DNA from: a virus
Reading direction: 5' to 3' (one strand)
DNA length: 40,576 nt
Virus record (IMG/VR): IMGVR_UViG_3300038545_000012
Of the stretch, positions 1-40,576 are shown in pieces. The notes beneath the pieces were generated by a model. That model did not search any database. It saw only the letters and a list, made by a program, of their open reading frames with translations, and had not been told where the DNA came from. A program made the translations under genes and the position numbers. Numbering within the stretch: position 1 is the stretch's first letter; each line of letters starts with the position of its first letter.

Positions 1-127
1 GAATCATTACGGCACTAATGGGGACCCGTTACCAGTTGGCCCTGTCGGTCAAACACCTGATGCAAACGTACCTCCTGCATTAATGGCAGCAATGGCTGAA
101 TCACGCGCAGCAGTAGACGACGTAGCA
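1..127. repeat. Exact copy of 40450..40576 (overlap of a circularly closed contig)
   Basis: Direct comparison of the first 127 nt with the last 127 nt shows they are identical. Confidence 0.95.
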
Positions 128-937
128 AGTCCGGGTTTGCCACAGGATATCACTGACCCGTCACTGTCTGGCAAAGCTGTGCAAGCGTTACAGAAGCGCC
201 TTGATATGCAGTCTTACACGTACCAAGACCACCACAAGTACGCCATGCGTCGTGACGGTGAGATATATGCGTCAATGTTCCGTGATGTAATGGACAGCGA
301 ACAAGAAATCGTACTTGTTCAACTTGATGGTACAACATCGAGAGAAACGATTAATAAAGCTGAAATTAATTGGTCAAATATGCAAACGCAGATTGTCAAC
401 GATGTGCGTAAAATGATGTTTGATGTGTATGCGGATATTGGTCCATCGTTTGAATCTGTTAAATCGCAAAACCGCGAAGAGTTGAAAGAGCTAATCAATG
501 GATTGCCGCCAGGCGACCCAATGCGCAACATTCTGTTAAACGAGTACCTAACCATGCTCGAAGGTTCCCATATGGAAGATGTGCGAGAATATGCGCGTAA
601 ACAGTTGATTCTTCAAGGTATCAAAAAGCCAGAAACGCCAGAAGAAGAGCAGATGTTAATGCAGGCGCAACAGAATCAGCAACCTGATGCACAAACGCAA
701 GCATTACTCATGGAAGGTCAAGCACGGATGCAGGAAGGTCAAGCGGCGATTATGAATGAGGAAAACGACCGCATTAAACTTCAAATCGACCAATACAAAG
801 CAGACACAGACCGTCAGAAAGTGATTATCGAAGCGCAGAAAGCAGGGTTACAGATGCGTGATTTGGCGGTGAGTACACAGGGTAAGCAAATTGATAATGC
901 GATGAAGTTAAGACAGGGTGTGAGTGAGGGGCGTTAA
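2..937 (+). CDS. Portal protein, C-terminal part (continues 39338..40576 across the junction)
   Basis: The frame is continuous with the stop-less ORF from 39338. Motifs AMRRDGEIY, GPSFES.KSQNR and GIKKPETPEE match my recollection of P22 gp1. The Gln-rich helical C-terminus resembles the P22 portal barrel. Confidence 0.9.
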   Translation, partial: NHYGTNGDPLPVGPVGQTPDANVPPALMAAMAESRAAVDDVASPGLPQDITDPSLSGKAVQALQKRLDMQSYTYQDHHKYAMRRDGEIYASMFRDVMDSEQEIVLVQLDGTTSRETINKAEINWSNMQTQIVNDVRKMMFDVYADIGPSFESVKSQNREELKELINGLPPGDPMRNILLNEYLTMLEGSHMEDVREYARKQLILQGIKKPETPEEEQMLMQAQQNQQPDAQTQALLMEGQARMQEGQAAIMNEENDRIKLQIDQYKADTDRQKVIIEAQKAGLQMRDLAVSTQGKQIDNAMKLRQGVSEGR

Positions 938-943
938 GCCCCT
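927..943. terminator. GC hairpin AGGGGC-GTTAA-GCCCCT spanning the portal stop codon, between convergent genes
   Basis: 6-bp stem read directly. There is no U-tract on either strand, so terminator function is uncertain. Confidence 0.25.
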
Positions 944-1094
944 AGCCTGTATATACGTGGAATTTCAGATGCCAGTTTTCTGTATTCGGACTCTTTGGTT
1001 ACCTTAAATTGCCACATAAAATAAGCGTTATAAGGGCTGTTTGGCTCATACCCGTTGCAACTCCAAAGCTCATTAATTTTCTTTATGTGTGGCT

Positions 1095-1358
1095 TCATCC
1101 GTACACCCTAATCCTTTCTTTGTCTTTTCTTGAATAGAATTTTACGAATTTATAGTTATCAGCATCCTTTAATTCATGCTGAATAAGTTGGTGGTCTTTT
1201 TCATTCTCACAGATGATTGCTCTAATTTTAATGGTATCACCGTCAAAATCCTTTAACACCATATAATAATCAGGCTCACCATATTTCAGCAGGTCTTTTC
1301 TCGACACTCTTATTGCCGTTTTTAGGTCTGGCAAGCCATAAATAAATACTGATTTCAT
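1095..1358 (-). CDS. Hypothetical protein (87 aa), last gene of the counter-oriented cassette
   Basis: ORF in the track. The ATGA-type overlap with the upstream gene suggests coupling. It is visibly AT-rich compared with the flanking structural genes. Confidence 0.6.
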   Translation of the reverse strand: MKSVFIYGLPDLKTAIRVSRKDLLKYGEPDYYMVLKDFDGDTIKIRAIICENEKDHQLIQHELKDADNYKFVKFYSRKDKERIRVYG

Positions 1359-1558
1359 CCTTCCACCCCATTAAAACCCCTCTCCCAATCCGCAGCCTCT
1401 ATCGGGTGGTAGCCGTGATGCGACTCCCACTCTAAATCAAACTGCATGTTTAACTTGCCTATATCGCCGTTGCAATATCTAGCGCCGTTAAATGCGTTGG
1501 TCATGGCTTTGATTGATAGGTTGGCGTTTAGCATGTCTTGTGTTGTTTCTGTGTTCAC
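1355..1558 (-). CDS. Hypothetical protein (67 aa)
   Basis: ORF in the track. Its GTG start overlaps the stop of the upstream 50-aa ORF (GTGA). Confidence 0.55.
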   Translation of the reverse strand: MNTETTQDMLNANLSIKAMTNAFNGARYCNGDIGKLNMQFDLEWESHHGYHPIEAADWERGFNGVEG

Positions 1559-1707
1559 AACTCACCCCACTCTTTCAATAATCGCATTTCTTCTGCATCA
1601 CGTCTGCGTTGCGTAAATTGTTTATTGCGGTCCTTTTGCTCTTGTTCAACTTGCGCTTTTGCTGCATTAGCTAGTTGTGCTAGGTCGCGTAGTTGTTGTT
1701 CTGTCAT
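1555..1707 (-). CDS. Hypothetical small helical charged protein (50 aa, hand-translated: MTEQQLRDLAQLANAAKAQVEQEQKDRNKQFTQRRRDAEEMRLLKEWGEL)
   Basis: Below the track size cutoff. GGAG lies 5 nt upstream of the ATG. Its stop overlaps the next start. Confidence 0.5.
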   Translation of the reverse strand: MTEQQLRDLAQLANAAKAQVEQEQKDRNKQFTQRRRDAEEMRLLKEWGEL

Positions 1708-1708
1708 T

Positions 1709-1843
1709 TCACTCCATCCCCTTTATCATCTTATGCAACTTATCGTGCATCTTTTCGTTAGCGCAGTAGTTATCATACGTGCGCCGTGTAATCTGCCAAT
1801 AGTCAAGGAAGTCTTGCACCTTGTAACCTTTGGCGTGAATCAT
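1709..1843 (-). CDS. Small putative HTH protein (44 aa from the internal ATG; ORF is open up to 1936)
   Basis: The segment KVQDFLDYWQITRRTYDNY looks like a short helix-turn-helix. The start is ambiguous because the long version overlaps the upstream gene by 70 nt. Confidence 0.4.
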   Translation of the reverse strand: MIHAKGYKVQDFLDYWQITRRTYDNYCANEKMHDKLHKMIKGME

Positions 1844-1866
1844 CTTTGTGTGTTTGTTTGGTTTGC

Positions 1867-2238
1867 TCAAAACACCATCCCCGATAATCCTGCCAATCCC
1901 GAAATTACTGCCAATTCCGAAATTCCATTTGAGCAACCATGCGCACCCCTGCCATATAATGCTGCATTTTGCATTGATGCTTCGTGCGCTCTCTTTGGAT
2001 ATAACGATTCCTTGCTATCAATTACTACATCCTGCCTAGCATCAAGCTTTTCCTTTTGCGCTTCTAGCAACTCAAGTATTGCCTCATCATCATTGCAATA
2101 CATTTCCATTATTCGAAGCTTTAACTTTAACTCTTCATTCTCCTTTTCAACCGATTCAAGCGCATCGATTCTTTCCCTGTATTGAAAAAGCAAAGCCTCT
2201 TTTCTCGCCAATTCCTCTTTCAGTTTCTTGTTAAACAT
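1867..2238 (-). CDS. Coiled-coil protein (123 aa from the second ATG; ORF is open to 2253)
   Basis: The N-terminal two thirds are heptad-like and Glu/Lys/Leu-rich. GAGG lies 5 nt upstream of ATG 2238. It is the first gene downstream of the cassette promoter. Confidence 0.55.
   Translation of the reverse strand: MFNKKLKEELARKEALLFQYRERIDALESVEKENEELKLKLRIMEMYCNDDEAILELLEAQKEKLDARQDVVIDSKESLYPKRAHEASMQNAALYGRGAHGCSNGISELAVISGLAGLSGMVF
1893..1928. repeat. Tandem 18-bp direct repeat (CCAATCCCGAAATTACTG / CCAATTCCGAAATTCCAT), with a degenerate third unit just upstream
   Basis: Read directly. It lies in the region where the 1867..2253 and 1709..1936 reading frames overlap. Confidence 0.8.
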
Positions 2239-2274
2239 ACGCACCTCATTCATACGAAATTAATTCATATGTAG

Positions 2275-2303
2275 TTTATAAGCCACTATTACTACAATGT
2301 CAA
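2275..2303 (-). promoter_or_regulatory. Sigma70-type promoter TTGACA-N17-TATAAA driving the counter-oriented cassette
   Basis: The reverse complement of 2275..2303 reads TTGACATTGTAGTAATAGTGGCTTATAAA. It ends about 20-35 nt upstream of the candidate start codons. Confidence 0.6.
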
Positions 2304-2363
2304 TACTCGTATATGTCCGAGCATAGACATAGATAATTAATCGTTACACTACGAGGATAAAAA

Positions 2364-3410
2364 GTGGCAGAAAAATTAACGCTTGCAGAGCTGAAAGCTA
2401 AAAACGCAGCGGAAGAAGAAGCAGAGCAGGAAACCGAAGTTGTTGAGGTTGAGGAACAACAAGACACTAAAGTAACCATTGCACCTGTTGAAACTACCGT
2501 TGAAGAAACCGAAGACGACACCGACGAGGAAGAATCCGAGGATATTGAAAGCTGGATGCAAGAGGAAGTAGCGACTCCTGATGATGGAGATTCTGGTTTT
2601 AAACCTAACCGTGAAGCGGCGGCCGTTAGAAAGAAACTGAAAGCCAAGCTGCATGAGAAAGATGACGAACTTGAATCATTAAAAGCTGAAATCGAACGTT
2701 TGAAATCTGGCAGTGCGCAACAGGCAGCACCTGAGAAGATGCCGCCTAAGCCAAAGCTAGAAGATTTTGATTACGACGAAGCCGCGCATGAAGCAGCACT
2801 AGATGACTGGTACGAAAAGAAGATTGAAACAAAGCTTTCATCTACTCTAACTACCAAGCAGGCAGAGCAACAACAGCGCGAAGCGGCAGAGCGTCAAAAG
2901 AAAGCGCTAGAAGAGGCGGTAGACCGTCATTACACGCGAGCGGCGAAACTGGTTGAAGAAGGCAAGGTAAGCGAAGAGAAGTACACTCAAGCAGACCGAG
3001 CAGTCAGAGAATCATTTGAGCGAATCGCTAAAGGTAGGGGAGATAATATTGTTGATTCCCTTATCAAAACACTTGACTCGTTAGGTGAAGGAAGTGAGAA
3101 AGTATTTTATCAACTAGGCGTTAACCCTGCGAAGATGCAAGAGGTCGCGAATTTATTTGCAACTGACCCAAGCGGATTAAGCACAGTGGCGTACTTAGGT
3201 AAACTACAAGCCTCTATTCAATCACCTACTAAACGTAAATCGTCAGCACCTGCGCCAAGCCCTGAGTTGAAAGGCAGTGGCAGCACTAAAACACCCGGTG
3301 AAGCGTTATTGAAACGCTATAAGAAAGCCGGGAGCAACGTGCAAGCCCGTCTTGATATAAAACGAGAGGCAAAGCGTCAAGGTATTGATACTCGCAATTG
3401 GAGCGATTAA
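2364..3410 (+). CDS. Scaffolding protein (GTG start) with a very acidic N-terminal segment
   Basis: It lies immediately upstream of the coat gene, as P22 gp8 does. The composition is helical and charged, and the C-terminus is basic. Confidence 0.6.
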   Translation: MAEKLTLAELKAKNAAEEEAEQETEVVEVEEQQDTKVTIAPVETTVEETEDDTDEEESEDIESWMQEEVATPDDGDSGFKPNREAAAVRKKLKAKLHEKDDELESLKAEIERLKSGSAQQAAPEKMPPKPKLEDFDYDEAAHEAALDDWYEKKIETKLSSTLTTKQAEQQQREAAERQKKALEEAVDRHYTRAAKLVEEGKVSEEKYTQADRAVRESFERIAKGRGDNIVDSLIKTLDSLGEGSEKVFYQLGVNPAKMQEVANLFATDPSGLSTVAYLGKLQASIQSPTKRKSSAPAPSPELKGSGSTKTPGEALLKRYKKAGSNVQARLDIKREAKRQGIDTRNWSD

Positions 3411-3412
3411 TT

Positions 3413-4690
3413 ATGTCTATCACGGCAAACAAAGTAGCAGAAACACTTTTCGAGCAGCAGCTTGAAACCTATGAAGACCAAACGATGCTTATCGACAAAA
3501 CGCAGGTGTTCACCCCCGAAGGTGGTACGATGCAGAATGCTGGTAACGTCATTTGGCGCCCGAAAGAGCAACACAGACCAATCATTGAAGGTTGGGATTT
3601 AACAGGTCAAGAAACTGGCATTATCGAAGAGGCATACCCTGCTTACCTCGGTACGCCTAAAAACGATTTTGTATCTGTTCGTGTTGATAACATGCGTGAC
3701 AAACACTACTGGGAAGATGCGGGCCGTACTTCTGGTCGTCAGCAAGCAACTGAGCTTAACAAGTCAATTGCCAACCTGATTGCAACTAGTGGCTCACTGC
3801 ATTACCGTAGTAACACTGTATCTGGCTTCGACTTCATCAGTGAAGGCCAAGCCATTATGAATGAGCGTCAAGGTAAGCACACCCAGCGCTGTTTTGTACT
3901 GAATGACCGTGATACACGTAAATTCGGTCAAGACTTGGCGAGTCGTCAGACTGTGCGTGGTCGCCCTGAGGATACATGGATGACTGGTCAAATCGGCTCT
4001 AACGTTGCTGAGTTTGATGTTTATACAGGTTCATTCCTGCCTAACATCGTGGGCGGCGCGGACCCTGCGACAACTACCACAGCGGCGGCAAGCTTTAAGC
4101 CTGAAGGTGGCACAGTAGCGGCTGATAGCTATGATGTATCAAACGTTGATTACCGTAAAGCAACTATCGCGGTAACTTCATCGGCTGGTTATAACGTAGG
4201 TGACAAAATCACTATCGCTAACGGTGGTACAACTATCAAGTCAGTTGGTCTAGCTGATAAAACAAACACTGGTCAAGCAATGACATTCACTGTTGTAGCT
4301 AAACCAGATGCAACGTCGATGACTATCATGCCTAAGCCTATCGCGCTTGATGATGGCTCATTGTCTACGCTTGAGAAGTCTTACGCTAACGTTGATACTA
4401 CTATCACTAGTGGCGCAACTATCAACCGCGTAAACACTGATGCTTCAGCACGTGCTAACCTTTTCTGGGATAAAGACGCGATTGAAGTTGTTGGCGGTGA
4501 AGTGCCTATGCAAATGCTTGGTGACCTAGACGGCATGAAAGTGATTTCACAACCACTATCTAACGGTCTGAACATGTATATGGTTTATGATGCTAACATT
4601 GCTAACCTACAACTACGCTACCGTACATTTGTATGGTACGGGTTGACCATGAAAGACCCAAGCCGCGCAGGTGTTGCAACCACTTTTTAA
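3413..4690 (+). CDS. Major capsid (coat) protein, P22 gp5-like
   Basis: NVIWRPKEQ..EGWDLTG, GDKITIANG.., MPKPIALDDGSLS..YANV and LFWDKDAIE align with my recollection of P22 gp5. I chose ATG 3413 over the track start 3398. Confidence 0.9.
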   Translation: MSITANKVAETLFEQQLETYEDQTMLIDKTQVFTPEGGTMQNAGNVIWRPKEQHRPIIEGWDLTGQETGIIEEAYPAYLGTPKNDFVSVRVDNMRDKHYWEDAGRTSGRQQATELNKSIANLIATSGSLHYRSNTVSGFDFISEGQAIMNERQGKHTQRCFVLNDRDTRKFGQDLASRQTVRGRPEDTWMTGQIGSNVAEFDVYTGSFLPNIVGGADPATTTTAAASFKPEGGTVAADSYDVSNVDYRKATIAVTSSAGYNVGDKITIANGGTTIKSVGLADKTNTGQAMTFTVVAKPDATSMTIMPKPIALDDGSLSTLEKSYANVDTTITSGATINRVNTDASARANLFWDKDAIEVVGGEVPMQMLGDLDGMKVISQPLSNGLNMYMVYDANIANLQLRYRTFVWYGLTMKDPSRAGVATTF

Positions 4691-4710
4691 GTGAGTAGCT
4701 AATAAAAGAA

Positions 4711-4740
4711 ACCCCGTCTAAGTGCGGGGTTTTTTATTTT
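4711..4740 (+). terminator. Rho-independent terminator after the coat gene
   Basis: ACCCCG-8 nt loop-CGGGGT followed by TTTTTTATTTT. Confidence 0.8.
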
Positions 4741-4770
4741 CTGAATAATGTAGTACACTAACTATACGCA

Positions 4771-4788
4771 AACAACTCTGACCAGTGA
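4771..4788 (+). repeat. Partial copy (a) of the conserved GACCAGT intergenic element
   Basis: AACAACTCTGACCAGTGA shares AACAACTCTGACCAGT with the reverse complement of 32623..32644. Confidence 0.5.
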
Positions 4789-4795
4789 GGTTACT

Positions 4796-5041
4796 ATGAG
4801 TGCAATTCTATATAAGCGCATTGACGGTGAAGTCAAAGAATTTCGAGTAGACGCAGTGCGCGTCAATGCGTTACTTCAGGACGGTTACTTTTCAAGCCCC
4901 GACTTAGCCGATGCAGACGCTAACGAGAGTGGCAAGTTAAGCAATGAAGAAGTGCGAGAAGCGGCTAAAGATGCTGGTATCTCAAACTGGAAAACCGCCA
5001 AGATTGACACGTTAAAGAAGAAACTCAATGAGCAAGACTAA
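4796..5041 (+). CDS. Small head-module protein (81 aa) with a HeH/SAP-like C-terminal motif
   Basis: ORF in the track. LSNEEVREAAKDAGISNWKTAKIDTLKKKL resembles Rho-N/HeH motifs. Confidence 0.5.
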   Translation: MSAILYKRIDGEVKEFRVDAVRVNALLQDGYFSSPDLADADANESGKLSNEEVREAAKDAGISNWKTAKIDTLKKKLNEQD

Positions 5042-5744
5042 AGGCGAGTTAGTCGCCGCAGCCTTTCGCAAAGCGCAAATCTCAGGCATTACCACGCAGC
5101 CGACAGGTGATGAGCTTGCAGGTGCAGTGGAAACGCTTGAAGATATGATGCGCGAACTGCAAAGCAAAAACGCTTGCATCAATTACGAATATGAAGATGA
5201 GCCATGTCTTAGCACTGATAGCAAGATAGACCCTATGTGGTATCACGCTGTACAGTCGCGGCTAGGTTTACTGCTTTGCTCTGATTACGGCATTGAGCCA
5301 AGCGCAACACTGCAACGTCAAGCAGCACAGGCTTGGTCTAGTATGATAGGTAAGAAGACACTGCCACGCCAGAACGTACAACCACGTACAATGCCGCGAG
5401 GAAGCGGAAACACAAACCGTCTTGGTGTCTGGTCGCGTTACTATGGCGGCGACAACAGAGCGCCCATTGATTGCGATACCGTGCAGATTGATGTGGGTGA
5501 GACTTACCCGTTAACGGTTGATTTCAGCATATTTCTAACTGCCGGTGAAACAATATCATCGTTTGAAATACAAGATATCAGCGGCGGCATTGCACAAACT
5601 AGCCAGTTAACCGAAGACTTGAACGGCGTTGAGTTAGTGGTGACAGGTGTTAGCGCTGGCACGAATTCGCTAATAGTTAAAATTACAACCACACTTGGCA
5701 GGGTTAACCTTGAAAAGGTGTGGATAACAGTGAGGGCTGTGTAA
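5028..5744 (+). CDS. Head-to-tail adaptor, P22 gp4-like, with an extra C-terminal Ig-like domain
   Basis: KTKGELVAAAFRKAQIS and PRTMPRGSGNT match recalled P22 gp4 (KTKGDLVRAALRKLGV, PSRMPTGSGNS). It is 238 aa against about 166 aa in P22. The tail VTGVSAGTNSLIVKITT looks BIG2-like. Confidence 0.75.
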   Translation: MSKTKGELVAAAFRKAQISGITTQPTGDELAGAVETLEDMMRELQSKNACINYEYEDEPCLSTDSKIDPMWYHAVQSRLGLLLCSDYGIEPSATLQRQAAQAWSSMIGKKTLPRQNVQPRTMPRGSGNTNRLGVWSRYYGGDNRAPIDCDTVQIDVGETYPLTVDFSIFLTAGETISSFEIQDISGGIAQTSQLTEDLNGVELVVTGVSAGTNSLIVKITTTLGRVNLEKVWITVRAV

Positions 5745-6535
5745 TGGCTAATCTTAATTTGCCGTGGTCTATAAGTTCAGATATAGGTATAGGTGTAGCA
5801 ATAGCGGAGGGCGACTTCGATGGAGTGTCAGACATATACCTGTTTGGAACGCGTCAAATGCCGCTGGCTGATACTGAATACTGTGTTGCGCCAATTGGAC
5901 CGAATGATGGTGATATTCAATTTCCCACCACGCCGCAAGAAATGTTTATTGTTTCAACTGACGCATCAGACACGGCAAATATCGTGCTGAGAACGTTTGA
6001 TGAAAATGTGAATGAGGTGACGGCAGTTTACCAACTTAACGGCACAACGCCAGTAAGCATAGGCACGTGGCTTGGCGTACAGCCCGTTGGATTTCCCGTA
6101 GAGGAATCTGGCGTACTTGGTGAGGTGTATGTTTCAACGTCAAACCTAGCAACGCCGCCAGCTGGTACAGTAATGGCTAAGATGCTTCCTGAGGACCAGC
6201 AATTCTCAGGCTGTTATTACACCATCCCTCGCGGATTTGTTGCCTACTTCTTTCAAGCCACGCCAACAGACTCGCGTGATGCAGGGGGCGCTAATAGCCA
6301 ATTTGGAACGCTGCACCTTTACACAAGAGATAGAGGTCTTGAGTCCGGTAGAAATGCTGGCCCTTGGCGAAGAAGAGGCACGTTAACGGTGGGTACTAAC
6401 AGCTCATCAACTCAACTAAACTTTATGCCACCTATCCAATTTGACCAAGGCACAGATATTTTGCTGAAGGCAGAGGGTAACAATATAAACCATAGAATTT
6501 CGGCTTATTTTGGACTGGTGTTTAGACGAAAATGA
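5744..6535 (+). CDS. Hypothetical beta-rich virion protein (263 aa) between the gp4-like and gp10-like genes
   Basis: ATG 5744 overlaps the upstream stop (TAATG). I recognised no family. Confidence 0.6.
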   Translation: MANLNLPWSISSDIGIGVAIAEGDFDGVSDIYLFGTRQMPLADTEYCVAPIGPNDGDIQFPTTPQEMFIVSTDASDTANIVLRTFDENVNEVTAVYQLNGTTPVSIGTWLGVQPVGFPVEESGVLGEVYVSTSNLATPPAGTVMAKMLPEDQQFSGCYYTIPRGFVAYFFQATPTDSRDAGGANSQFGTLHLYTRDRGLESGRNAGPWRRRGTLTVGTNSSSTQLNFMPPIQFDQGTDILLKAEGNNINHRISAYFGLVFRRK

Positions 6536-7923
6536 TTCCACTAATCAAAGGGCAGCGCAAAAGCAAGTACGACTATCGCGACAATCTACCTGTGAACATG
6601 ACAGCAGTTGCGTCACAGGTTGAGGGTGATACGGGATATCTACTAGCGCATGATGGCTTGACCGAGTTTGCGCAGACTAGCGGCACGGCTAGAGGCGGTT
6701 ACTTTAACGAGCGCCTTAATAGGCATTTTCGCGTGTCTGGAAATAACCTGGAGAGCGTTGCGACTGATGGCGTTATTGAGAATATTGGCGCTATCGCAGG
6801 TCAAGGTACAGTATCATTTGCTGAGTCATTCAACAGTCTTGCTATTGTGGCTGGCGGTAGATTTTACCTATATGACGAAGCAGGGCTGCAAGAGGTTGTT
6901 AGTGATAATCTAGGTGTCCCGATAGACATAACATGGTTCAGTGGTATTTATGTGATGACTGACGGAGAGTTTATATACAACACCTCGCTCTCTGATGAAA
7001 CCGAAATCCGCGTTTTAGATTACGTGTCAAGCGAGTTTGCATCTGACCCAATAAAGGGGTTGTTGCGCACTGACAGCAATCAAATTGTAGCGTTTAACCG
7101 CTACTCCACAGAATACTTTTATTTTAACGCTAACAGCGATGTTAATGCTTCCCCACTTCAAGTTATATCTGGCAAATCTAATCGTATTGGCATCATCGGT
7201 ACGCACTGCAAATGCTTTCTTGATGGTGCTATATTCATTCTAGGTGGCAGAAAAGATGAAAGCCCGTCTATTCATATTTTGAATGGCGCGAATGAAGCGA
7301 CAATTGCGACGCGTGAAATTGATAAAATTCTAGGCGAGTATACAGAAAGCGAATTGTCGGGTGCGGTGCTGGAAGATAGGACAGTTGACCGCGACAAGTT
7401 CTTGATTGTTCACTTACCAAGGCACACCCTGTTATATAACCACACGGTAGGTCAGCAACAAGGTATAGCAGCAGCGTGGACGTTTTTAAAGACCGGCGAC
7501 AATGACACATGGCGAGGCATCTACGGCGTATTTGACCCTCGTATAAGCAAGTGGGTGTACGGTGACAGGTTAGAAAATAAGCTTGGCTATCTTGACCAGC
7601 AAAGCTTTGCGCAGTATGACGAGGCGCAAGAGGCGCTAATTTATACACCTATCATTCCCGCTAAACGTGTGAGCATCAACCAAGTCGAGTTAGACACTAT
7701 TGCAGGCTATTCGAATCAATCTGTCAGTGTTGCTATGTCATTATCCTACGACGCAGTAGCATGGGGTGAGGAGCATTGGTCGGTGGTGAGCAAGCCAGAC
7801 AACTACAACACGAATTACATCGTAAGGCGCTTAGGTTATGTGGCACAGTCCTTTAGTCTGCGATTTAGATTTATCAGTAAAGATAAAATGGCGTTTTCTG
7901 GGTTAATGATTAATGATAGATAA
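6532..7923 (+). CDS. Tail hub protein, P22 gp10-like
   Basis: DNLPVNMTAV and LIVHLPRHTLLYN match recalled P22 gp10 (DYLPVNMLA, LIIHLPRHVLVYD). The lengths are similar (463 vs 472 aa). Confidence 0.8.
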   Translation: MIPLIKGQRKSKYDYRDNLPVNMTAVASQVEGDTGYLLAHDGLTEFAQTSGTARGGYFNERLNRHFRVSGNNLESVATDGVIENIGAIAGQGTVSFAESFNSLAIVAGGRFYLYDEAGLQEVVSDNLGVPIDITWFSGIYVMTDGEFIYNTSLSDETEIRVLDYVSSEFASDPIKGLLRTDSNQIVAFNRYSTEYFYFNANSDVNASPLQVISGKSNRIGIIGTHCKCFLDGAIFILGGRKDESPSIHILNGANEATIATREIDKILGEYTESELSGAVLEDRTVDRDKFLIVHLPRHTLLYNHTVGQQQGIAAAWTFLKTGDNDTWRGIYGVFDPRISKWVYGDRLENKLGYLDQQSFAQYDEAQEALIYTPIIPAKRVSINQVELDTIAGYSNQSVSVAMSLSYDAVAWGEEHWSVVSKPDNYNTNYIVRRLGYVAQSFSLRFRFISKDKMAFSGLMINDR

Positions 7924-8215
7924 AATCCCATCAACACTACAAAAACTTATTACGCTTAGTGATATTGCAAGCGCTCAGAAGCCCGTTAAGGATGAAGATT
8001 ACTTCCAACTTAAGCGAGACTATCAGAATCTAGTTAACGCGGTCACAGCACTTCTCGTTGCGGTTAATGGTGGAGAGTTTAGCCCTTTATCCGGCAGTGG
8101 AGACCCTAACGGCGTAACGAGCGCTAACTACTCGCTACTGTATATCGATACTGATATTAACCAACTGTACTATAACCCTGCCTACGGAGAAAACACCGGA
8201 TGGATTGCGTTATAA
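7913..8215 (+). CDS. Small fibre-like/needle-candidate protein (100 aa)
   Basis: Helical N-terminus. The C-terminus LLYIDTDINQLYYNPAYGENTGWIAL is typical of fibre tips. It sits after the hub gene. Confidence 0.35.
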   Translation: MIDKIPSTLQKLITLSDIASAQKPVKDEDYFQLKRDYQNLVNAVTALLVAVNGGEFSPLSGSGDPNGVTSANYSLLYIDTDINQLYYNPAYGENTGWIAL

Positions 8216-8553
8216 TTGATAAGAGCCAATTTGTAGAAGTATTTGGTCGTGAAACTGAGAAACATGCTAGTTATTACAGCTTTGGTGGCGTCGTGTTTTC
8301 TGCCGTTAAGCGTGGCGGTGCTGTTATTACGCACGTAGGTTGTAAAAAAGAAAACATGAAAAATCTAAGAGAGGCATGTAAGCGATACTGTTATTACATG
8401 CTTAACACCTTTGAATGGTGTAAGATGGTCATAGCAACGGTTGACGTTAAGCGTCAATCAGTGATTAACCTTTGCCGCAAGCTTGGCTTTACCGATACAG
8501 GTAACTTTGAGTTTGAGCACGGCACAGCTAAAGTAATGGTGAAAACAAAATGA
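8200..8553 (+). CDS. Hypothetical protein (117 aa), possible GNAT-like remnant
   Basis: ORF in the track. The tail VINLCRKLGFTDTGNFEFEHG resembles the C-terminal part of GNAT folds. This call is weak. Confidence 0.4.
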   Translation: MDCVIIDKSQFVEVFGRETEKHASYYSFGGVVFSAVKRGGAVITHVGCKKENMKNLREACKRYCYYMLNTFEWCKMVIATVDVKRQSVINLCRKLGFTDTGNFEFEHGTAKVMVKTK

Positions 8554-9296
8554 GTTTCATGGGTAAAATTTTTGATGGCATAACGGGTAAGACCGCAGCC
8601 AATGCAAGCAGAGAGGCCGCAGATACAAGCGTAGCTTTTCAGCGTGAAGCGTTAGACTACCTTAAACAAAGCCAAGAGCCATTACTACAGGCGCAGCAAT
8701 TCGGCTTAACCGGGTTAATGGATTTCTATGGCGGCAATCAGCAAGGGTTGATTGACCAAGTGCAGGCTAACCCATTCTATCAATCAATGGTGAGCCAAGG
8801 CGAAGAAGCGGTATTGCGCAATGCGGCGGCTACTGGCGGTTTGCGTGGCGGTAATGTGCAGCAGGCTTTAGCGCAGAATAGCCAAAACGTATTACAGGGC
8901 TTAACCAATCAGTATCTAGGCGGATTCGGTCAGCTAGCAGGTTATCAACCAAACACAGCGGGCGTAGCGCAAGCCACAAGCAACATTGGTAACACAATGG
9001 CGCAAGGTATTACGGGCGCGGCGCAGGCAGAGCAGCAAGGTATAGGTAACTTGGTTAATATCGGCACTAGTTTGGCTGGTTTGTTCTCTGACGAGAGACT
9101 TAAAGATAATGTTAAGTTTATAGGTAAGATAAACGGCCATAAACTTTATTCTTGGACGTGGAACAAGCTTGCTGAAAAGTTAGGGTTAAAAGGCGAGTCA
9201 CAAGGCGTCATTGCGCAAGAGGTTGAACAGTACGCCCCGCATTTGGTTGGTGAGCGTGACGGATATAAAACAGTTAACTATGCAGGGGTTTGGTAA
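8550..9296 (+). CDS. Gln/Gly/Ala-rich virion protein with a C-terminal intramolecular chaperone (peptidase S74-type) domain
   Basis: SDERLKDNVKFIGKINGHKLYSWTWNK...GVIAQEVEQYAPHLV...KTVNYAGV is the hallmark of the endosialidase/tail-fibre auto-cleaving chaperone domain. Confidence 0.8.
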   Translation: MSFMGKIFDGITGKTAANASREAADTSVAFQREALDYLKQSQEPLLQAQQFGLTGLMDFYGGNQQGLIDQVQANPFYQSMVSQGEEAVLRNAAATGGLRGGNVQQALAQNSQNVLQGLTNQYLGGFGQLAGYQPNTAGVAQATSNIGNTMAQGITGAAQAEQQGIGNLVNIGTSLAGLFSDERLKDNVKFIGKINGHKLYSWTWNKLAEKLGLKGESQGVIAQEVEQYAPHLVGERDGYKTVNYAGVW

Positions 9297-10582
9297 TGGC
9301 TAATCCTTTTTACGTATCACCATTAGGCGGCTTAAATGTTGGTCAGTCTATACAAAACATGGGCAACCAATGGCAGCAAAATGAAATAATGGACATGCGC
9401 CGTACTCAGTTTGAGCAAGGTCAGCAAGACCGTGAAGCGGCTATGCAAAAACAATCAATGCTAAAAGACCTAGCAAGCAAGGCGGTTAGTGGTGATTTAA
9501 CCGCCTCACAGCAATTATGGGTTGAAGCGCCAGAGTATGCCGCGCAAATCGACAAAGGCCTGGGTATCCAGAATGAACAGCAAGCGCAACAAGTTGGTGG
9601 ATGGTTAGAGCAATACTTGACCACACCAGCAGGTCAGCGCGACGCGTTCCTACAAAAGACAGCCAGCCAGACTCCATTTAGTATTGACGATGATTTACTA
9701 GCAATGGACCCCGCGCAGCGTGACGGTTACGCAAACATGCTTGCAGGTCGATACTTAAATAAAGAACAGTTAGCTATGTTGCAGGGTAGTGCAGGCGAGA
9801 AGCCGACAACCGCACAGGCTGACTTTAATTACTATCAAGAGCTACAAAAACGCGACCCAGCAGCGGCAGAGGCTTTTGGTATGGCAAAGGGGTATGTGCA
9901 GACTGGTCGGGAAGCCGCACCAACAACTGCGCAGCGCGATTGGAAAGAATACCAGCGACTAAAAAAGGAAGACCCAGTAGCGGCGAAGCAGTACGCACAA
10001 GCTGTTGGATTCATAACAAAAGAAGGTCGCGAGCTTTCGGCGCACCTACAAAAGCGCTTATCGAGCTTTACTGACGAGGCGGCTGAGTCGTCTGCTAACG
10101 AGATTAAATACAACGACCTAGCTGAACAAATTATTCAAGCTGGCGATGAAATAGGCTCAGGATTCTTTGAGGCTGGATGGGGCGAGAAGCTTAAAGAGTT
10201 TACAGGCGATAGCGATTGGAAAACCCAGTTACGTAGAGATGTACAGCAAATCAAAGTTTCTGAGGGCATTAAGAATCTTCCACAAGGGCCGGCAACTGAT
10301 AAGGATATTGAGCTTGTTATGAAGCCATTCCCACCGGATACGGCAAGCGCTGAATACATTGCTTCTTATCTTCGTGGATTAGCCAAGCTATCTAATTACC
10401 GCAAGCAATATAACGACTTTAAAGCTAACTACGTCAGTGAGAATGGCACTGAACGCGGCATGCTTAAGGCATGGAAAGAAGAAGGCATTACACCTGAGTT
10501 GTCGCAGCGTGAAGAGGGCTTTAATGAAGCTCAAACGCAAATTAGAAATGTTGGTAGATTCCAAGTGCAAGAGGTTAACTGA
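9296..10582 (+). CDS. Putative ejection/internal virion protein (P22 gp20-sized)
   Basis: ATG 9296 overlaps the upstream stop (TAATG). The protein is Gln-rich and helical, and its position corresponds to the P22 ejection proteins. Confidence 0.45.
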   Translation: MANPFYVSPLGGLNVGQSIQNMGNQWQQNEIMDMRRTQFEQGQQDREAAMQKQSMLKDLASKAVSGDLTASQQLWVEAPEYAAQIDKGLGIQNEQQAQQVGGWLEQYLTTPAGQRDAFLQKTASQTPFSIDDDLLAMDPAQRDGYANMLAGRYLNKEQLAMLQGSAGEKPTTAQADFNYYQELQKRDPAAAEAFGMAKGYVQTGREAAPTTAQRDWKEYQRLKKEDPVAAKQYAQAVGFITKEGRELSAHLQKRLSSFTDEAAESSANEIKYNDLAEQIIQAGDEIGSGFFEAGWGEKLKEFTGDSDWKTQLRRDVQQIKVSEGIKNLPQGPATDKDIELVMKPFPPDTASAEYIASYLRGLAKLSNYRKQYNDFKANYVSENGTERGMLKAWKEEGITPELSQREEGFNEAQTQIRNVGRFQVQEVN

Positions 10583-12783
10583 TGCCTACTTACGAAGTTA
10601 CAGACCCCGAGACTGGTCGCAAATTACGACTATCTGGTGACACGCCGCCAAGCGAACAGGAAATACAACAGGTTTTTTCTGAATACTACGGAATGCAGGA
10701 AGTGCAGCCTGAGGGTGGTATTTTAGAAGGTACTGGTGAGGCTTTACAGTCTGTTGGAGCTAACGTATTGGGGGCTGTTGGCTCCGGTCTTGGTGGTATT
10801 TACGAATTAATACGCACAGGCGACACAGAAAAGGCTGCTGAAGCGGTGCGCTCAATGCAGCAAGATATAGCTACTAGATTTGCACCTGAAACACGAACAG
10901 GCGAACAAATACTTGAGGGCGGTATGGCTTTAGCTGATGCGGCTGGCACTGCTATAAAAACAGCGCCAAGCATGTTAATTAGTGGTGCAGCGATGCCGTT
11001 TATTGGCGAAGAAGGCGCAAGAGAATTAGCATCTGATATTCGCAATAGACAAACTGGTGAAGTTGTTAGTCAAGGTGTATTTGAGGCTACTGGCTCACCA
11101 TTCCTTGCAGCAGCAGTTGAAACACTAACACCTGATATTTCAGAGGTTGCAACTGCTGGTGCTGGTGGGTTAATGGCGCGAGGCGTAAGAAATGCAGCGG
11201 CTAGACGGGCAGGTGAAAGTGTAAGGCAAGCTGAAATCCAATCCGCCAGAGCAGGTGGGGCAGCTACGCCATTACAAGGAAAGCCAACTGAATCAGCGGT
11301 GCAGCGTACAGCGCAGGCAATACAGAAAGCGACACCAGAAGAGGTTGCGGCTTTGGTCGATTCTGACCCTAAAATTTTACAGGCGATTGATTCGCTTGAA
11401 ATCGATGCTGAACCTATCTTTTCGCAGCTAAGCAGAAACCCGCAATACAGAGAAGTTGAGGGCGGATTGCGCGCCCTGCCCGGTAGCGAATTAAACGCAC
11501 AAGCTAACAGATTTATTGAAGCGACGCGCAGAAAGGCCGACGAGCTAATTGAAACCTTTGGTGGTGTTAAAGATAAAGCGCTTTTATCTGACCAGTTTAG
11601 AGAAGATGCTCTTCGCACTATTGACGACCTAGCTGAATCAGCAAATGAAGTTTATTCACAGATTGATACAAGTGTTAAAAAGTCAGAAACAGCAATCCCA
11701 GAAAGCACGATTGATTTTCTTTACTCTAAAGCAGATGAGTTAGGCGGCATTGACAATTTACAACCTAAATTTAGAAAGTTGGTGAGAGACTTAGAGGAAA
11801 GTCCAACCATTGGGTTAATTGACCAGCGCCGCAAGGATATGGGTCAGGCAGCTTTTAAGAACTCAGGTTTATTTAAGGACGCAGAAGAGGGTTTTGCGAA
11901 AGCTATTTATGGACGCTTAACGGATGACATGAATGCAATTCTTGAAAGCAAAGGAATGAAAGAGATTAGCGACTCTGGCAAGGCGCTTGTGAAAGAGCGC
12001 AAATTGCTAGAAGGTAATCTCCAATCGTTACTAGGTAAACAATTAAGTAGGGATTTAACCACGGTTGTAGGCTCGGCAACAAAAGGGTTGTCACAAGGCA
12101 GAGTCAAACAGTTTGTTGATGCCGTTAACAAGATTCCTAAAGAATACCGACAAAAAGCCGTTGTTACATCACTAAATGATGTATTTAGAGGCAAAGGTCA
12201 AGGTATGGAGGCTTTTAACGCTAACGATTACCTGAAATTTTGGAATGAGTTACAGCGTAATCCAAGGGCAAGAACGGCGCTATTCAAAGAGCTACCGAAA
12301 GGCTCGCGAGGCGCTTTAGCTGGACTAGCCGAAATAGCTAAGGGCATCAACCAATCTGACCGCACCGTTATTCGAACCGGTATTATTCAATCGTTCTTTG
12401 AGCCTAACACTGGACTGATTAGCAAGATGCTTGGCAATGTTGGCAGGGGCTTAGCGGCAACCAAGGCAGGGCCAGCAGGGAGTGCATTATATAGCGCGGT
12501 CTCTGACCTACTTTCTCAATCAACAAGTCCAGCACAAAGGGTTGCTACATTGATTGCTACACCACAGTTTCAAAATACTGTTAAAATGGCAATTAACGAA
12601 AAAATCACCAATCCAGCAAGAGCAAGCGCCAAGCTAAAAGCGGCTAACGAGAAATTAAAGCGGACTAGACAGTATCAAGCATGGGTGGAAACATTACCCG
12701 AAGCTGATAAACTAGCAGCACAGGCTGGATTTTTAACATACCTTGCAACGGTGGGCGAATCAGAAAATGACAATACTCAATAA
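10582..12783 (+). CDS. Putative ejection/internal virion protein (733 aa, Ala/Gly-rich)
   Basis: Its start overlaps the upstream stop (TGATG). Size and position are comparable to P22 gp16. Confidence 0.45.
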   Translation: MPTYEVTDPETGRKLRLSGDTPPSEQEIQQVFSEYYGMQEVQPEGGILEGTGEALQSVGANVLGAVGSGLGGIYELIRTGDTEKAAEAVRSMQQDIATRFAPETRTGEQILEGGMALADAAGTAIKTAPSMLISGAAMPFIGEEGARELASDIRNRQTGEVVSQGVFEATGSPFLAAAVETLTPDISEVATAGAGGLMARGVRNAAARRAGESVRQAEIQSARAGGAATPLQGKPTESAVQRTAQAIQKATPEEVAALVDSDPKILQAIDSLEIDAEPIFSQLSRNPQYREVEGGLRALPGSELNAQANRFIEATRRKADELIETFGGVKDKALLSDQFREDALRTIDDLAESANEVYSQIDTSVKKSETAIPESTIDFLYSKADELGGIDNLQPKFRKLVRDLEESPTIGLIDQRRKDMGQAAFKNSGLFKDAEEGFAKAIYGRLTDDMNAILESKGMKEISDSGKALVKERKLLEGNLQSLLGKQLSRDLTTVVGSATKGLSQGRVKQFVDAVNKIPKEYRQKAVVTSLNDVFRGKGQGMEAFNANDYLKFWNELQRNPRARTALFKELPKGSRGALAGLAEIAKGINQSDRTVIRTGIIQSFFEPNTGLISKMLGNVGRGLAATKAGPAGSALYSAVSDLLSQSTSPAQRVATLIATPQFQNTVKMAINEKITNPARASAKLKAANEKLKRTRQYQAWVETLPEADKLAAQAGFLTYLATVGESENDNTQ

Positions 12784-13945
12784 CACAGCAGTTTCACCAG
12801 AAAGCTTATTACGGGTCACTAACCCGTATGAGTTTTTCGCGGACCCCGAAAAGCCCAAAGCGTTAGCAGGTGGCGAAGTTTATTTTGGTTTGCCTACATA
12901 CGACCCATTGCAGCCTGAAAACCGAAAGCGTGTTTATATTGCTCAGGAGGATGGTGAAACGATAGCGATTAGTCAGCCCGTTAGCTTAGGCAATGGCGGT
13001 GTACCAATGTATAACGGCTCACCTGTTATCTTGTTGGTTGATGGCCCTTATTCGATGCGCGTACTAGATAAAAACGGTGCAAGCAAATATTACGCACCTA
13101 AAGTTAATCAACTATCTAGCTCTGAGATTGGCTCTCAGCCACGCACAGAAGTGCTAACACTAACGGATGGTCAAGCGTCAGTCACATTTTCAAACGTCGA
13201 TGTGAGTACGGCTGTTTTTGATGTGTCGGGCGACAATATAGATGACGGACCGCTATTCCGTGATAAACATTACGCGATTGCTGATGGCGGCTCAGGCGTT
13301 ATTTCTCTACTCGAAACTTACCCAGCAGGAACGGAAATTCGTGCAAGGCAGTTTGCACCTGACGACACTACAGCTACCAGCGTTACAACAAACCTTAGGC
13401 GCTACACATTCAAAAATGCTGCAGACGCCAAGGCAGCCCCGTTAAAAGTCGATGATGTTGTTGAATTAATGGATTTAAACTCTGATGACGACGAGAATGG
13501 CGCTCTTAGGTATCTAGTAGTTGCAGAGGGTACTGGCGTTGATGACGGTCTAAACTTCATAACGCTAGATAATAACCTACAACTAAAAATGTACAGGTTT
13601 AGACATAGACTGCGCTCATTTAGCGAAACAGAGCAGACGGTGTTTCCAACTGGCACGGAAGTTATACTGGATGCAGGAATATCAAGCTTTTTCAAAGTTA
13701 CGCTGGATAGAAACATCACTGATGTACTTATTGTTAATGAAAACCCGGTAGCGACAAACACTATAACGTTAAAGATTAGACAGGGTGCAGGGGGTGGATA
13801 TACCGTAGCGTTCCCATCAACCGACTTTGGAGCGGCAGGAGCGCCAACTATTACAACGGCGGCAGGTAAAGAGGATATTGTTGTTATAGCAAAGCTAGCC
13901 AACGATAGACAGCTAGGCTCAGTGTTCGGGCAGGGGTATAACTAA
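12767..13945 (+). CDS. Tailspike adaptor: P22 tailspike head-binding domain plus a non-beta-helix C-terminal region
   Basis: GEVYFGLPTYDPLQPENRKRVYIAQEDGETIAISQPVSLGNGGVPMYNGSPV resembles the P22 gp9 N-terminus ([52 protein letters not shown]). The ORF is open from 12743. Confidence 0.75.
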   Translation: MTILNNTAVSPESLLRVTNPYEFFADPEKPKALAGGEVYFGLPTYDPLQPENRKRVYIAQEDGETIAISQPVSLGNGGVPMYNGSPVILLVDGPYSMRVLDKNGASKYYAPKVNQLSSSEIGSQPRTEVLTLTDGQASVTFSNVDVSTAVFDVSGDNIDDGPLFRDKHYAIADGGSGVISLLETYPAGTEIRARQFAPDDTTATSVTTNLRRYTFKNAADAKAAPLKVDDVVELMDLNSDDDENGALRYLVVAEGTGVDDGLNFITLDNNLQLKMYRFRHRLRSFSETEQTVFPTGTEVILDAGISSFFKVTLDRNITDVLIVNENPVATNTITLKIRQGAGGGYTVAFPSTDFGAAGAPTITTAAGKEDIVVIAKLANDRQLGSVFGQGYN

Positions 13946-14298
13946 TGCTTGGTATATCTAAAGGCGCTGGCGGCTTTCAGTCCGCGCCGCCGCCTCCCGA
14001 CGTAAAGGCAACCATATCACCACAAACGCTAACAACTGTATCTTCTAACGGGTCTTATACAAGCCCTGTATTTAAGTCAACGGTAAGTAACGGCGTGGGG
14101 CCGTTTACCTATAATTGGTCTTTTGACGCTGGCTCAGTTATTTCTAAAACAGCAGATAAAACTAGGGTACAATGTAGCGGTTACAACACAGAAATAACAG
14201 GCACGTTAACGCTAACTGTCACCGATACAGGCGATAGCAATAAGCAATCTGTTGACGCTGTAACTATTAGAGTATTCTTTGAGGACCAGTTTAGATGA
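13945..14298 (+). CDS. Small PKD/Ig-like domain protein (117 aa)
   Basis: GPFTYNWSF...GTLTLTVTDTGDS is a PKD-like pattern. The gene is translationally coupled on both sides. Confidence 0.5.
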   Translation: MLGISKGAGGFQSAPPPPDVKATISPQTLTTVSSNGSYTSPVFKSTVSNGVGPFTYNWSFDAGSVISKTADKTRVQCSGYNTEITGTLTLTVTDTGDSNKQSVDAVTIRVFFEDQFR

Positions 14299-16379
14299 AA
14301 AAGTATTTAAATAGCGTCGTAGCTCAGTTTGACACTACACAAGGCGGAAATGCAGCATTAGGCACTACTGTTACTGTCAGACTTGTCGAAACTGGTGCTA
14401 AGGCGACCATATATAGCGATAACGGGGTTACAGTAATAGATAACCCGTTGACCGTTGACAGTAAGGGTAATTACGAGTTCTATGCAGCAGATGGTCGTTA
14501 CAACATTATACAAGATGAGGGGTTGCCAACTGAGCTCGCTTTAAATGATGTTAGTATATTTGATGTTGAAACTTACTTAGCTCCAACGGGTCGCGCTGCC
14601 CTTGTGGCGACAACAGAAACGTTAATCGAATCAAACTTTAATTACCCTGAAAACTCGGTTATATACACACTAGGTTACGCATTAGCAAATGATGACGGCG
14701 GCGGCCAGTGGTACAGAACAGAGTTTACTGACACACCAAGCAGAAGCCCTGCGCAGAGAGGTAATGCAACCTTAACCGATGCTCGCGGTGTGGTTTGGCA
14801 GTACGTTAACGCGCTAGGCAGAATTGTTGCTGAGGCTTTAGGCTCAAAAGGCGATAACTTAACCGATAACACAGCGGTATGGTCTGCAATTCAAAGCTCA
14901 GGGTTTAAGTATGTAAAAGTTGTTAGCGGTATTCATATTTACTCAGGAATAACAGTTGACTCTGATTTTTGCATCGAGGGCAGTGCAGGCAGTAGACCGA
15001 CTCTGAAAATGATTAACGCAGGAAATCAAACTTGCATATATGGACCTGGTGTAAGCAATGTAACAATACGTGATGTGATTATTGATGGTAACAAAGCAAA
15101 TCAATCAATCGGCACTGGCAATAACTGGAGAGGAATTTATTTTCTAGGTGACTGCGCAAATATTGACATTGAGAATGTGACAGTTAAAAGCACGGTTGAC
15201 CACGGCATATTCTTCTCAAATGGCGGCGATGTAAATAATCGTTGCGGAAGGGATAGCACTATCAGGAATGTTATCGTTACCGATTGCGGCTCACAGCCTC
15301 ATATCGACGCAGGTGGCGCAGGTGGTACAGGTCTTGTTGGCGGTCAGCGCTCTACTCACTTTATTAGTTGTGTGGCTTACGGTAACTACTTAAACGGCTT
15401 TAAGTCTAACGGTACGCACACAGGCTGTGAGTCGTATAGCAATGTCGGCGGCGGATATGAAACGGGCTTTGGCTCACCTTCAACCACACAGGCGAAGTGG
15501 GTGCAATGCTCGGCTGAGAACAACGGCGGCACAGGTTGGCGTAACCAAGGCGAGGGCGACGAATTAACATGGGTTGGATGTTTGGCAAGAGGAAATGGTC
15601 GGGCAGGCATACTGTTACTTAACGCTGTCAGTCGGGCGACTATTGACTCCTGTTGGTTTGCTGAAAACGGACAGTTATCAGGCACCGAGCCGCGCACTGA
15701 CACAGAGGGTTACGACGGTATCACCATTACAGGCACAAGCGCGAACCCTAATGATATCATTATTAGCGGGTGTCAATTTTATGATGACCAAGCTACGAAG
15801 ACGCAAGAGCATCATATTTACATGCGGAAAGAGGCTAATAATGTAACCATTGGAGATAATAACATCTTTGGAGACTCAAAGTTACAGCCATTCTATGCTG
15901 AACTGGATGCGCAAACATCAAACCTTAAAATAGGTAAGTGTTTTGGGTTGTCGACTTATGCGAACATAACGTCACCCGTTACTATTACTGGCACTACAGC
16001 TGGAACAACAGTCACAGACCACTCAATAGATGAAAGGTCATTACTATCGTCAACAAGATTGAGACTTACATTAGCAGGTGACGCAGCAGGAACAGGTGGC
16101 ACAAAGGCTATTCGGTTACAAGTAGCAGGTACAGTGCAAACACTGGCTACATTCGGTTCAGGCGATACAGGCGCTTATTATGTTGAAGCTGAAATTGTGC
16201 GTCACAACTCAACTGCCTATGTGCAGTATAAATGCTATATTGAAGGCGTAACAGTAGATGAGGGTTTATTTACTACGGCTGCATCATTCAGTAGTGACAT
16301 GATTGTTCGCTCTATTGTTCAATTGGGTAACTCAGGCGATTCAGTAACACAGCAACGTTTCACATTGGAGCAAGTTTAA
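14295..16379 (+). CDS. Tailspike 1, right-handed beta-helix (putative polysaccharide depolymerase)
   Basis: Repeated motifs of the type NVTIRDVIIDGN, NIDIENVTVKST..HGIFF and several 'G..S.G...GCES.SN' rungs. The N-terminus is a fibre-type beta-sandwich (TVTVRLVETGAKATIYSD..NPLTVDSKGNYEFY). Confidence 0.75.
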   Translation: MKKYLNSVVAQFDTTQGGNAALGTTVTVRLVETGAKATIYSDNGVTVIDNPLTVDSKGNYEFYAADGRYNIIQDEGLPTELALNDVSIFDVETYLAPTGRAALVATTETLIESNFNYPENSVIYTLGYALANDDGGGQWYRTEFTDTPSRSPAQRGNATLTDARGVVWQYVNALGRIVAEALGSKGDNLTDNTAVWSAIQSSGFKYVKVVSGIHIYSGITVDSDFCIEGSAGSRPTLKMINAGNQTCIYGPGVSNVTIRDVIIDGNKANQSIGTGNNWRGIYFLGDCANIDIENVTVKSTVDHGIFFSNGGDVNNRCGRDSTIRNVIVTDCGSQPHIDAGGAGGTGLVGGQRSTHFISCVAYGNYLNGFKSNGTHTGCESYSNVGGGYETGFGSPSTTQAKWVQCSAENNGGTGWRNQGEGDELTWVGCLARGNGRAGILLLNAVSRATIDSCWFAENGQLSGTEPRTDTEGYDGITITGTSANPNDIIISGCQFYDDQATKTQEHHIYMRKEANNVTIGDNNIFGDSKLQPFYAELDAQTSNLKIGKCFGLSTYANITSPVTITGTTAGTTVTDHSIDERSLLSSTRLRLTLAGDAAGTGGTKAIRLQVAGTVQTLATFGSGDTGAYYVEAEIVRHNSTAYVQYKCYIEGVTVDEGLFTTAASFSSDMIVRSIVQLGNSGDSVTQQRFTLEQV

Positions 16380-18671
16380 ATGAAAAGATGGTCAACAGTA
16401 TTGGACTTTATCGCATCAGGCAAAGCGCCAACCAGTGAAACGGTGGTGAGTTTTGAAGGGTGGGCGGTTAAAGGTGACGGTGGCGATTCGCTATGGGTTA
16501 AAACTGGCGGTACGGATACGCCAAGCCAAACACCGACAGTGCGGGGTAGTAACACACTGACTGATTCAGCAGGCTTTATTTATGCGCCTATTGACGGTCA
16601 AGTATTTAGGTTTAATGGTGACACATGGTTTCCTTCGCCGTTTGGTGATTCTGGCGAAGGACTTTATCAGTTTAACGGCACTTCATGGGATTTTTACGAC
16701 CGCGTTGAAAATATCATTACCACTTATGCCGACACTGCCACCATGCAAGCGGCTTCACCTAGTGCGCTAGGCCAAAGAGCAGAAAACCGCGAGCGTGGCT
16801 ACGCGCAATACGAATTGAAAGATTTAGATTACGTGCCACTACCCGGTGATATAACAGCGGCTAACGGTCGCATTTGGGCTTTGCAATTAAACGGCGGCGC
16901 TAATGTATCTTGGTTTGGCGCTGTTGGTGATGATGTTGTTAATGATACTACTGCGTTTGTGAATGCGGCTTCTCGTAGTCAAAAGTTAATTCTAACACCG
17001 AATAAGACTTACAGGGTGGAAGGGTTAGACTTATCAGGAAAGCATGTAGAAGGTAATGGGTCTACGCTAAAGCTAGTGGCAGGAAGTTCCTCTCGATATG
17101 TTGTCGGCAATTTCACTACTTCTGTTCTATACTTAAGGGACTTAATTGCGGACGCGTCAGAAGGCTCACTTGGCAATTACGCGGTGCAAATCGGGAGTGG
17201 GGCATTAAACGCTAAGGGCTGTACTTTCACTGGCGCACAGAACATTTCGGGATTCGGGGACGGTGTTGTTCTTGCGTCTTCAAACTTAGAATCTCGAATA
17301 CTAGACTGCTTCTTCACAGACAACGGCGGCGCAGGTCTTTCTGTACAAGAGACACCTCGTATGCTGGTGGGTAACTGTACAGCAACGGGTAATAGTCAAA
17401 CAGGTTTCCAATTCAACAACTACGACCAAACACTCACTAAAAAAATCCGTAACGTAGTTACCTACGGTTGTGTTTCTAACAGCAACAATAACGGATTTAC
17501 TTACGGCAACCCTTACAACGATAACGACTTCACTGGTGACGACTTCGGCTGGAGTAACGGTGTGGCTAGAAACATAGTTGTGGATAGTTGTATCGCAACT
17601 AATAACACAACATACGGTTTCGCGTTGAGTATGCAAGTAGGCGGGATGTCGAATTGCGTTGCACGAGAAAACGTGTTCGGTGGCGTTCTGGTTAACGGCG
17701 ATGAAATAGGTATTAACAACTGTTTAATCACACGAAACCAGACTTACGGTATTGACATTGGGCACGGTAGAAACGTCACCATGACTGGTGGCGAAGTTTC
17801 TTTCAATTCCACTAGTGGCGGCTCAGCGTTGCTGCTAGAGGCTTGTACATCTATAACTGTGGATGGAACGCATGTATTCTCCAATGGCACGGGGACCAGC
17901 GCGCAGATTGTTATCAACGCTGTCGGTGGTACAGGTGATGGTCGTTACTTCCCATCAAGAGCAGGTACGTTGCACCTCAAGTGTTTCGTAAGAGTGGGAG
18001 CTTCAGAAATCGGCATGGCTGTTAAAGACAATCCCACCAACGTCATAGACGAAAACATCTATGAGGGGCCGACTTCTGCGACGTTTACGAGAGTGCAAGC
18101 TAAATCCCCCAACTATACGAGTAGGTATAATGGAAGGCACAGTAACTCGTTTGTCCCCACCGTTACAAACAATGTAGCTGTGTTCCCCGACATAGCAAAC
18201 AATCTAGTTCTGAACACTACAGACTCGCTCAACAGTATTGAGCCTTACTCTTATAACTACTTCAAAGATAAGGTTGCTTACATCGAAGTGTCTAACGGGG
18301 GGAGTGGTTATACTGTTGGTAACACTACGATGACAATTACAGGAGATGGGACAGGTGCGGTATTGCTTCCTATAATCAATAACGGCGTAATTATTGGGGC
18401 TAGGGTTGACGCTTTTGGTAGCGGATATACAACAGCGTCCGTCACTATAACAGGCGATGGTACAGGCGCGGCAGCAGCGGCAAGTGTTGGTATTCCTTTG
18501 TTTTCAGGCAAGGAGGTGGGGTTATCTCATAACCAAGCGCAAACACTTGTCAGAGCAGGGGCTATTGTGTTGAACAGCCCAACCGCCTCAGACATTAACG
18601 CACCAGCGGCGGGGTATACTACGTTGGTAGAGCGGTTCGGGCAGTGGCTGCTTAAGTCTAAAAACTATTAG
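16380..18671 (+). CDS. Tailspike 2, pectate-lyase-3-type beta-helix, with two GSGYT...ITGDGTGA repeats near the C-terminus
   Basis: NVSWFGAVGDDVVNDTTAFVNAA is the pectate_lyase_3 signature. There are multiple beta-helix rungs. It shares the GDGG..W...TDTPS..P..RG..TLTD..G motif with tailspike 1. Confidence 0.75.
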   Translation: MKRWSTVLDFIASGKAPTSETVVSFEGWAVKGDGGDSLWVKTGGTDTPSQTPTVRGSNTLTDSAGFIYAPIDGQVFRFNGDTWFPSPFGDSGEGLYQFNGTSWDFYDRVENIITTYADTATMQAASPSALGQRAENRERGYAQYELKDLDYVPLPGDITAANGRIWALQLNGGANVSWFGAVGDDVVNDTTAFVNAASRSQKLILTPNKTYRVEGLDLSGKHVEGNGSTLKLVAGSSSRYVVGNFTTSVLYLRDLIADASEGSLGNYAVQIGSGALNAKGCTFTGAQNISGFGDGVVLASSNLESRILDCFFTDNGGAGLSVQETPRMLVGNCTATGNSQTGFQFNNYDQTLTKKIRNVVTYGCVSNSNNNGFTYGNPYNDNDFTGDDFGWSNGVARNIVVDSCIATNNTTYGFALSMQVGGMSNCVARENVFGGVLVNGDEIGINNCLITRNQTYGIDIGHGRNVTMTGGEVSFNSTSGGSALLLEACTSITVDGTHVFSNGTGTSAQIVINAVGGTGDGRYFPSRAGTLHLKCFVRVGASEIGMAVKDNPTNVIDENIYEGPTSATFTRVQAKSPNYTSRYNGRHSNSFVPTVTNNVAVFPDIANNLVLNTTDSLNSIEPYSYNYFKDKVAYIEVSNGGSGYTVGNTTMTITGDGTGAVLLPIINNGVIIGARVDAFGSGYTTASVTITGDGTGAAAAASVGIPLFSGKEVGLSHNQAQTLVRAGAIVLNSPTASDINAPAAGYTTLVERFGQWLLKSKNY

Positions 18672-18679
18672 GACTTCTA

Positions 18680-18832
18680 ATGAACGCTAAACTATTGGGA
18701 ATGATGCATAAGCGAATGGGAAAAAGTATTCACTACAACCCATACAGAAATAAAGGCACGGCTAAACAGTTTAATGCTTGGCTAGAAGGCTACAACCGCC
18801 GAAGCGAACATGCGTCGCAATGGTTAAAATAG
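18680..18832 (+). CDS. Small basic protein (50 aa, hand-translated), possibly RMF-like
   Basis: MNAKLLGMMHKRMGKSIHYNPYRNKGTAKQFNAWLEGYNRRSEHASQWLK. The G...G....NPY.......W.EGY pattern recalls ribosome modulation factor. The RBS is weak. Confidence 0.35.
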   Translation: MNAKLLGMMHKRMGKSIHYNPYRNKGTAKQFNAWLEGYNRRSEHASQWLK

Positions 18833-18836
18833 AAAC

Positions 18837-18860
18837 AAGCCCCTTTATCGGGGCTTTTTA
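18837..18860 (+). terminator. Rho-independent terminator after the tail genes
   Basis: AAGCCCC-TTTATC-GGGGCTT followed by TTTA. Confidence 0.75.
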
Positions 18861-18904
18861 TTGTGTTAGCATTTAGTGACTTTTATGACAATGAGGACAG
18901 AGTA

Positions 18905-18964
18905 ATGTCAACCCGTACAGATGGCAGAAAAAAGACCACAGGTAAGAAGCCTGCTAAAAAATGA
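18905..18964 (+). CDS. 19-aa Lys/Arg-rich peptide (MSTRTDGRKKTTGKKPAKK), coupled to the next gene
   Basis: GAGGA lies 8 nt upstream of the ATG. Its stop overlaps the ATG of 18961 (ATGA). The ORF is very short, so this is speculative. Confidence 0.3.
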   Translation: MSTRTDGRKKTTGKKPAKK

Positions 18965-19416
18965 ACGATTACTGCATACTAGCAGCCTATGCAGTTATTT
19001 TAGGCTTCTCTAAATCAAAAGATAGCTTGCTCCTGTTAATCTGCTTTGGGGCAAGCGTCTTGTACATGAATGAAAATTCACACCCCGCGTGGATTGACCA
19101 CTTAATTATTTCACTCGCTTTCCTACCAGCCGTAGTTTTAACTACAAAGTGGGTAGCAATATCATCTCTGTGTTACACTATTTTTCAATGGGCCACTTCT
19201 GGCGAGTACATACTTTCAGAAACTAGTGAATACCTAATAGGCAACTTTAGTGAATTAGCCATTGGTATAAACTTATTGATAATGGTGTCACTTATCTATG
19301 AGCGCTATAATTACAACTATCATACAGATTCTATGTTGGGCGATAGTTGGGTTATTAATTTATGTATTCGTCATTTTCAGATTTTCTCGAAGAAAAAAGG
19401 GGAAGGTCAATGCTAG
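18961..19416 (+). CDS. Polytopic membrane protein (151 aa, about 4 TM segments)
   Basis: ORF in the track with hydrophobic stretches. It is AT-rich and is the first long gene of the lysis cassette. Confidence 0.5.
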   Translation: MNDYCILAAYAVILGFSKSKDSLLLLICFGASVLYMNENSHPAWIDHLIISLAFLPAVVLTTKWVAISSLCYTIFQWATSGEYILSETSEYLIGNFSELAIGINLLIMVSLIYERYNYNYHTDSMLGDSWVINLCIRHFQIFSKKKGEGQC

Positions 19417-19709
19417 CGGAATGGCTGATAAAGATAAGTGATTATGGTGATGCTGCATTAAGCAAAGGCATTCATCATTTTGGCGTTATGGTTGGCATAG
19501 CTGGCGGAACAGCTGTAAATGTTGCTGGCAAAACAATTGATGCAACACAAAGCCCTATCACAGCTTTTGTGCTTGAGTATGGAGGCTTGGTCACTCTTAT
19601 AGCTGGCGTTATGCTGGCTCTCAAAAACCTCACTGACATGTGCCTTTCTATACTCAAGGCGTATTGGGAGAGGAAGGATAAGTCTAATGAGCAAATTCCA
19701 CCTGAGTAA
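19410..19709 (+). CDS. Putative holin (99 aa, 2 TM, charged C-terminus)
   Basis: ATG 19410 is preceded by AAAGGGGAAGG. The protein has two hydrophobic helices and the tail KAYWERKDKSNEQIPPE. It lies immediately upstream of the endolysin. Confidence 0.5.
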   Translation: MLAEWLIKISDYGDAALSKGIHHFGVMVGIAGGTAVNVAGKTIDATQSPITAFVLEYGGLVTLIAGVMLALKNLTDMCLSILKAYWERKDKSNEQIPPE

Positions 19710-20079
19710 AACCTCACTACGAAACCTCGACGGTGTCCATCCTGAGTTAGTGGATGTTGTTAAACTCGCGATTCAACTAACAAAGATAGATTTCGGCATA
19801 CCGTCAACGGGCGGTTACCGTACCGCAGAAACGCAGCACAAGCTATTCTTAGATGGTAAATCAAAAGCCGACGGATACGACAATAAATCATACCACCAAA
19901 CAGGTAACGCAGTAGACGTATTTGCTTATGTTGACGGTAAGGCTAGCTGGCAACCAGAGCACCTTTCACAAGTTGCCTGTGCGATGTTAGAGGCTGCGAT
20001 TAGGCTTGATGTTAATCTTAGATGGGGTGGTCACTTCAAGAGTTTTATTGATATGCCACATTTTGAGAGGGTTGGATGA
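19687..20079 (+). CDS. Endolysin, peptidase M15 (L-alanyl-D-glutamate peptidase/VanY-like)
   Basis: VHPELVDVVKLA..DFGIPSTGGYRT, KSYHQTGNAVDV and GGHF...DMPHFE parallel my recollection of the T5 endolysin zinc-binding motifs. Confidence 0.85.
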   Translation: MSKFHLSKTSLRNLDGVHPELVDVVKLAIQLTKIDFGIPSTGGYRTAETQHKLFLDGKSKADGYDNKSYHQTGNAVDVFAYVDGKASWQPEHLSQVACAMLEAAIRLDVNLRWGGHFKSFIDMPHFERVG

Positions 20080-20186
20080 TGATTAATGAAGAAGATTGGG
20101 GATTTTGCGTAACTAACGAAGAATTGTGGGATTCACCTGTTGGTGATGTATTGCCACCATTAATTGATGGTTGGGATGATATATAA
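20076..20186 (+). CDS. 36-aa acidic peptide (MMINEEDWGFCVTNEELWDSPVGDVLPPLIDGWDDI)
   Basis: Hand-translated. GAGAGGG is the RBS. It overlaps the upstream stop (ATGATGA) and the downstream start (TAATG). Confidence 0.4.
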   Translation: MMINEEDWGFCVTNEELWDSPVGDVLPPLIDGWDDI

Positions 20187-20641
20187 TGGAAAACCCAATA
20201 ACAGCAGTATTGAGCTTTATAGCAAAACCATTCGCTGACGCTGTTGGTAATTGGCAAGCGCGCAAAAACATGGTTGTTCAGCGCGAAACTGCAAAAGTCG
20301 AAAGTCAGTTGAGAATAGAAGAGGCAACCAGTAATGCCATCATTCACCGGGTGCAAACGGCTGATGATAACGATTTTCTGCTTGACATACGCGCACAGGA
20401 AAATAAAAAGACTTCATTTATAGATGAGCTGTTGATTATCTACTGGCTTTCTATCGTAACCATGCACTTTATACCAGCTACACAGCCTTACATGTTTGAT
20501 GGTTGGGATGCTATCGAGAAAGCACCTATGTGGTTTCAGATTGGTATAATCATTATTATGGTTACCACGATGGGCGGCATGCGTATTTTGCGCCTGTTCA
20601 CTGACAAGGCTAATTTTAAAGGCGTGTTAGGATTGAAATAA
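20186..20641 (+). CDS. Lysis-cassette membrane protein (151 aa; amphipathic N-terminus, 2-3 C-terminal TM segments)
   Basis: ORF in the track. The architecture is reminiscent of GTA-type 3-TM holins. It has no lipobox and no Rz-like layout. Confidence 0.35.
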   Translation: MENPITAVLSFIAKPFADAVGNWQARKNMVVQRETAKVESQLRIEEATSNAIIHRVQTADDNDFLLDIRAQENKKTSFIDELLIIYWLSIVTMHFIPATQPYMFDGWDAIEKAPMWFQIGIIIIMVTTMGGMRILRLFTDKANFKGVLGLK

Positions 20642-20658
20642 CCCCGCTATTTGCGGGG
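20642..20658. terminator. Hairpin CCCCGC-TATTT-GCGGGG between the convergent late and leftward operons
   Basis: Read directly. A U-rich tract (UUAUUU) follows on the minus strand only. Confidence 0.55.
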
Positions 20659-20808
20659 CTCATCGATGATATAATTTATTGCTGTGCAAGTTGAGCCGTA
20701 AACAAAAAATACAAACCCCCAAGTTAAATTACTAGATTCAATGCAATGCAGAATCAAACCTATAGCTACATATAAAATTATCTGAACAAAAAACGTTACA
20801 CATTTCAC
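20647..20808 (-). CDS. 53-aa two-TM membrane peptide (hand-translated, GTG start)
   Basis: MKCVTFFVQIILYVAIGLILHCIESSNLTWGFVFFVYGSTCTAINYIIDEPRK. Its GTG overlaps the upstream stop (GTGA). Confidence 0.4.
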   Translation of the reverse strand: MKCVTFFVQIILYVAIGLILHCIESSNLTWGFVFFVYGSTCTAINYIIDEPRK

Positions 20809-21017
20809 GCCCAAACCTCCACGCCTAAACCAATAACTACAAACATAATGAAAGCCAATGTGAGCAAATCGGTTGATACGGACAGAATTTTAAAAGCTCT
20901 AAACTTCTTCGGTGTTATCTTGTCTACGGGCGTACTTTTCCCAATCGCCCACTTGATAGCACCAACTAACACAGCCACAAGCGCAATAGTAAAAGTTATT
21001 TTCCAGTATGTGAGCAT
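20805..21017 (-). CDS. 70-aa two-TM membrane protein
   Basis: ATG 21017 is preceded by AAGGAG at 6 nt. The track ORF extends to 21041. Confidence 0.55.
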   Translation of the reverse strand: MLTYWKITFTIALVAVLVGAIKWAIGKSTPVDKITPKKFRAFKILSVSTDLLTLAFIMFVVIGLGVEVWA

Positions 21018-21018
21018 G

Positions 21019-21303
21019 TTATTCTCCTTTTTCTCCAACAATATGGCATCCCGTTATCGTCAGCCCAGAGACCCAAGGGGCAACTCGTATGTTTTTAAAT
21101 TTGCACCCAGAAATAAAAGAATAATTAATGGTCACAAAAACGCTAATCTCAGGACTATATTCTTTTTCAACCATGTTTAAGGCTAGCTTTGCATTTTCAG
21201 CTTTTAGATAATCAAGCATAAATTCACTACAACTAGACTTAAATTCTTCAAATTCTGACTTATCTATTGCACCAAGCATTTTAAGTATCAGTTTTTTTAT
21301 CAT
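21019..21303 (-). CDS. Hypothetical protein (94 aa)
   Basis: ORF in the track, tightly packed with its neighbours. Confidence 0.5.
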   Translation of the reverse strand: MIKKLILKMLGAIDKSEFEEFKSSCSEFMLDYLKAENAKLALNMVEKEYSPEISVFVTINYSFISGCKFKNIRVAPWVSGLTITGCHIVGEKGE

Positions 21304-21304
21304 G

Positions 21305-21487
21305 TTATTCTCCCTTGGGCGGCGCAGGAAGTGGCATCCAGTGTGTAATAAACCCGTTTGAATTATTCCACTCGCCGTTAAACCAAGTTGCTGTGTAAAT
21401 GGTCATATAAACGCTTCTTGGGTTATACACAGTGTAATCACCTGTTACATCAGGCAATCTATCCTTAACGCTTATCCATTCACTCAT
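21305..21487 (-). CDS. DUF551-family protein (60 aa)
   Basis: MSEWISVKDRLPD...THWMPLPAPP is the DUF551 signature. GGAGG lies 6 nt upstream of ATG 21487. Confidence 0.7.
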   Translation of the reverse strand: MSEWISVKDRLPDVTGDYTVYNPRSVYMTIYTATWFNGEWNNSNGFITHWMPLPAPPKGE

Positions 21488-21687
21488 ATCAGCCTCCAAA
21501 ATAAAAAACTGGCTGCGGTAAAAGCATAGCAAGATACATCGACCACAAGAAAAGTCACTCGTTACTATGCCGCACATCAAGTATAGTTAAAAGAAATCCG
21601 CAACCAGTGTTAAAAAATTGCCACCCAGCACCGACCGTGTTGAAGAGTAGGTTTTTGGCATTATTGCCATGCTAGGTGGCGTGAAAC

Positions 21688-21870
21688 TTAAACTAACTCC
21701 ACTGACTCGCAGCGATACCAAGCCAAATCGTTATCATCATCGCAATAGCAAACGCCAATTAGAGCCTCGCCAAAGTTAACGGAAGCAATTGGGTATAAAG
21801 AGTCGTCTTCTAGTACCTTGCACTTCATACCGTAGCCCCATTTAGTTGCATCAAATTCTTCTCTAGTCAC
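21688..21870 (-). CDS. Hypothetical protein (60 aa, GTG start)
   Basis: ORF in the track with GGAG upstream. Confidence 0.45.
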   Translation of the reverse strand: MTREEFDATKWGYGMKCKVLEDDSLYPIASVNFGEALIGVCYCDDDNDLAWYRCESVELV

Positions 21871-21879
21871 AATCTTCTC

Positions 21880-21975
21880 CTAAATCAAACCCGTCAAATA
21901 AATACACGTACAAGTTAAAACAGCCACGCCTATACGAAATAACCAAACGCCTCTATGTAAATCTGTGCTTCTCAT
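21880..21975 (-). CDS. 31-aa membrane peptide (MRSTDLHRGVWLFRIGVAVLTCTCIYLTGLI)
   Basis: Hand-translated codon by codon. AAGGAG lies 7 nt upstream. Confidence 0.45.
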   Translation of the reverse strand: MRSTDLHRGVWLFRIGVAVLTCTCIYLTGLI

Positions 21976-22010
21976 GTGTCACTCCTTGTGAGCTACTGCG
22001 CGGCTGCTCG

Positions 22011-22184
22011 TTAGATTATGCTACCGTCCAAAACGTCGGCTGCGAACTTTTCAATCAACTCCACGGATACAATTTCACCTGCTGGAAGTTGATGAGTTTG
22101 AAAGCTATTGCGAAGGTACGAAACCATCTCGCGAATAACTTCCGCTTTCTTTTCTTTATCTTCTGAAAATCTATACTGGCTCAT
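22011..22184 (-). CDS. Hypothetical protein (57 aa)
   Basis: ATG 22184 overlaps the stop of the upstream gene (ATGA). The track ORF extends to 22196. Confidence 0.5.
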   Translation of the reverse strand: MSQYRFSEDKEKKAEVIREMVSYLRNSFQTHQLPAGEIVSVELIEKFAADVLDGSII

Positions 22185-22429
22185 TCTAAACCCCATTTAT
22201 TATCAAAATCCACAAGCGCCACTTTAGACTTTCCATGCTCGCACTTAATCACCCCAAGATACTGCATTACGGCAAGCGTCTCGCGCATGGTTGTTCTGTG
22301 AAAGCCAACCTCCAAGACCATGTGGCGCTCAGAGATTAGCTTTTGCCCCTTATCAACCCTGCCGCCGTGTGCCTGTGCAATCCAGCGTATACGCTCATCT
22401 ATGCGCTGCTTGTAGGTTTGGCGGTTCAT
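22181..22429 (-). CDS. Stand-alone GntR-type winged-helix DNA-binding protein (82 aa)
   Basis: LISERHMVLEVGFHRTTMRETLAVMQYLGVIKCEHGKSKV follows the GntR HTH pattern (SER..L.....SR.TVREAL..L...G.I....G.G). There is no effector domain. Confidence 0.6.
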   Translation of the reverse strand: MNRQTYKQRIDERIRWIAQAHGGRVDKGQKLISERHMVLEVGFHRTTMRETLAVMQYLGVIKCEHGKSKVALVDFDNKWGLE

Positions 22430-22569
22430 GCTAGTGACAAGCCTCTAATTCTGCCCATGTTGTGCCCCATGTCGCGCAGATTACTTAATGCCTCCATTCT
22501 GCTTGCGGCGCTTACGTTTACAGTCTCAAGTTTTAAACCGTATTCAAAGGTAGCTTTAAATTTAATCAT
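22426..22569 (-). CDS. Hypothetical 47-aa protein (hand-translated)
   Basis: MIKFKATFEYGLKLETVNVSAASRMEALSNLRDMGHNMGRIRGLSLA. It is preceded by GGAGATTGAAAGA, and its stop overlaps the next ATG. Confidence 0.5.
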   Translation of the reverse strand: MIKFKATFEYGLKLETVNVSAASRMEALSNLRDMGHNMGRIRGLSLA

Positions 22570-22597
22570 TCTTTCAATCTCCATTTCAATCAATCAA

Positions 22598-22626
22598 CAC
22601 CCACACAATAACACTAAATGTGGGTG
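22598..22626 (-). other. 8-bp-stem hairpin (CACCCACA / TGTGGGTG, 13-nt loop) adjacent to element copy b
   Basis: Read directly. On the transcribed minus strand it lies between the element and the RBS. Confidence 0.6.
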
Positions 22627-22647
22627 CAACAGATTAGACCAGTTAGA
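22626..22647 (+). repeat. Copy (b) of the conserved intergenic element (..AACAGATTAGACCAGTTAGA)
   Basis: 22628..22647 is the exact reverse complement of 31465..31484 (20 nt). Confidence 0.8.
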
Positions 22648-22840
22648 GTTTTTCACGCAAGAATAAATGCGCATTCATGCAAAGCCAAATAAACAGCATA
22701 AATGGAATCGTCACAGGCCAAAGAATGCAGCATATCCATTGCACGACAATTTCAAAGCCATCGTTTGTATTTTGCGTTTTGTAAACGGCAATTAAGCAGG
22801 CCGCAAATATAATTATGTATGTTGCCATTATTAAAATCAC
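22643..22840 (-). CDS. Small two-TM membrane protein (61-65 aa)
   Basis: ORF in the track. Likely ATG at 22828, or GTG at 22840. Confidence 0.5.
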   Translation of the reverse strand: MILIMATYIIIFAACLIAVYKTQNTNDGFEIVVQWICCILWPVTIPFMLFIWLCMNAHLFLREKL

Positions 22841-22989
22841 GACTCATACACTCCCGTTTCAATTACTTTGTTGTAGCCCTCAGACTGGTAATGCTCACCA
22901 GTTGGTCCGTTTTGTCCGATGCGCTCAATACGCTCATCAGTGGGCCAGTCAAATTCTGTTATTTGCTTTTCTATGTCTTGTAGTGTCAT
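22837..22989 (-). CDS. Hypothetical 50-aa protein (MTLQDIEKQITEFDWPTDERIERIGQNGPTGEHYQSEGYNKVIETGVYES)
   Basis: Hand-translated. Its ATG overlaps the MazG stop (TAATG). An IGQNG..GEHY motif recurs in small phage proteins as far as I recall. Confidence 0.45.
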   Translation of the reverse strand: MTLQDIEKQITEFDWPTDERIERIGQNGPTGEHYQSEGYNKVIETGVYES

Positions 22990-23345
22990 TAATACTTCTT
23001 CCCGTTTTCTTTTGCGCGATTCTCTGGCTTATGGTCTGGCCTGTTGGCGTTATAAGCCATCTTTTCAACTATAGCACCTCCCAAGTCCATTCCAGCAGCT
23101 CCAGCTAAGTCGAATATACGAATAACGGTATCAGCTAATTCAACCTCATCCATTCTTCTATGTGGTAATTTATCATCCATAAGGTTTTTGCGATTTCCCT
23201 CCATAGCCTCGCTAACCTCTGAGTGGATAAGGGCTAGCTTTGTTGCAAACACAAAAGGATTGTTAATATCCACACCATCCCACCATCCTGCATTGGTTGC
23301 TGCTGTGTGACATCTTATTACTGCGTTGTTTATTTCAGTTTTCAT
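22989..23345 (-). CDS. mazG: MazG-like nucleotide pyrophosphohydrolase
   Basis: The EVSEAMEG (ExxE) and DEVELADTVIRIFD (ExxD) motifs are typical of all-alpha NTP-PPases. Confidence 0.75.
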   Translation of the reverse strand: MKTEINNAVIRCHTAATNAGWWDGVDINNPFVFATKLALIHSEVSEAMEGNRKNLMDDKLPHRRMDEVELADTVIRIFDLAGAAGMDLGGAIVEKMAYNANRPDHKPENRAKENGKKY

Positions 23346-23419
23346 CTTCCCTCACTTGGGCGCGTGGTGCGCCCTGTTAATTCAATTTAAAACGGTATGC
23401 CGATTATTCTCTATATGTT

Positions 23420-23437
23420 GACTAGCCGAAGCTAGTC
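23420..23437 (-). other. 7-bp hairpin with a UUCG tetraloop on the transcribed strand, spanning the SSB-like stop codon
   Basis: GACTAGC-CGAA-GCTAGTC on the plus strand, which gives a UUCG loop on the minus strand. Confidence 0.5.
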
Positions 23438-23824
23438 GTCATCAAACGAGAAATCTGGCTCGCCGTTCTGCTGATAGCTATTTGCAGGCGGATTACTGCG
23501 CTGTTGGGCATTACCTTGGTTGTAATTTCCTTGCTGCTGATTATGTTGCTGGCGATTGCTTTGTTGCTGATTGTTTTGTTGATAGCCGCCCTGCTGATTT
23601 TGGTCAGTGAAAATACTTGCCATTACGTTGTCACGCATAGGCTGACCTGAATTTACCGCCATTACATTCTGTTTAGCTAGCACACCAGAAAGACTAACAG
23701 ACGGGTCAATAAGCATGTATTCGCCGTTTTGATTTTCCAGTATCACACCAATTTTTACATACTCACCTTTGGTTTGACCGTCTTTTTGGTACTCGCCAAC
23801 TTTTGCCACTAATCGTTTTGCCAT
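23432..23824 (-). CDS. SSB-like protein: small N-terminal domain, Gln/Asn-rich linker, acidic tip (PDFSFDDD)
   Basis: The domain layout and C-terminal acidic/aromatic tip mimic bacterial SSB tails. It sits in the recombination module. The N-terminal domain is not a classical SSB sequence. Confidence 0.5.
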   Translation of the reverse strand: MAKRLVAKVGEYQKDGQTKGEYVKIGVILENQNGEYMLIDPSVSLSGVLAKQNVMAVNSGQPMRDNVMASIFTDQNQQGGYQQNNQQQSNRQQHNQQQGNYNQGNAQQRSNPPANSYQQNGEPDFSFDDD

Positions 23825-23893
23825 TTTTATTCCTCGTTAATATTAATTACATCTTCAATTGTCTCGACTAAGCGCCATTCGCCTAGCCATTCA

Positions 23894-24538
23894 TTATACG
23901 TAGCATTTAAAAGTCCATCCCTTGTGTGTCTTTTGCCTGCCAGCCACAAGGTCGTTTAGACAGGTTCTATTTAACCCATTTTCTTCCGCAAATAGCTTTC
24001 TATTTCTTACTATCACCTCTTCACCATCGGGAGATATAAAAATGTGCGGCCTCATATTTTTTCTTTCCCTGTTATTCTCTTTCCTAGTAACAAGCGAGCA
24101 AGTGTCTGGAGAGTAAAGCCTACAGCCCTTAACCTTTATATCCTTATCGAGATGAAGGTCATCCCTACCTCTAGATTCTTTAACGTACCAATCAAGGAAA
24201 TTTTTAAAGTTATGCCATTCGCTAGACACTTCGCAATCTGAATAACCTTCATAGCTGGGATTCGATTGACTAAGGCATCTAGATAGCATCTGCCTCCATA
24301 TATAATAAATCCTTCTTTCTCTATCATTCATTTTGCCTTTATAGCCTTTGAATCCAACGCCAAAAACTTGAGGTTTTAGATAGTCCCTTATAGACCCATT
24401 CTTTACATTTGAAATGCTAGACTTAAACTCAAAGCCAGTATCAATAAATCTGAACTTTGATTTGTCATAACATATGTACTCGACCAGTAAAACTTCGCCA
24501 TTTGGTGTTTTTATAATATCGCCGGACTTCATATCCAT
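23894..24538 (-). CDS. Free-standing homing-endonuclease-like protein (HNH/NUMOD-type architecture)
   Basis: IYYIWRQMLSRC..YEGY..CEVSSEWHNFKNFLDWY and LHLDKD...YSPDTCSLVTRKENNRE follow the common phage HNH-associated pattern. The C-terminal FISPDGEE..FAEENGLNRTCLNDLVAG..KTHKGWTF is NUMOD1-like. The gene is visibly AT-rich. Confidence 0.5.
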   Translation of the reverse strand: MDMKSGDIIKTPNGEVLLVEYICYDKSKFRFIDTGFEFKSSISNVKNGSIRDYLKPQVFGVGFKGYKGKMNDRERRIYYIWRQMLSRCLSQSNPSYEGYSDCEVSSEWHNFKNFLDWYVKESRGRDDLHLDKDIKVKGCRLYSPDTCSLVTRKENNRERKNMRPHIFISPDGEEVIVRNRKLFAEENGLNRTCLNDLVAGRQKTHKGWTFKCYV

Positions 24539-24548
24539 CTCCAGTTAA

Positions 24549-24863
24549 TTATTTACCTTTAGATAGAATACCATCTTTTAATAAATTATCAACAGCAGCA
24601 ACATCCTCCACAGTTTTCACCAAGCAAAACTCACCCTGCCATTCTTTTGAAAACTCTAATTCTCCCTTTGTGAGTTTCTGCTTACTTGGAGGTAAATCTG
24701 GATTTTTTATCTCCACTGCAACGGTGCGGCCTGATTTGCTCACGATTATGTCGCAGCAGTTTTTTAGTTGGCTGACAATTAAAACGTACCAGCCAAGCTT
24801 TCTAAAAGTCTTGACGATTTCGGGCTGATTTTCGTCTATCCTTGCAGCTCTGCGAAATGTCAT
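24549..24863 (-). CDS. PD-(D/E)xK nuclease, VRR-NUC-like
   Basis: CDIIVSKSGRTVAVEIKNP...KLTKGELEF fits the D...E.K core. It is coupled to RecT (ATGA). Confidence 0.55.
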   Translation of the reverse strand: MTFRRAARIDENQPEIVKTFRKLGWYVLIVSQLKNCCDIIVSKSGRTVAVEIKNPDLPPSKQKLTKGELEFSKEWQGEFCLVKTVEDVAAVDNLLKDGILSKGK

Positions 24864-25846
24864 TTCACCCCCATCACATGATAGATAATTTTAATCTCGC
24901 GCTCGGTAAGCTCATCCTTTGCCTCTTCAATGGCTGATTCATCATCACCCTCAAAAATAGCAACGTAGTCGAACACCATGCCTTGTCCTTCTTCAAACTT
25001 TTTCTTGTACTCGACTTTCTTGCCATCTGGGAATTGCCTATAAAGCCACAGGTAGAATTCTTCGTCCTGTCTGCGGTATCGCTCTAGGAAATACCATAGC
25101 TCTACTGGTGAGCCGTTTGCAGCAATCTGATGAAGCTTTTTGACAGCTTGCGCCTTTTCATCGTCGTTATTTTCTATGCCTTCATGCTGATTAAGAACTT
25201 CGACAGCCTCACGGAATCTGTCGGAAGCTTTAGGCCAATACTTTGAGGCGCGCTTAACAACTGTCTTGCGCCACATCTCATCCTCAAACGTAACCCAAGG
25301 GCTGTATTGTGAGTTTTTAGCTTTAGATGTGTTGCGCACCTCATCGACTTGTTGAGCGCTCATCTCTTCTGTTAGAAAATCACCGCTAGGCAATTTAACT
25401 GTACAGAATACACCAACCTTTGCTCCTCTATCACCAAAGGCATTGTATTTATGCAAAGGCTCTTTGTTTAAACCCTGATTTTCATAGGTGTCATTTTCGT
25501 AAACAATCTTAGCCTGACCCCATTCAATAGAGCCTGATTGCTGCGCTAGGTGCATTAATCCCATATAGGATATGTCAAGGCAAATAGCACCATCACGCGG
25601 CACTAGATAAGCGTGTTTAAGCGCAGGGTTAAGGCTAATACCAATCGATGACAGGTTTAATATTGCATTCTGTACGCTGACAGGGTTTTTCTGCGCCGTG
25701 CTACACGCCATTGAGTTTTTGTATAACTGCTGGATAGCATAATTCTTTTCAGCCTCGACAGACACGCCAGTCATTTTAGCTAATTCCATAGCTGGCTTAA
25801 CTACTGCGCAGACCGTTTCTTCGATAACTGCTACTTGGTTACTCAT
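24860..25846 (-). CDS. recT: RecT-family single-strand annealing recombinase
   Basis: NLSSIGISLNPALKHAYLVPRDG...ISYMGLMHLAQQSGSI is the typical RecT core. It is the first gene of the leftward operon. Confidence 0.8.
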   Translation of the reverse strand: MSNQVAVIEETVCAVVKPAMELAKMTGVSVEAEKNYAIQQLYKNSMACSTAQKNPVSVQNAILNLSSIGISLNPALKHAYLVPRDGAICLDISYMGLMHLAQQSGSIEWGQAKIVYENDTYENQGLNKEPLHKYNAFGDRGAKVGVFCTVKLPSGDFLTEEMSAQQVDEVRNTSKAKNSQYSPWVTFEDEMWRKTVVKRASKYWPKASDRFREAVEVLNQHEGIENNDDEKAQAVKKLHQIAANGSPVELWYFLERYRRQDEEFYLWLYRQFPDGKKVEYKKKFEEGQGMVFDYVAIFEGDDESAIEEAKDELTEREIKIIYHVMGVK

Positions 25847-25896
25847 CTTTCAATCTCCTCTAATCGGTACGCAAAAGATACGTGATTTTTTATCGC

Positions 25897-25918
25897 TTAA
25901 CAACTCCGACCACTTAAC
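25897..25918 (+). repeat. Copy (c) of the conserved element (TTAACAACTCCGACCACTTAAC) in the divergent control region
   Basis: Read directly. It differs from copy d at 3 of the 21 aligned positions (TTAAC[A/T]ACTCCGACCA[C/G]TTAA[C/T]). Confidence 0.7.
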
Positions 25919-25920
25919 CA

Positions 25921-25948
25921 TTGCGTTATTTAGTTTACTATTTATAAT
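25921..25948 (+). promoter_or_regulatory. Candidate rightward early promoter TTGCGT-N16-TATAAT
   Basis: Hexamers read directly, about 40 nt upstream of the Cro-like gene. Confidence 0.5.
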
Positions 25949-25970
25949 GATTGATACCTAGTATAAACAA
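25942..25970 (-). promoter_or_regulatory. Candidate leftward early promoter TTGTTT-N17-TTATAA, sharing its -10 region with the rightward promoter
   Basis: Reverse-complement reading. The -10 overlaps the plus-strand TATAAT. Confidence 0.4.
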
Positions 25971-25989
25971 ACTTAAATGGTAAACAAGT

Positions 25990-26181
25990 ATGAATCTCAA
26001 AAAATCAGTAAAAGTAATGTGCGCCATGCACGAAAAGCAACAAAAAGACCTAGCTGCATACCTAAAGATAACCAGCGCATATCTTTCAAAATTGCTAGGT
26101 GAAAACAATCCGCGATTGCTGTCTAAAATGGCAATGTATTTTAATGTATCAGTTAGCGAATTTGTAAAGGCAGGCGAATAA
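25990..26181 (+). CDS. Cro/XRE-type HTH regulator (63 aa)
   Basis: QKDLAAYLKITSAYLSKLLGENNP is an HTH_3 pattern. It is the first rightward gene. Confidence 0.6.
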   Translation: MNLKKSVKVMCAMHEKQQKDLAAYLKITSAYLSKLLGENNPRLLSKMAMYFNVSVSEFVKAGE

Positions 26182-26660
26182 TGAAGCTAACCCACATACT
26201 GCCAAAAGATAAACCAGGTGACTGGAAGTTAATTGTATCTCACCACCTGCAAACAGCGTTTAAGTGGGATAAAGATTTACAACTAACTATCGAGCCTGTT
26301 AAGCAATCTGGTAATTGGTCAATGTCAAAGCTTTGGCGTAGCTGGATGAATTCAACAGCTGAGTTTATGGCAAACAATGGCGTCACTATGCCTCTAATGA
26401 TTAAGCCTAGTGGCGAACACTACGGAAAGCGTCCGTTTAACGCTGATGATGCGCACGAGCTATTCACCGCGCAATGGCTAGGCTGTGACGCGCAGGGCAA
26501 CAGGCTTTCATGGGCTAAGTCAGGCGAAAACATAGCCGACAAAGGCCAACGGTTTAACGCTATGCAAAAACATGAGCAGTACATGATAGAGCGCGGAATT
26601 AAACACATGATGCCGCGAGAGAGTGAATATTTTATAGAGAGGGAGAAAGCTAGTGATTAA
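26181..26660 (+). CDS. NinB/Orf-like recombination mediator
   Basis: LTIEPVKQSGNWSMSKLWRSWMNSTAEFM parallels lambda NinB VTIQERNRSLDQNRKLWACLGDVSRQV as I recall it. Confidence 0.5.
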   Translation: MKLTHILPKDKPGDWKLIVSHHLQTAFKWDKDLQLTIEPVKQSGNWSMSKLWRSWMNSTAEFMANNGVTMPLMIKPSGEHYGKRPFNADDAHELFTAQWLGCDAQGNRLSWAKSGENIADKGQRFNAMQKHEQYMIERGIKHMMPRESEYFIEREKASD

Positions 26661-26931
26661 ATCAAAGAAAATACGTGATAGCGCTAGAAACGAATCATGC
26701 AGCCTGCGCGTACACCCTCAATGCCAAGACGGTGAAACGGTTGTATTTTGCCACCTGCAAAGCAACTATCGCGGCATGGGGTTTAAATCTCCAGACCTAT
26801 TCGGCGTGTATGGCTGCGCTTGGTGTCACTCATGGCTAGACAGTGGCAAGGTTGATATGCATGACCAGATGCGAGCGCTACAAGAAACGCAAATGAAGCT
26901 TTACGAAAAAGAACTTATACAGGTGAAATGA
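26653..26931 (+). CDS. YbcO-like (DUF1364) protein
   Basis: ARNESCSLRVHPQC..ETVVFCHL...KSPDLFGVYGCAWCHSWLD parallels the YbcO Cys pattern. Confidence 0.65.
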   Translation: MIKSKKIRDSARNESCSLRVHPQCQDGETVVFCHLQSNYRGMGFKSPDLFGVYGCAWCHSWLDSGKVDMHDQMRALQETQMKLYEKELIQVK

Positions 26932-27281
26932 TGAAAAGAGTTTACAGCGACCCAGTATTCCAAAGCGATTTAGCGGCAGTTATACATGGTAATGATTCAG
27001 AGCATGAAACAATGAAAACATGCCCATGCTGCGGCACAACTACATCAGCAGGAGAGAAAGCGCAAGCAATGTATTATTCCATGCTTGACGACCTTTATAT
27101 GCTTCTTATTAATGATAATGAGTTTAGAAGAAGCAAAGCGGCAACAAAGTTAATAACTAGACTTAATGAAATGATTAACACAACGGTATCAAAAGGACTT
27201 GACAGCTCAATTGACCATGGAACCGCAAAGACAAAGAGAATAAACATAATGATTAAGAATCTCTTGGAGGTGAGAAAGTGA
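26928..27281 (+). CDS. Hypothetical protein (117 aa) with a CPCCG motif
   Basis: ORF in the track. Confidence 0.5.
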   Translation: MMKRVYSDPVFQSDLAAVIHGNDSEHETMKTCPCCGTTTSAGEKAQAMYYSMLDDLYMLLINDNEFRRSKAATKLITRLNEMINTTVSKGLDSSIDHGTAKTKRINIMIKNLLEVRK

Positions 27282-27460
27282 AAGAACACCGATTCAAATG
27301 CGACTCACGTGCACCACGCGCACAGCTAGCACTAGACGAACACTTACACGCCAATCCTAAAGGCATGCCGTTATACAGCGGCAAATCACGCAATAAGGTT
27401 TATGGTGGTTATGTGATACATGAGACTAAGACTGCGGTTATAGTTGAATTATTAGGCTAG
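27278..27460 (+). CDS. Hypothetical protein (60 aa, GTG start)
   Basis: ORF in the track. GTGA overlap with the upstream gene. Confidence 0.45.
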   Translation: MKEHRFKCDSRAPRAQLALDEHLHANPKGMPLYSGKSRNKVYGGYVIHETKTAVIVELLG

Positions 27461-27471
27461 TGTAGTAAAAT
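27444..27471 (+). promoter_or_regulatory. Candidate promoter TTGAAT-N16-TAAAAT preceding a roughly 135-nt leader
   Basis: Hexamers read directly. It is followed by a 153-nt ORF-free gap upstream of the replication genes. Confidence 0.45.
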
Positions 27472-27613
27472 ATTGTTATTCGCGTAGGTGTGGAAGCCGA
27501 AACGATACACAGTAACAAGCAATGTTATCAATGGGGGAAATGGGAGCGGTTAGCTTGTTGACCGTCCTTCCACTCTTCCCAAAGTACCCCGCCATAACAT
27601 TTGGAATTTCACA

Positions 27614-27799
27614 ATGAAAAACTCAGAATTAAAAGATTTAATCAATTCATTAGAAAGCGATATAAGAAATCAGAAATTTCTTAACGCCCTAGCCACTATC
27701 GAATCAATTAGACAGTCTCATGATATACCATCTGAGCTTGATGATTTAACAAGAAATCAGACGAGCCTTAAATTACTTAGATTAGAGGTTGGGGTTTAA
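27614..27799 (+). CDS. Hypothetical protein (61 aa)
   Basis: ORF in the track. Confidence 0.5.
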   Translation: MKNSELKDLINSLESDIRNQKFLNALATIESIRQSHDIPSELDDLTRNQTSLKLLRLEVGV

Positions 27800-27800
27800 T

Positions 27801-28466
27801 ATGCGCTGGCTAAAACATGACACGGATGCAAACCAAGACGCAAAACTCCAAAACGTTTTACTTGATTATGGGCTTGAGGGATACGGCCTTTACTGGTACT
27901 GCCTAGAGTTGATAGCTGGAAAGGTCGATAAGGATAATATTACCTTCGAGCTTGAGCATGATGCCAGAATTATAGCAAGAAACACAGGCTGCACACCTCA
28001 GAAGGTTGAAGAAATGATGAGGTATTTTGTTGAGCTTGGTTTGTTTGAAAGTAGCGAGGGAGTTATCACATGCCTAAAGCTTGCTCGTAGGCTTGATAGC
28101 TCTATGACAAGCAATACGGACATGAGAAACATCATACAAAAGCTAAAAAATCCTGATGGAGTCATGACTAAATCAGATAAAGTCATGCAAGATAAGAAGA
28201 GAATAGAAGAGAAGAGAATAGATAAAAAGACTAGTCGTTTCACTCCTCCAAGTTTTAAAGAAGTCTCTGATTATTGCATAGAGCGCAATAACAGGGTTAA
28301 TCCTCAAGCGTTTTTAGACCACTACGAGTCAAACGGGTGGATGCGCGGCAAAACAAAGATTAAAGACTGGAAAGCCTGCGTAAGAACATGGGAGCAAAAC
28401 AACAAAGATAGGCAACCAAGCGCAGCGCCAAAACAAAACGGATTTGATACGGGATTTGAACAATGA
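27801..28466 (+). CDS. Replication initiation/replisome-organiser protein (DUF4373-like N-terminus, DnaD-like phage C-terminal motif)
   Basis: MRWLKHDTDANQDAKLQ..GLEGYGLYWYCLELIA at the N-terminus and FLDHYESNGWMRGKTKIKDWKACVRTWEQ at the C-terminus. It lies directly upstream of DnaB. Confidence 0.6.
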   Translation: MRWLKHDTDANQDAKLQNVLLDYGLEGYGLYWYCLELIAGKVDKDNITFELEHDARIIARNTGCTPQKVEEMMRYFVELGLFESSEGVITCLKLARRLDSSMTSNTDMRNIIQKLKNPDGVMTKSDKVMQDKKRIEEKRIDKKTSRFTPPSFKEVSDYCIERNNRVNPQAFLDHYESNGWMRGKTKIKDWKACVRTWEQNNKDRQPSAAPKQNGFDTGFEQ

Positions 28467-29761
28467 ATAAAAGTGATATTGAAAGAATACAGCGTAACAC
28501 GGTAAACGCTGAGCAAAGTCTTATAGGTTCGGTATTGGTCGATAACGGGCTAATGAATGAAATCAAGGTAACGTCTGATAATTTCTTTCTGTCTGAGTGC
28601 GCCATGATATTTCAAGCAATGGAAGCGCTACACGCTGAAAGAAAGCCTTTTGACTTGGTAACGCTATCGGACTGGTTATCGGCTAAGCGAGGCGTTGATT
28701 ACTTCACGCAATTAGCCGAATACGCACATGCGACACCTAGTGCGGCAAACGGCAAAACATACGCTGAGAAAGTAAAAGAGTATTGGCGTTCACGAGAGGC
28801 TTGCAGAATAGCTGCGGAATTGTCAGAGATTAGGAAATCAAATGACCAAGATATGATTGATAAAGCCATTAGTCAGCTAATGAGCCTTAACGTATCTACC
28901 AAAAACTACAATCATTCAGCAGCTGAGGTTATCGATTCAGCGTTAGCGAAAGTGCAAGAGGCGTGTATGTCTGAAACGGGGTGTACTGGTTTAAGAACGG
29001 GCATCAATGAATTTGACGAGGTGACGGGGGGCTTAAACCGCACTGATTTAATTATCGTTGGTGCACGTCCGGCTATGGGTAAAACCGCTTTCATGCTTAA
29101 CATTGCCACAAGGCATCCCGATATCCGTGCAGGGATATGTTCCGGTGAGCAGGGCCATGAGCAAATGGGTATGCGCATGCTGTCAATTCACGGCTCAATT
29201 AACGGCGCTAGAATGCGTAACGGCGAATTGGGTGATGAGGAATTGACAAAGCTAACAGGCGCAAGCGCTAAGTTATATCACGGTGATTTTTGGGTGGATG
29301 ATACGCCTAACATGTGTATTACGGATATAGAGCGCAGAGCAAGGCAATGGGTTCACGAGAATGGCGTTAATGCGATATTTGTTGATTACTTGCAAAAGAT
29401 TAAGCATCCCGAAAAGAATCTGAATAAGATAGACCAGATAGCTGACATTGCTATTAGGCTTAAATCATTAGGCAAGGAGTTAAACATTCCAGTTGTGGCA
29501 TTAGCTCAAGTCAACAGGGCGGTTGAGTCACGACCAGATAAGCGACCATCAGCGGCAGATATAAAAGATTGTGGCGTGATAGAGCAAGAGGCTGATTCAA
29601 TAATCACGCTTTACAGGGATGAGGTTTACAACGAGGGTACACCAGACCACGGTATTGCTGAGTTGATATTCTGCAAGAACAGGCATGGGCCAACAGGAAC
29701 TAAGCGCGTTAATTGGATTGGTAAGTATATGCAGTTCAATGACTTTAAATATGGTAAATAA
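28463..29761 (+). CDS. dnaB: Replicative DNA helicase DnaB
   Basis: Walker A GARPAMGKT, VDYLQKI and ALAQVNRAVESRPDKRPSAADIKDCGVIEQEADSIITLYRDEVYN. Confidence 0.9.
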   Translation: MNKSDIERIQRNTVNAEQSLIGSVLVDNGLMNEIKVTSDNFFLSECAMIFQAMEALHAERKPFDLVTLSDWLSAKRGVDYFTQLAEYAHATPSAANGKTYAEKVKEYWRSREACRIAAELSEIRKSNDQDMIDKAISQLMSLNVSTKNYNHSAAEVIDSALAKVQEACMSETGCTGLRTGINEFDEVTGGLNRTDLIIVGARPAMGKTAFMLNIATRHPDIRAGICSGEQGHEQMGMRMLSIHGSINGARMRNGELGDEELTKLTGASAKLYHGDFWVDDTPNMCITDIERRARQWVHENGVNAIFVDYLQKIKHPEKNLNKIDQIADIAIRLKSLGKELNIPVVALAQVNRAVESRPDKRPSAADIKDCGVIEQEADSIITLYRDEVYNEGTPDHGIAELIFCKNRHGPTGTKRVNWIGKYMQFNDFKYGK

Positions 29762-29839
29762 ATCAAATAGTTGCTTTACTTTGTATGCAAAATATGCTTA
29801 CCCATTAAAGAAATTTATGGTTACGATAAGAAATTTTGA

Positions 29840-29860
29840 TTAACTACTCCGACCAGTTAA
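29840..29860 (+). repeat. Copy (d) of the conserved element (TTAACTACTCCGACCAGTTAA)
   Basis: Read directly. Its ends are a perfect TTAAC...GTTAA inverted pair. It lies 17 nt upstream of a TTGACA hexamer. Confidence 0.75.
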
Positions 29861-29877
29861 TAAAACACATAAAAGTG

Positions 29878-29906
29878 TTGACAACAAAGCGTGAAGTGCT
29901 ATTCTA
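29878..29906 (+). promoter_or_regulatory. Candidate promoter TTGACA-N16/17-TATTCT/ATTCTA
   Basis: A perfect -35 with a moderate -10, about 50 nt upstream of the 29953 ORF. Confidence 0.5.
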
Positions 29907-29952
29907 TACACATACCAACGAGGCAACGAACAAAAACACCGGAGATTGAGAA

Positions 29953-30093
29953 ATGAACATGGATACACTAGCTAAGCAGTCACTTGAATCGGCAATGAAA
30001 ATTACTGGCACTGATGGTAAAGACGCGCATACGCAAGAAATTGCTTTTAAGCTTGCATGTGCAGCAATGGCGCAGGAGGTAGCGAGCCGCTAA
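29953..30093 (+). CDS. Hypothetical 46-aa protein (hand-translated)
   Basis: Preceded by GGAGATTGAGAA. Confidence 0.5.
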   Translation: MNMDTLAKQSLESAMKITGTDGKDAHTQEIAFKLACAAMAQEVASR

Positions 30094-30109
30094 GGTTCGC
30101 TTTTGTCTT

Positions 30110-30391
30110 ATGGAAGATTACAAACAAGCAGCGCTAAGCCTATTCCCGAATAAATGGGTTGAGGTTAGCGATGATTTCAAAATCGACAACAATGCAGGCA
30201 AAAAGGAGGTAGCTGAGGAAGTGTTCAAAGCTGTTTTCGATAAACTAAAAACTGAGCATGTAGCCGATTCTGTGGCTAAAGCTTTTCTTCGTAGAGCCTC
30301 TAAATGGGGCACTGATAACAACGGTATTAACGCGGCTAATATGTCAACTGCGTTGATGGCTGCAATCATAGCGATAGGGGATGACGAATAA
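30110..30391 (+). CDS. Hypothetical protein (93 aa)
   Basis: ORF in the track. No clear RBS. Confidence 0.45.
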   Translation: MEDYKQAALSLFPNKWVEVSDDFKIDNNAGKKEVAEEVFKAVFDKLKTEHVADSVAKAFLRRASKWGTDNNGINAANMSTALMAAIIAIGDDE

Positions 30392-30561
30392 TGACCCCCC
30401 TAAAAACCCTGCTAACCGAATACCCTAGCCAACTATCATTCGCCAGGGCTTACGATATTCACCCGTACCAGCTTAGACGGTGGCTAGATAACGACGCGCA
30501 TGTGGATGGTGAGGGCAATGTCTACATACGAACTAAGGGCAAGCTGGTTAAGTCTGATTAA
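30391..30561 (+). CDS. 56-aa putative HTH protein (hand-translated)
   Basis: SQLSFARAYDIHPYQLRRWL is HTH-like. TAATG overlap with the upstream gene. Confidence 0.4.
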   Translation: MTPLKTLLTEYPSQLSFARAYDIHPYQLRRWLDNDAHVDGEGNVYIRTKGKLVKSD

Positions 30562-30584
30562 CCAACAAACAAGAGGAGATTGAG

Positions 30585-30749
30585 ATGTTTAAGACCCACT
30601 GCAAGCATGGTTTTCATTTTTCGATAATGTGCTTTGAATGCGAGAAATCGCTAAAAATGCGCCCTATTAAAAAGCAAGCCAGCGAAAACGAAAAGCTAGA
30701 AGCTGCGAAAAGAAGAATTTATGAAGCCGCTAAGAGGTTGGACTGGTAA
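30585..30749 (+). CDS. 54-aa Cys/His-containing protein (hand-translated)
   Basis: HCKHGFHFSIMCFEC. Preceded by GAGGAGATTGAG. TAATG overlap downstream. Confidence 0.5.
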   Translation: MFKTHCKHGFHFSIMCFECEKSLKMRPIKKQASENEKLEAAKRRIYEAAKRLDW

Positions 30750-30934
30750 TGGCTGAAGAAATCAAAGCAACAGCCGCAACATGGGAAGACATTAAGCGGT
30801 TGAGTGAGGAGAATGAGAGGTTGAAATCTGAAATTGCCATCGCAAAGTGCTTACTGTCCAATGAGTGGCCTGCGCATTATAGAGATATGAATTTAGTGAT
30901 TAGTGAATTACTGGAGAGCAAAACAAATGATTGA
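30749..30934 (+). CDS. Hypothetical protein (61 aa)
   Basis: ORF in the track. Confidence 0.5.
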   Translation: MAEEIKATAATWEDIKRLSEENERLKSEIAIAKCLLSNEWPAHYRDMNLVISELLESKTND

Positions 30935-31469
30935 TTGGAATAGACACAAAAGTGCGGCTTATGCGGCTATCACATTTTTTGATGAGGCTGGTAAATCAGT
31001 TGGTTTTAAAAGACTTGACCGCCCAACACAACCAAAAACCGTTGCGGATGCGGTGGAGGCGTATCCTAACGGATGGCCTAAACACATGGATGATGAACTA
31101 TGGTTTAGCGAGACTGAAAACAGTTACATGAGAAGAATAGAGGTTCTTCCTAAACATAAAGCGTATTTCGTTTGTGATTATTTGCAATTCGAAGCTTATG
31201 TGAAAGAGCAAGAGGGCGAGAAGTGGACGCATGTTTATAACGAGCACGAAGTTTGCAGAGTTCTAACAGAAGACCCTGACAGATTCGGAATTATTGTTAT
31301 AGATACCGCCAGCAACGGATACATAGTTTGTGAGCCTAATGAGATAAAACCCATCAAGCCGACTCTGACAAAAGCACAGGCGTGGGATATGCTCAAGCAA
31401 ACACCTGATAATATAAGAAGCCTAGATGATGCACTTATCGAAATAACAGATAAATACGACATAATCTAA
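30927..31469 (+). CDS. Hypothetical protein (about 180 aa)
   Basis: ORF in the track (open from 30903). ATG 30927 minimises the overlap. Confidence 0.55.
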   Translation: MIDWNRHKSAAYAAITFFDEAGKSVGFKRLDRPTQPKTVADAVEAYPNGWPKHMDDELWFSETENSYMRRIEVLPKHKAYFVCDYLQFEAYVKEQEGEKWTHVYNEHEVCRVLTEDPDRFGIIVIDTASNGYIVCEPNEIKPIKPTLTKAQAWDMLKQTPDNIRSLDDALIEITDKYDII

Positions 31470-31487
31470 CTGGTCTAATCTGTTAAG
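31465..31487 (-). repeat. Copy (e) of the conserved element (reverse orientation)
   Basis: TCTAACTGGTCTAATCTGTTAAG. 31465..31484 is the exact reverse complement of 22628..22647. Confidence 0.8.
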
Positions 31488-31520
31488 CGCATCATCGGTG
31501 TTAAGGTGCGCTTAGTTTTT
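31485..31520 (+). terminator. Hairpin AAGCGCA-15 nt-TGCGCTT followed by AGTTTTT
   Basis: Read directly. The next RBS follows immediately. Confidence 0.55.
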
Positions 31521-31533
31521 AAGGAGATTGAAA

Positions 31534-31836
31534 GTGGGAAATGTAACAGAAAGTATATACAGCGGCGAATATGTAATAATACCAATGCGTGAAGTTTGCT
31601 TTATACAAAGGGAGGCTAACGGAGCGGTCACAGTGGTTATGTCCGGCTCGACTTGGAATAGCGAGATAGATGCCTACAACAATGCCGCATATCTTCACGC
31701 AACAGAGGCTGAGTCGTTTAAAAAGTGTTGGTGTAGGTATCGCCATGAGTTAGAGTTAGACGACTTAAAGGAGATTGAAAGTGAAAGCAACAATACTAGT
31801 ACGAGATTTGGTAAAGCTTATCGCCAAGCATGGTGA
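31534..31836 (+). CDS. Hypothetical protein (about 100 aa, GTG start)
   Basis: AAGGAGATTGAAAGTG start context. The track ORF begins at TTG 31528. Confidence 0.5.
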   Translation: MGNVTESIYSGEYVIIPMREVCFIQREANGAVTVVMSGSTWNSEIDAYNNAAYLHATEAESFKKCWCRYRHELELDDLKEIESESNNTSTRFGKAYRQAW

Positions 31837-31966
31837 TTTGGATGTGAAAATGTGTGTCGCAACTGATAATCATGGCGAGCATGAGGCGAATTCTTTCAGT
31901 GTCGATGAGCTTAGAGGCGCGACAAAGAAAGTAACAGCATTCGAAATCTACGGAGAAGAACAATGA
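31781..31966 (+). CDS. Hypothetical protein (about 61 aa, GTG start)
   Basis: It has the identical AAGGAGATTGAAAGTG start context and overlaps the previous ORF by 56 nt. Confidence 0.45.
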   Translation: MKATILVRDLVKLIAKHGDLDVKMCVATDNHGEHEANSFSVDELRGATKKVTAFEIYGEEQ

Positions 31967-32214
31967 TAAACGAACAAGAATTAGCTGAGGCAATAGAAAC
32001 TATCTCAGAAGGTGGTCAGGCGCTAGGGGTTAGCTGCGAGGATGTTTATCGCCGGATGATGCGCAATGAAAAATTAATGTTTGCTGTGATGCAAGACATT
32101 CTTAGTGAAGATGACCTCGTTTTTCATGACTTCTTTTCTGCGTTCACCACTTACGCAGAATCAATGCTCAAAGAAGCCCTACGCGCAAAGCAGGAGGTGA
32201 GTGCAGGATGCTAA
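31963..32214 (+). CDS. Hypothetical protein (83 aa)
   Basis: ORF in the track. ATGA overlap. Confidence 0.5.
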   Translation: MINEQELAEAIETISEGGQALGVSCEDVYRRMMRNEKLMFAVMQDILSEDDLVFHDFFSAFTTYAESMLKEALRAKQEVSAGC

Positions 32215-32399
32215 CAATCTCAGACTTACTAGTAATGACACGCGGCAATCAATCAAAAGTTGCCCGTATGTTACGCATTCAGCGCGGCACGCTATCGAAT
32301 TACCTGAAGCTAAAGAAAGAGCACATGGTTATCGAGCGTGACGGAGAGTATCACTTATTCGCAAATATCAGCGAGCAGTACGGCAATGAGCACAATTAG
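32208..32399 (+). CDS. Fis/NtrC-type HTH protein (63 aa)
   Basis: GNQSKVARMLRIQRGTLSNYLK closely follows the Fis-type HTH pattern GN.S.AAR.LGI.R.TL.RKLK. Confidence 0.5.
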   Translation: MLTISDLLVMTRGNQSKVARMLRIQRGTLSNYLKLKKEHMVIERDGEYHLFANISEQYGNEHN

Positions 32400-32643
32400 A
32401 CGCACACCTAAGCCAGCATACGAGATACGCAAAGGGGTTTCTCTGCCGCAGCCATTAGATGAGCTTTATAAGGCTATTTACGAATCACGCATACCATTCG
32501 ATGAGCTATCAGAGAAGAGCGGCATACACACGGAGACAATGCGTAAATGGTTTAGCCTTGGCAATATGCCGACACTGTTTAGTTATATGGCAGTGGCTAA
32601 CGCTTTAGGCATGGAAGTGAAACTAACTGGTCAGAGTTGTTAA
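32386..32643 (+). CDS. XRE-type HTH protein (85 aa)
   Basis: LSEKSGIHTETMRKWFSLGNMPTLFSYMAVANALGMEV. I chose the internal ATG 32386. Confidence 0.5.
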   Translation: MSTIRRTPKPAYEIRKGVSLPQPLDELYKAIYESRIPFDELSEKSGIHTETMRKWFSLGNMPTLFSYMAVANALGMEVKLTGQSC

Positions 32644-32644
32644 C
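32623..32644 (-). repeat. Copy (f) of the conserved element (reverse orientation), followed by a partial second TAACTGG unit at 32641..32651
   Basis: CTAACTGGTCAGAGTTGTTAAC read directly. It overlaps the 3' end of the 32386..32643 gene. Confidence 0.75.
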
Positions 32645-32667
32645 TGGCTGGTTAGGATGTAAGGTTT

Positions 32668-32693
32668 AAGCGTCCCTAGCAATAGGGCGTTTT
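32668..32693 (+). terminator. Bulged hairpin AAGCG(T)CCCTA-GCAA-TAGGGCGTT with a T-run
   Basis: Read directly. One bulged T and a short U-tract. Confidence 0.45.
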
Positions 32694-32816
32694 GGGAATG
32701 GTTGGCACGGTGTGGCTGAGAGAGTGAGCACAAACCGTAAGTAAACCGAAGTTGGAAATCCATGCAATTTAAGGTAAGTCCAGCCATTTACCAAAGCGAA
32801 CAAAGGAGATTAAAAA

Positions 32817-33233
32817 GTGGAAATGTTATTAGTTGAGAAGTATAGAAAAGAAGCTGAAGCCCTTCGCACACAACTAGCAAAGGCTAATGAAAAGATAGAG
32901 AATCTTAATTTAGCGTTTATTGAAAGAAAGGCTTTATGCCGACAGGCTTTCGACGCAAACGAAAAGCTATCGAAGGAGCTAGCAAAGGCTAATGAGCGTG
33001 TTGATGGCCTTGAAAAGGCACTGGCAAATTGCGCAGATGCTTTGTACGAAAGCGACATAAATCACAAAAAAGCTATTAATAAGATACAAGCAGAATGCAT
33101 TGATGTCTTATTTGATTTTGCTGCAAAGAGGGATGATTCAGGATTTGCTATAGCTCTGTATGAGCAGCCATATGAAATTCAGGATGCCATAAGGACATTC
33201 AAGCAACTAAGCAAGGATCAATCAAATGGGTAA
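32817..33233 (+). CDS. Coiled-coil protein (138 aa), possibly Ead/Ea22-like, with two LAKANE motifs
   Basis: ORF in the track. GGAGATTAAAAAGTG start context. Heptad-like sequence. Confidence 0.5.
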   Translation: MEMLLVEKYRKEAEALRTQLAKANEKIENLNLAFIERKALCRQAFDANEKLSKELAKANERVDGLEKALANCADALYESDINHKKAINKIQAECIDVLFDFAAKRDDSGFAIALYEQPYEIQDAIRTFKQLSKDQSNG

Positions 33234-33561
33234 CGGTGTAACAGCAAGCAATACGGCATCAGTGAGCCAGCAACAAATTATCGACTCGCTAACGGCTAAA
33301 CTAGCAAAGGCTAATGAGCGCGCAGATGAGTTACTAGCAAGAGTTGGTGAGGCAGAAGCTAGACTAGCATCAGCAGCTATAACGGGTAGTAGCGCATACC
33401 CAAGTGATGCACTAAACAAATTCGCCATAGAGAAGAAGATTGAGGCGCTAGATTGCTGCATTAAGCGAAACGCGCTACTTACTCACGACTTTGATGAAAA
33501 GGTTATTTATGTTAGTGATATTCAGATTGATATAGAACAACTACGCAAGGAGCAAGAGTGA
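33226..33561 (+). CDS. Coiled-coil protein (111 aa), paralogue of the preceding gene
   Basis: It shares a LAKANER motif and an A[IL]NK[IF]..E.I[DE] segment with 32817..33233. Confidence 0.5.
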   Translation: MGNGVTASNTASVSQQQIIDSLTAKLAKANERADELLARVGEAEARLASAAITGSSAYPSDALNKFAIEKKIEALDCCIKRNALLTHDFDEKVIYVSDIQIDIEQLRKEQE

Positions 33562-33785
33562 TGATGCATCTAATCGGTAGTGATTGGTATTATAAAGCAG
33601 TAAAGATTTTAAAATCGCTAGAGGTCGCGAGAACAGCTCAAGTGGCAATACTTTTAAGAATAAAGACGCCTCAAGCGCTAAGGCTACTTAAGCAGATGGA
33701 GGTGGCTGGAGTGGTTGAAAAAGACAAGTCTAGTTGCTCAAACTGTTTCTCATGGAAATTAACAAAGGAGAAATCCCAATGCTAG
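33558..33785 (+). CDS. Winged-helix (MarR-like) DNA-binding protein (75 aa)
   Basis: ARTAQVAILLRIKTPQALRLLKQMEVAGVVEK. Confidence 0.4.
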   Translation: MMMHLIGSDWYYKAVKILKSLEVARTAQVAILLRIKTPQALRLLKQMEVAGVVEKDKSSCSNCFSWKLTKEKSQC

Positions 33786-33931
33786 CCTTCAAATATTCAG
33801 AATTCGCACACCTAATCCAAACAGAATTTTGGTATATGACAGCGAGTACAGGTGCAATAGCTGTTGTGTGCTGTGGTGTTACGATTGCTGTTGTTGAGCT
33901 GGTTAAGCCGCTGTTGAGGAGAGGGAAGTGA
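33779..33931 (+). CDS. Small membrane protein (50 aa)
   Basis: AAAGGAG lies 8 nt upstream of ATG 33779. There is one hydrophobic helix. Confidence 0.45.
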   Translation: MLAFKYSEFAHLIQTEFWYMTASTGAIAVVCCGVTIAVVELVKPLLRRGK

Positions 33932-34299
33932 GAGATATTAAGTTTAGGATGTTCAGTAAGGGAAGAAATAAAATTATTTCATGGGAAGAGTTGCAAAAAC
34001 TTCATGTGCATACGGTTTTTAGCATGATGACACCTGAATGCAGGTTGATGCAATACACCGGACTAAAAGACAAAAACGGCGTTGAGATTTATGAGGGTGA
34101 TATTGTTAAAGGTAAGTGTAGTTACGGGCATCCAATCAGTCTGAAAAGATTTATAGGTAAAGTTGAGTTTGGCTCAGGCTCTCTATCATTCATTGCGCAG
34201 GGTGTAAAGCAATACGAATGGAAGCAGTGCCACCTAGTAGAGTGTTCAAGGCTTGAAGTAATCGGCAACATCCATCAGAACCCTGAGCTACTATCATGA
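33928..34299 (+). CDS. YopX-family protein
   Basis: IKFRMF...MQYTGLKDKNGVEIYEGDIV...EVIGNIHQNPELL is the YopX signature. Confidence 0.8.
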   Translation: MRDIKFRMFSKGRNKIISWEELQKLHVHTVFSMMTPECRLMQYTGLKDKNGVEIYEGDIVKGKCSYGHPISLKRFIGKVEFGSGSLSFIAQGVKQYEWKQCHLVECSRLEVIGNIHQNPELLS

Positions 34300-34478
34300 A
34301 CCAATACACCTGCCATGCCGAGTTTAACACGCATCAGTATCCGTGGAGCGTAAAAGCGCAGAATCTAAGTCATGCTGAAAACGCCTACGAACAATGGCTA
34401 TGGATGGAGTATAACCTAACGAAAGACTGTGCAGATTACTGGCTTGTTGCAAAAGCTGAACACATGTGTAATGATTAA
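34296..34478 (+). CDS. Hypothetical protein (60 aa)
   Basis: ORF in the track. ATGA overlap. Confidence 0.5.
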   Translation: MNQYTCHAEFNTHQYPWSVKAQNLSHAENAYEQWLWMEYNLTKDCADYWLVAKAEHMCND

Positions 34479-34496
34479 CCCGTACCTGACCAGTAC
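34476..34496 (+). repeat. Degenerate copy (g) of the conserved element (TTAAC-N8-GACCAGTA)
   Basis: Read directly. The spacer is 8 nt rather than 6, and it lies 24 nt upstream of a terminator. Confidence 0.35.
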
Positions 34497-34519
34497 ACTT
34501 TCACAATCTCCCATTTTAA

Positions 34520-34544
34520 CCCCGTCCTCCACGGGGTTTTTTTT
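34520..34544 (+). terminator. Rho-independent terminator ending the rightward early/middle operon
   Basis: CCCCGT-CCTCC-ACGGGG followed by T8. Confidence 0.85.
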
Positions 34545-34589
34545 CGCCTGAATTAGCGTATACTAGGGTTATTAATCTTATAGGGGCTG

Positions 34590-36383
34590 ATGATGGCAAC
34601 GGCACTAATATTTCAAGGTGGAAATCAAAAGGCTACATTTTCACCTGTCACTCTAGCAGGTGATTTCACTTTAACAATTGTCGCTACAAACACTCAGAAC
34701 GGTTCATTTTTCGTATCTGGCGGCAACTCAGCTGGTGGCCTTGAGGTATATAGGAGCGGCTCAGGTAAGGTGTCTATATTTATAGGCGGTTCAATCCTGT
34801 TCAGTGGGAATGTCACCTTGTCTTCTACGTTTACATCTCCAGATACTATTGTTTTATCAAGGTCATCAGGGGTAATCTCGCTAACGGTTAACGGTACACC
34901 TGACGGCAGCGGCTCTAACTCAGATAGCCTTACTATCAGCACTTACGCAAACAGGGCTGGCGTTACCTCTACGGGTTTCGCGGCTGTTATGTATCTATAC
35001 TCATGTACCGTGTCAGGATTGCATAATTGGGATGCCGCAAGCAGCGATACTAGTAATACAGGCGCACAGCCAATCCTTGTTGATACGATAGGCGCAAACA
35101 ACGCAACAGGCGAGTCAATGCCAACTGACGGTAGCGCATGGGCTGTTGTTAGCGTGGCAGGTTTAGCAATTCAAACGCCAGATTATTCATTCTTTCGAGA
35201 TGGTAGCGGTAACAATGTCATAAGCGGCACGTACGCCGGAACTCCTGCTAGCATTGAGTATTCTATTGACGGGGGTGCATGGCAGGTTGGCGATGCTGCC
35301 CCAAGTGGCGAAACCTTCTCGTTTGCTGTATCAATACCGCAAGGGGAATCTACGGTAACGCTGCGATTTAGTGACGACATAGCTACAACTGATAGTGTTA
35401 TACTCGTTAACCCAGCACTTATAATTGCCTCAGGCGCAGTTCAGTCTAATTTTTCAGGTAGATTAGATAGCGCACAAACTTACACATCAGTTGGTGGCGT
35501 CAAGGCTTACATGCTTGGCAATGATGATGTGTATAAAGAGCTAGTAGACCCAACTGACAGCGTGACAAACCAAGTAGATGATGTGTCTAGGGAGAATGTA
35601 ACTGTTGGAGGCTCTTGGATTGTTAGATTCGCTAACGAATGGATAGCAAACCAAGGTACGCCGATTGCAATAGTTCAAAACGCAAAAGGCGGTACAACTA
35701 TTGGAGAGTGGCAAAAGGACAGTATAGATAGAGTCGGCGGTCTAAACCTTTATGAATCCATGGCAAGGCGCATTGCTTTGGTTGGTGGCGTAGATGTTAT
35801 ATTTGCCCAAATTGGCGAGACAGATTCAAACATAAACACAGACGCAACTGTCTATAAAAATGAATTTATTCAATTCGCTGCTGACGTAAAGGTAGATTTT
35901 GGAACAGATACATTTATTACACCGCTTCACACAATTACGGCAACTGGATTTGATGGTAATGGAACAACGACAGGGCAGGCCGCAATCAGGCAGGCTCAAA
36001 TCGATGCCGCCAGCGAATCTGTAAATATCAGCATTGGGTCATCGATTACAGATTTAGATGTTTCTGGCAATGATGGCTTGCATTTTAATACAGACGCGCA
36101 AGCTCAAACAATAGCTGAAAGAATGTATGCAAGTTACACGGGTGCTGTATCAAGCATCACGCTCAACATAGGTGCGCCTGATGGTACTTACCACCTTTAC
36201 CTTGCACAAGGTACGCAAGGGAATGTCACTAAGGTTTATGATGGCCCAGCTACTTTCGCAGGTGGCGGTACTACGGTTTCAGGATTGCCAGTTGCCCCAA
36301 GTACATTGCTAAGGGGCTTTGTTGATAGTAGTGACACTGCCGCGCTAGATACAGGCGATGGGGTTAAAGGGGTTACAGTCTAA
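34590..36383 (+). CDS. LamG-like + SASA/SGNH carbohydrate O-acetylesterase-like protein (597 aa)
   Basis: The N-terminus is a concanavalin/LamG-like beta-sandwich pattern. The central part has GAVQSNFSG (GQSNM-type), KGGTTIGEWQKD, FAQIGETDSN (WhQGEsD-type) and GNDGLHFN (DxxH block). Confidence 0.7.
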   Translation: MMATALIFQGGNQKATFSPVTLAGDFTLTIVATNTQNGSFFVSGGNSAGGLEVYRSGSGKVSIFIGGSILFSGNVTLSSTFTSPDTIVLSRSSGVISLTVNGTPDGSGSNSDSLTISTYANRAGVTSTGFAAVMYLYSCTVSGLHNWDAASSDTSNTGAQPILVDTIGANNATGESMPTDGSAWAVVSVAGLAIQTPDYSFFRDGSGNNVISGTYAGTPASIEYSIDGGAWQVGDAAPSGETFSFAVSIPQGESTVTLRFSDDIATTDSVILVNPALIIASGAVQSNFSGRLDSAQTYTSVGGVKAYMLGNDDVYKELVDPTDSVTNQVDDVSRENVTVGGSWIVRFANEWIANQGTPIAIVQNAKGGTTIGEWQKDSIDRVGGLNLYESMARRIALVGGVDVIFAQIGETDSNINTDATVYKNEFIQFAADVKVDFGTDTFITPLHTITATGFDGNGTTTGQAAIRQAQIDAASESVNISIGSSITDLDVSGNDGLHFNTDAQAQTIAERMYASYTGAVSSITLNIGAPDGTYHLYLAQGTQGNVTKVYDGPATFAGGGTTVSGLPVAPSTLLRGFVDSSDTAALDTGDGVKGVTV

Positions 36384-36715
36384 TGGCCTTTAATCAGTGG
36401 GGTACGTTCAACCAGTGGAGTGCATCAGCAGCTACGGTTAGTGCTTCTGTGACAGAGCAGTCTACTGATGCGTCTGAATCGTCTAACGCCTCCATTGTTG
36501 CGCCCGGTGTGATAGCCATAAGCGTAACTGAAGTTAGCGCGTCTTTCTCTGATGAATCTCAAACGCAAATAACCGGAAGTTTCTCAGCAGATGTAACCGA
36601 GGTTTCAAACAATTTCACTGAAACATGCTTTATTCAATTACCTGTTATAAGATTAAGCCCTAAAAAGGTTATACGTGTAACGGGTCGTCAAAAAACTTTG
36701 ATAAGGGTAAGATAA
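36383..36715 (+). CDS. Ser/Thr/Glu-rich repeat protein (110 aa) with a basic C-terminus
   Basis: ORF in the track. Three roughly 24-aa repeats are anchored on VTE[QV]S. Confidence 0.5.
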   Translation: MAFNQWGTFNQWSASAATVSASVTEQSTDASESSNASIVAPGVIAISVTEVSASFSDESQTQITGSFSADVTEVSNNFTETCFIQLPVIRLSPKKVIRVTGRQKTLIRVR

Positions 36716-37113
36716 TGACACAACGGTCAGTAGCAGAGTGTAACGCAGCGCTAAATGCAAGAAACGCATTAGCGAATGGTGGTAGTGTAGAAATACGTAG
36801 TGGTAACGCGGCAGATATTGACAGCGCCGCAACAGGCTCAGTGCTTGTTACGTTTACGCTGGGTAATCCTGCTTTCAGCACAGCAAGTAACCGGGCGTCA
36901 AGCCTAAACCTGCCAGCGGCAGTAACAGCAAGCGCAGATGGTACGGGTGCGCCATATCATTACGTATTAAAAGATTCAGGCGGTAACGTTTTGCGTAATG
37001 GTACAGCAGGCACAAGCGGTACGGACATGATTCTCAGTGCTGCAACATGGTCACTTGGTGATGATGTAGAAATCACGGCATGGACCACATCAGAGGGTAA
37101 AGGCACTAATTAA
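36715..37113 (+). CDS. Hypothetical Ala/Gly/Thr-rich beta protein (132 aa)
   Basis: ORF in the track. TAATG couplings on both sides. Confidence 0.5.
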   Translation: MTQRSVAECNAALNARNALANGGSVEIRSGNAADIDSAATGSVLVTFTLGNPAFSTASNRASSLNLPAAVTASADGTGAPYHYVLKDSGGNVLRNGTAGTSGTDMILSAATWSLGDDVEITAWTTSEGKGTN

Positions 37114-37664
37114 TGAAAGTTGGCAATCGCGAAAAGCAACCAAGGAAGTCACGCAAGTACAAGACCGCCGATGAATTGCAAGCGGCGATTGACGCTTATT
37201 TTTTAGAGCCACACGTTAAGACCATCTATTACAAAGGTGAGCCGATTGAAGTGCAAAAGGTGACGGTTGAGTATATCGCTATTCATCATTTGGGTTTCAA
37301 GTCTAAGCAGTCTCTTTATGATTACCGCAATCGCTACCCGCAAGAGGGGTATGACGAAGTAATTAATAACCTTATAGACCAAGTAACAGACTATTGGAAG
37401 TCACAAGGTGAAAACGGCAATGGCGCATTTGCTGCGCTTATGGTGTCAAGTCTTGGCAGAGATAAAGAGCAAATCAAGTTTGAGCGTGATATGCCATCAC
37501 TAAAGAAAGCCAGCAAGCTTTTAGAGTTAGCAGGCAAAGGTGAAATATCGCTTGATACTATGCAAAAAATGATGGCAGGCGTTAAAGCAGAGTCAGACAT
37601 AAACAAAGTAGACGAGCTTGAAAGGCTTGTGCGTGAGTTAGCGGATATGGCAGGTATTAAATGA
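37113..37664 (+). CDS. terS: Terminase small subunit
   Basis: It lies directly upstream of TerL. The N-terminus KYKTADELQAAIDAYFLE is typical of gp3-type small terminases. Confidence 0.6.
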   Translation: MKVGNREKQPRKSRKYKTADELQAAIDAYFLEPHVKTIYYKGEPIEVQKVTVEYIAIHHLGFKSKQSLYDYRNRYPQEGYDEVINNLIDQVTDYWKSQGENGNGAFAALMVSSLGRDKEQIKFERDMPSLKKASKLLELAGKGEISLDTMQKMMAGVKAESDINKVDELERLVRELADMAGIK

Positions 37665-39337
37665 GTCTAGCCGCACTACGTAAGCAAATCGACCAAATAG
37701 CGCCAATCATTAAGGCGCAATCGGGCAACGTAGAAGAAACTGTCTACGGCGTGGTGGATAAAATCAATGAGGACGGTACGCCACACTTCATCCGCAAGTG
37801 GAAGGGTGTTATTGGCAATATGCGCCCAACGGATGAAGAGCCGACTATCTACATCATTGAGAAGTTAGAGCCTGTCATACTCAAGCATAAGAAGTACAAG
37901 TGTCTGTACGGCGGCAGGGCTGGCACGAAATCCATCATGGTGATGGATACCGTTATAGGTGACGTTAACGCTAACGGCTCTAAAGTGTTTGTGTTGCGTG
38001 AGCGCATGAAATCACTGAAAGATACCATTTACGCGGGTATTGTTGGGCGCATTGATGCACTAAAGATTAAAGGGTTCACGCCTGTTCCGTCTGAGCGAGA
38101 GGTGCGCCACAAGAACCGGGGCAAGATAACCTTTGGCGGTATGCAAAACATTATCGATATGAAAGGCTCGTTTGAGTACAAATATTTCTTGATGGAAGAA
38201 GCGGCGCGAACAAGCCAGCAAACCATTGATACATTAGGTCCGACGCTTCGTGGCGTTGATGGTGCTGAGCTTATCTACGTTTGGAACCCTGAAAGCGCAA
38301 ACGACCCTATGAGCCTAGAATTTATCGTGCCATTCCAAGCGCAGTTAGACAAAGATGGTTATTACGAAGATGACTACCACATGATTATAAAAGTAGGCTT
38401 CGAGGACAATCCGTGGTTTATGCACGACCAATCACTACGCGAAGAATACGAGAAAGATTTGCAGAAGAAAAACGAAGGCAGGATGTCAGAGGCCAGATTC
38501 AACCACATTTGGCATGGGGCTTTCAATGACGACATCGACAACAGTGTTATCAAAGCGGATTGGTTTGACGCGTGTATTGATGCGCATAAGAAGTTGGGAT
38601 TTGAAGCGCGCGGCGGTAAGGTTGCAGGATTTGACCCGTCAGACGTTGGTAATGATGCGAAAGGATACTGCTTACGTCATGGCGTGGTGTTTACTGATGT
38701 GCGCGAGATTGATGCAGAGGATGCGAATAGAGCCTTTGATATTGCTTCACGCGATGCTAAGGCTTCGGGTGTCGATACATTTGGTTGGGATTGTGACGGC
38801 ATGGGTGCTCTGTTGCGTGACCAAGCGGTTGCGAACTTTCAAGGTACAAAGGTTCACACTTTCATGTATAAAGGCTCTGAGGGTGTGCACAACCCCGAAG
38901 CAGTGTTTAAACCCGTTGGTGAGTATCATATCCGTGACAGCAAAAAGAACAAAGATGTATTTGGCAACAAGAAAGCGCAAAATATTATTAGCTTTGCAGA
39001 GCGTGTATACAAAACATGGGAAGCGGTAGTGTATAAGAAGTACATCGACCCTGACGAGTTGGTGAGCTTTGATAGCGAATCGATACCCGCCAAATATTTG
39101 CAAAAGCTAAGGTCAGAGGCATGTAGAATGCCGTTAAAACCAGACCACACATTTAAGTTTTATACAAAACAGGAAATGCGTAACGGCATTAGACAGCCTG
39201 ACGGTAGCAAGATAGTTATACCATCACCCAACCTATTTGATGCGGTGGTGCTATCTTTCGACAATAGTGCTAATATAACGCAAAGCAGAGTAAACAAAAC
39301 ACATAGGCCACAAGCCATGCGACCAATGGGGCGTTAA
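37661..39337 (+). CDS. terL: Terminase large subunit
   Basis: Walker A YGGRAGTKS, an ATPase followed by nuclease-sized halves, and its position upstream of the portal. Confidence 0.85.
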   Translation: MSLAALRKQIDQIAPIIKAQSGNVEETVYGVVDKINEDGTPHFIRKWKGVIGNMRPTDEEPTIYIIEKLEPVILKHKKYKCLYGGRAGTKSIMVMDTVIGDVNANGSKVFVLRERMKSLKDTIYAGIVGRIDALKIKGFTPVPSEREVRHKNRGKITFGGMQNIIDMKGSFEYKYFLMEEAARTSQQTIDTLGPTLRGVDGAELIYVWNPESANDPMSLEFIVPFQAQLDKDGYYEDDYHMIIKVGFEDNPWFMHDQSLREEYEKDLQKKNEGRMSEARFNHIWHGAFNDDIDNSVIKADWFDACIDAHKKLGFEARGGKVAGFDPSDVGNDAKGYCLRHGVVFTDVREIDAEDANRAFDIASRDAKASGVDTFGWDCDGMGALLRDQAVANFQGTKVHTFMYKGSEGVHNPEAVFKPVGEYHIRDSKKNKDVFGNKKAQNIISFAERVYKTWEAVVYKKYIDPDELVSFDSESIPAKYLQKLRSEACRMPLKPDHTFKFYTKQEMRNGIRQPDGSKIVIPSPNLFDAVVLSFDNSANITQSRVNKTHRPQAMRPMGR

Positions 39338-40576
39338 ATGCTAGACTTTCAAGACTTAAAGCGGATGCAAGAGAAAGCGTATCAACATGGTTACGATACG
39401 CGCTTGAAGGCCGCAGACGACATGCTGTTTGCATGGGTAACGCAATGGGATGACGAATATCTCAATGGCACTGACTTAGCCACTCGTTTTGAGTTTAACC
39501 TTATACGCAAGGCGCAACGGCAAATCCTAACTGACTTGGTGCTTAACCCTATTCAGGTTGATTTTGACCCGGTTGACGACACGTTTGAAAAAGCCTCTGA
39601 GATTATGGATGGTGCGTATCGTGCAGATATGCGTAACAACAAGTCGCAAGAGGCCAAAAAGAATGCCAATCAAGAAGCAGTGGTGTGTGGTGTTGGTGCA
39701 TGGCGCTTAACAACTGAGTACCGTAACAACCTTGAGGATGACGACAGACAACGCATTATACGCGAGCCAATCTTCGAGGCTAATAACCGTGTATTTTGGG
39801 ACCCTAACGCGCAATTAATCGACAAGTCAGACGCCAAGTATGTAGCGGTGCTTTACCCGTATTCGCACGATGCCTACAAAGAGCTATGTGAAGAATTAGG
39901 CTGCGAGTATACGCACCCGTCAAGCTTTGCAGAGCCAGAACATAGCTACACTTTCCCGTGGATTGGTACGGACGAAAAAGTTAACATCGTTAAGTTTTAC
40001 CATCGTGTGCTGAAGAAAGTTAAGTATTACACGTTTGCTGATGAGTTTGGTAATCGTCGCGTATTGCAGCAAGACGAAGTAGACGAAGATGATTTGATTG
40101 ATGGTGGCTTTGAGTTTGAGTCAGAGAAAACCGTTAAGCGTTATGTCGTTACTGAGTACATCGCAAGCGGCGCTGGCATTATGGCTGAAAACCGTATTGC
40201 AGGTGAGCATTTACCAATTGTACCGCAGTACGGTGAGCGTCAGTTTGTTGAAGGGGAAGAGCATTACGAAGGCATTGTACGTTTAGCCAAAGACCCGCAG
40301 CGATTGCGGAACTTCCAAATGTCATACCTAGCTGACATTGTTAGCCGTAGTGGTAGAAGCAAGCCTATCTTTACTGATGAGCAGATTGCTGGCTATGAGG
40401 ACATGTATAACCTCAATGGCCCTGATAACAACTATCCGTACCTCAAACAGAATCATTACGGCACTAATGGGGACCCGTTACCAGTTGGCCCTGTCGGTCA
40501 AACACCTGATGCAAACGTACCTCCTGCATTAATGGCAGCAATGGCTGAATCACGCGCAGCAGTAGACGACGTAGCA
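39338..40576 (+). CDS. Portal protein, N-terminal part (open to the window end; continues at 2..937)
   Basis: ATG 39338 immediately follows the TerL stop codon. There is no stop for 413 codons. VTQWDDEYL, GVGAWRL, GEHLPIVPQYGE and RLAKDPQRLRN match my recollection of P22 gp1. Confidence 0.9.
   Translation, partial: MLDFQDLKRMQEKAYQHGYDTRLKAADDMLFAWVTQWDDEYLNGTDLATRFEFNLIRKAQRQILTDLVLNPIQVDFDPVDDTFEKASEIMDGAYRADMRNNKSQEAKKNANQEAVVCGVGAWRLTTEYRNNLEDDDRQRIIREPIFEANNRVFWDPNAQLIDKSDAKYVAVLYPYSHDAYKELCEELGCEYTHPSSFAEPEHSYTFPWIGTDEKVNIVKFYHRVLKKVKYYTFADEFGNRRVLQQDEVDEDDLIDGGFEFESEKTVKRYVVTEYIASGAGIMAENRIAGEHLPIVPQYGERQFVEGEEHYEGIVRLAKDPQRLRNFQMSYLADIVSRSGRSKPIFTDEQIAGYEDMYNLNGPDNNYPYLKQNHYGTNGDPLPVGPVGQTPDANVPPALMAAMAESRAAVDDVA
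40450..40576. repeat. Exact copy of 1..127
   Basis: Direct comparison. Confidence 0.95.

Follow-up and report, generated by a model that had tools for sequence, protein, structure and literature searches.

In the Hendrix/Juhala sense applied in PMC2629481, a moron separates genes that adjoin one another in related phages, takes no part in morphogenesis or lysis, differs in content between relatives and in base composition from its neighbours, and has a promoter and terminator of its own. Morons of the lambda/HK97 type are single genes that lie between late genes and carry their own promoter and terminator. In enteric P22-like phages, the ant moron (the immI region, comprising mnt, arc, ant, sar and sieA) is located between genes 16 and 9, where it forms a variable and independently expressed segment inside the late operon that some relatives lack and that varies between close relatives (PMC2629481). 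According to that study, the other parts of the morphogenetic clusters in the phages compared contain no morons (PMC2629481). T4-like phages carry small variable clusters of ORFans between their core genes, and shuffling by promoter-early stem-loop (PeSL) elements, which are short conserved regulatory sequences, occurs at gene boundaries (PMC4122927; PMC2839356). A further arrangement of relevance is the acr-aca operon, in which an anti-CRISPR is combined with an anti-CRISPR-associated regulator, with the architecture described in PMC6765145 and PMC9410906.

Here we describe a block of genes at the portal-scaffold junction of an uncultivated virus (IMG/VR record IMGVR_UViG_3300038545_000012), the analysed DNA of which, 40,576 nucleotides in its full length, is referred to as the window. 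The block is likely to be one allele of a hypervariable island of accessory genes, resembling a moron or a hyperplastic region, that occupies this junction in a marine clade of P22-like podophages. Because closely related viruses were each found to carry a different gene set, the junction is, as read from the sequences compared, a gene-swapping hot spot for accessory functions and not a structural module, a single fixed system or one new machine.

The gap between the portal gene, which ends at 937, and the GTG start of the scaffold gene at 2364 spans 938..2363 (1426 bp), in agreement with the initial annotation, which had placed about 1.4 kb of coupled minus-strand open reading frames (ORFs) between the two genes. 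This gap was found to be filled by six consecutive minus-strand ORFs (A to F) and not by five as had been reported, since the last of these, F (934..1098, minus strand, 54 aa), had been overlooked. Starts and stops overlap throughout with one exception: A/B overlap by TTGA, C/D by GTGA, and D/E and E/F by ATGA, and B is separated from C by a 1-nt spacer. Shine-Dalgarno sequences accompany these 4-nt overlaps. The GC content of the cassette is 40.4% compared to 44.2% for the whole window, a value in the lowest 6.6% among segments of 1.36 kb; the AT-richness described previously is present but modest, as the GC content equals that of the other small-gene regions of this phage. The dN/dS ratios of 0.03-0.39 for A, B, C, D and F reveal purifying selection and identify these five as real coding sequences, and E is likewise taken as real based on a full-length homologue of 47% identity.

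The variable segment, or island proper, was delimited by homology breakpoints relative to at least 20 related loci (numbered here with the prefix L) and covers 1360 bp on the minus strand (945..2304). Homology to relatives breaks at 943-947 (at 924 in L026-L027) and again at 2304. Both edges are marked by fixed anchors, a hairpin at the portal stop and a conserved scaffold leader, and between them the island always reads against the structural genes. The hairpin, GGGGC-GTTAA-GCCCC (928..942), forms the portal-side edge of the variable segment, and its loop contains both the TAA of the portal gene (935..937) and the TAA of F, the last gene of the cassette (936..934). The window, L009 and L026 all have this hairpin, and L003 has a variant of it, even when the portal stop is located elsewhere. 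In L026 the hairpin is followed on the cassette strand by TTTTT; the hairpin of the window has no such U-tract, and a minus-strand terminator scan near 934 revealed no canonical terminator at the 3' end of the cassette. On the opposite side, the scaffold leader (2305..2363, plus strand) lies outside the cassette as a conserved flank, is near-identical upstream of every array type and is recognisable even in L019 and L020. Its proximal half, ATCGTTACACTACGAGGATAAAAAGTG, is also found in Vibrio phage 1.275.O. A structured RNA in this leader was considered and dismissed (z-score of -0.99, not significant).

Comparison to relatives revealed how variable the content of this junction is. Among phages with a portal C-terminus at least 95% identical, at least 8 different arrays were detected, all counter-oriented and with lengths between 0.48 and 2.0 kb in near-identical phages, with further arrays in L021, L024 and L026. 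Scaffold, coat and portal are 86-97% identical while the content of the array differs. Island content was found to turn over gene by gene between phages with near-identical flanking structural genes, and at least 40 families of small proteins (gene sizes of 31-132 aa) are reshuffled at the locus in this manner. The junction is empty in Pseudomonas phage AH02 (114 bp) and Vibrio phage 1.275.O (172 bp) and, among 37 IMG/VR relatives, falls below 260 bp in about half, compared to 1426 bp in the window. The synteny comparison proposed in the initial annotation thus revealed a junction that is normally empty and, when occupied, holds different sets of genes at the same place in different relatives, not the same genes with structural annotations throughout. 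The core of its moron-type interpretation is borne out by these differing sets, by the normally empty junction and by the lower GC content; the cassette has a candidate promoter of its own (an 11/12 match) and no canonical terminator. The proposal that the cassette was the best candidate for an undescribed system is not supported in that form, as the six genes were found to be a mosaic drawn from at least 40 families with no fixed, co-inherited unit.

The junctions between alleles were also informative in their detail. The sequence shared by the window and L013 covers the leader and 7 nt at the beginning of gene 1 (codons MNEV.MF in the longer frame), beyond which the two diverge. An MKPHI start is common to unrelated proteins, and the last gene of every array takes its '...GA*' ending and stop from the flank. 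The L011 allele carries a YopX gene, a homologue of which lies in a non-structural region of the window (33928..34299). Members of a set of C-like proteins, D and F recur in most alleles, so part of the island may have a conserved function and may not be free-floating cargo. Depending on the allele, the position after D is taken by E, by genes for membrane peptides or by F.

The first gene of the cassette, A (1867..2238, minus strand), encodes 123 aa with an N-terminal coiled coil, a conserved core, MEMYCNDDEAILELLEA, and a Gly/Leu-rich C-terminal tail. Its start is the ATG at 2238, which is preceded by the Shine-Dalgarno sequence GAGGTG, and not the alternative at 2253. The tail is encoded by 18-nt repeats (1875..1910) and is of variable length among homologues. 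A deep protein search detected six homologues of A, all restricted to the clade; identity among relatives is 51-70% and dN/dS is 0.21-0.23. B (1709..1870, minus strand) is a basic protein of 53 aa (pI 9.5) that initiates with a TTG overlapping the stop of A. This start, at 1870, matches that of the homologues in L013, L021 and L024, where B is 83-98% identical (dN/dS 0.03) although the upstream gene varies; in L013 an unrelated 101-aa gene is in the place of A. B is a candidate DNA-binding regulator by prediction. A helix-turn-helix (HTH) was suggested solely by reading the sequence pattern by eye, and no match to B was detected in Pfam, PHROG, PADLOC, NCBIfam or PDB even at E <= 10. The putative HTH protein of 44-75 aa described earlier thus corresponds to a 53-aa protein in which the HTH was not confirmed by Pfam or PDB.

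The remaining four genes differ in how widely they are distributed. C (1555..1707, minus strand) encodes a charged protein of 50 aa of single-helix type, with the GTGA overlap at its D boundary and a dN/dS of 0.06-0.09. C is one of the C-like proteins (M[TN](Y)EQxL ... KWExxL), members of which precede D in most arrays. D (1355..1558, minus strand; 67 aa, acidic, pI 4.7) is the most widely shared family at the locus, has an invariant C-terminus (GYHPIEAADWExGFN) and a dN/dS of 0.08-0.39, and by the deep protein search has six homologues, again clade-restricted. E (1095..1358, minus strand; 87 aa, pI 9.0) is a cargo gene confined to the array type of the window. A search of 1.8 billion representatives returned one true homologue of E, that of 47% identity, which is likewise convergent to a portal gene; a 3767-aa 'hit' was rejected as a repeat artefact. 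F, the coordinates of which are given above, is basic (pI 9.4), has the N-terminal motif MKPHIKKxNGxWxC...TPxxAY, and belongs to a family that is always last in the array and adjoins the portal gene. Its homologues number 12 in the deep protein search, are clade-restricted and give a dN/dS of 0.19-0.31.

Database searches with all six proteins against Pfam, PHROGs, PADLOC and NCBIfam returned nothing significant, and PDB sequence searches with single proteins and with family profiles gave matches at chance level only. The concatenated proteins had no tblastn match at E <= 1 among GenBank phages and PLSDB plasmids, the region itself was without a megablast match in phages, and an Rfam search over the whole window was likewise negative. 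As far as these sequence searches reach, all cassette families are restricted to the clade. Structure modelling, which had been recommended for the proteins, gave no confident fold or function. The AlphaFold2 model of D has three helices (pLDDT 61), and that of E is a low-confidence beta-alpha-beta-beta-alpha-beta arrangement (pLDDT 57.5) for which Foldseek searches of PDB and BFVD returned only generic ferredoxin-like matches (E >= 0.01) and no fold assignment. An origin from a transposon or homing element was considered and set aside, as no terminal inverted repeats, nuclease or transposase were found.

A sigma70-type promoter, TTGACA-N17-TATAAA, is located at 2275..2303 on the minus strand and matches the consensus at 11/12 positions, which makes it the best sigma70 match in the window as originally stated. 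Approximately 1.4 matches of at least 11/12 are expected in a shuffled window, and the match alone is not significant; its weight comes instead from its position and from its conservation in L013 and L024, both of which have the same A/B-type leader and keep the promoter as TTGACA-N17-TATAAC. The promoter does not have the conserved T at -7 and thus was left unlisted by a consensus scan. Its -35 element abuts the homology breakpoint at 2304. Between the -10 element and the start of A are two near-palindromes of the form TTCATATGAA, 15 bp apart (2264..2273 and 2249..2258, minus strand), which are the only two matches to this form in the 40.6-kb window. One perfect copy of TTCATATGAA is found at the same place in the leader of L021, upstream of its own A/B pair. 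In L013 and L024 the second copy is identical and the first has diverged. Based on these four related leaders, the palindromes are candidate operators.

A promoter-like leader heads every array type. Arrays other than those with this type-1 leader are preceded by promoter-like sequences of another family, a member of which is also located ahead of the leftward RecT operon of the window phage. In this type-2 leader the motif TAACTGGTCGGAGTTGT is combined with a TAnnnT hexamer placed 17 nt after a -35-like TTGTWW, and the same arrangement of motif and hexamer was detected at the head of the RecT operon and at 2/3 of the other intergenic motif sites. The repeated motif, TAACTGGTCRGAGTTGT, heads the type-2 arrays and is found neither in the array of the window itself nor between genes inside arrays. 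Four motif sites were observed in the window versus 0.07 expected, and terminator hairpins directly follow two of them. A collection-wide scan with the 15-mer motif returned mostly single matches attributable to chance, together with several phage contigs that had multiple matches. As a separate observation, RecT is itself mosaic among the relatives, with a best identity of 66%.

Compared to the ant moron, the island is similar in its variable length and content, its presumably non-morphogenetic genes, its candidate promoters, its location inside the late operon and its orientation, the ant moron being partly counter-oriented. The two differ in site (portal/scaffold for the island and gene 16/tailspike for the ant moron), in that all cassette genes of the window point in the same direction, and in that no lysogeny module was seen in the window phage. 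By our searches they also have no family or sequence in common with respect to mnt, arc, ant and sieA. The island resembles lambda/HK97 morons as extra DNA of lower GC content, with a candidate promoter of its own, between genes that are adjacent in relatives. Unlike those morons, it is a coupled operon of six genes and not a single gene, has no canonical terminator, and represents a lasting hot spot at which many alleles occur, not a one-off insertion. The presence of a variable ORFan cluster between conserved core genes is in common with the hyperplastic regions of T4, and a repeated promoter motif, placed ahead of many alleles and present at four sites of the window, is reminiscent of PeSL. 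The phage type differs, however, and in the arrays translational coupling links the genes, which are not separated by individual promoter/terminator units. A role of the promoter motif in recombination is inferred from sequence. The likeness to acr-aca operons is limited to the A-B sub-module, which in our analysis resembles such an operon in its predicted strong, near-consensus promoter, its fast-evolving and replaceable first gene, its conserved basic downstream protein, and inverted repeats between the -10 and the start codon, with binding to these repeats putative; the predicted roles would be those of regulator for B and inhibitor for A. By contrast to acr-aca operons, B is without a detectable HTH and has no similarity to described families.

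Several other explanations were weighed against an island of exchangeable accessory genes. A classical moron transcribed from a repressed prophage, and conferring superinfection exclusion or a conversion trait like sieA, mnt or ant, is suggested by the counter-orientation and sigma70-type promoter inside the late operon, by the P22 precedent (PMC2629481; also PMC10883804) and by the small membrane proteins encoded in several relatives' alleles (families f8, f9 and f11). This explanation is weakened by the finding that no integrase, serine recombinase or CI-type repressor is encoded in the 40.6-kb window, where a Cro-like 63-aa ORF (25990..26181) was the only such regulator seen. The sole match in a genome collection was a 27.7-kb MAG contig that carries phage structural genes in the flanks examined. 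A convincing transmembrane helix was found in none of the six proteins; a C-terminal membrane anchor on A was dismissed, as the segment in the window is borderline and those of homologues are of insufficient length, the tail length not being conserved. Prophage expression is thus considered unlikely. Quite unlikely in our view is a regulatory role in which convergent transcription, or the 1.36-kb spacer itself, tunes late transcription into scaffold and coat relative to portal. Read-through from the portal gene must indeed cross the island on the opposite strand, and the junction divides a low-copy gene (portal) from high-copy genes (scaffold and coat). However, interference would reduce the expression of scaffold and coat, the opposite of what assembly needs, island length varies over the range given above among near-identical phages, and some relatives do without an island. 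Furthermore, purifying selection on the ORFs at the protein level indicates that the proteins matter.

A phage-carried toxin-antitoxin or other anti-phage defence system would fit the small genes with overlapping stops and starts, the alternation of acidic and basic products (pI 4.7 for D, 9.0 for E and 9.4 for F), and a small protein often encoded at the junction of distant relatives with a faint Phd/YefM-like N-terminus. The latter similarity does not reach significance (E = 0.15 and 0.72), and a relationship of this family to E was rejected (hhalign probability 0). No recognisable toxin, antitoxin or defence family was detected by PADLOC, Pfam or NCBIfam, all cassette proteins are much smaller than known defence effectors, and partners are not co-inherited, the neighbours of D differing from allele to allele; such a system is very improbable. 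Least credible, with hardly any chance of being correct, is that the products are virion or assembly factors such as extra scaffolding, decoration or ejection proteins. The position within the head-assembly cluster is what this idea has in its favour, but the cassette is on the opposite strand, its content differs among phages with portal at least 95% and scaffold approximately 86-97% identical, relatives that have the same coat fold lack its genes, and no PHROG structural match was found. A non-morphogenetic role of the cassette is inferred from this variability of content.

Returning to the accessory-gene island, we propose that the array would form a single operon with translational coupling, transcribed by host RNA polymerase from the promoter at 2303..2275, independently of late read-through and convergent with it. 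The products would act on the host or on competing elements, for example in takeover, counter-defence or exclusion, and not in the virion. Within A-B, the B protein would probably act as a repressor of this promoter by way of the pair of TTCATATGAA-like palindromes that lie shortly after the -10. Alleles may be exchanged by homologous recombination in the conserved flanks and in the short sequences shared at gene starts. A bolder version of this proposal, which we offer as speculative and unlikely, is that the island is the counter-defence or host-takeover locus of the clade. A-B would then be a new acr-aca-like operon, with B representing a new family of autorepressors acting on TTCATATGAA, A and the 101-aa protein of L013 would be new inhibitors of host immunity, and the C-like proteins, D and F would provide a second conserved function.

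By itself the island reveals no new mechanism. What it provides is a second tolerated moron site inside the P22-like morphogenetic cluster, at portal/scaffold, with fixed anchors and many alleles, and thus a natural experiment in the exchange of accessory genes at gene boundaries within an essential operon. It also provides a compact catalogue of small protein families, at least 40 in all, that evolve under selection and lack known relatives, and that are plausible candidates for host takeover or counter-defence. The definition of the locus, from the portal-stop hairpin to the scaffold leader, can be used to harvest more alleles from metagenomes. If the counter-defence reading were true, the locus would serve as a guilt-by-association anchor for mining numerous new families of small inhibitors in marine phages.

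The window covers the whole genome of a P22-like podophage, about 40.6 kb in circular assembly. Its portal gene stops at 937, and beyond it come a scaffold-type gene, opening with GTG at 2364, and a P22-fold coat gene (3398..4690). The minus strand of the 1426-bp portal-scaffold gap is occupied by six back-to-back ORFs, namely A (1867..2238, 123 aa), B (1709..1870, 53 aa), C (1555..1707, 50 aa), D (1355..1558, 67 aa), E (1095..1358, 87 aa) and F (934..1098, 54 aa). The cassette described in the initial annotation is real, although it was counted there as five genes. The junctions from A to F are, in order, TTGA, a 1-nt spacer, GTGA, ATGA and ATGA, and the overlapping TAAs of F and the portal gene lie in the loop of a hairpin (GGGGC-GTTAA-GCCCC, 928..942). 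Gene A most likely starts at its second ATG, where a GAGGTG Shine-Dalgarno is present; this form is recorded by gene callers. Gene B, initially given as 44-75 aa, starts at a TTG overlapping the TGA of A, in agreement with 53-aa homologues that begin MSKPN. Compared codon by codon with homologues in related loci, A, B, C, D and F had dN/dS values of 0.03-0.39, and a homologue of E was full-length and gap-free at 47% identity. This conservation supports the cassette ORFs as real genes.

Similar DNA or proteins were not detected among the GenBank phages and plasmids searched. The portal-scaffold gap is empty in the isolates with the most similar coat proteins, Pseudomonas phage AH02 (coat 66%, gap 114 bp) and Vibrio phage 1.275.O (coat 50%, gap 172 bp). 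Metagenomic relatives are much nearer, at 95-100% identity in the portal C-terminus and 86-97% in the scaffold, and each carries a different counter-oriented small-gene set at the same junction: 54+66 aa plus an uncalled 56-aa homologue of C, 43+68 aa, 42+67+45 aa, 77+43+67+41+64 aa, a YopX-containing set, or eight genes in 2 kb. The relatives lose nucleotide homology to the window abruptly at about 945 and regain it at 2304/2305, precisely at the upstream boundary of the -35 hexamer. In 37 IMG/VR relatives at greater distance (coat 29-97% identical), gap lengths run from 33 bp to about 3 kb, and about half of the gaps are essentially empty. Based on the differing sets, the sharp homology breaks and the variable gap, the junction is a standing hot spot of which the window carries one allele. 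The comparative evidence, with alleles that differ among close relatives and empty junctions in AH02 and 1.275.O, supports the initial reading of a moron-type cassette; a single undescribed system is not supported. Distant P22-like relatives repeatedly encode at this junction a 55-76 aa protein of pattern FTAxEFRKxPAxVY..GExVxIxH, on the minus strand in six loci and the plus strand in four, at times beside the gene for a 176-188 aa protein; its likeness to the Phd/YefM antitoxin N-terminus is faint and non-significant (Pfam E = 0.15; PDB 3dbo E = 0.72).

Clustering of the predicted products of 13 alleles gave at least 40 families in a loose common gene order: leader and promoter, optional A-B or other genes, a short charged helical 'C-like' protein, D, optional small membrane peptides and, adjoining the portal gene, an F-type protein (MKPHIKKxNGxWxC...). 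The leader and first codons (MNEV.MF) are common to the window and the related locus L013, with the proteins unrelated beyond; the MKPHI start is common to unrelated proteins; and the last gene of any allele runs into the conserved flank, borrowing the hairpin-loop TAA as its stop and ending '...GA'. These shared edges indicate that exchange between alleles probably takes place at gene boundaries. A YopX-family gene (PF09643, 132-aa ORF) in the L011 island has a 38%-identical homologue in the non-structural region of the window (33928-34299, plus strand), so that one kind of accessory gene is found in both places. On the scaffold side, a 60-nt leader (2305-2363, plus strand) upstream of the GTG at 2364 is conserved before every island allele. 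Vibrio phage 1.275.O shares the proximal half, ATCGTTACACTACGAGGATAAAAAGTG. In the distal half, CTCG-N8-CGAG, replaced by the compensated form CTCC..GGAG in L008 and L020, overlaps TATGTC-N8-GACATA. Fold prediction for the leader RNA was not significant (z = -0.99); the leader may control the scaffold gene at the level of translation or transcription.

The promoter proposed for the cassette, TTGACA-N17-TATAAA (2303..2275, minus strand), is indeed the best sigma70 match in the window (11/12 positions), but is not significant by itself, with about 1.4 matches as good expected in a shuffled window. It has no conserved T at -7 and was omitted by a consensus scan tool for this reason. Its credibility comes from context: the ribosome-binding site of A follows about 30 nt downstream, and the promoter is conserved as TTGACA-N17-TATAAC in L013 and L024, the arrays of which open with the same leader as the window. 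The AT-richness noted initially is modest: cassette GC (40.4% vs 44.2% for the window) falls in the lowest 6.6% of equal-sized windows and equals that of the other small-gene regions of the phage at about 20-21, 23-24 and 27 kb.

Most alleles not of the window's type have a leader with TAACTGGTCGGAGTTGT, the final bases of which (TTGTAA) form a -35-like hexamer followed after 16-17 nt by an extended -10, TGnTAGTTT. The same motif, as TAACTGGTC[G/A]GAGTTGT, was found at four intergenic sites of the window (4772-4788, 25900-25916 and 29843-29859, minus strand; 32624-32640, plus strand), where chance would give 0.07. Its end forms a -35-like TTGTWW, and at three of the sites TAnnnT lies exactly 17 nt further downstream. 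One of the four heads the leftward RecT/HNH operon, in its promoter region. Thus, in the relatives a standard promoter of the phage itself probably drives the island; in the window, L013 and L024, a near-consensus sigma70 promoter would replace it. The presence of a promoter-like leader in every allele supports transcription of the island as a separate unit, convergent with late read-through. The motif was found again in several multi-hit IMG/VR phage contigs. At 4772 and 32624 it is followed within about 40 nt by a same-strand intrinsic terminator, a pairing that resembles the lambdoid PR'-tR' arrangement or a tiny RNA gene. Directly 3' of the coat gene is a strong bidirectional intrinsic terminator (4706-4735, both strands; 12-bp stem and T-run), with the promoter-family motif on the opposite strand 40 nt beyond; together these may represent either a vacant promoter-terminator unit or another possible site of insertion.

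Expression of the island from a prophage was also considered. A 63-aa Cro/XRE-like HTH ORF (25990-26181, plus strand) opens a rightward operon, but the full 40.6 kb turned up no integrase, no serine recombinase and no CI-type repressor, and prophage expression is not favoured for this reason. On the same grounds, the phage may be virulent or have an unrecognised lysogeny module. A protein of 597 aa (34590-36383, plus strand) combines a SASA-type carbohydrate esterase domain (PF03629, E = 5e-20) with a weak match to an Ig-like domain (E = 3e-4, under Pfam's cut-off). Its gene lies immediately upstream of those for the terminase and apart from those for the tail, which may be an unusual position for a receptor-modifying enzyme.

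Searches of Pfam, PHROGs, PADLOC, NCBIfam and PDB sequences returned no significant match for the cassette proteins and yielded no functional assignment; the HTH of B stays putative, as read from its sequence pattern only. Low-confidence AlphaFold2 models gave three helices for D (pLDDT 61) and beta-alpha-beta-beta-alpha-beta for E (pLDDT 57.5), and Foldseek returned just generic ferredoxin-like matches (E >= 0.01). Protein A is a coiled coil with a conserved core, MEMYCNDDEAILELLEA, and a Gly/Leu-repeat tail; D is acidic, C near neutral (pI 6.2) and B, E and F basic. Homologue clusters among 5.8 billion proteins numbered 12 for F, 6 for D and 6 for A, and E had one true homologue among 1.8 billion representatives, the gene of which is also convergent to a P22-type portal gene. 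The families are thus restricted to this phage group.

A and B occur together in the window, L021 and L024, and L013 keeps B with A replaced by an unrelated Cys-rich 101-aa gene; B is 83-98% identical compared to 51-70% for A. The leader of L021 places a perfect TTCATATGAA palindrome downstream of the -10 and ahead of the start codon, and a whole-window search allowing one mismatch found exactly two copies (2264..2273 and 2249..2258, 15 bp apart), both in the cassette leader. With a predicted strong promoter, a first gene that can be replaced, a small basic protein that is conserved and candidate operator palindromes just past the -10, A-B follows the layout of acr-aca operons (PMC6765145; PMC9410906). 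The likeness is one of architecture and not membership: B matches no described family and nothing connects A with any defence system. In L024 and L025, the A homologue (first island gene) is split into 32-aa and 71-aa ORFs with the downstream B intact, which may be a decaying or re-initiated version; a 69-aa form is on six contigs.

The closest described counterpart of the island is the ant moron of enteric P22-like phages, a variable, independently expressed, non-morphogenetic block between gene 16 and the tailspike gene that possibly affects late read-through into the latter; besides it, the morphogenetic clusters are without morons according to the authors (PMC2629481). The two are the same kind of thing, but differ in site, clade and genes, which are unrelated. 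The probable gene-boundary shuffling and the repeated promoter motif of the island are reminiscent of T4-like hyperplastic regions and PeSL elements (PMC4122927; PMC2839356). Taken together, the island presents no new mechanism but a cleanly delimited hot spot, rich in small proteins under selection, within which A-B is one sub-module of anti-defence-operon layout.

Follow-up and report, generated by a model that had tools for sequence, protein, structure and literature searches.

FadR-type boxes form the upstream half of a fabA-like promoter class in Alteromonas and Pseudoalteromonas phages

The DNA analysed here is a viral stretch of 40,576 nucleotides (IMG/VR record IMGVR_UViG_3300038545_000012), hereafter the window, in which an element of about 21 bp recurs at gene junctions. 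A position weight matrix (PWM) built from 20 phage copies and run over the whole window returns six sites, copies a to f (4769–4789, 22626–22646, 25897–25917, 29840–29860, 31466–31486 and 32623–32643), each scoring at least 26.5 bits, and no site between 10 and 26 bits, so that a gap in score separates them from the rest; shuffled sequence yields about 0.1 sites. A 20-nt pattern allowed up to two mismatches matches six times against 0.33 expected, and GACCAGTTA occurs four times against 0.28 expected, a number that none of 100 shuffles reaches, in agreement with a first-pass annotation of this DNA that had noticed the recurring element and counted four exact 9-mers where about 0.3 were expected. 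The same annotation had placed every copy between genes or at the 3' end of a gene, and indeed none of the six sites lies inside a gene interior in a genome that is 95% coding (P ~8e-6). Copies a to f are therefore a discrete, enriched class. Copy a, which had been described as partial, is a full-strength member at 26.8 bits, and two supposed degenerate copies, g (34476) and h (21597), drop out because both score below 10 bits and share just GACCAG or ACCAGT with the element; GACCAG alone occurs 22 times. The hairpins next to a, b, e and f are real. The two classes proposed for the N6 are just part of the variation at non-contact positions, where relatives also show TAT, CAT, TCC and GCA.

Three of the copies read leftward. 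Box a (4769..4789, minus strand; CTCACTGGTCAGAGTTGTTTG in the promoter direction) contains a FadR-type 17-mer at 4787..4771 and, by anchored alignment, is followed at offset 17 by a predicted -10 hexamer, TACATT (4747..4752, minus strand). Since promoter a points leftward into a bidirectional intrinsic terminator 3' of the major head gene (4706..4735, z = -2.9), it is either an orphan promoter or the source of an RNA of about 40 nt; its homologues in PB15, XX1924 and L135 drive genes. Box b (CTAACTGGTCTAATCTGTTGC, 22626..22646, minus strand, 26.5 bits) supplies with its TAA (22645..22643) the stop codon of the gene at 22643..22840. The inverted repeat ACCCACA...TGTGGGT (22598..22625, minus strand) surrounds the spacer and the -10 hexamer TATTGT (22610..22605), and so it is a terminator overlapping promoter b. 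The second gene of the promoter b mini-operon (22181..22429, minus strand) encodes an 82-amino-acid stand-alone FadR-like winged-helix protein. Box c (TTAAGTGGTCGGAGTTGTTAA, 25897..25917, minus strand, 29.1 bits) is the -35 region of a leftward early promoter of the RecT operon. It had been placed upstream of a rightward promoter, but its own predicted -10, TATCTT at offset 17 (25880..25875, minus strand), directs transcription leftward to recT, which has a Pfam RecT match and, ahead of its ATG at 25846, a GAGGAG Shine-Dalgarno sequence. An orthologue of promoter c is present in H6/1 at 26257.

Box d (TTAACTGGTCGGAGTAGTTAA, 29840..29860, 30.1 bits) is more palindromic, with AGTT in place of TGTT, and a search for TAnnnT at the expected offset in its own direction found none. 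It lies 17 nt upstream of a near-consensus rightward sigma-70 promoter, TTGACA-N16-(TG)TATTCT (29878..29905, plus strand), on which it is centred at about -62, and so it looks operator-like; its position is kept in L121, L125, L155 and H6/1. Box e (CTAACTGGTCTAATCTGTTAA, 31466..31486, plus strand, 28.9 bits) provides the TAA stop codon (31467–31469) of the gene at 30903..31469, and an identical 20-mer is found in seven related contigs. An inverted repeat, GCGCATC...GGTGCGC (31487..31511, plus strand), surrounds the extended -10 of promoter e, TGtTAAGGT (hexamer 31502–31507), which is followed by a T-run, AAGGAG and a GTG start at 31534. Box f (CTAACTGGTCAGAGTTGTTAA, 32623..32643, plus strand, 33.6 bits) is the last 21 nt of the gene at 32338..32643, with the terminal TAA as its stop, and alignment with fabA promoters makes it the closest match to the Alteromonas fabA box. 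Its predicted -10, TAAGGT, lies at offset 17 (32660..32665, plus strand), and a hairpin, CGTCCCTAGCAATAGGGCG followed by TTTT (32671..32693, plus strand), begins at the predicted transcription start. The hairpin is sequence-invariant in XX1924, PB15, L125, L123 and L085, and late or lysis-proximal genes lie downstream of it.

The promoter architecture is general. Among 37 non-redundant boxes from many phages, TAnnnT stands at offset 15–18 downstream of the box in 30, against 6.7% of random positions, and in the opposite direction in three; 17 of the 30 carry a TG extension. Anchored alignment places a Shine-Dalgarno sequence and a start codon 20–35 nt past the -10, and in L061 a tRNA-Ala gene begins at the predicted transcription start of a box promoter. 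This arrangement makes the elements sigma-70 promoters with the -35 set within a FadR box at about -47 to -31. A few boxes, copy d among them, have no -10, so that not every box is a promoter. The earlier reading of the elements as operators or antitermination sites near terminators thus gives way to promoters with the box over the -35 and an extended -10 some 16–17 nt farther on. Boxes lie at gene ends because the promoters drive the next gene, and in a genome this densely coding a promoter serving the next gene puts its box in the last codons of the preceding one; the preceding gene often takes its stop codon from the TAA of the box. The spacer and the -10 lie inside an intrinsic terminator hairpin at b, at e and at several copies in relatives, suggesting that transcription from upstream stops there and restarts at the box promoter.

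The box matches a known operator. Read on the opposite strand, the invariant columns of the 20 phage copies are AACTGGTC-N-GA-NN-TGTT, in agreement with the 17-bp consensus that has been published for FadR operators, aaCTGGTCnGACC(T/A)Gtt (PMC9329746). The first-pass suggestion of a GntR/FadR-type site, made from the ACCAG/CTGGT core, therefore extends to the whole element, which fits both this consensus and the fabA sites proven by electrophoretic mobility shift assay (EMSA) (PMC4537474). Fifteen of 17 positions agree between the phage copies and the EMSA-proven Shewanella fabA site, and over the right half, TCGGAGTTGTT, there is no difference from the fabA site of S. oneidensis, to which FadR binds in EMSA and from which acyl-CoA releases it (PMC4537474). 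At fabA, FadR is reported to be an activator bound in the -40 region (PMC3462791). The FadR-activated fabA and fabB promoters of gamma-proteobacteria such as E. coli, Shewanella, Vibrio and Alteromonas have the same 17-bp box at -47 to -31, the same weak TTGTT(N) -35 and the same 16–17-nt spacer to TAnnnT, and the -10 of E. coli, Shewanella and Alteromonas fabA falls at offset 17 when measured as in the phage. In Alteromonas, five fabA promoters have the sequence ACTGTTCAGAGTTGTTT-N16-TAAATT, to be compared with ACTGGTCAGAGTTGTTA-N16-TAAGGT in phage promoter f. The right half-site departs from the palindrome in the phage boxes as it does in fabA (GAnnTGTT rather than GACCAGTT), and the right half-site GAGTTGTT of Shewanella and Alteromonas fabA is the same in the phage.

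The two sets of promoters also differ. The left half is by consensus TGGTC in the phage boxes and TGATC or TGTTC in fabA; the phage promoters, unlike fabA, often extend the -10 with TG and have a terminator hairpin within the spacer, and they drive phage genes in four to nine copies per genome. All fabA and fabB promoters retrieved contain the FabR palindrome AGCGTACAAGTGTTCGCT between the box and the -10, whereas none of the aligned phage promoters does, suggesting that the phage promoters are fabA-like in working and not copies of the complete fabA control region. PWM scores are 26–34 bits for the phage boxes compared with 13–19 bits for host fabA sites. The contact positions are invariant and the others vary between copies in non-homologous contexts, a pattern that points to selection for binding rather than to common descent alone.

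FadR regulons have been reconstructed in all nine members of the group 'Other Alteromonadales', including Alteromonas macleodii (PMC5343134 supplement), so that the host, which from the relatives of the phage is probably an Alteromonas or a Pseudoalteromonas, can be expected to encode FadR. Outside prophages, the box is found at fabA in five Alteromonas lineages, at fadH in two of five Alteromonadaceae genomes, in which FadR control of this gene is patchy, and at genes for DUF4442 thioesterase-like proteins in Pseudoalteromonas, Psychrosphaera, Planctobacterium and Vibrio. The host lineage thus carries the box at genes of the FadR regulon.

The phage itself encodes a FadR-like protein. The 82-amino-acid product of 22181..22429 had been called a stand-alone GntR-type winged helix-turn-helix (wHTH) protein, and PDB matches, contact residues and a fold search agree on this. 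Its top PDB sequence matches are FadR-type GntR regulators, and its AF2 model (pLDDT 87) has three helices and a wing. Foldseek with this model returns GntR wHTH domains as all top matches, FadR among them, and the model superimposes on E. coli and Vibrio FadR with an rmsd of 2.5–2.9 Å at 25–32% identity; the Pfam GntR score of 17.2 bits lies under the gathering threshold of 27. Of the FadR DNA-contact residues R35, T44, R45, T46, T47, R49 and H65 (PMC4537474), six of seven are in register (R35, R45, T46, T47, R49 and H65) and T44 is replaced by H. The winged-helix fold is common to both proteins, but full-length FadR has a C-terminal domain for acyl-CoA binding and dimerisation that the phage protein lacks: no C-terminal effector or oligomerisation domain (FadR_C/FCD) is found in the chain, which ends at residue 82. 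Since the relatives, a rare family, are also stand-alone proteins of 80–90 residues, the protein is a DNA-binding domain standing alone rather than an ortholog of FadR.

Box promoters are present in Alteromonas phages XX1924 (8–9 copies) and PB15 (six), in Pseudoalteromonas phages HS2 (six) and H6/1 (at least four) and in several IMG/VR contigs, the carrier phages being otherwise unrelated; neither Alteromonas phage R22Y nor Vibrio phage MAG7 has them. By tblastn at E 1e-3, a threshold that a very divergent common phage factor would escape, none of the window's proteins finds a homolog in every carrier. The 82-residue protein has no homolog in XX1924, HS2 or H6/1, and the PB15 copy of its gene is frameshifted. 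Since no phage protein is common to all carriers, host FadR is the likeliest binder and a more parsimonious one than the phage GntR-like protein, which is unlikely to be the main binder.

These observations lead to a hypothesis that we favour with some reserve, namely that a class of sigma-70 promoters, modelled on that of host fabA, has the 21-bp element as its upstream half and is bound and activated by host FadR. The 17-bp operator at about -47 to -31 would end in TTGTTA, serving as a weak -35, and a TAnnnT -10, often TG-extended, would follow after 16–17 nt. FadR, the acyl-CoA-responsive GntR-family regulator of the host, would bind the box and activate the promoter as at fabA, and high long-chain acyl-CoA would take FadR off the DNA so that the box promoters weaken. 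At b, e and several promoters in relatives, transcription from upstream would end at the hairpin and restart from the box promoter. Promoter c would act as the leftward early promoter of the RecT operon, b and e as internal promoters, f as the promoter ahead of a late or lysis-proximal block and a as an orphan promoter, with d as an operator-like copy upstream of a consensus promoter. The 82-residue protein, made from promoter b and having no ligand domain, probably binds the boxes regardless of acyl-CoA and thereby modulates them. The sequence class, its promoter architecture, its match to host fabA promoters and FadR operators and its spread among phages are observed, whereas contact of FadR with the boxes, the transcription starts, activation as the direction of control and the part played by the small protein are what we infer from sequence.

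A different assignment of the binder, that the boxes are operators for a phage-encoded regulator, either the 82-residue wHTH protein or an HTH protein such as the 101-residue product of 32338..32643, with host FadR irrelevant or secondary, appears unlikely. The small protein retains most FadR contact residues, every carrier of its gene has a box upstream of the mini-operon, as in autoregulation, and the perfect AACTGGTC half-site, whose TGGTC is absent from host fabA, would suit a monomeric binder, so that a different binder, for instance a monomeric phage wHTH protein, could be what the boxes are tuned to; in addition, the gene for the 101-residue protein is shared with XX1924 and ends in box f. 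However, three carriers with four to nine boxes each do without the small protein, zero window proteins are common to all carriers, the same box stands at host genes outside prophages, and early promoter c cannot rely on a phage protein that has not yet been made. There is a smaller chance that FadR or a FadR-like protein acts as a repressor or roadblock and keeps transcription units silent or insulated as long as acyl-CoA stays low and the protein stays in place. In mycobacteriophage L5 and its cluster A relatives, stoperators are many asymmetric sites of about 13–21 bp at gene boundaries, oriented consistently with transcription; they are not promoters but sites at which the immunity repressor of the phage itself binds and elongation is blocked. 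The phage boxes resemble them in number, asymmetry, location next to terminators and consistent orientation, and unlike them have their own -10, match the operator of a host regulator and occur in carriers without a common repressor. An L5-like system was rejected because no protein is common to all carriers and no CI-type repressor or integrase is found in the window, which also leaves prophage silencing without an obvious setting. RNA polymerase can be kept off by a protein that overlaps the -35, most of the FadR regulon is under repression by FadR (PMC9329746) and box d has no promoter of its own; nevertheless, the geometry is that of the FadR-activated class (fabA/fabB, -47 to -31), the repressed fad sites overlap the -10 or +1, and a weak -35 (TTGTTA) with an extended -10 is typical of activator-dependent promoters.

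It is very improbable that no transcription factor is involved and that a conserved promoter module, an extended -35 or upstream region contacted by RNA polymerase, spreads among these phages by recombination at mosaic junctions, its FadR likeness reflecting descent from a captured fabA promoter. Relatives contain the e-type 20-mer together with its hairpin, and some copies have the a-type -10 region TTAGTGTACTACAYT in common, which is clear homology, and flanking genes differ on one side as at a mosaic boundary; yet the invariant positions are FadR contacts while the intervening ones vary freely in unrelated contexts, the G+C-rich AACTGGTC conserved at -47 to -40 does not resemble an A/T-rich UP element, and the phage copies are nearer the FadR consensus than fabA is, suggesting continued selection for binding rather than drift. 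Hardly any weight falls on the idea that replicating phage DNA, with six to nine strong sites per genome, acts mainly as a decoy that titrates host FadR, so that beta-oxidation is de-repressed and fabA lowered to the benefit of the phage. Several sites per genome that outscore host fabA would suit titration, which fits every other observation and would be a side effect of FadR activation anyway, but the fixed orientation and spacing of the boxes relative to a -10 and to the downstream genes, and the fact that nearly every box heads a transcription unit, are left unexplained.

To our knowledge, only a few cases are known in which a phage promoter recruits a metabolite-sensing regulator of the host, the cyanophage NtcA/Pho boxes being an example, and a literature search found no report linking FadR to phage transcription. 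Marine T4-like cyanophages carry 1–16 NtcA sites per genome, with a mean of 8.9 (Sullivan et al. 2010, PMC3037559). Their NtcA/Pho boxes likewise place several sites for a global host regulator in each genome, between genes or at gene ends, and a coupling of phage expression to host nutrient status has been proposed (PMC3037559). The hosts and the regulator differ, NtcA being a CRP-family protein that senses 2-oxoglutarate and FadR a GntR-family protein that senses long-chain acyl-CoA. Moreover, the cyanophage sites are short and degenerate (GTA-N8-TAC), whereas in the box phages it is an entire promoter that is modelled on one particular host promoter, and some of them, unlike cyanophages, encode a truncated DNA-binding domain of the regulator.

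Gene expression in this phage, and in several Alteromonas and Pseudoalteromonas phages unrelated to it, is thus probably tied to a lipid-metabolism regulator of the host. The model box-N16-TGnTAnnnT is of practical use for mapping transcription units in unannotated genomes of such phages, and the stand-alone FadR-like domain would offer a natural example of a virus-encoded, effector-blind copy of the DNA-binding domain of a host regulator. More tentatively, and with considerable doubt, the early, middle and late promoters of the carriers may be obligately FadR-dependent through a fabA copy without the FabR brake, with acyl-CoA gating infection and a ligand-blind FadR domain retuning or overriding the control in some phages. 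If so, lipid-rich particles or feeding on algal exudates would gate productive infection, and a protein of the 82-residue type could reprogram the host fad/fab regulon too. Should FadR indeed drive the box promoters, the fatty-acid status of the cell would influence how abundant marine copiotrophs are infected, providing a link, open to experiment, between viral lysis and the lipid available on particles or algal exudates.

Read on the strand opposite to that used in the first-pass annotation, the repeated 21-bp element of the window has the invariant columns AACTGGTC-N-GA-NN-TGTT across unrelated contexts, and its N positions vary freely between copies. The claimed excess of the 9-mer GACCAGTTA is borne out, as there are four copies in the window against 0.28 expected and none of 100 shuffles reaches four. 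Allowing up to two mismatches in a 20-nt pattern brings six matches, where 0.33 would be expected. A weight matrix derived from 20 copies taken from three phages finds exactly six sites, at 4769, 22626, 25897, 29840, 31466 and 32623 (boxes a to f, respectively), with scores of 26.5–33.6 bits and none between 10 and 26 bits; shuffled sequence yields about 0.1 sites. The score gap between the six boxes and everything else indicates that the element class is discrete. Of the eight copies originally listed, a to f are retained by matrix score, including box a, which had been called partial but is a full member of the class, whereas the degenerate copies g and h each score below 10 bits and share with the boxes only GACCAG or ACCAGT, the former of which alone occurs 22 times in the window. 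All six boxes lie outside gene interiors, as had been noted, in a genome that is 95% coding (P about 8e-6).

When 37 non-redundant copies are aligned in the orientation of the FadR operator, 30 have a TAnnnT hexamer starting 15–18 nt past the 21-mer, and a TG extension of the -10 is present in 17 of these 30. The TAnnnT hexamer is found in 3/37 copies in the opposite direction and at 6.7% of random positions. A Shine–Dalgarno sequence and a start codon follow 20–35 nt downstream of the -10. The elements are very probably promoters. The spacing of TAnnnT makes the 3' end of the box (TTGTTA) a weak -35 and places the box at about -47 to -31. Promoter function would explain the gene-end position of the boxes, with the next gene's promoter placed in the final codons of the gene before it. 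In about half of the copies, exactly 4 nt at the end of an ORF lie within the box, whose TAA is the stop codon. At b, e and many copies in relatives, the spacer and the -10 lie within an inverted repeat followed by a T-run. These enclosing hairpins are predicted to be intrinsic terminators overlapping the promoter, and such superimposition would account for the hairpins beside the boxes. In contig L061 (91–215), a phage tRNA-Ala gene has a box promoter directly 5' and its first base at the predicted transcription start, suggesting that some phages use this promoter class for tRNA genes too. The nearest tRNA gene (Lys) in contig L105 lies 258 nt downstream of a box. As these promoters are non-consensus, a scanner for consensus promoters and terminators told little about them.

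The -10 hexamers given below are predicted ones, and transcription starts about 7 nt past them would fall near 25868 (c, minus strand), 22598 (b, minus), 31514 (e, plus), 32672 (f, plus) and 4740 (a, minus). Box c (25897–25917) points leftward with the -10 TATCTT at 25880..25875 and constitutes the early promoter of the RecT/HNH/pyrophosphatase operon, in which the RecT ATG is at 25846. Box b (22626–22646), also leftward, has the -10 TATTGT at 22610..22605 and drives a small ORF and the FadR-like gene 22181..22429. Box e (31466–31486) points rightward with TGtTAAGGT (hexamer 31502–31507) and drives the gene starting at GTG 31534; it follows gene 30903..31469, whose homolog in Pseudoalteromonas virus H6/1 is annotated as a putative termination/antitermination protein. 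Box f (32623–32643), also rightward, coincides with the terminal 21 nt of an HTH-like gene and has the -10 TAAGGT at 32660–32665, with the lysis-proximal and late block downstream. The hairpin CGTCCCTAGCAATAGGGCG followed by TTTT at 32671–32693 begins where promoter f is predicted to start transcription, and neither its stem nor its loop varies in sequence among six phages that are divergent elsewhere (the window, L127 at about 21500, L128 at about 16530, L125, L123 and L085). Candidate roles for this hairpin, which has no Rfam match, are a PR'/tR'-like early terminator that awaits antitermination, a put-like RNA and a 5' stabiliser. Box a (4769–4789) is leftward with the -10 TACATT at 4752..4747 and faces a bidirectional terminator (4706–4735) that stands straight ahead after the capsid gene; in this stretch (4700–4789) promoter a lacks a gene of its own and would yield a transcript no longer than about 40 nt. 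Its homologues with the same -10 region TTAGTGTACTACAYT drive genes in PB15 (AP2/ERF-like), XX1924 and L135, suggesting that the orphan promoter is a trace of a lost moron. Box d (29840–29860) has neither direction nor -10, is more palindromic, and lies 17 nt 5' of a near-consensus promoter (29878–29905) with its centre at about -62; it resembles an operator.

As published, the operator recognised by FadR is 17 bp long and reads aaCTGGTCnGACC(T/A)Gtt (PMC9329746). In EMSA, FadR binds to the fabA sites of E. coli (AACTGATCGGACTTGTT) and S. oneidensis (AGCTGATCGGAGTTGTTT), and long-chain acyl-CoA releases it (PMC4537474). The class-1 phage element AACTGGTCGGAGTTGTTA equals the Shewanella fabA site at 15 of 17 positions, with an identical right half, and its match to the operator consensus identifies the phage element as a predicted FadR box. 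A scan of TTAACANNTCNGACCAGTTA over one genome per bacterial species gives only 24 matches, about 14 of which are chromosomal, in Pseudoalteromonas, Alteromonas, Psychrosphaera, Planctobacterium, Colwellia and Vibrio. The chromosomal boxes are directly 5' of the 2,4-dienoyl-CoA reductase gene (fadH) or of a conserved DUF4442 hot-dog-fold gene. fadH is a classical FadR target. A FadR regulon has been reconstructed for nine of nine genomes in the group 'Other Alteromonadales', Alteromonas macleodii among them (PMC5343134 supplement). Phylogenetic footprinting at fadH finds the box in two of five Alteromonadaceae genomes (present in L148 and L157, absent from L158–L160), in agreement with the published contraction of the FadR regulon outside enterics. 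Among the DUF4442 host loci compared (L131, L133, L141–L144, L147 and L152), a near-perfect FadR box about 30 nt 5' of a stand-alone DUF4442 gene is conserved in Pseudoalteromonas, Psychrosphaera and Planctobacterium, and a FadR box adjoins a DUF4442-related gene in a Vibrio. The DUF4442 gene is likely a member of the FadR regulon, and its product is perhaps a thioesterase analogous to fadM.

Since the fadH footprinting was only partly positive, the fabA promoter was compared as well. In the published account FadR activates fabA and binds in its -40 region (PMC3462791). On the same ruler, a reading of the probes puts the -10 hexamer at offset 17 from the box both in E. coli fabA (TATCCT) and in Shewanella fabA (TAATCT). 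fabA and fabB promoters were pulled from metagenomes by the conserved arrangement of FadR box and FabR palindrome, and the Alteromonas fabA set comprises one metagenomic promoter identified by its FabA protein and four named Alteromonas lineages. In all of these Alteromonas fabA promoters, (A/G)ACTGTTCAGAGTTGT(T/A)T is followed by the FabR palindrome and, at offset 17, by TAAATT or TAGATT, with the start codon about 55 nt past the box. In the conserved control region (L286–L289 and L255), the FadR box ACTGTTCAGAGTTGTTT abuts the FabR palindrome AGCGTACAAGTGTTCGCT, with the -10 TAAATT. Phage promoter f reads AACTGGTCAGAGTTGTTA-N16-TAAGGT. Judged by sequence, the phage promoter architecture is that of fabA. 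The differences are that the phage promoters have a consensus TGGTC left half-site, their boxes score 26–34 bits compared with 13–19 bits for host fabA on the phage-derived matrix, and the FabR operator is absent from them.

The 82-aa product of gene 22181..22429 is predicted to be a stand-alone GntR/FadR-type winged helix, in agreement with its initial assignment as a GntR-type wHTH. Its best PDB sequence matches are FadR-type regulators, an in-register alignment with E. coli FadR keeps six of seven published DNA-contact residues, and FadR structures give the lowest rmsd and highest identity among GntR hits to its model, for which the alignment-based AlphaFold prediction (pLDDT 87) was used instead of the poor single-sequence one (pLDDT 67). 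It belongs to a rare family of 80–90 aa. PB15 (L128, 28573–28799) has an unannotated homolog, frameshifted as deposited, which may reflect a sequencing error or recent inactivation. An intact 80-aa FadR-like wHTH (P0004) is encoded on the metagenomic contig L154, downstream of a dUTPase and a box. The acyl-CoA-binding and dimerisation domains are both missing from the 82-aa protein, and its most plausible role would be that of a ligand-blind modulator or competitor.

The window matches deposited phages in patches only, with about 90% identity to the Alteromonas phages XX1924 and PB15, and no close relative was found among them. XX1924 has 8–9 copies of the element, PB15 six, Pseudoalteromonas phage HS2 six, and Pseudoalteromonas virus H6/1 at least four; several IMG/VR contigs also have it repeated. 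It was not found in Alteromonas phage R22Y (68 kb) or Vibrio phage MAG7 (49 kb). A degenerate 14-base pattern gave mostly single chance matches in viral contigs, and a search for relatives through the DnaB neighbourhood gave only one, of 5 kb. The gene order of the window is syntenic with H6/1. The window starts inside the portal gene (ends 1–937 and 39337–40576; 83..937 matches the C-terminal part of portal profiles), indicating that it is the complete genome of a P22-like phage, either circularly permuted or opened at an arbitrary point. The window proteins scanned gave no sign of an integrase or a CI-type repressor. Two HNH endonuclease genes within early operons (23894–24538, minus strand, and 26653–26931, plus strand), one with an I-HmuI NUMOD-like C-terminus, are possible homing elements. 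A 597-aa protein (34590–36383) with a SASA/sialate O-acetylesterase-type domain and an Ig-like domain, encoded after a strong terminator (34518–34538), is probably a receptor-modifying tail protein.

Several other readings of the element were rejected. The GG/GC spacing is unsuitable for a sigma-54 promoter, and IHF and PsrA sites were considered from sequence and dropped. The integron attC core RYYYAAC/GTTRRRY fits some copies only, and the element is far too short. Promoters for a T7/T3-like single-subunit RNA polymerase were discarded, since the genome has no gene for such a polymerase and the -10 elements of the sites are of the sigma-70 type. RNA elements of the lambda nut boxA/boxB, put-like or RNase-processing kinds were dropped because Rfam gives no matches and the hairpins enclose a -10. 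L5-like stoperators were rejected, as neither a protein common to all carriers of the boxes nor a CI-type repressor or integrase in the window was found.

A phage-encoded protein might instead bind the boxes, and a box is indeed found upstream of the FadR-like wHTH gene in every carrier of that gene. However, XX1924, HS2 and H6/1 have no homolog of the 82-aa protein, for none of the window proteins could homologs be detected in every one of the other four carrier genomes, and early promoter c cannot wait for a phage product. Therefore, host FadR is most simply the common recogniser, and the protein that reads the box is probably FadR. Bound FadR could also act by repression or as a roadblock in the manner of stoperators; the fabA geometry leans modestly towards activation. 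A factor-independent promoter module spread through recombination and decoy sites that titrate FadR are further alternatives, although titration would be a side effect of host FadR reading the boxes in any case. None of these alternatives covers the identity with the host operator, the fixed -10 spacing and the lack of a common phage protein together, and the explanation as a whole, fabA-type phage promoters read by host FadR, is on balance the likelier one.

The nearest known parallels are the fabA and fabB promoters and, in cyanophages, the NtcA and Pho boxes; a cyanophage genome carries 1–16 NtcA sites (PMC3037559). The literature searched yielded no account of this motif or of phage promoters that depend on FadR. 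Coupling of phage promoters to a host metabolite sensor has precedents; what would be new here is the regulator, the copying of a whole host promoter, and the presence in some phages of a gene for a truncated copy of the regulator as well.
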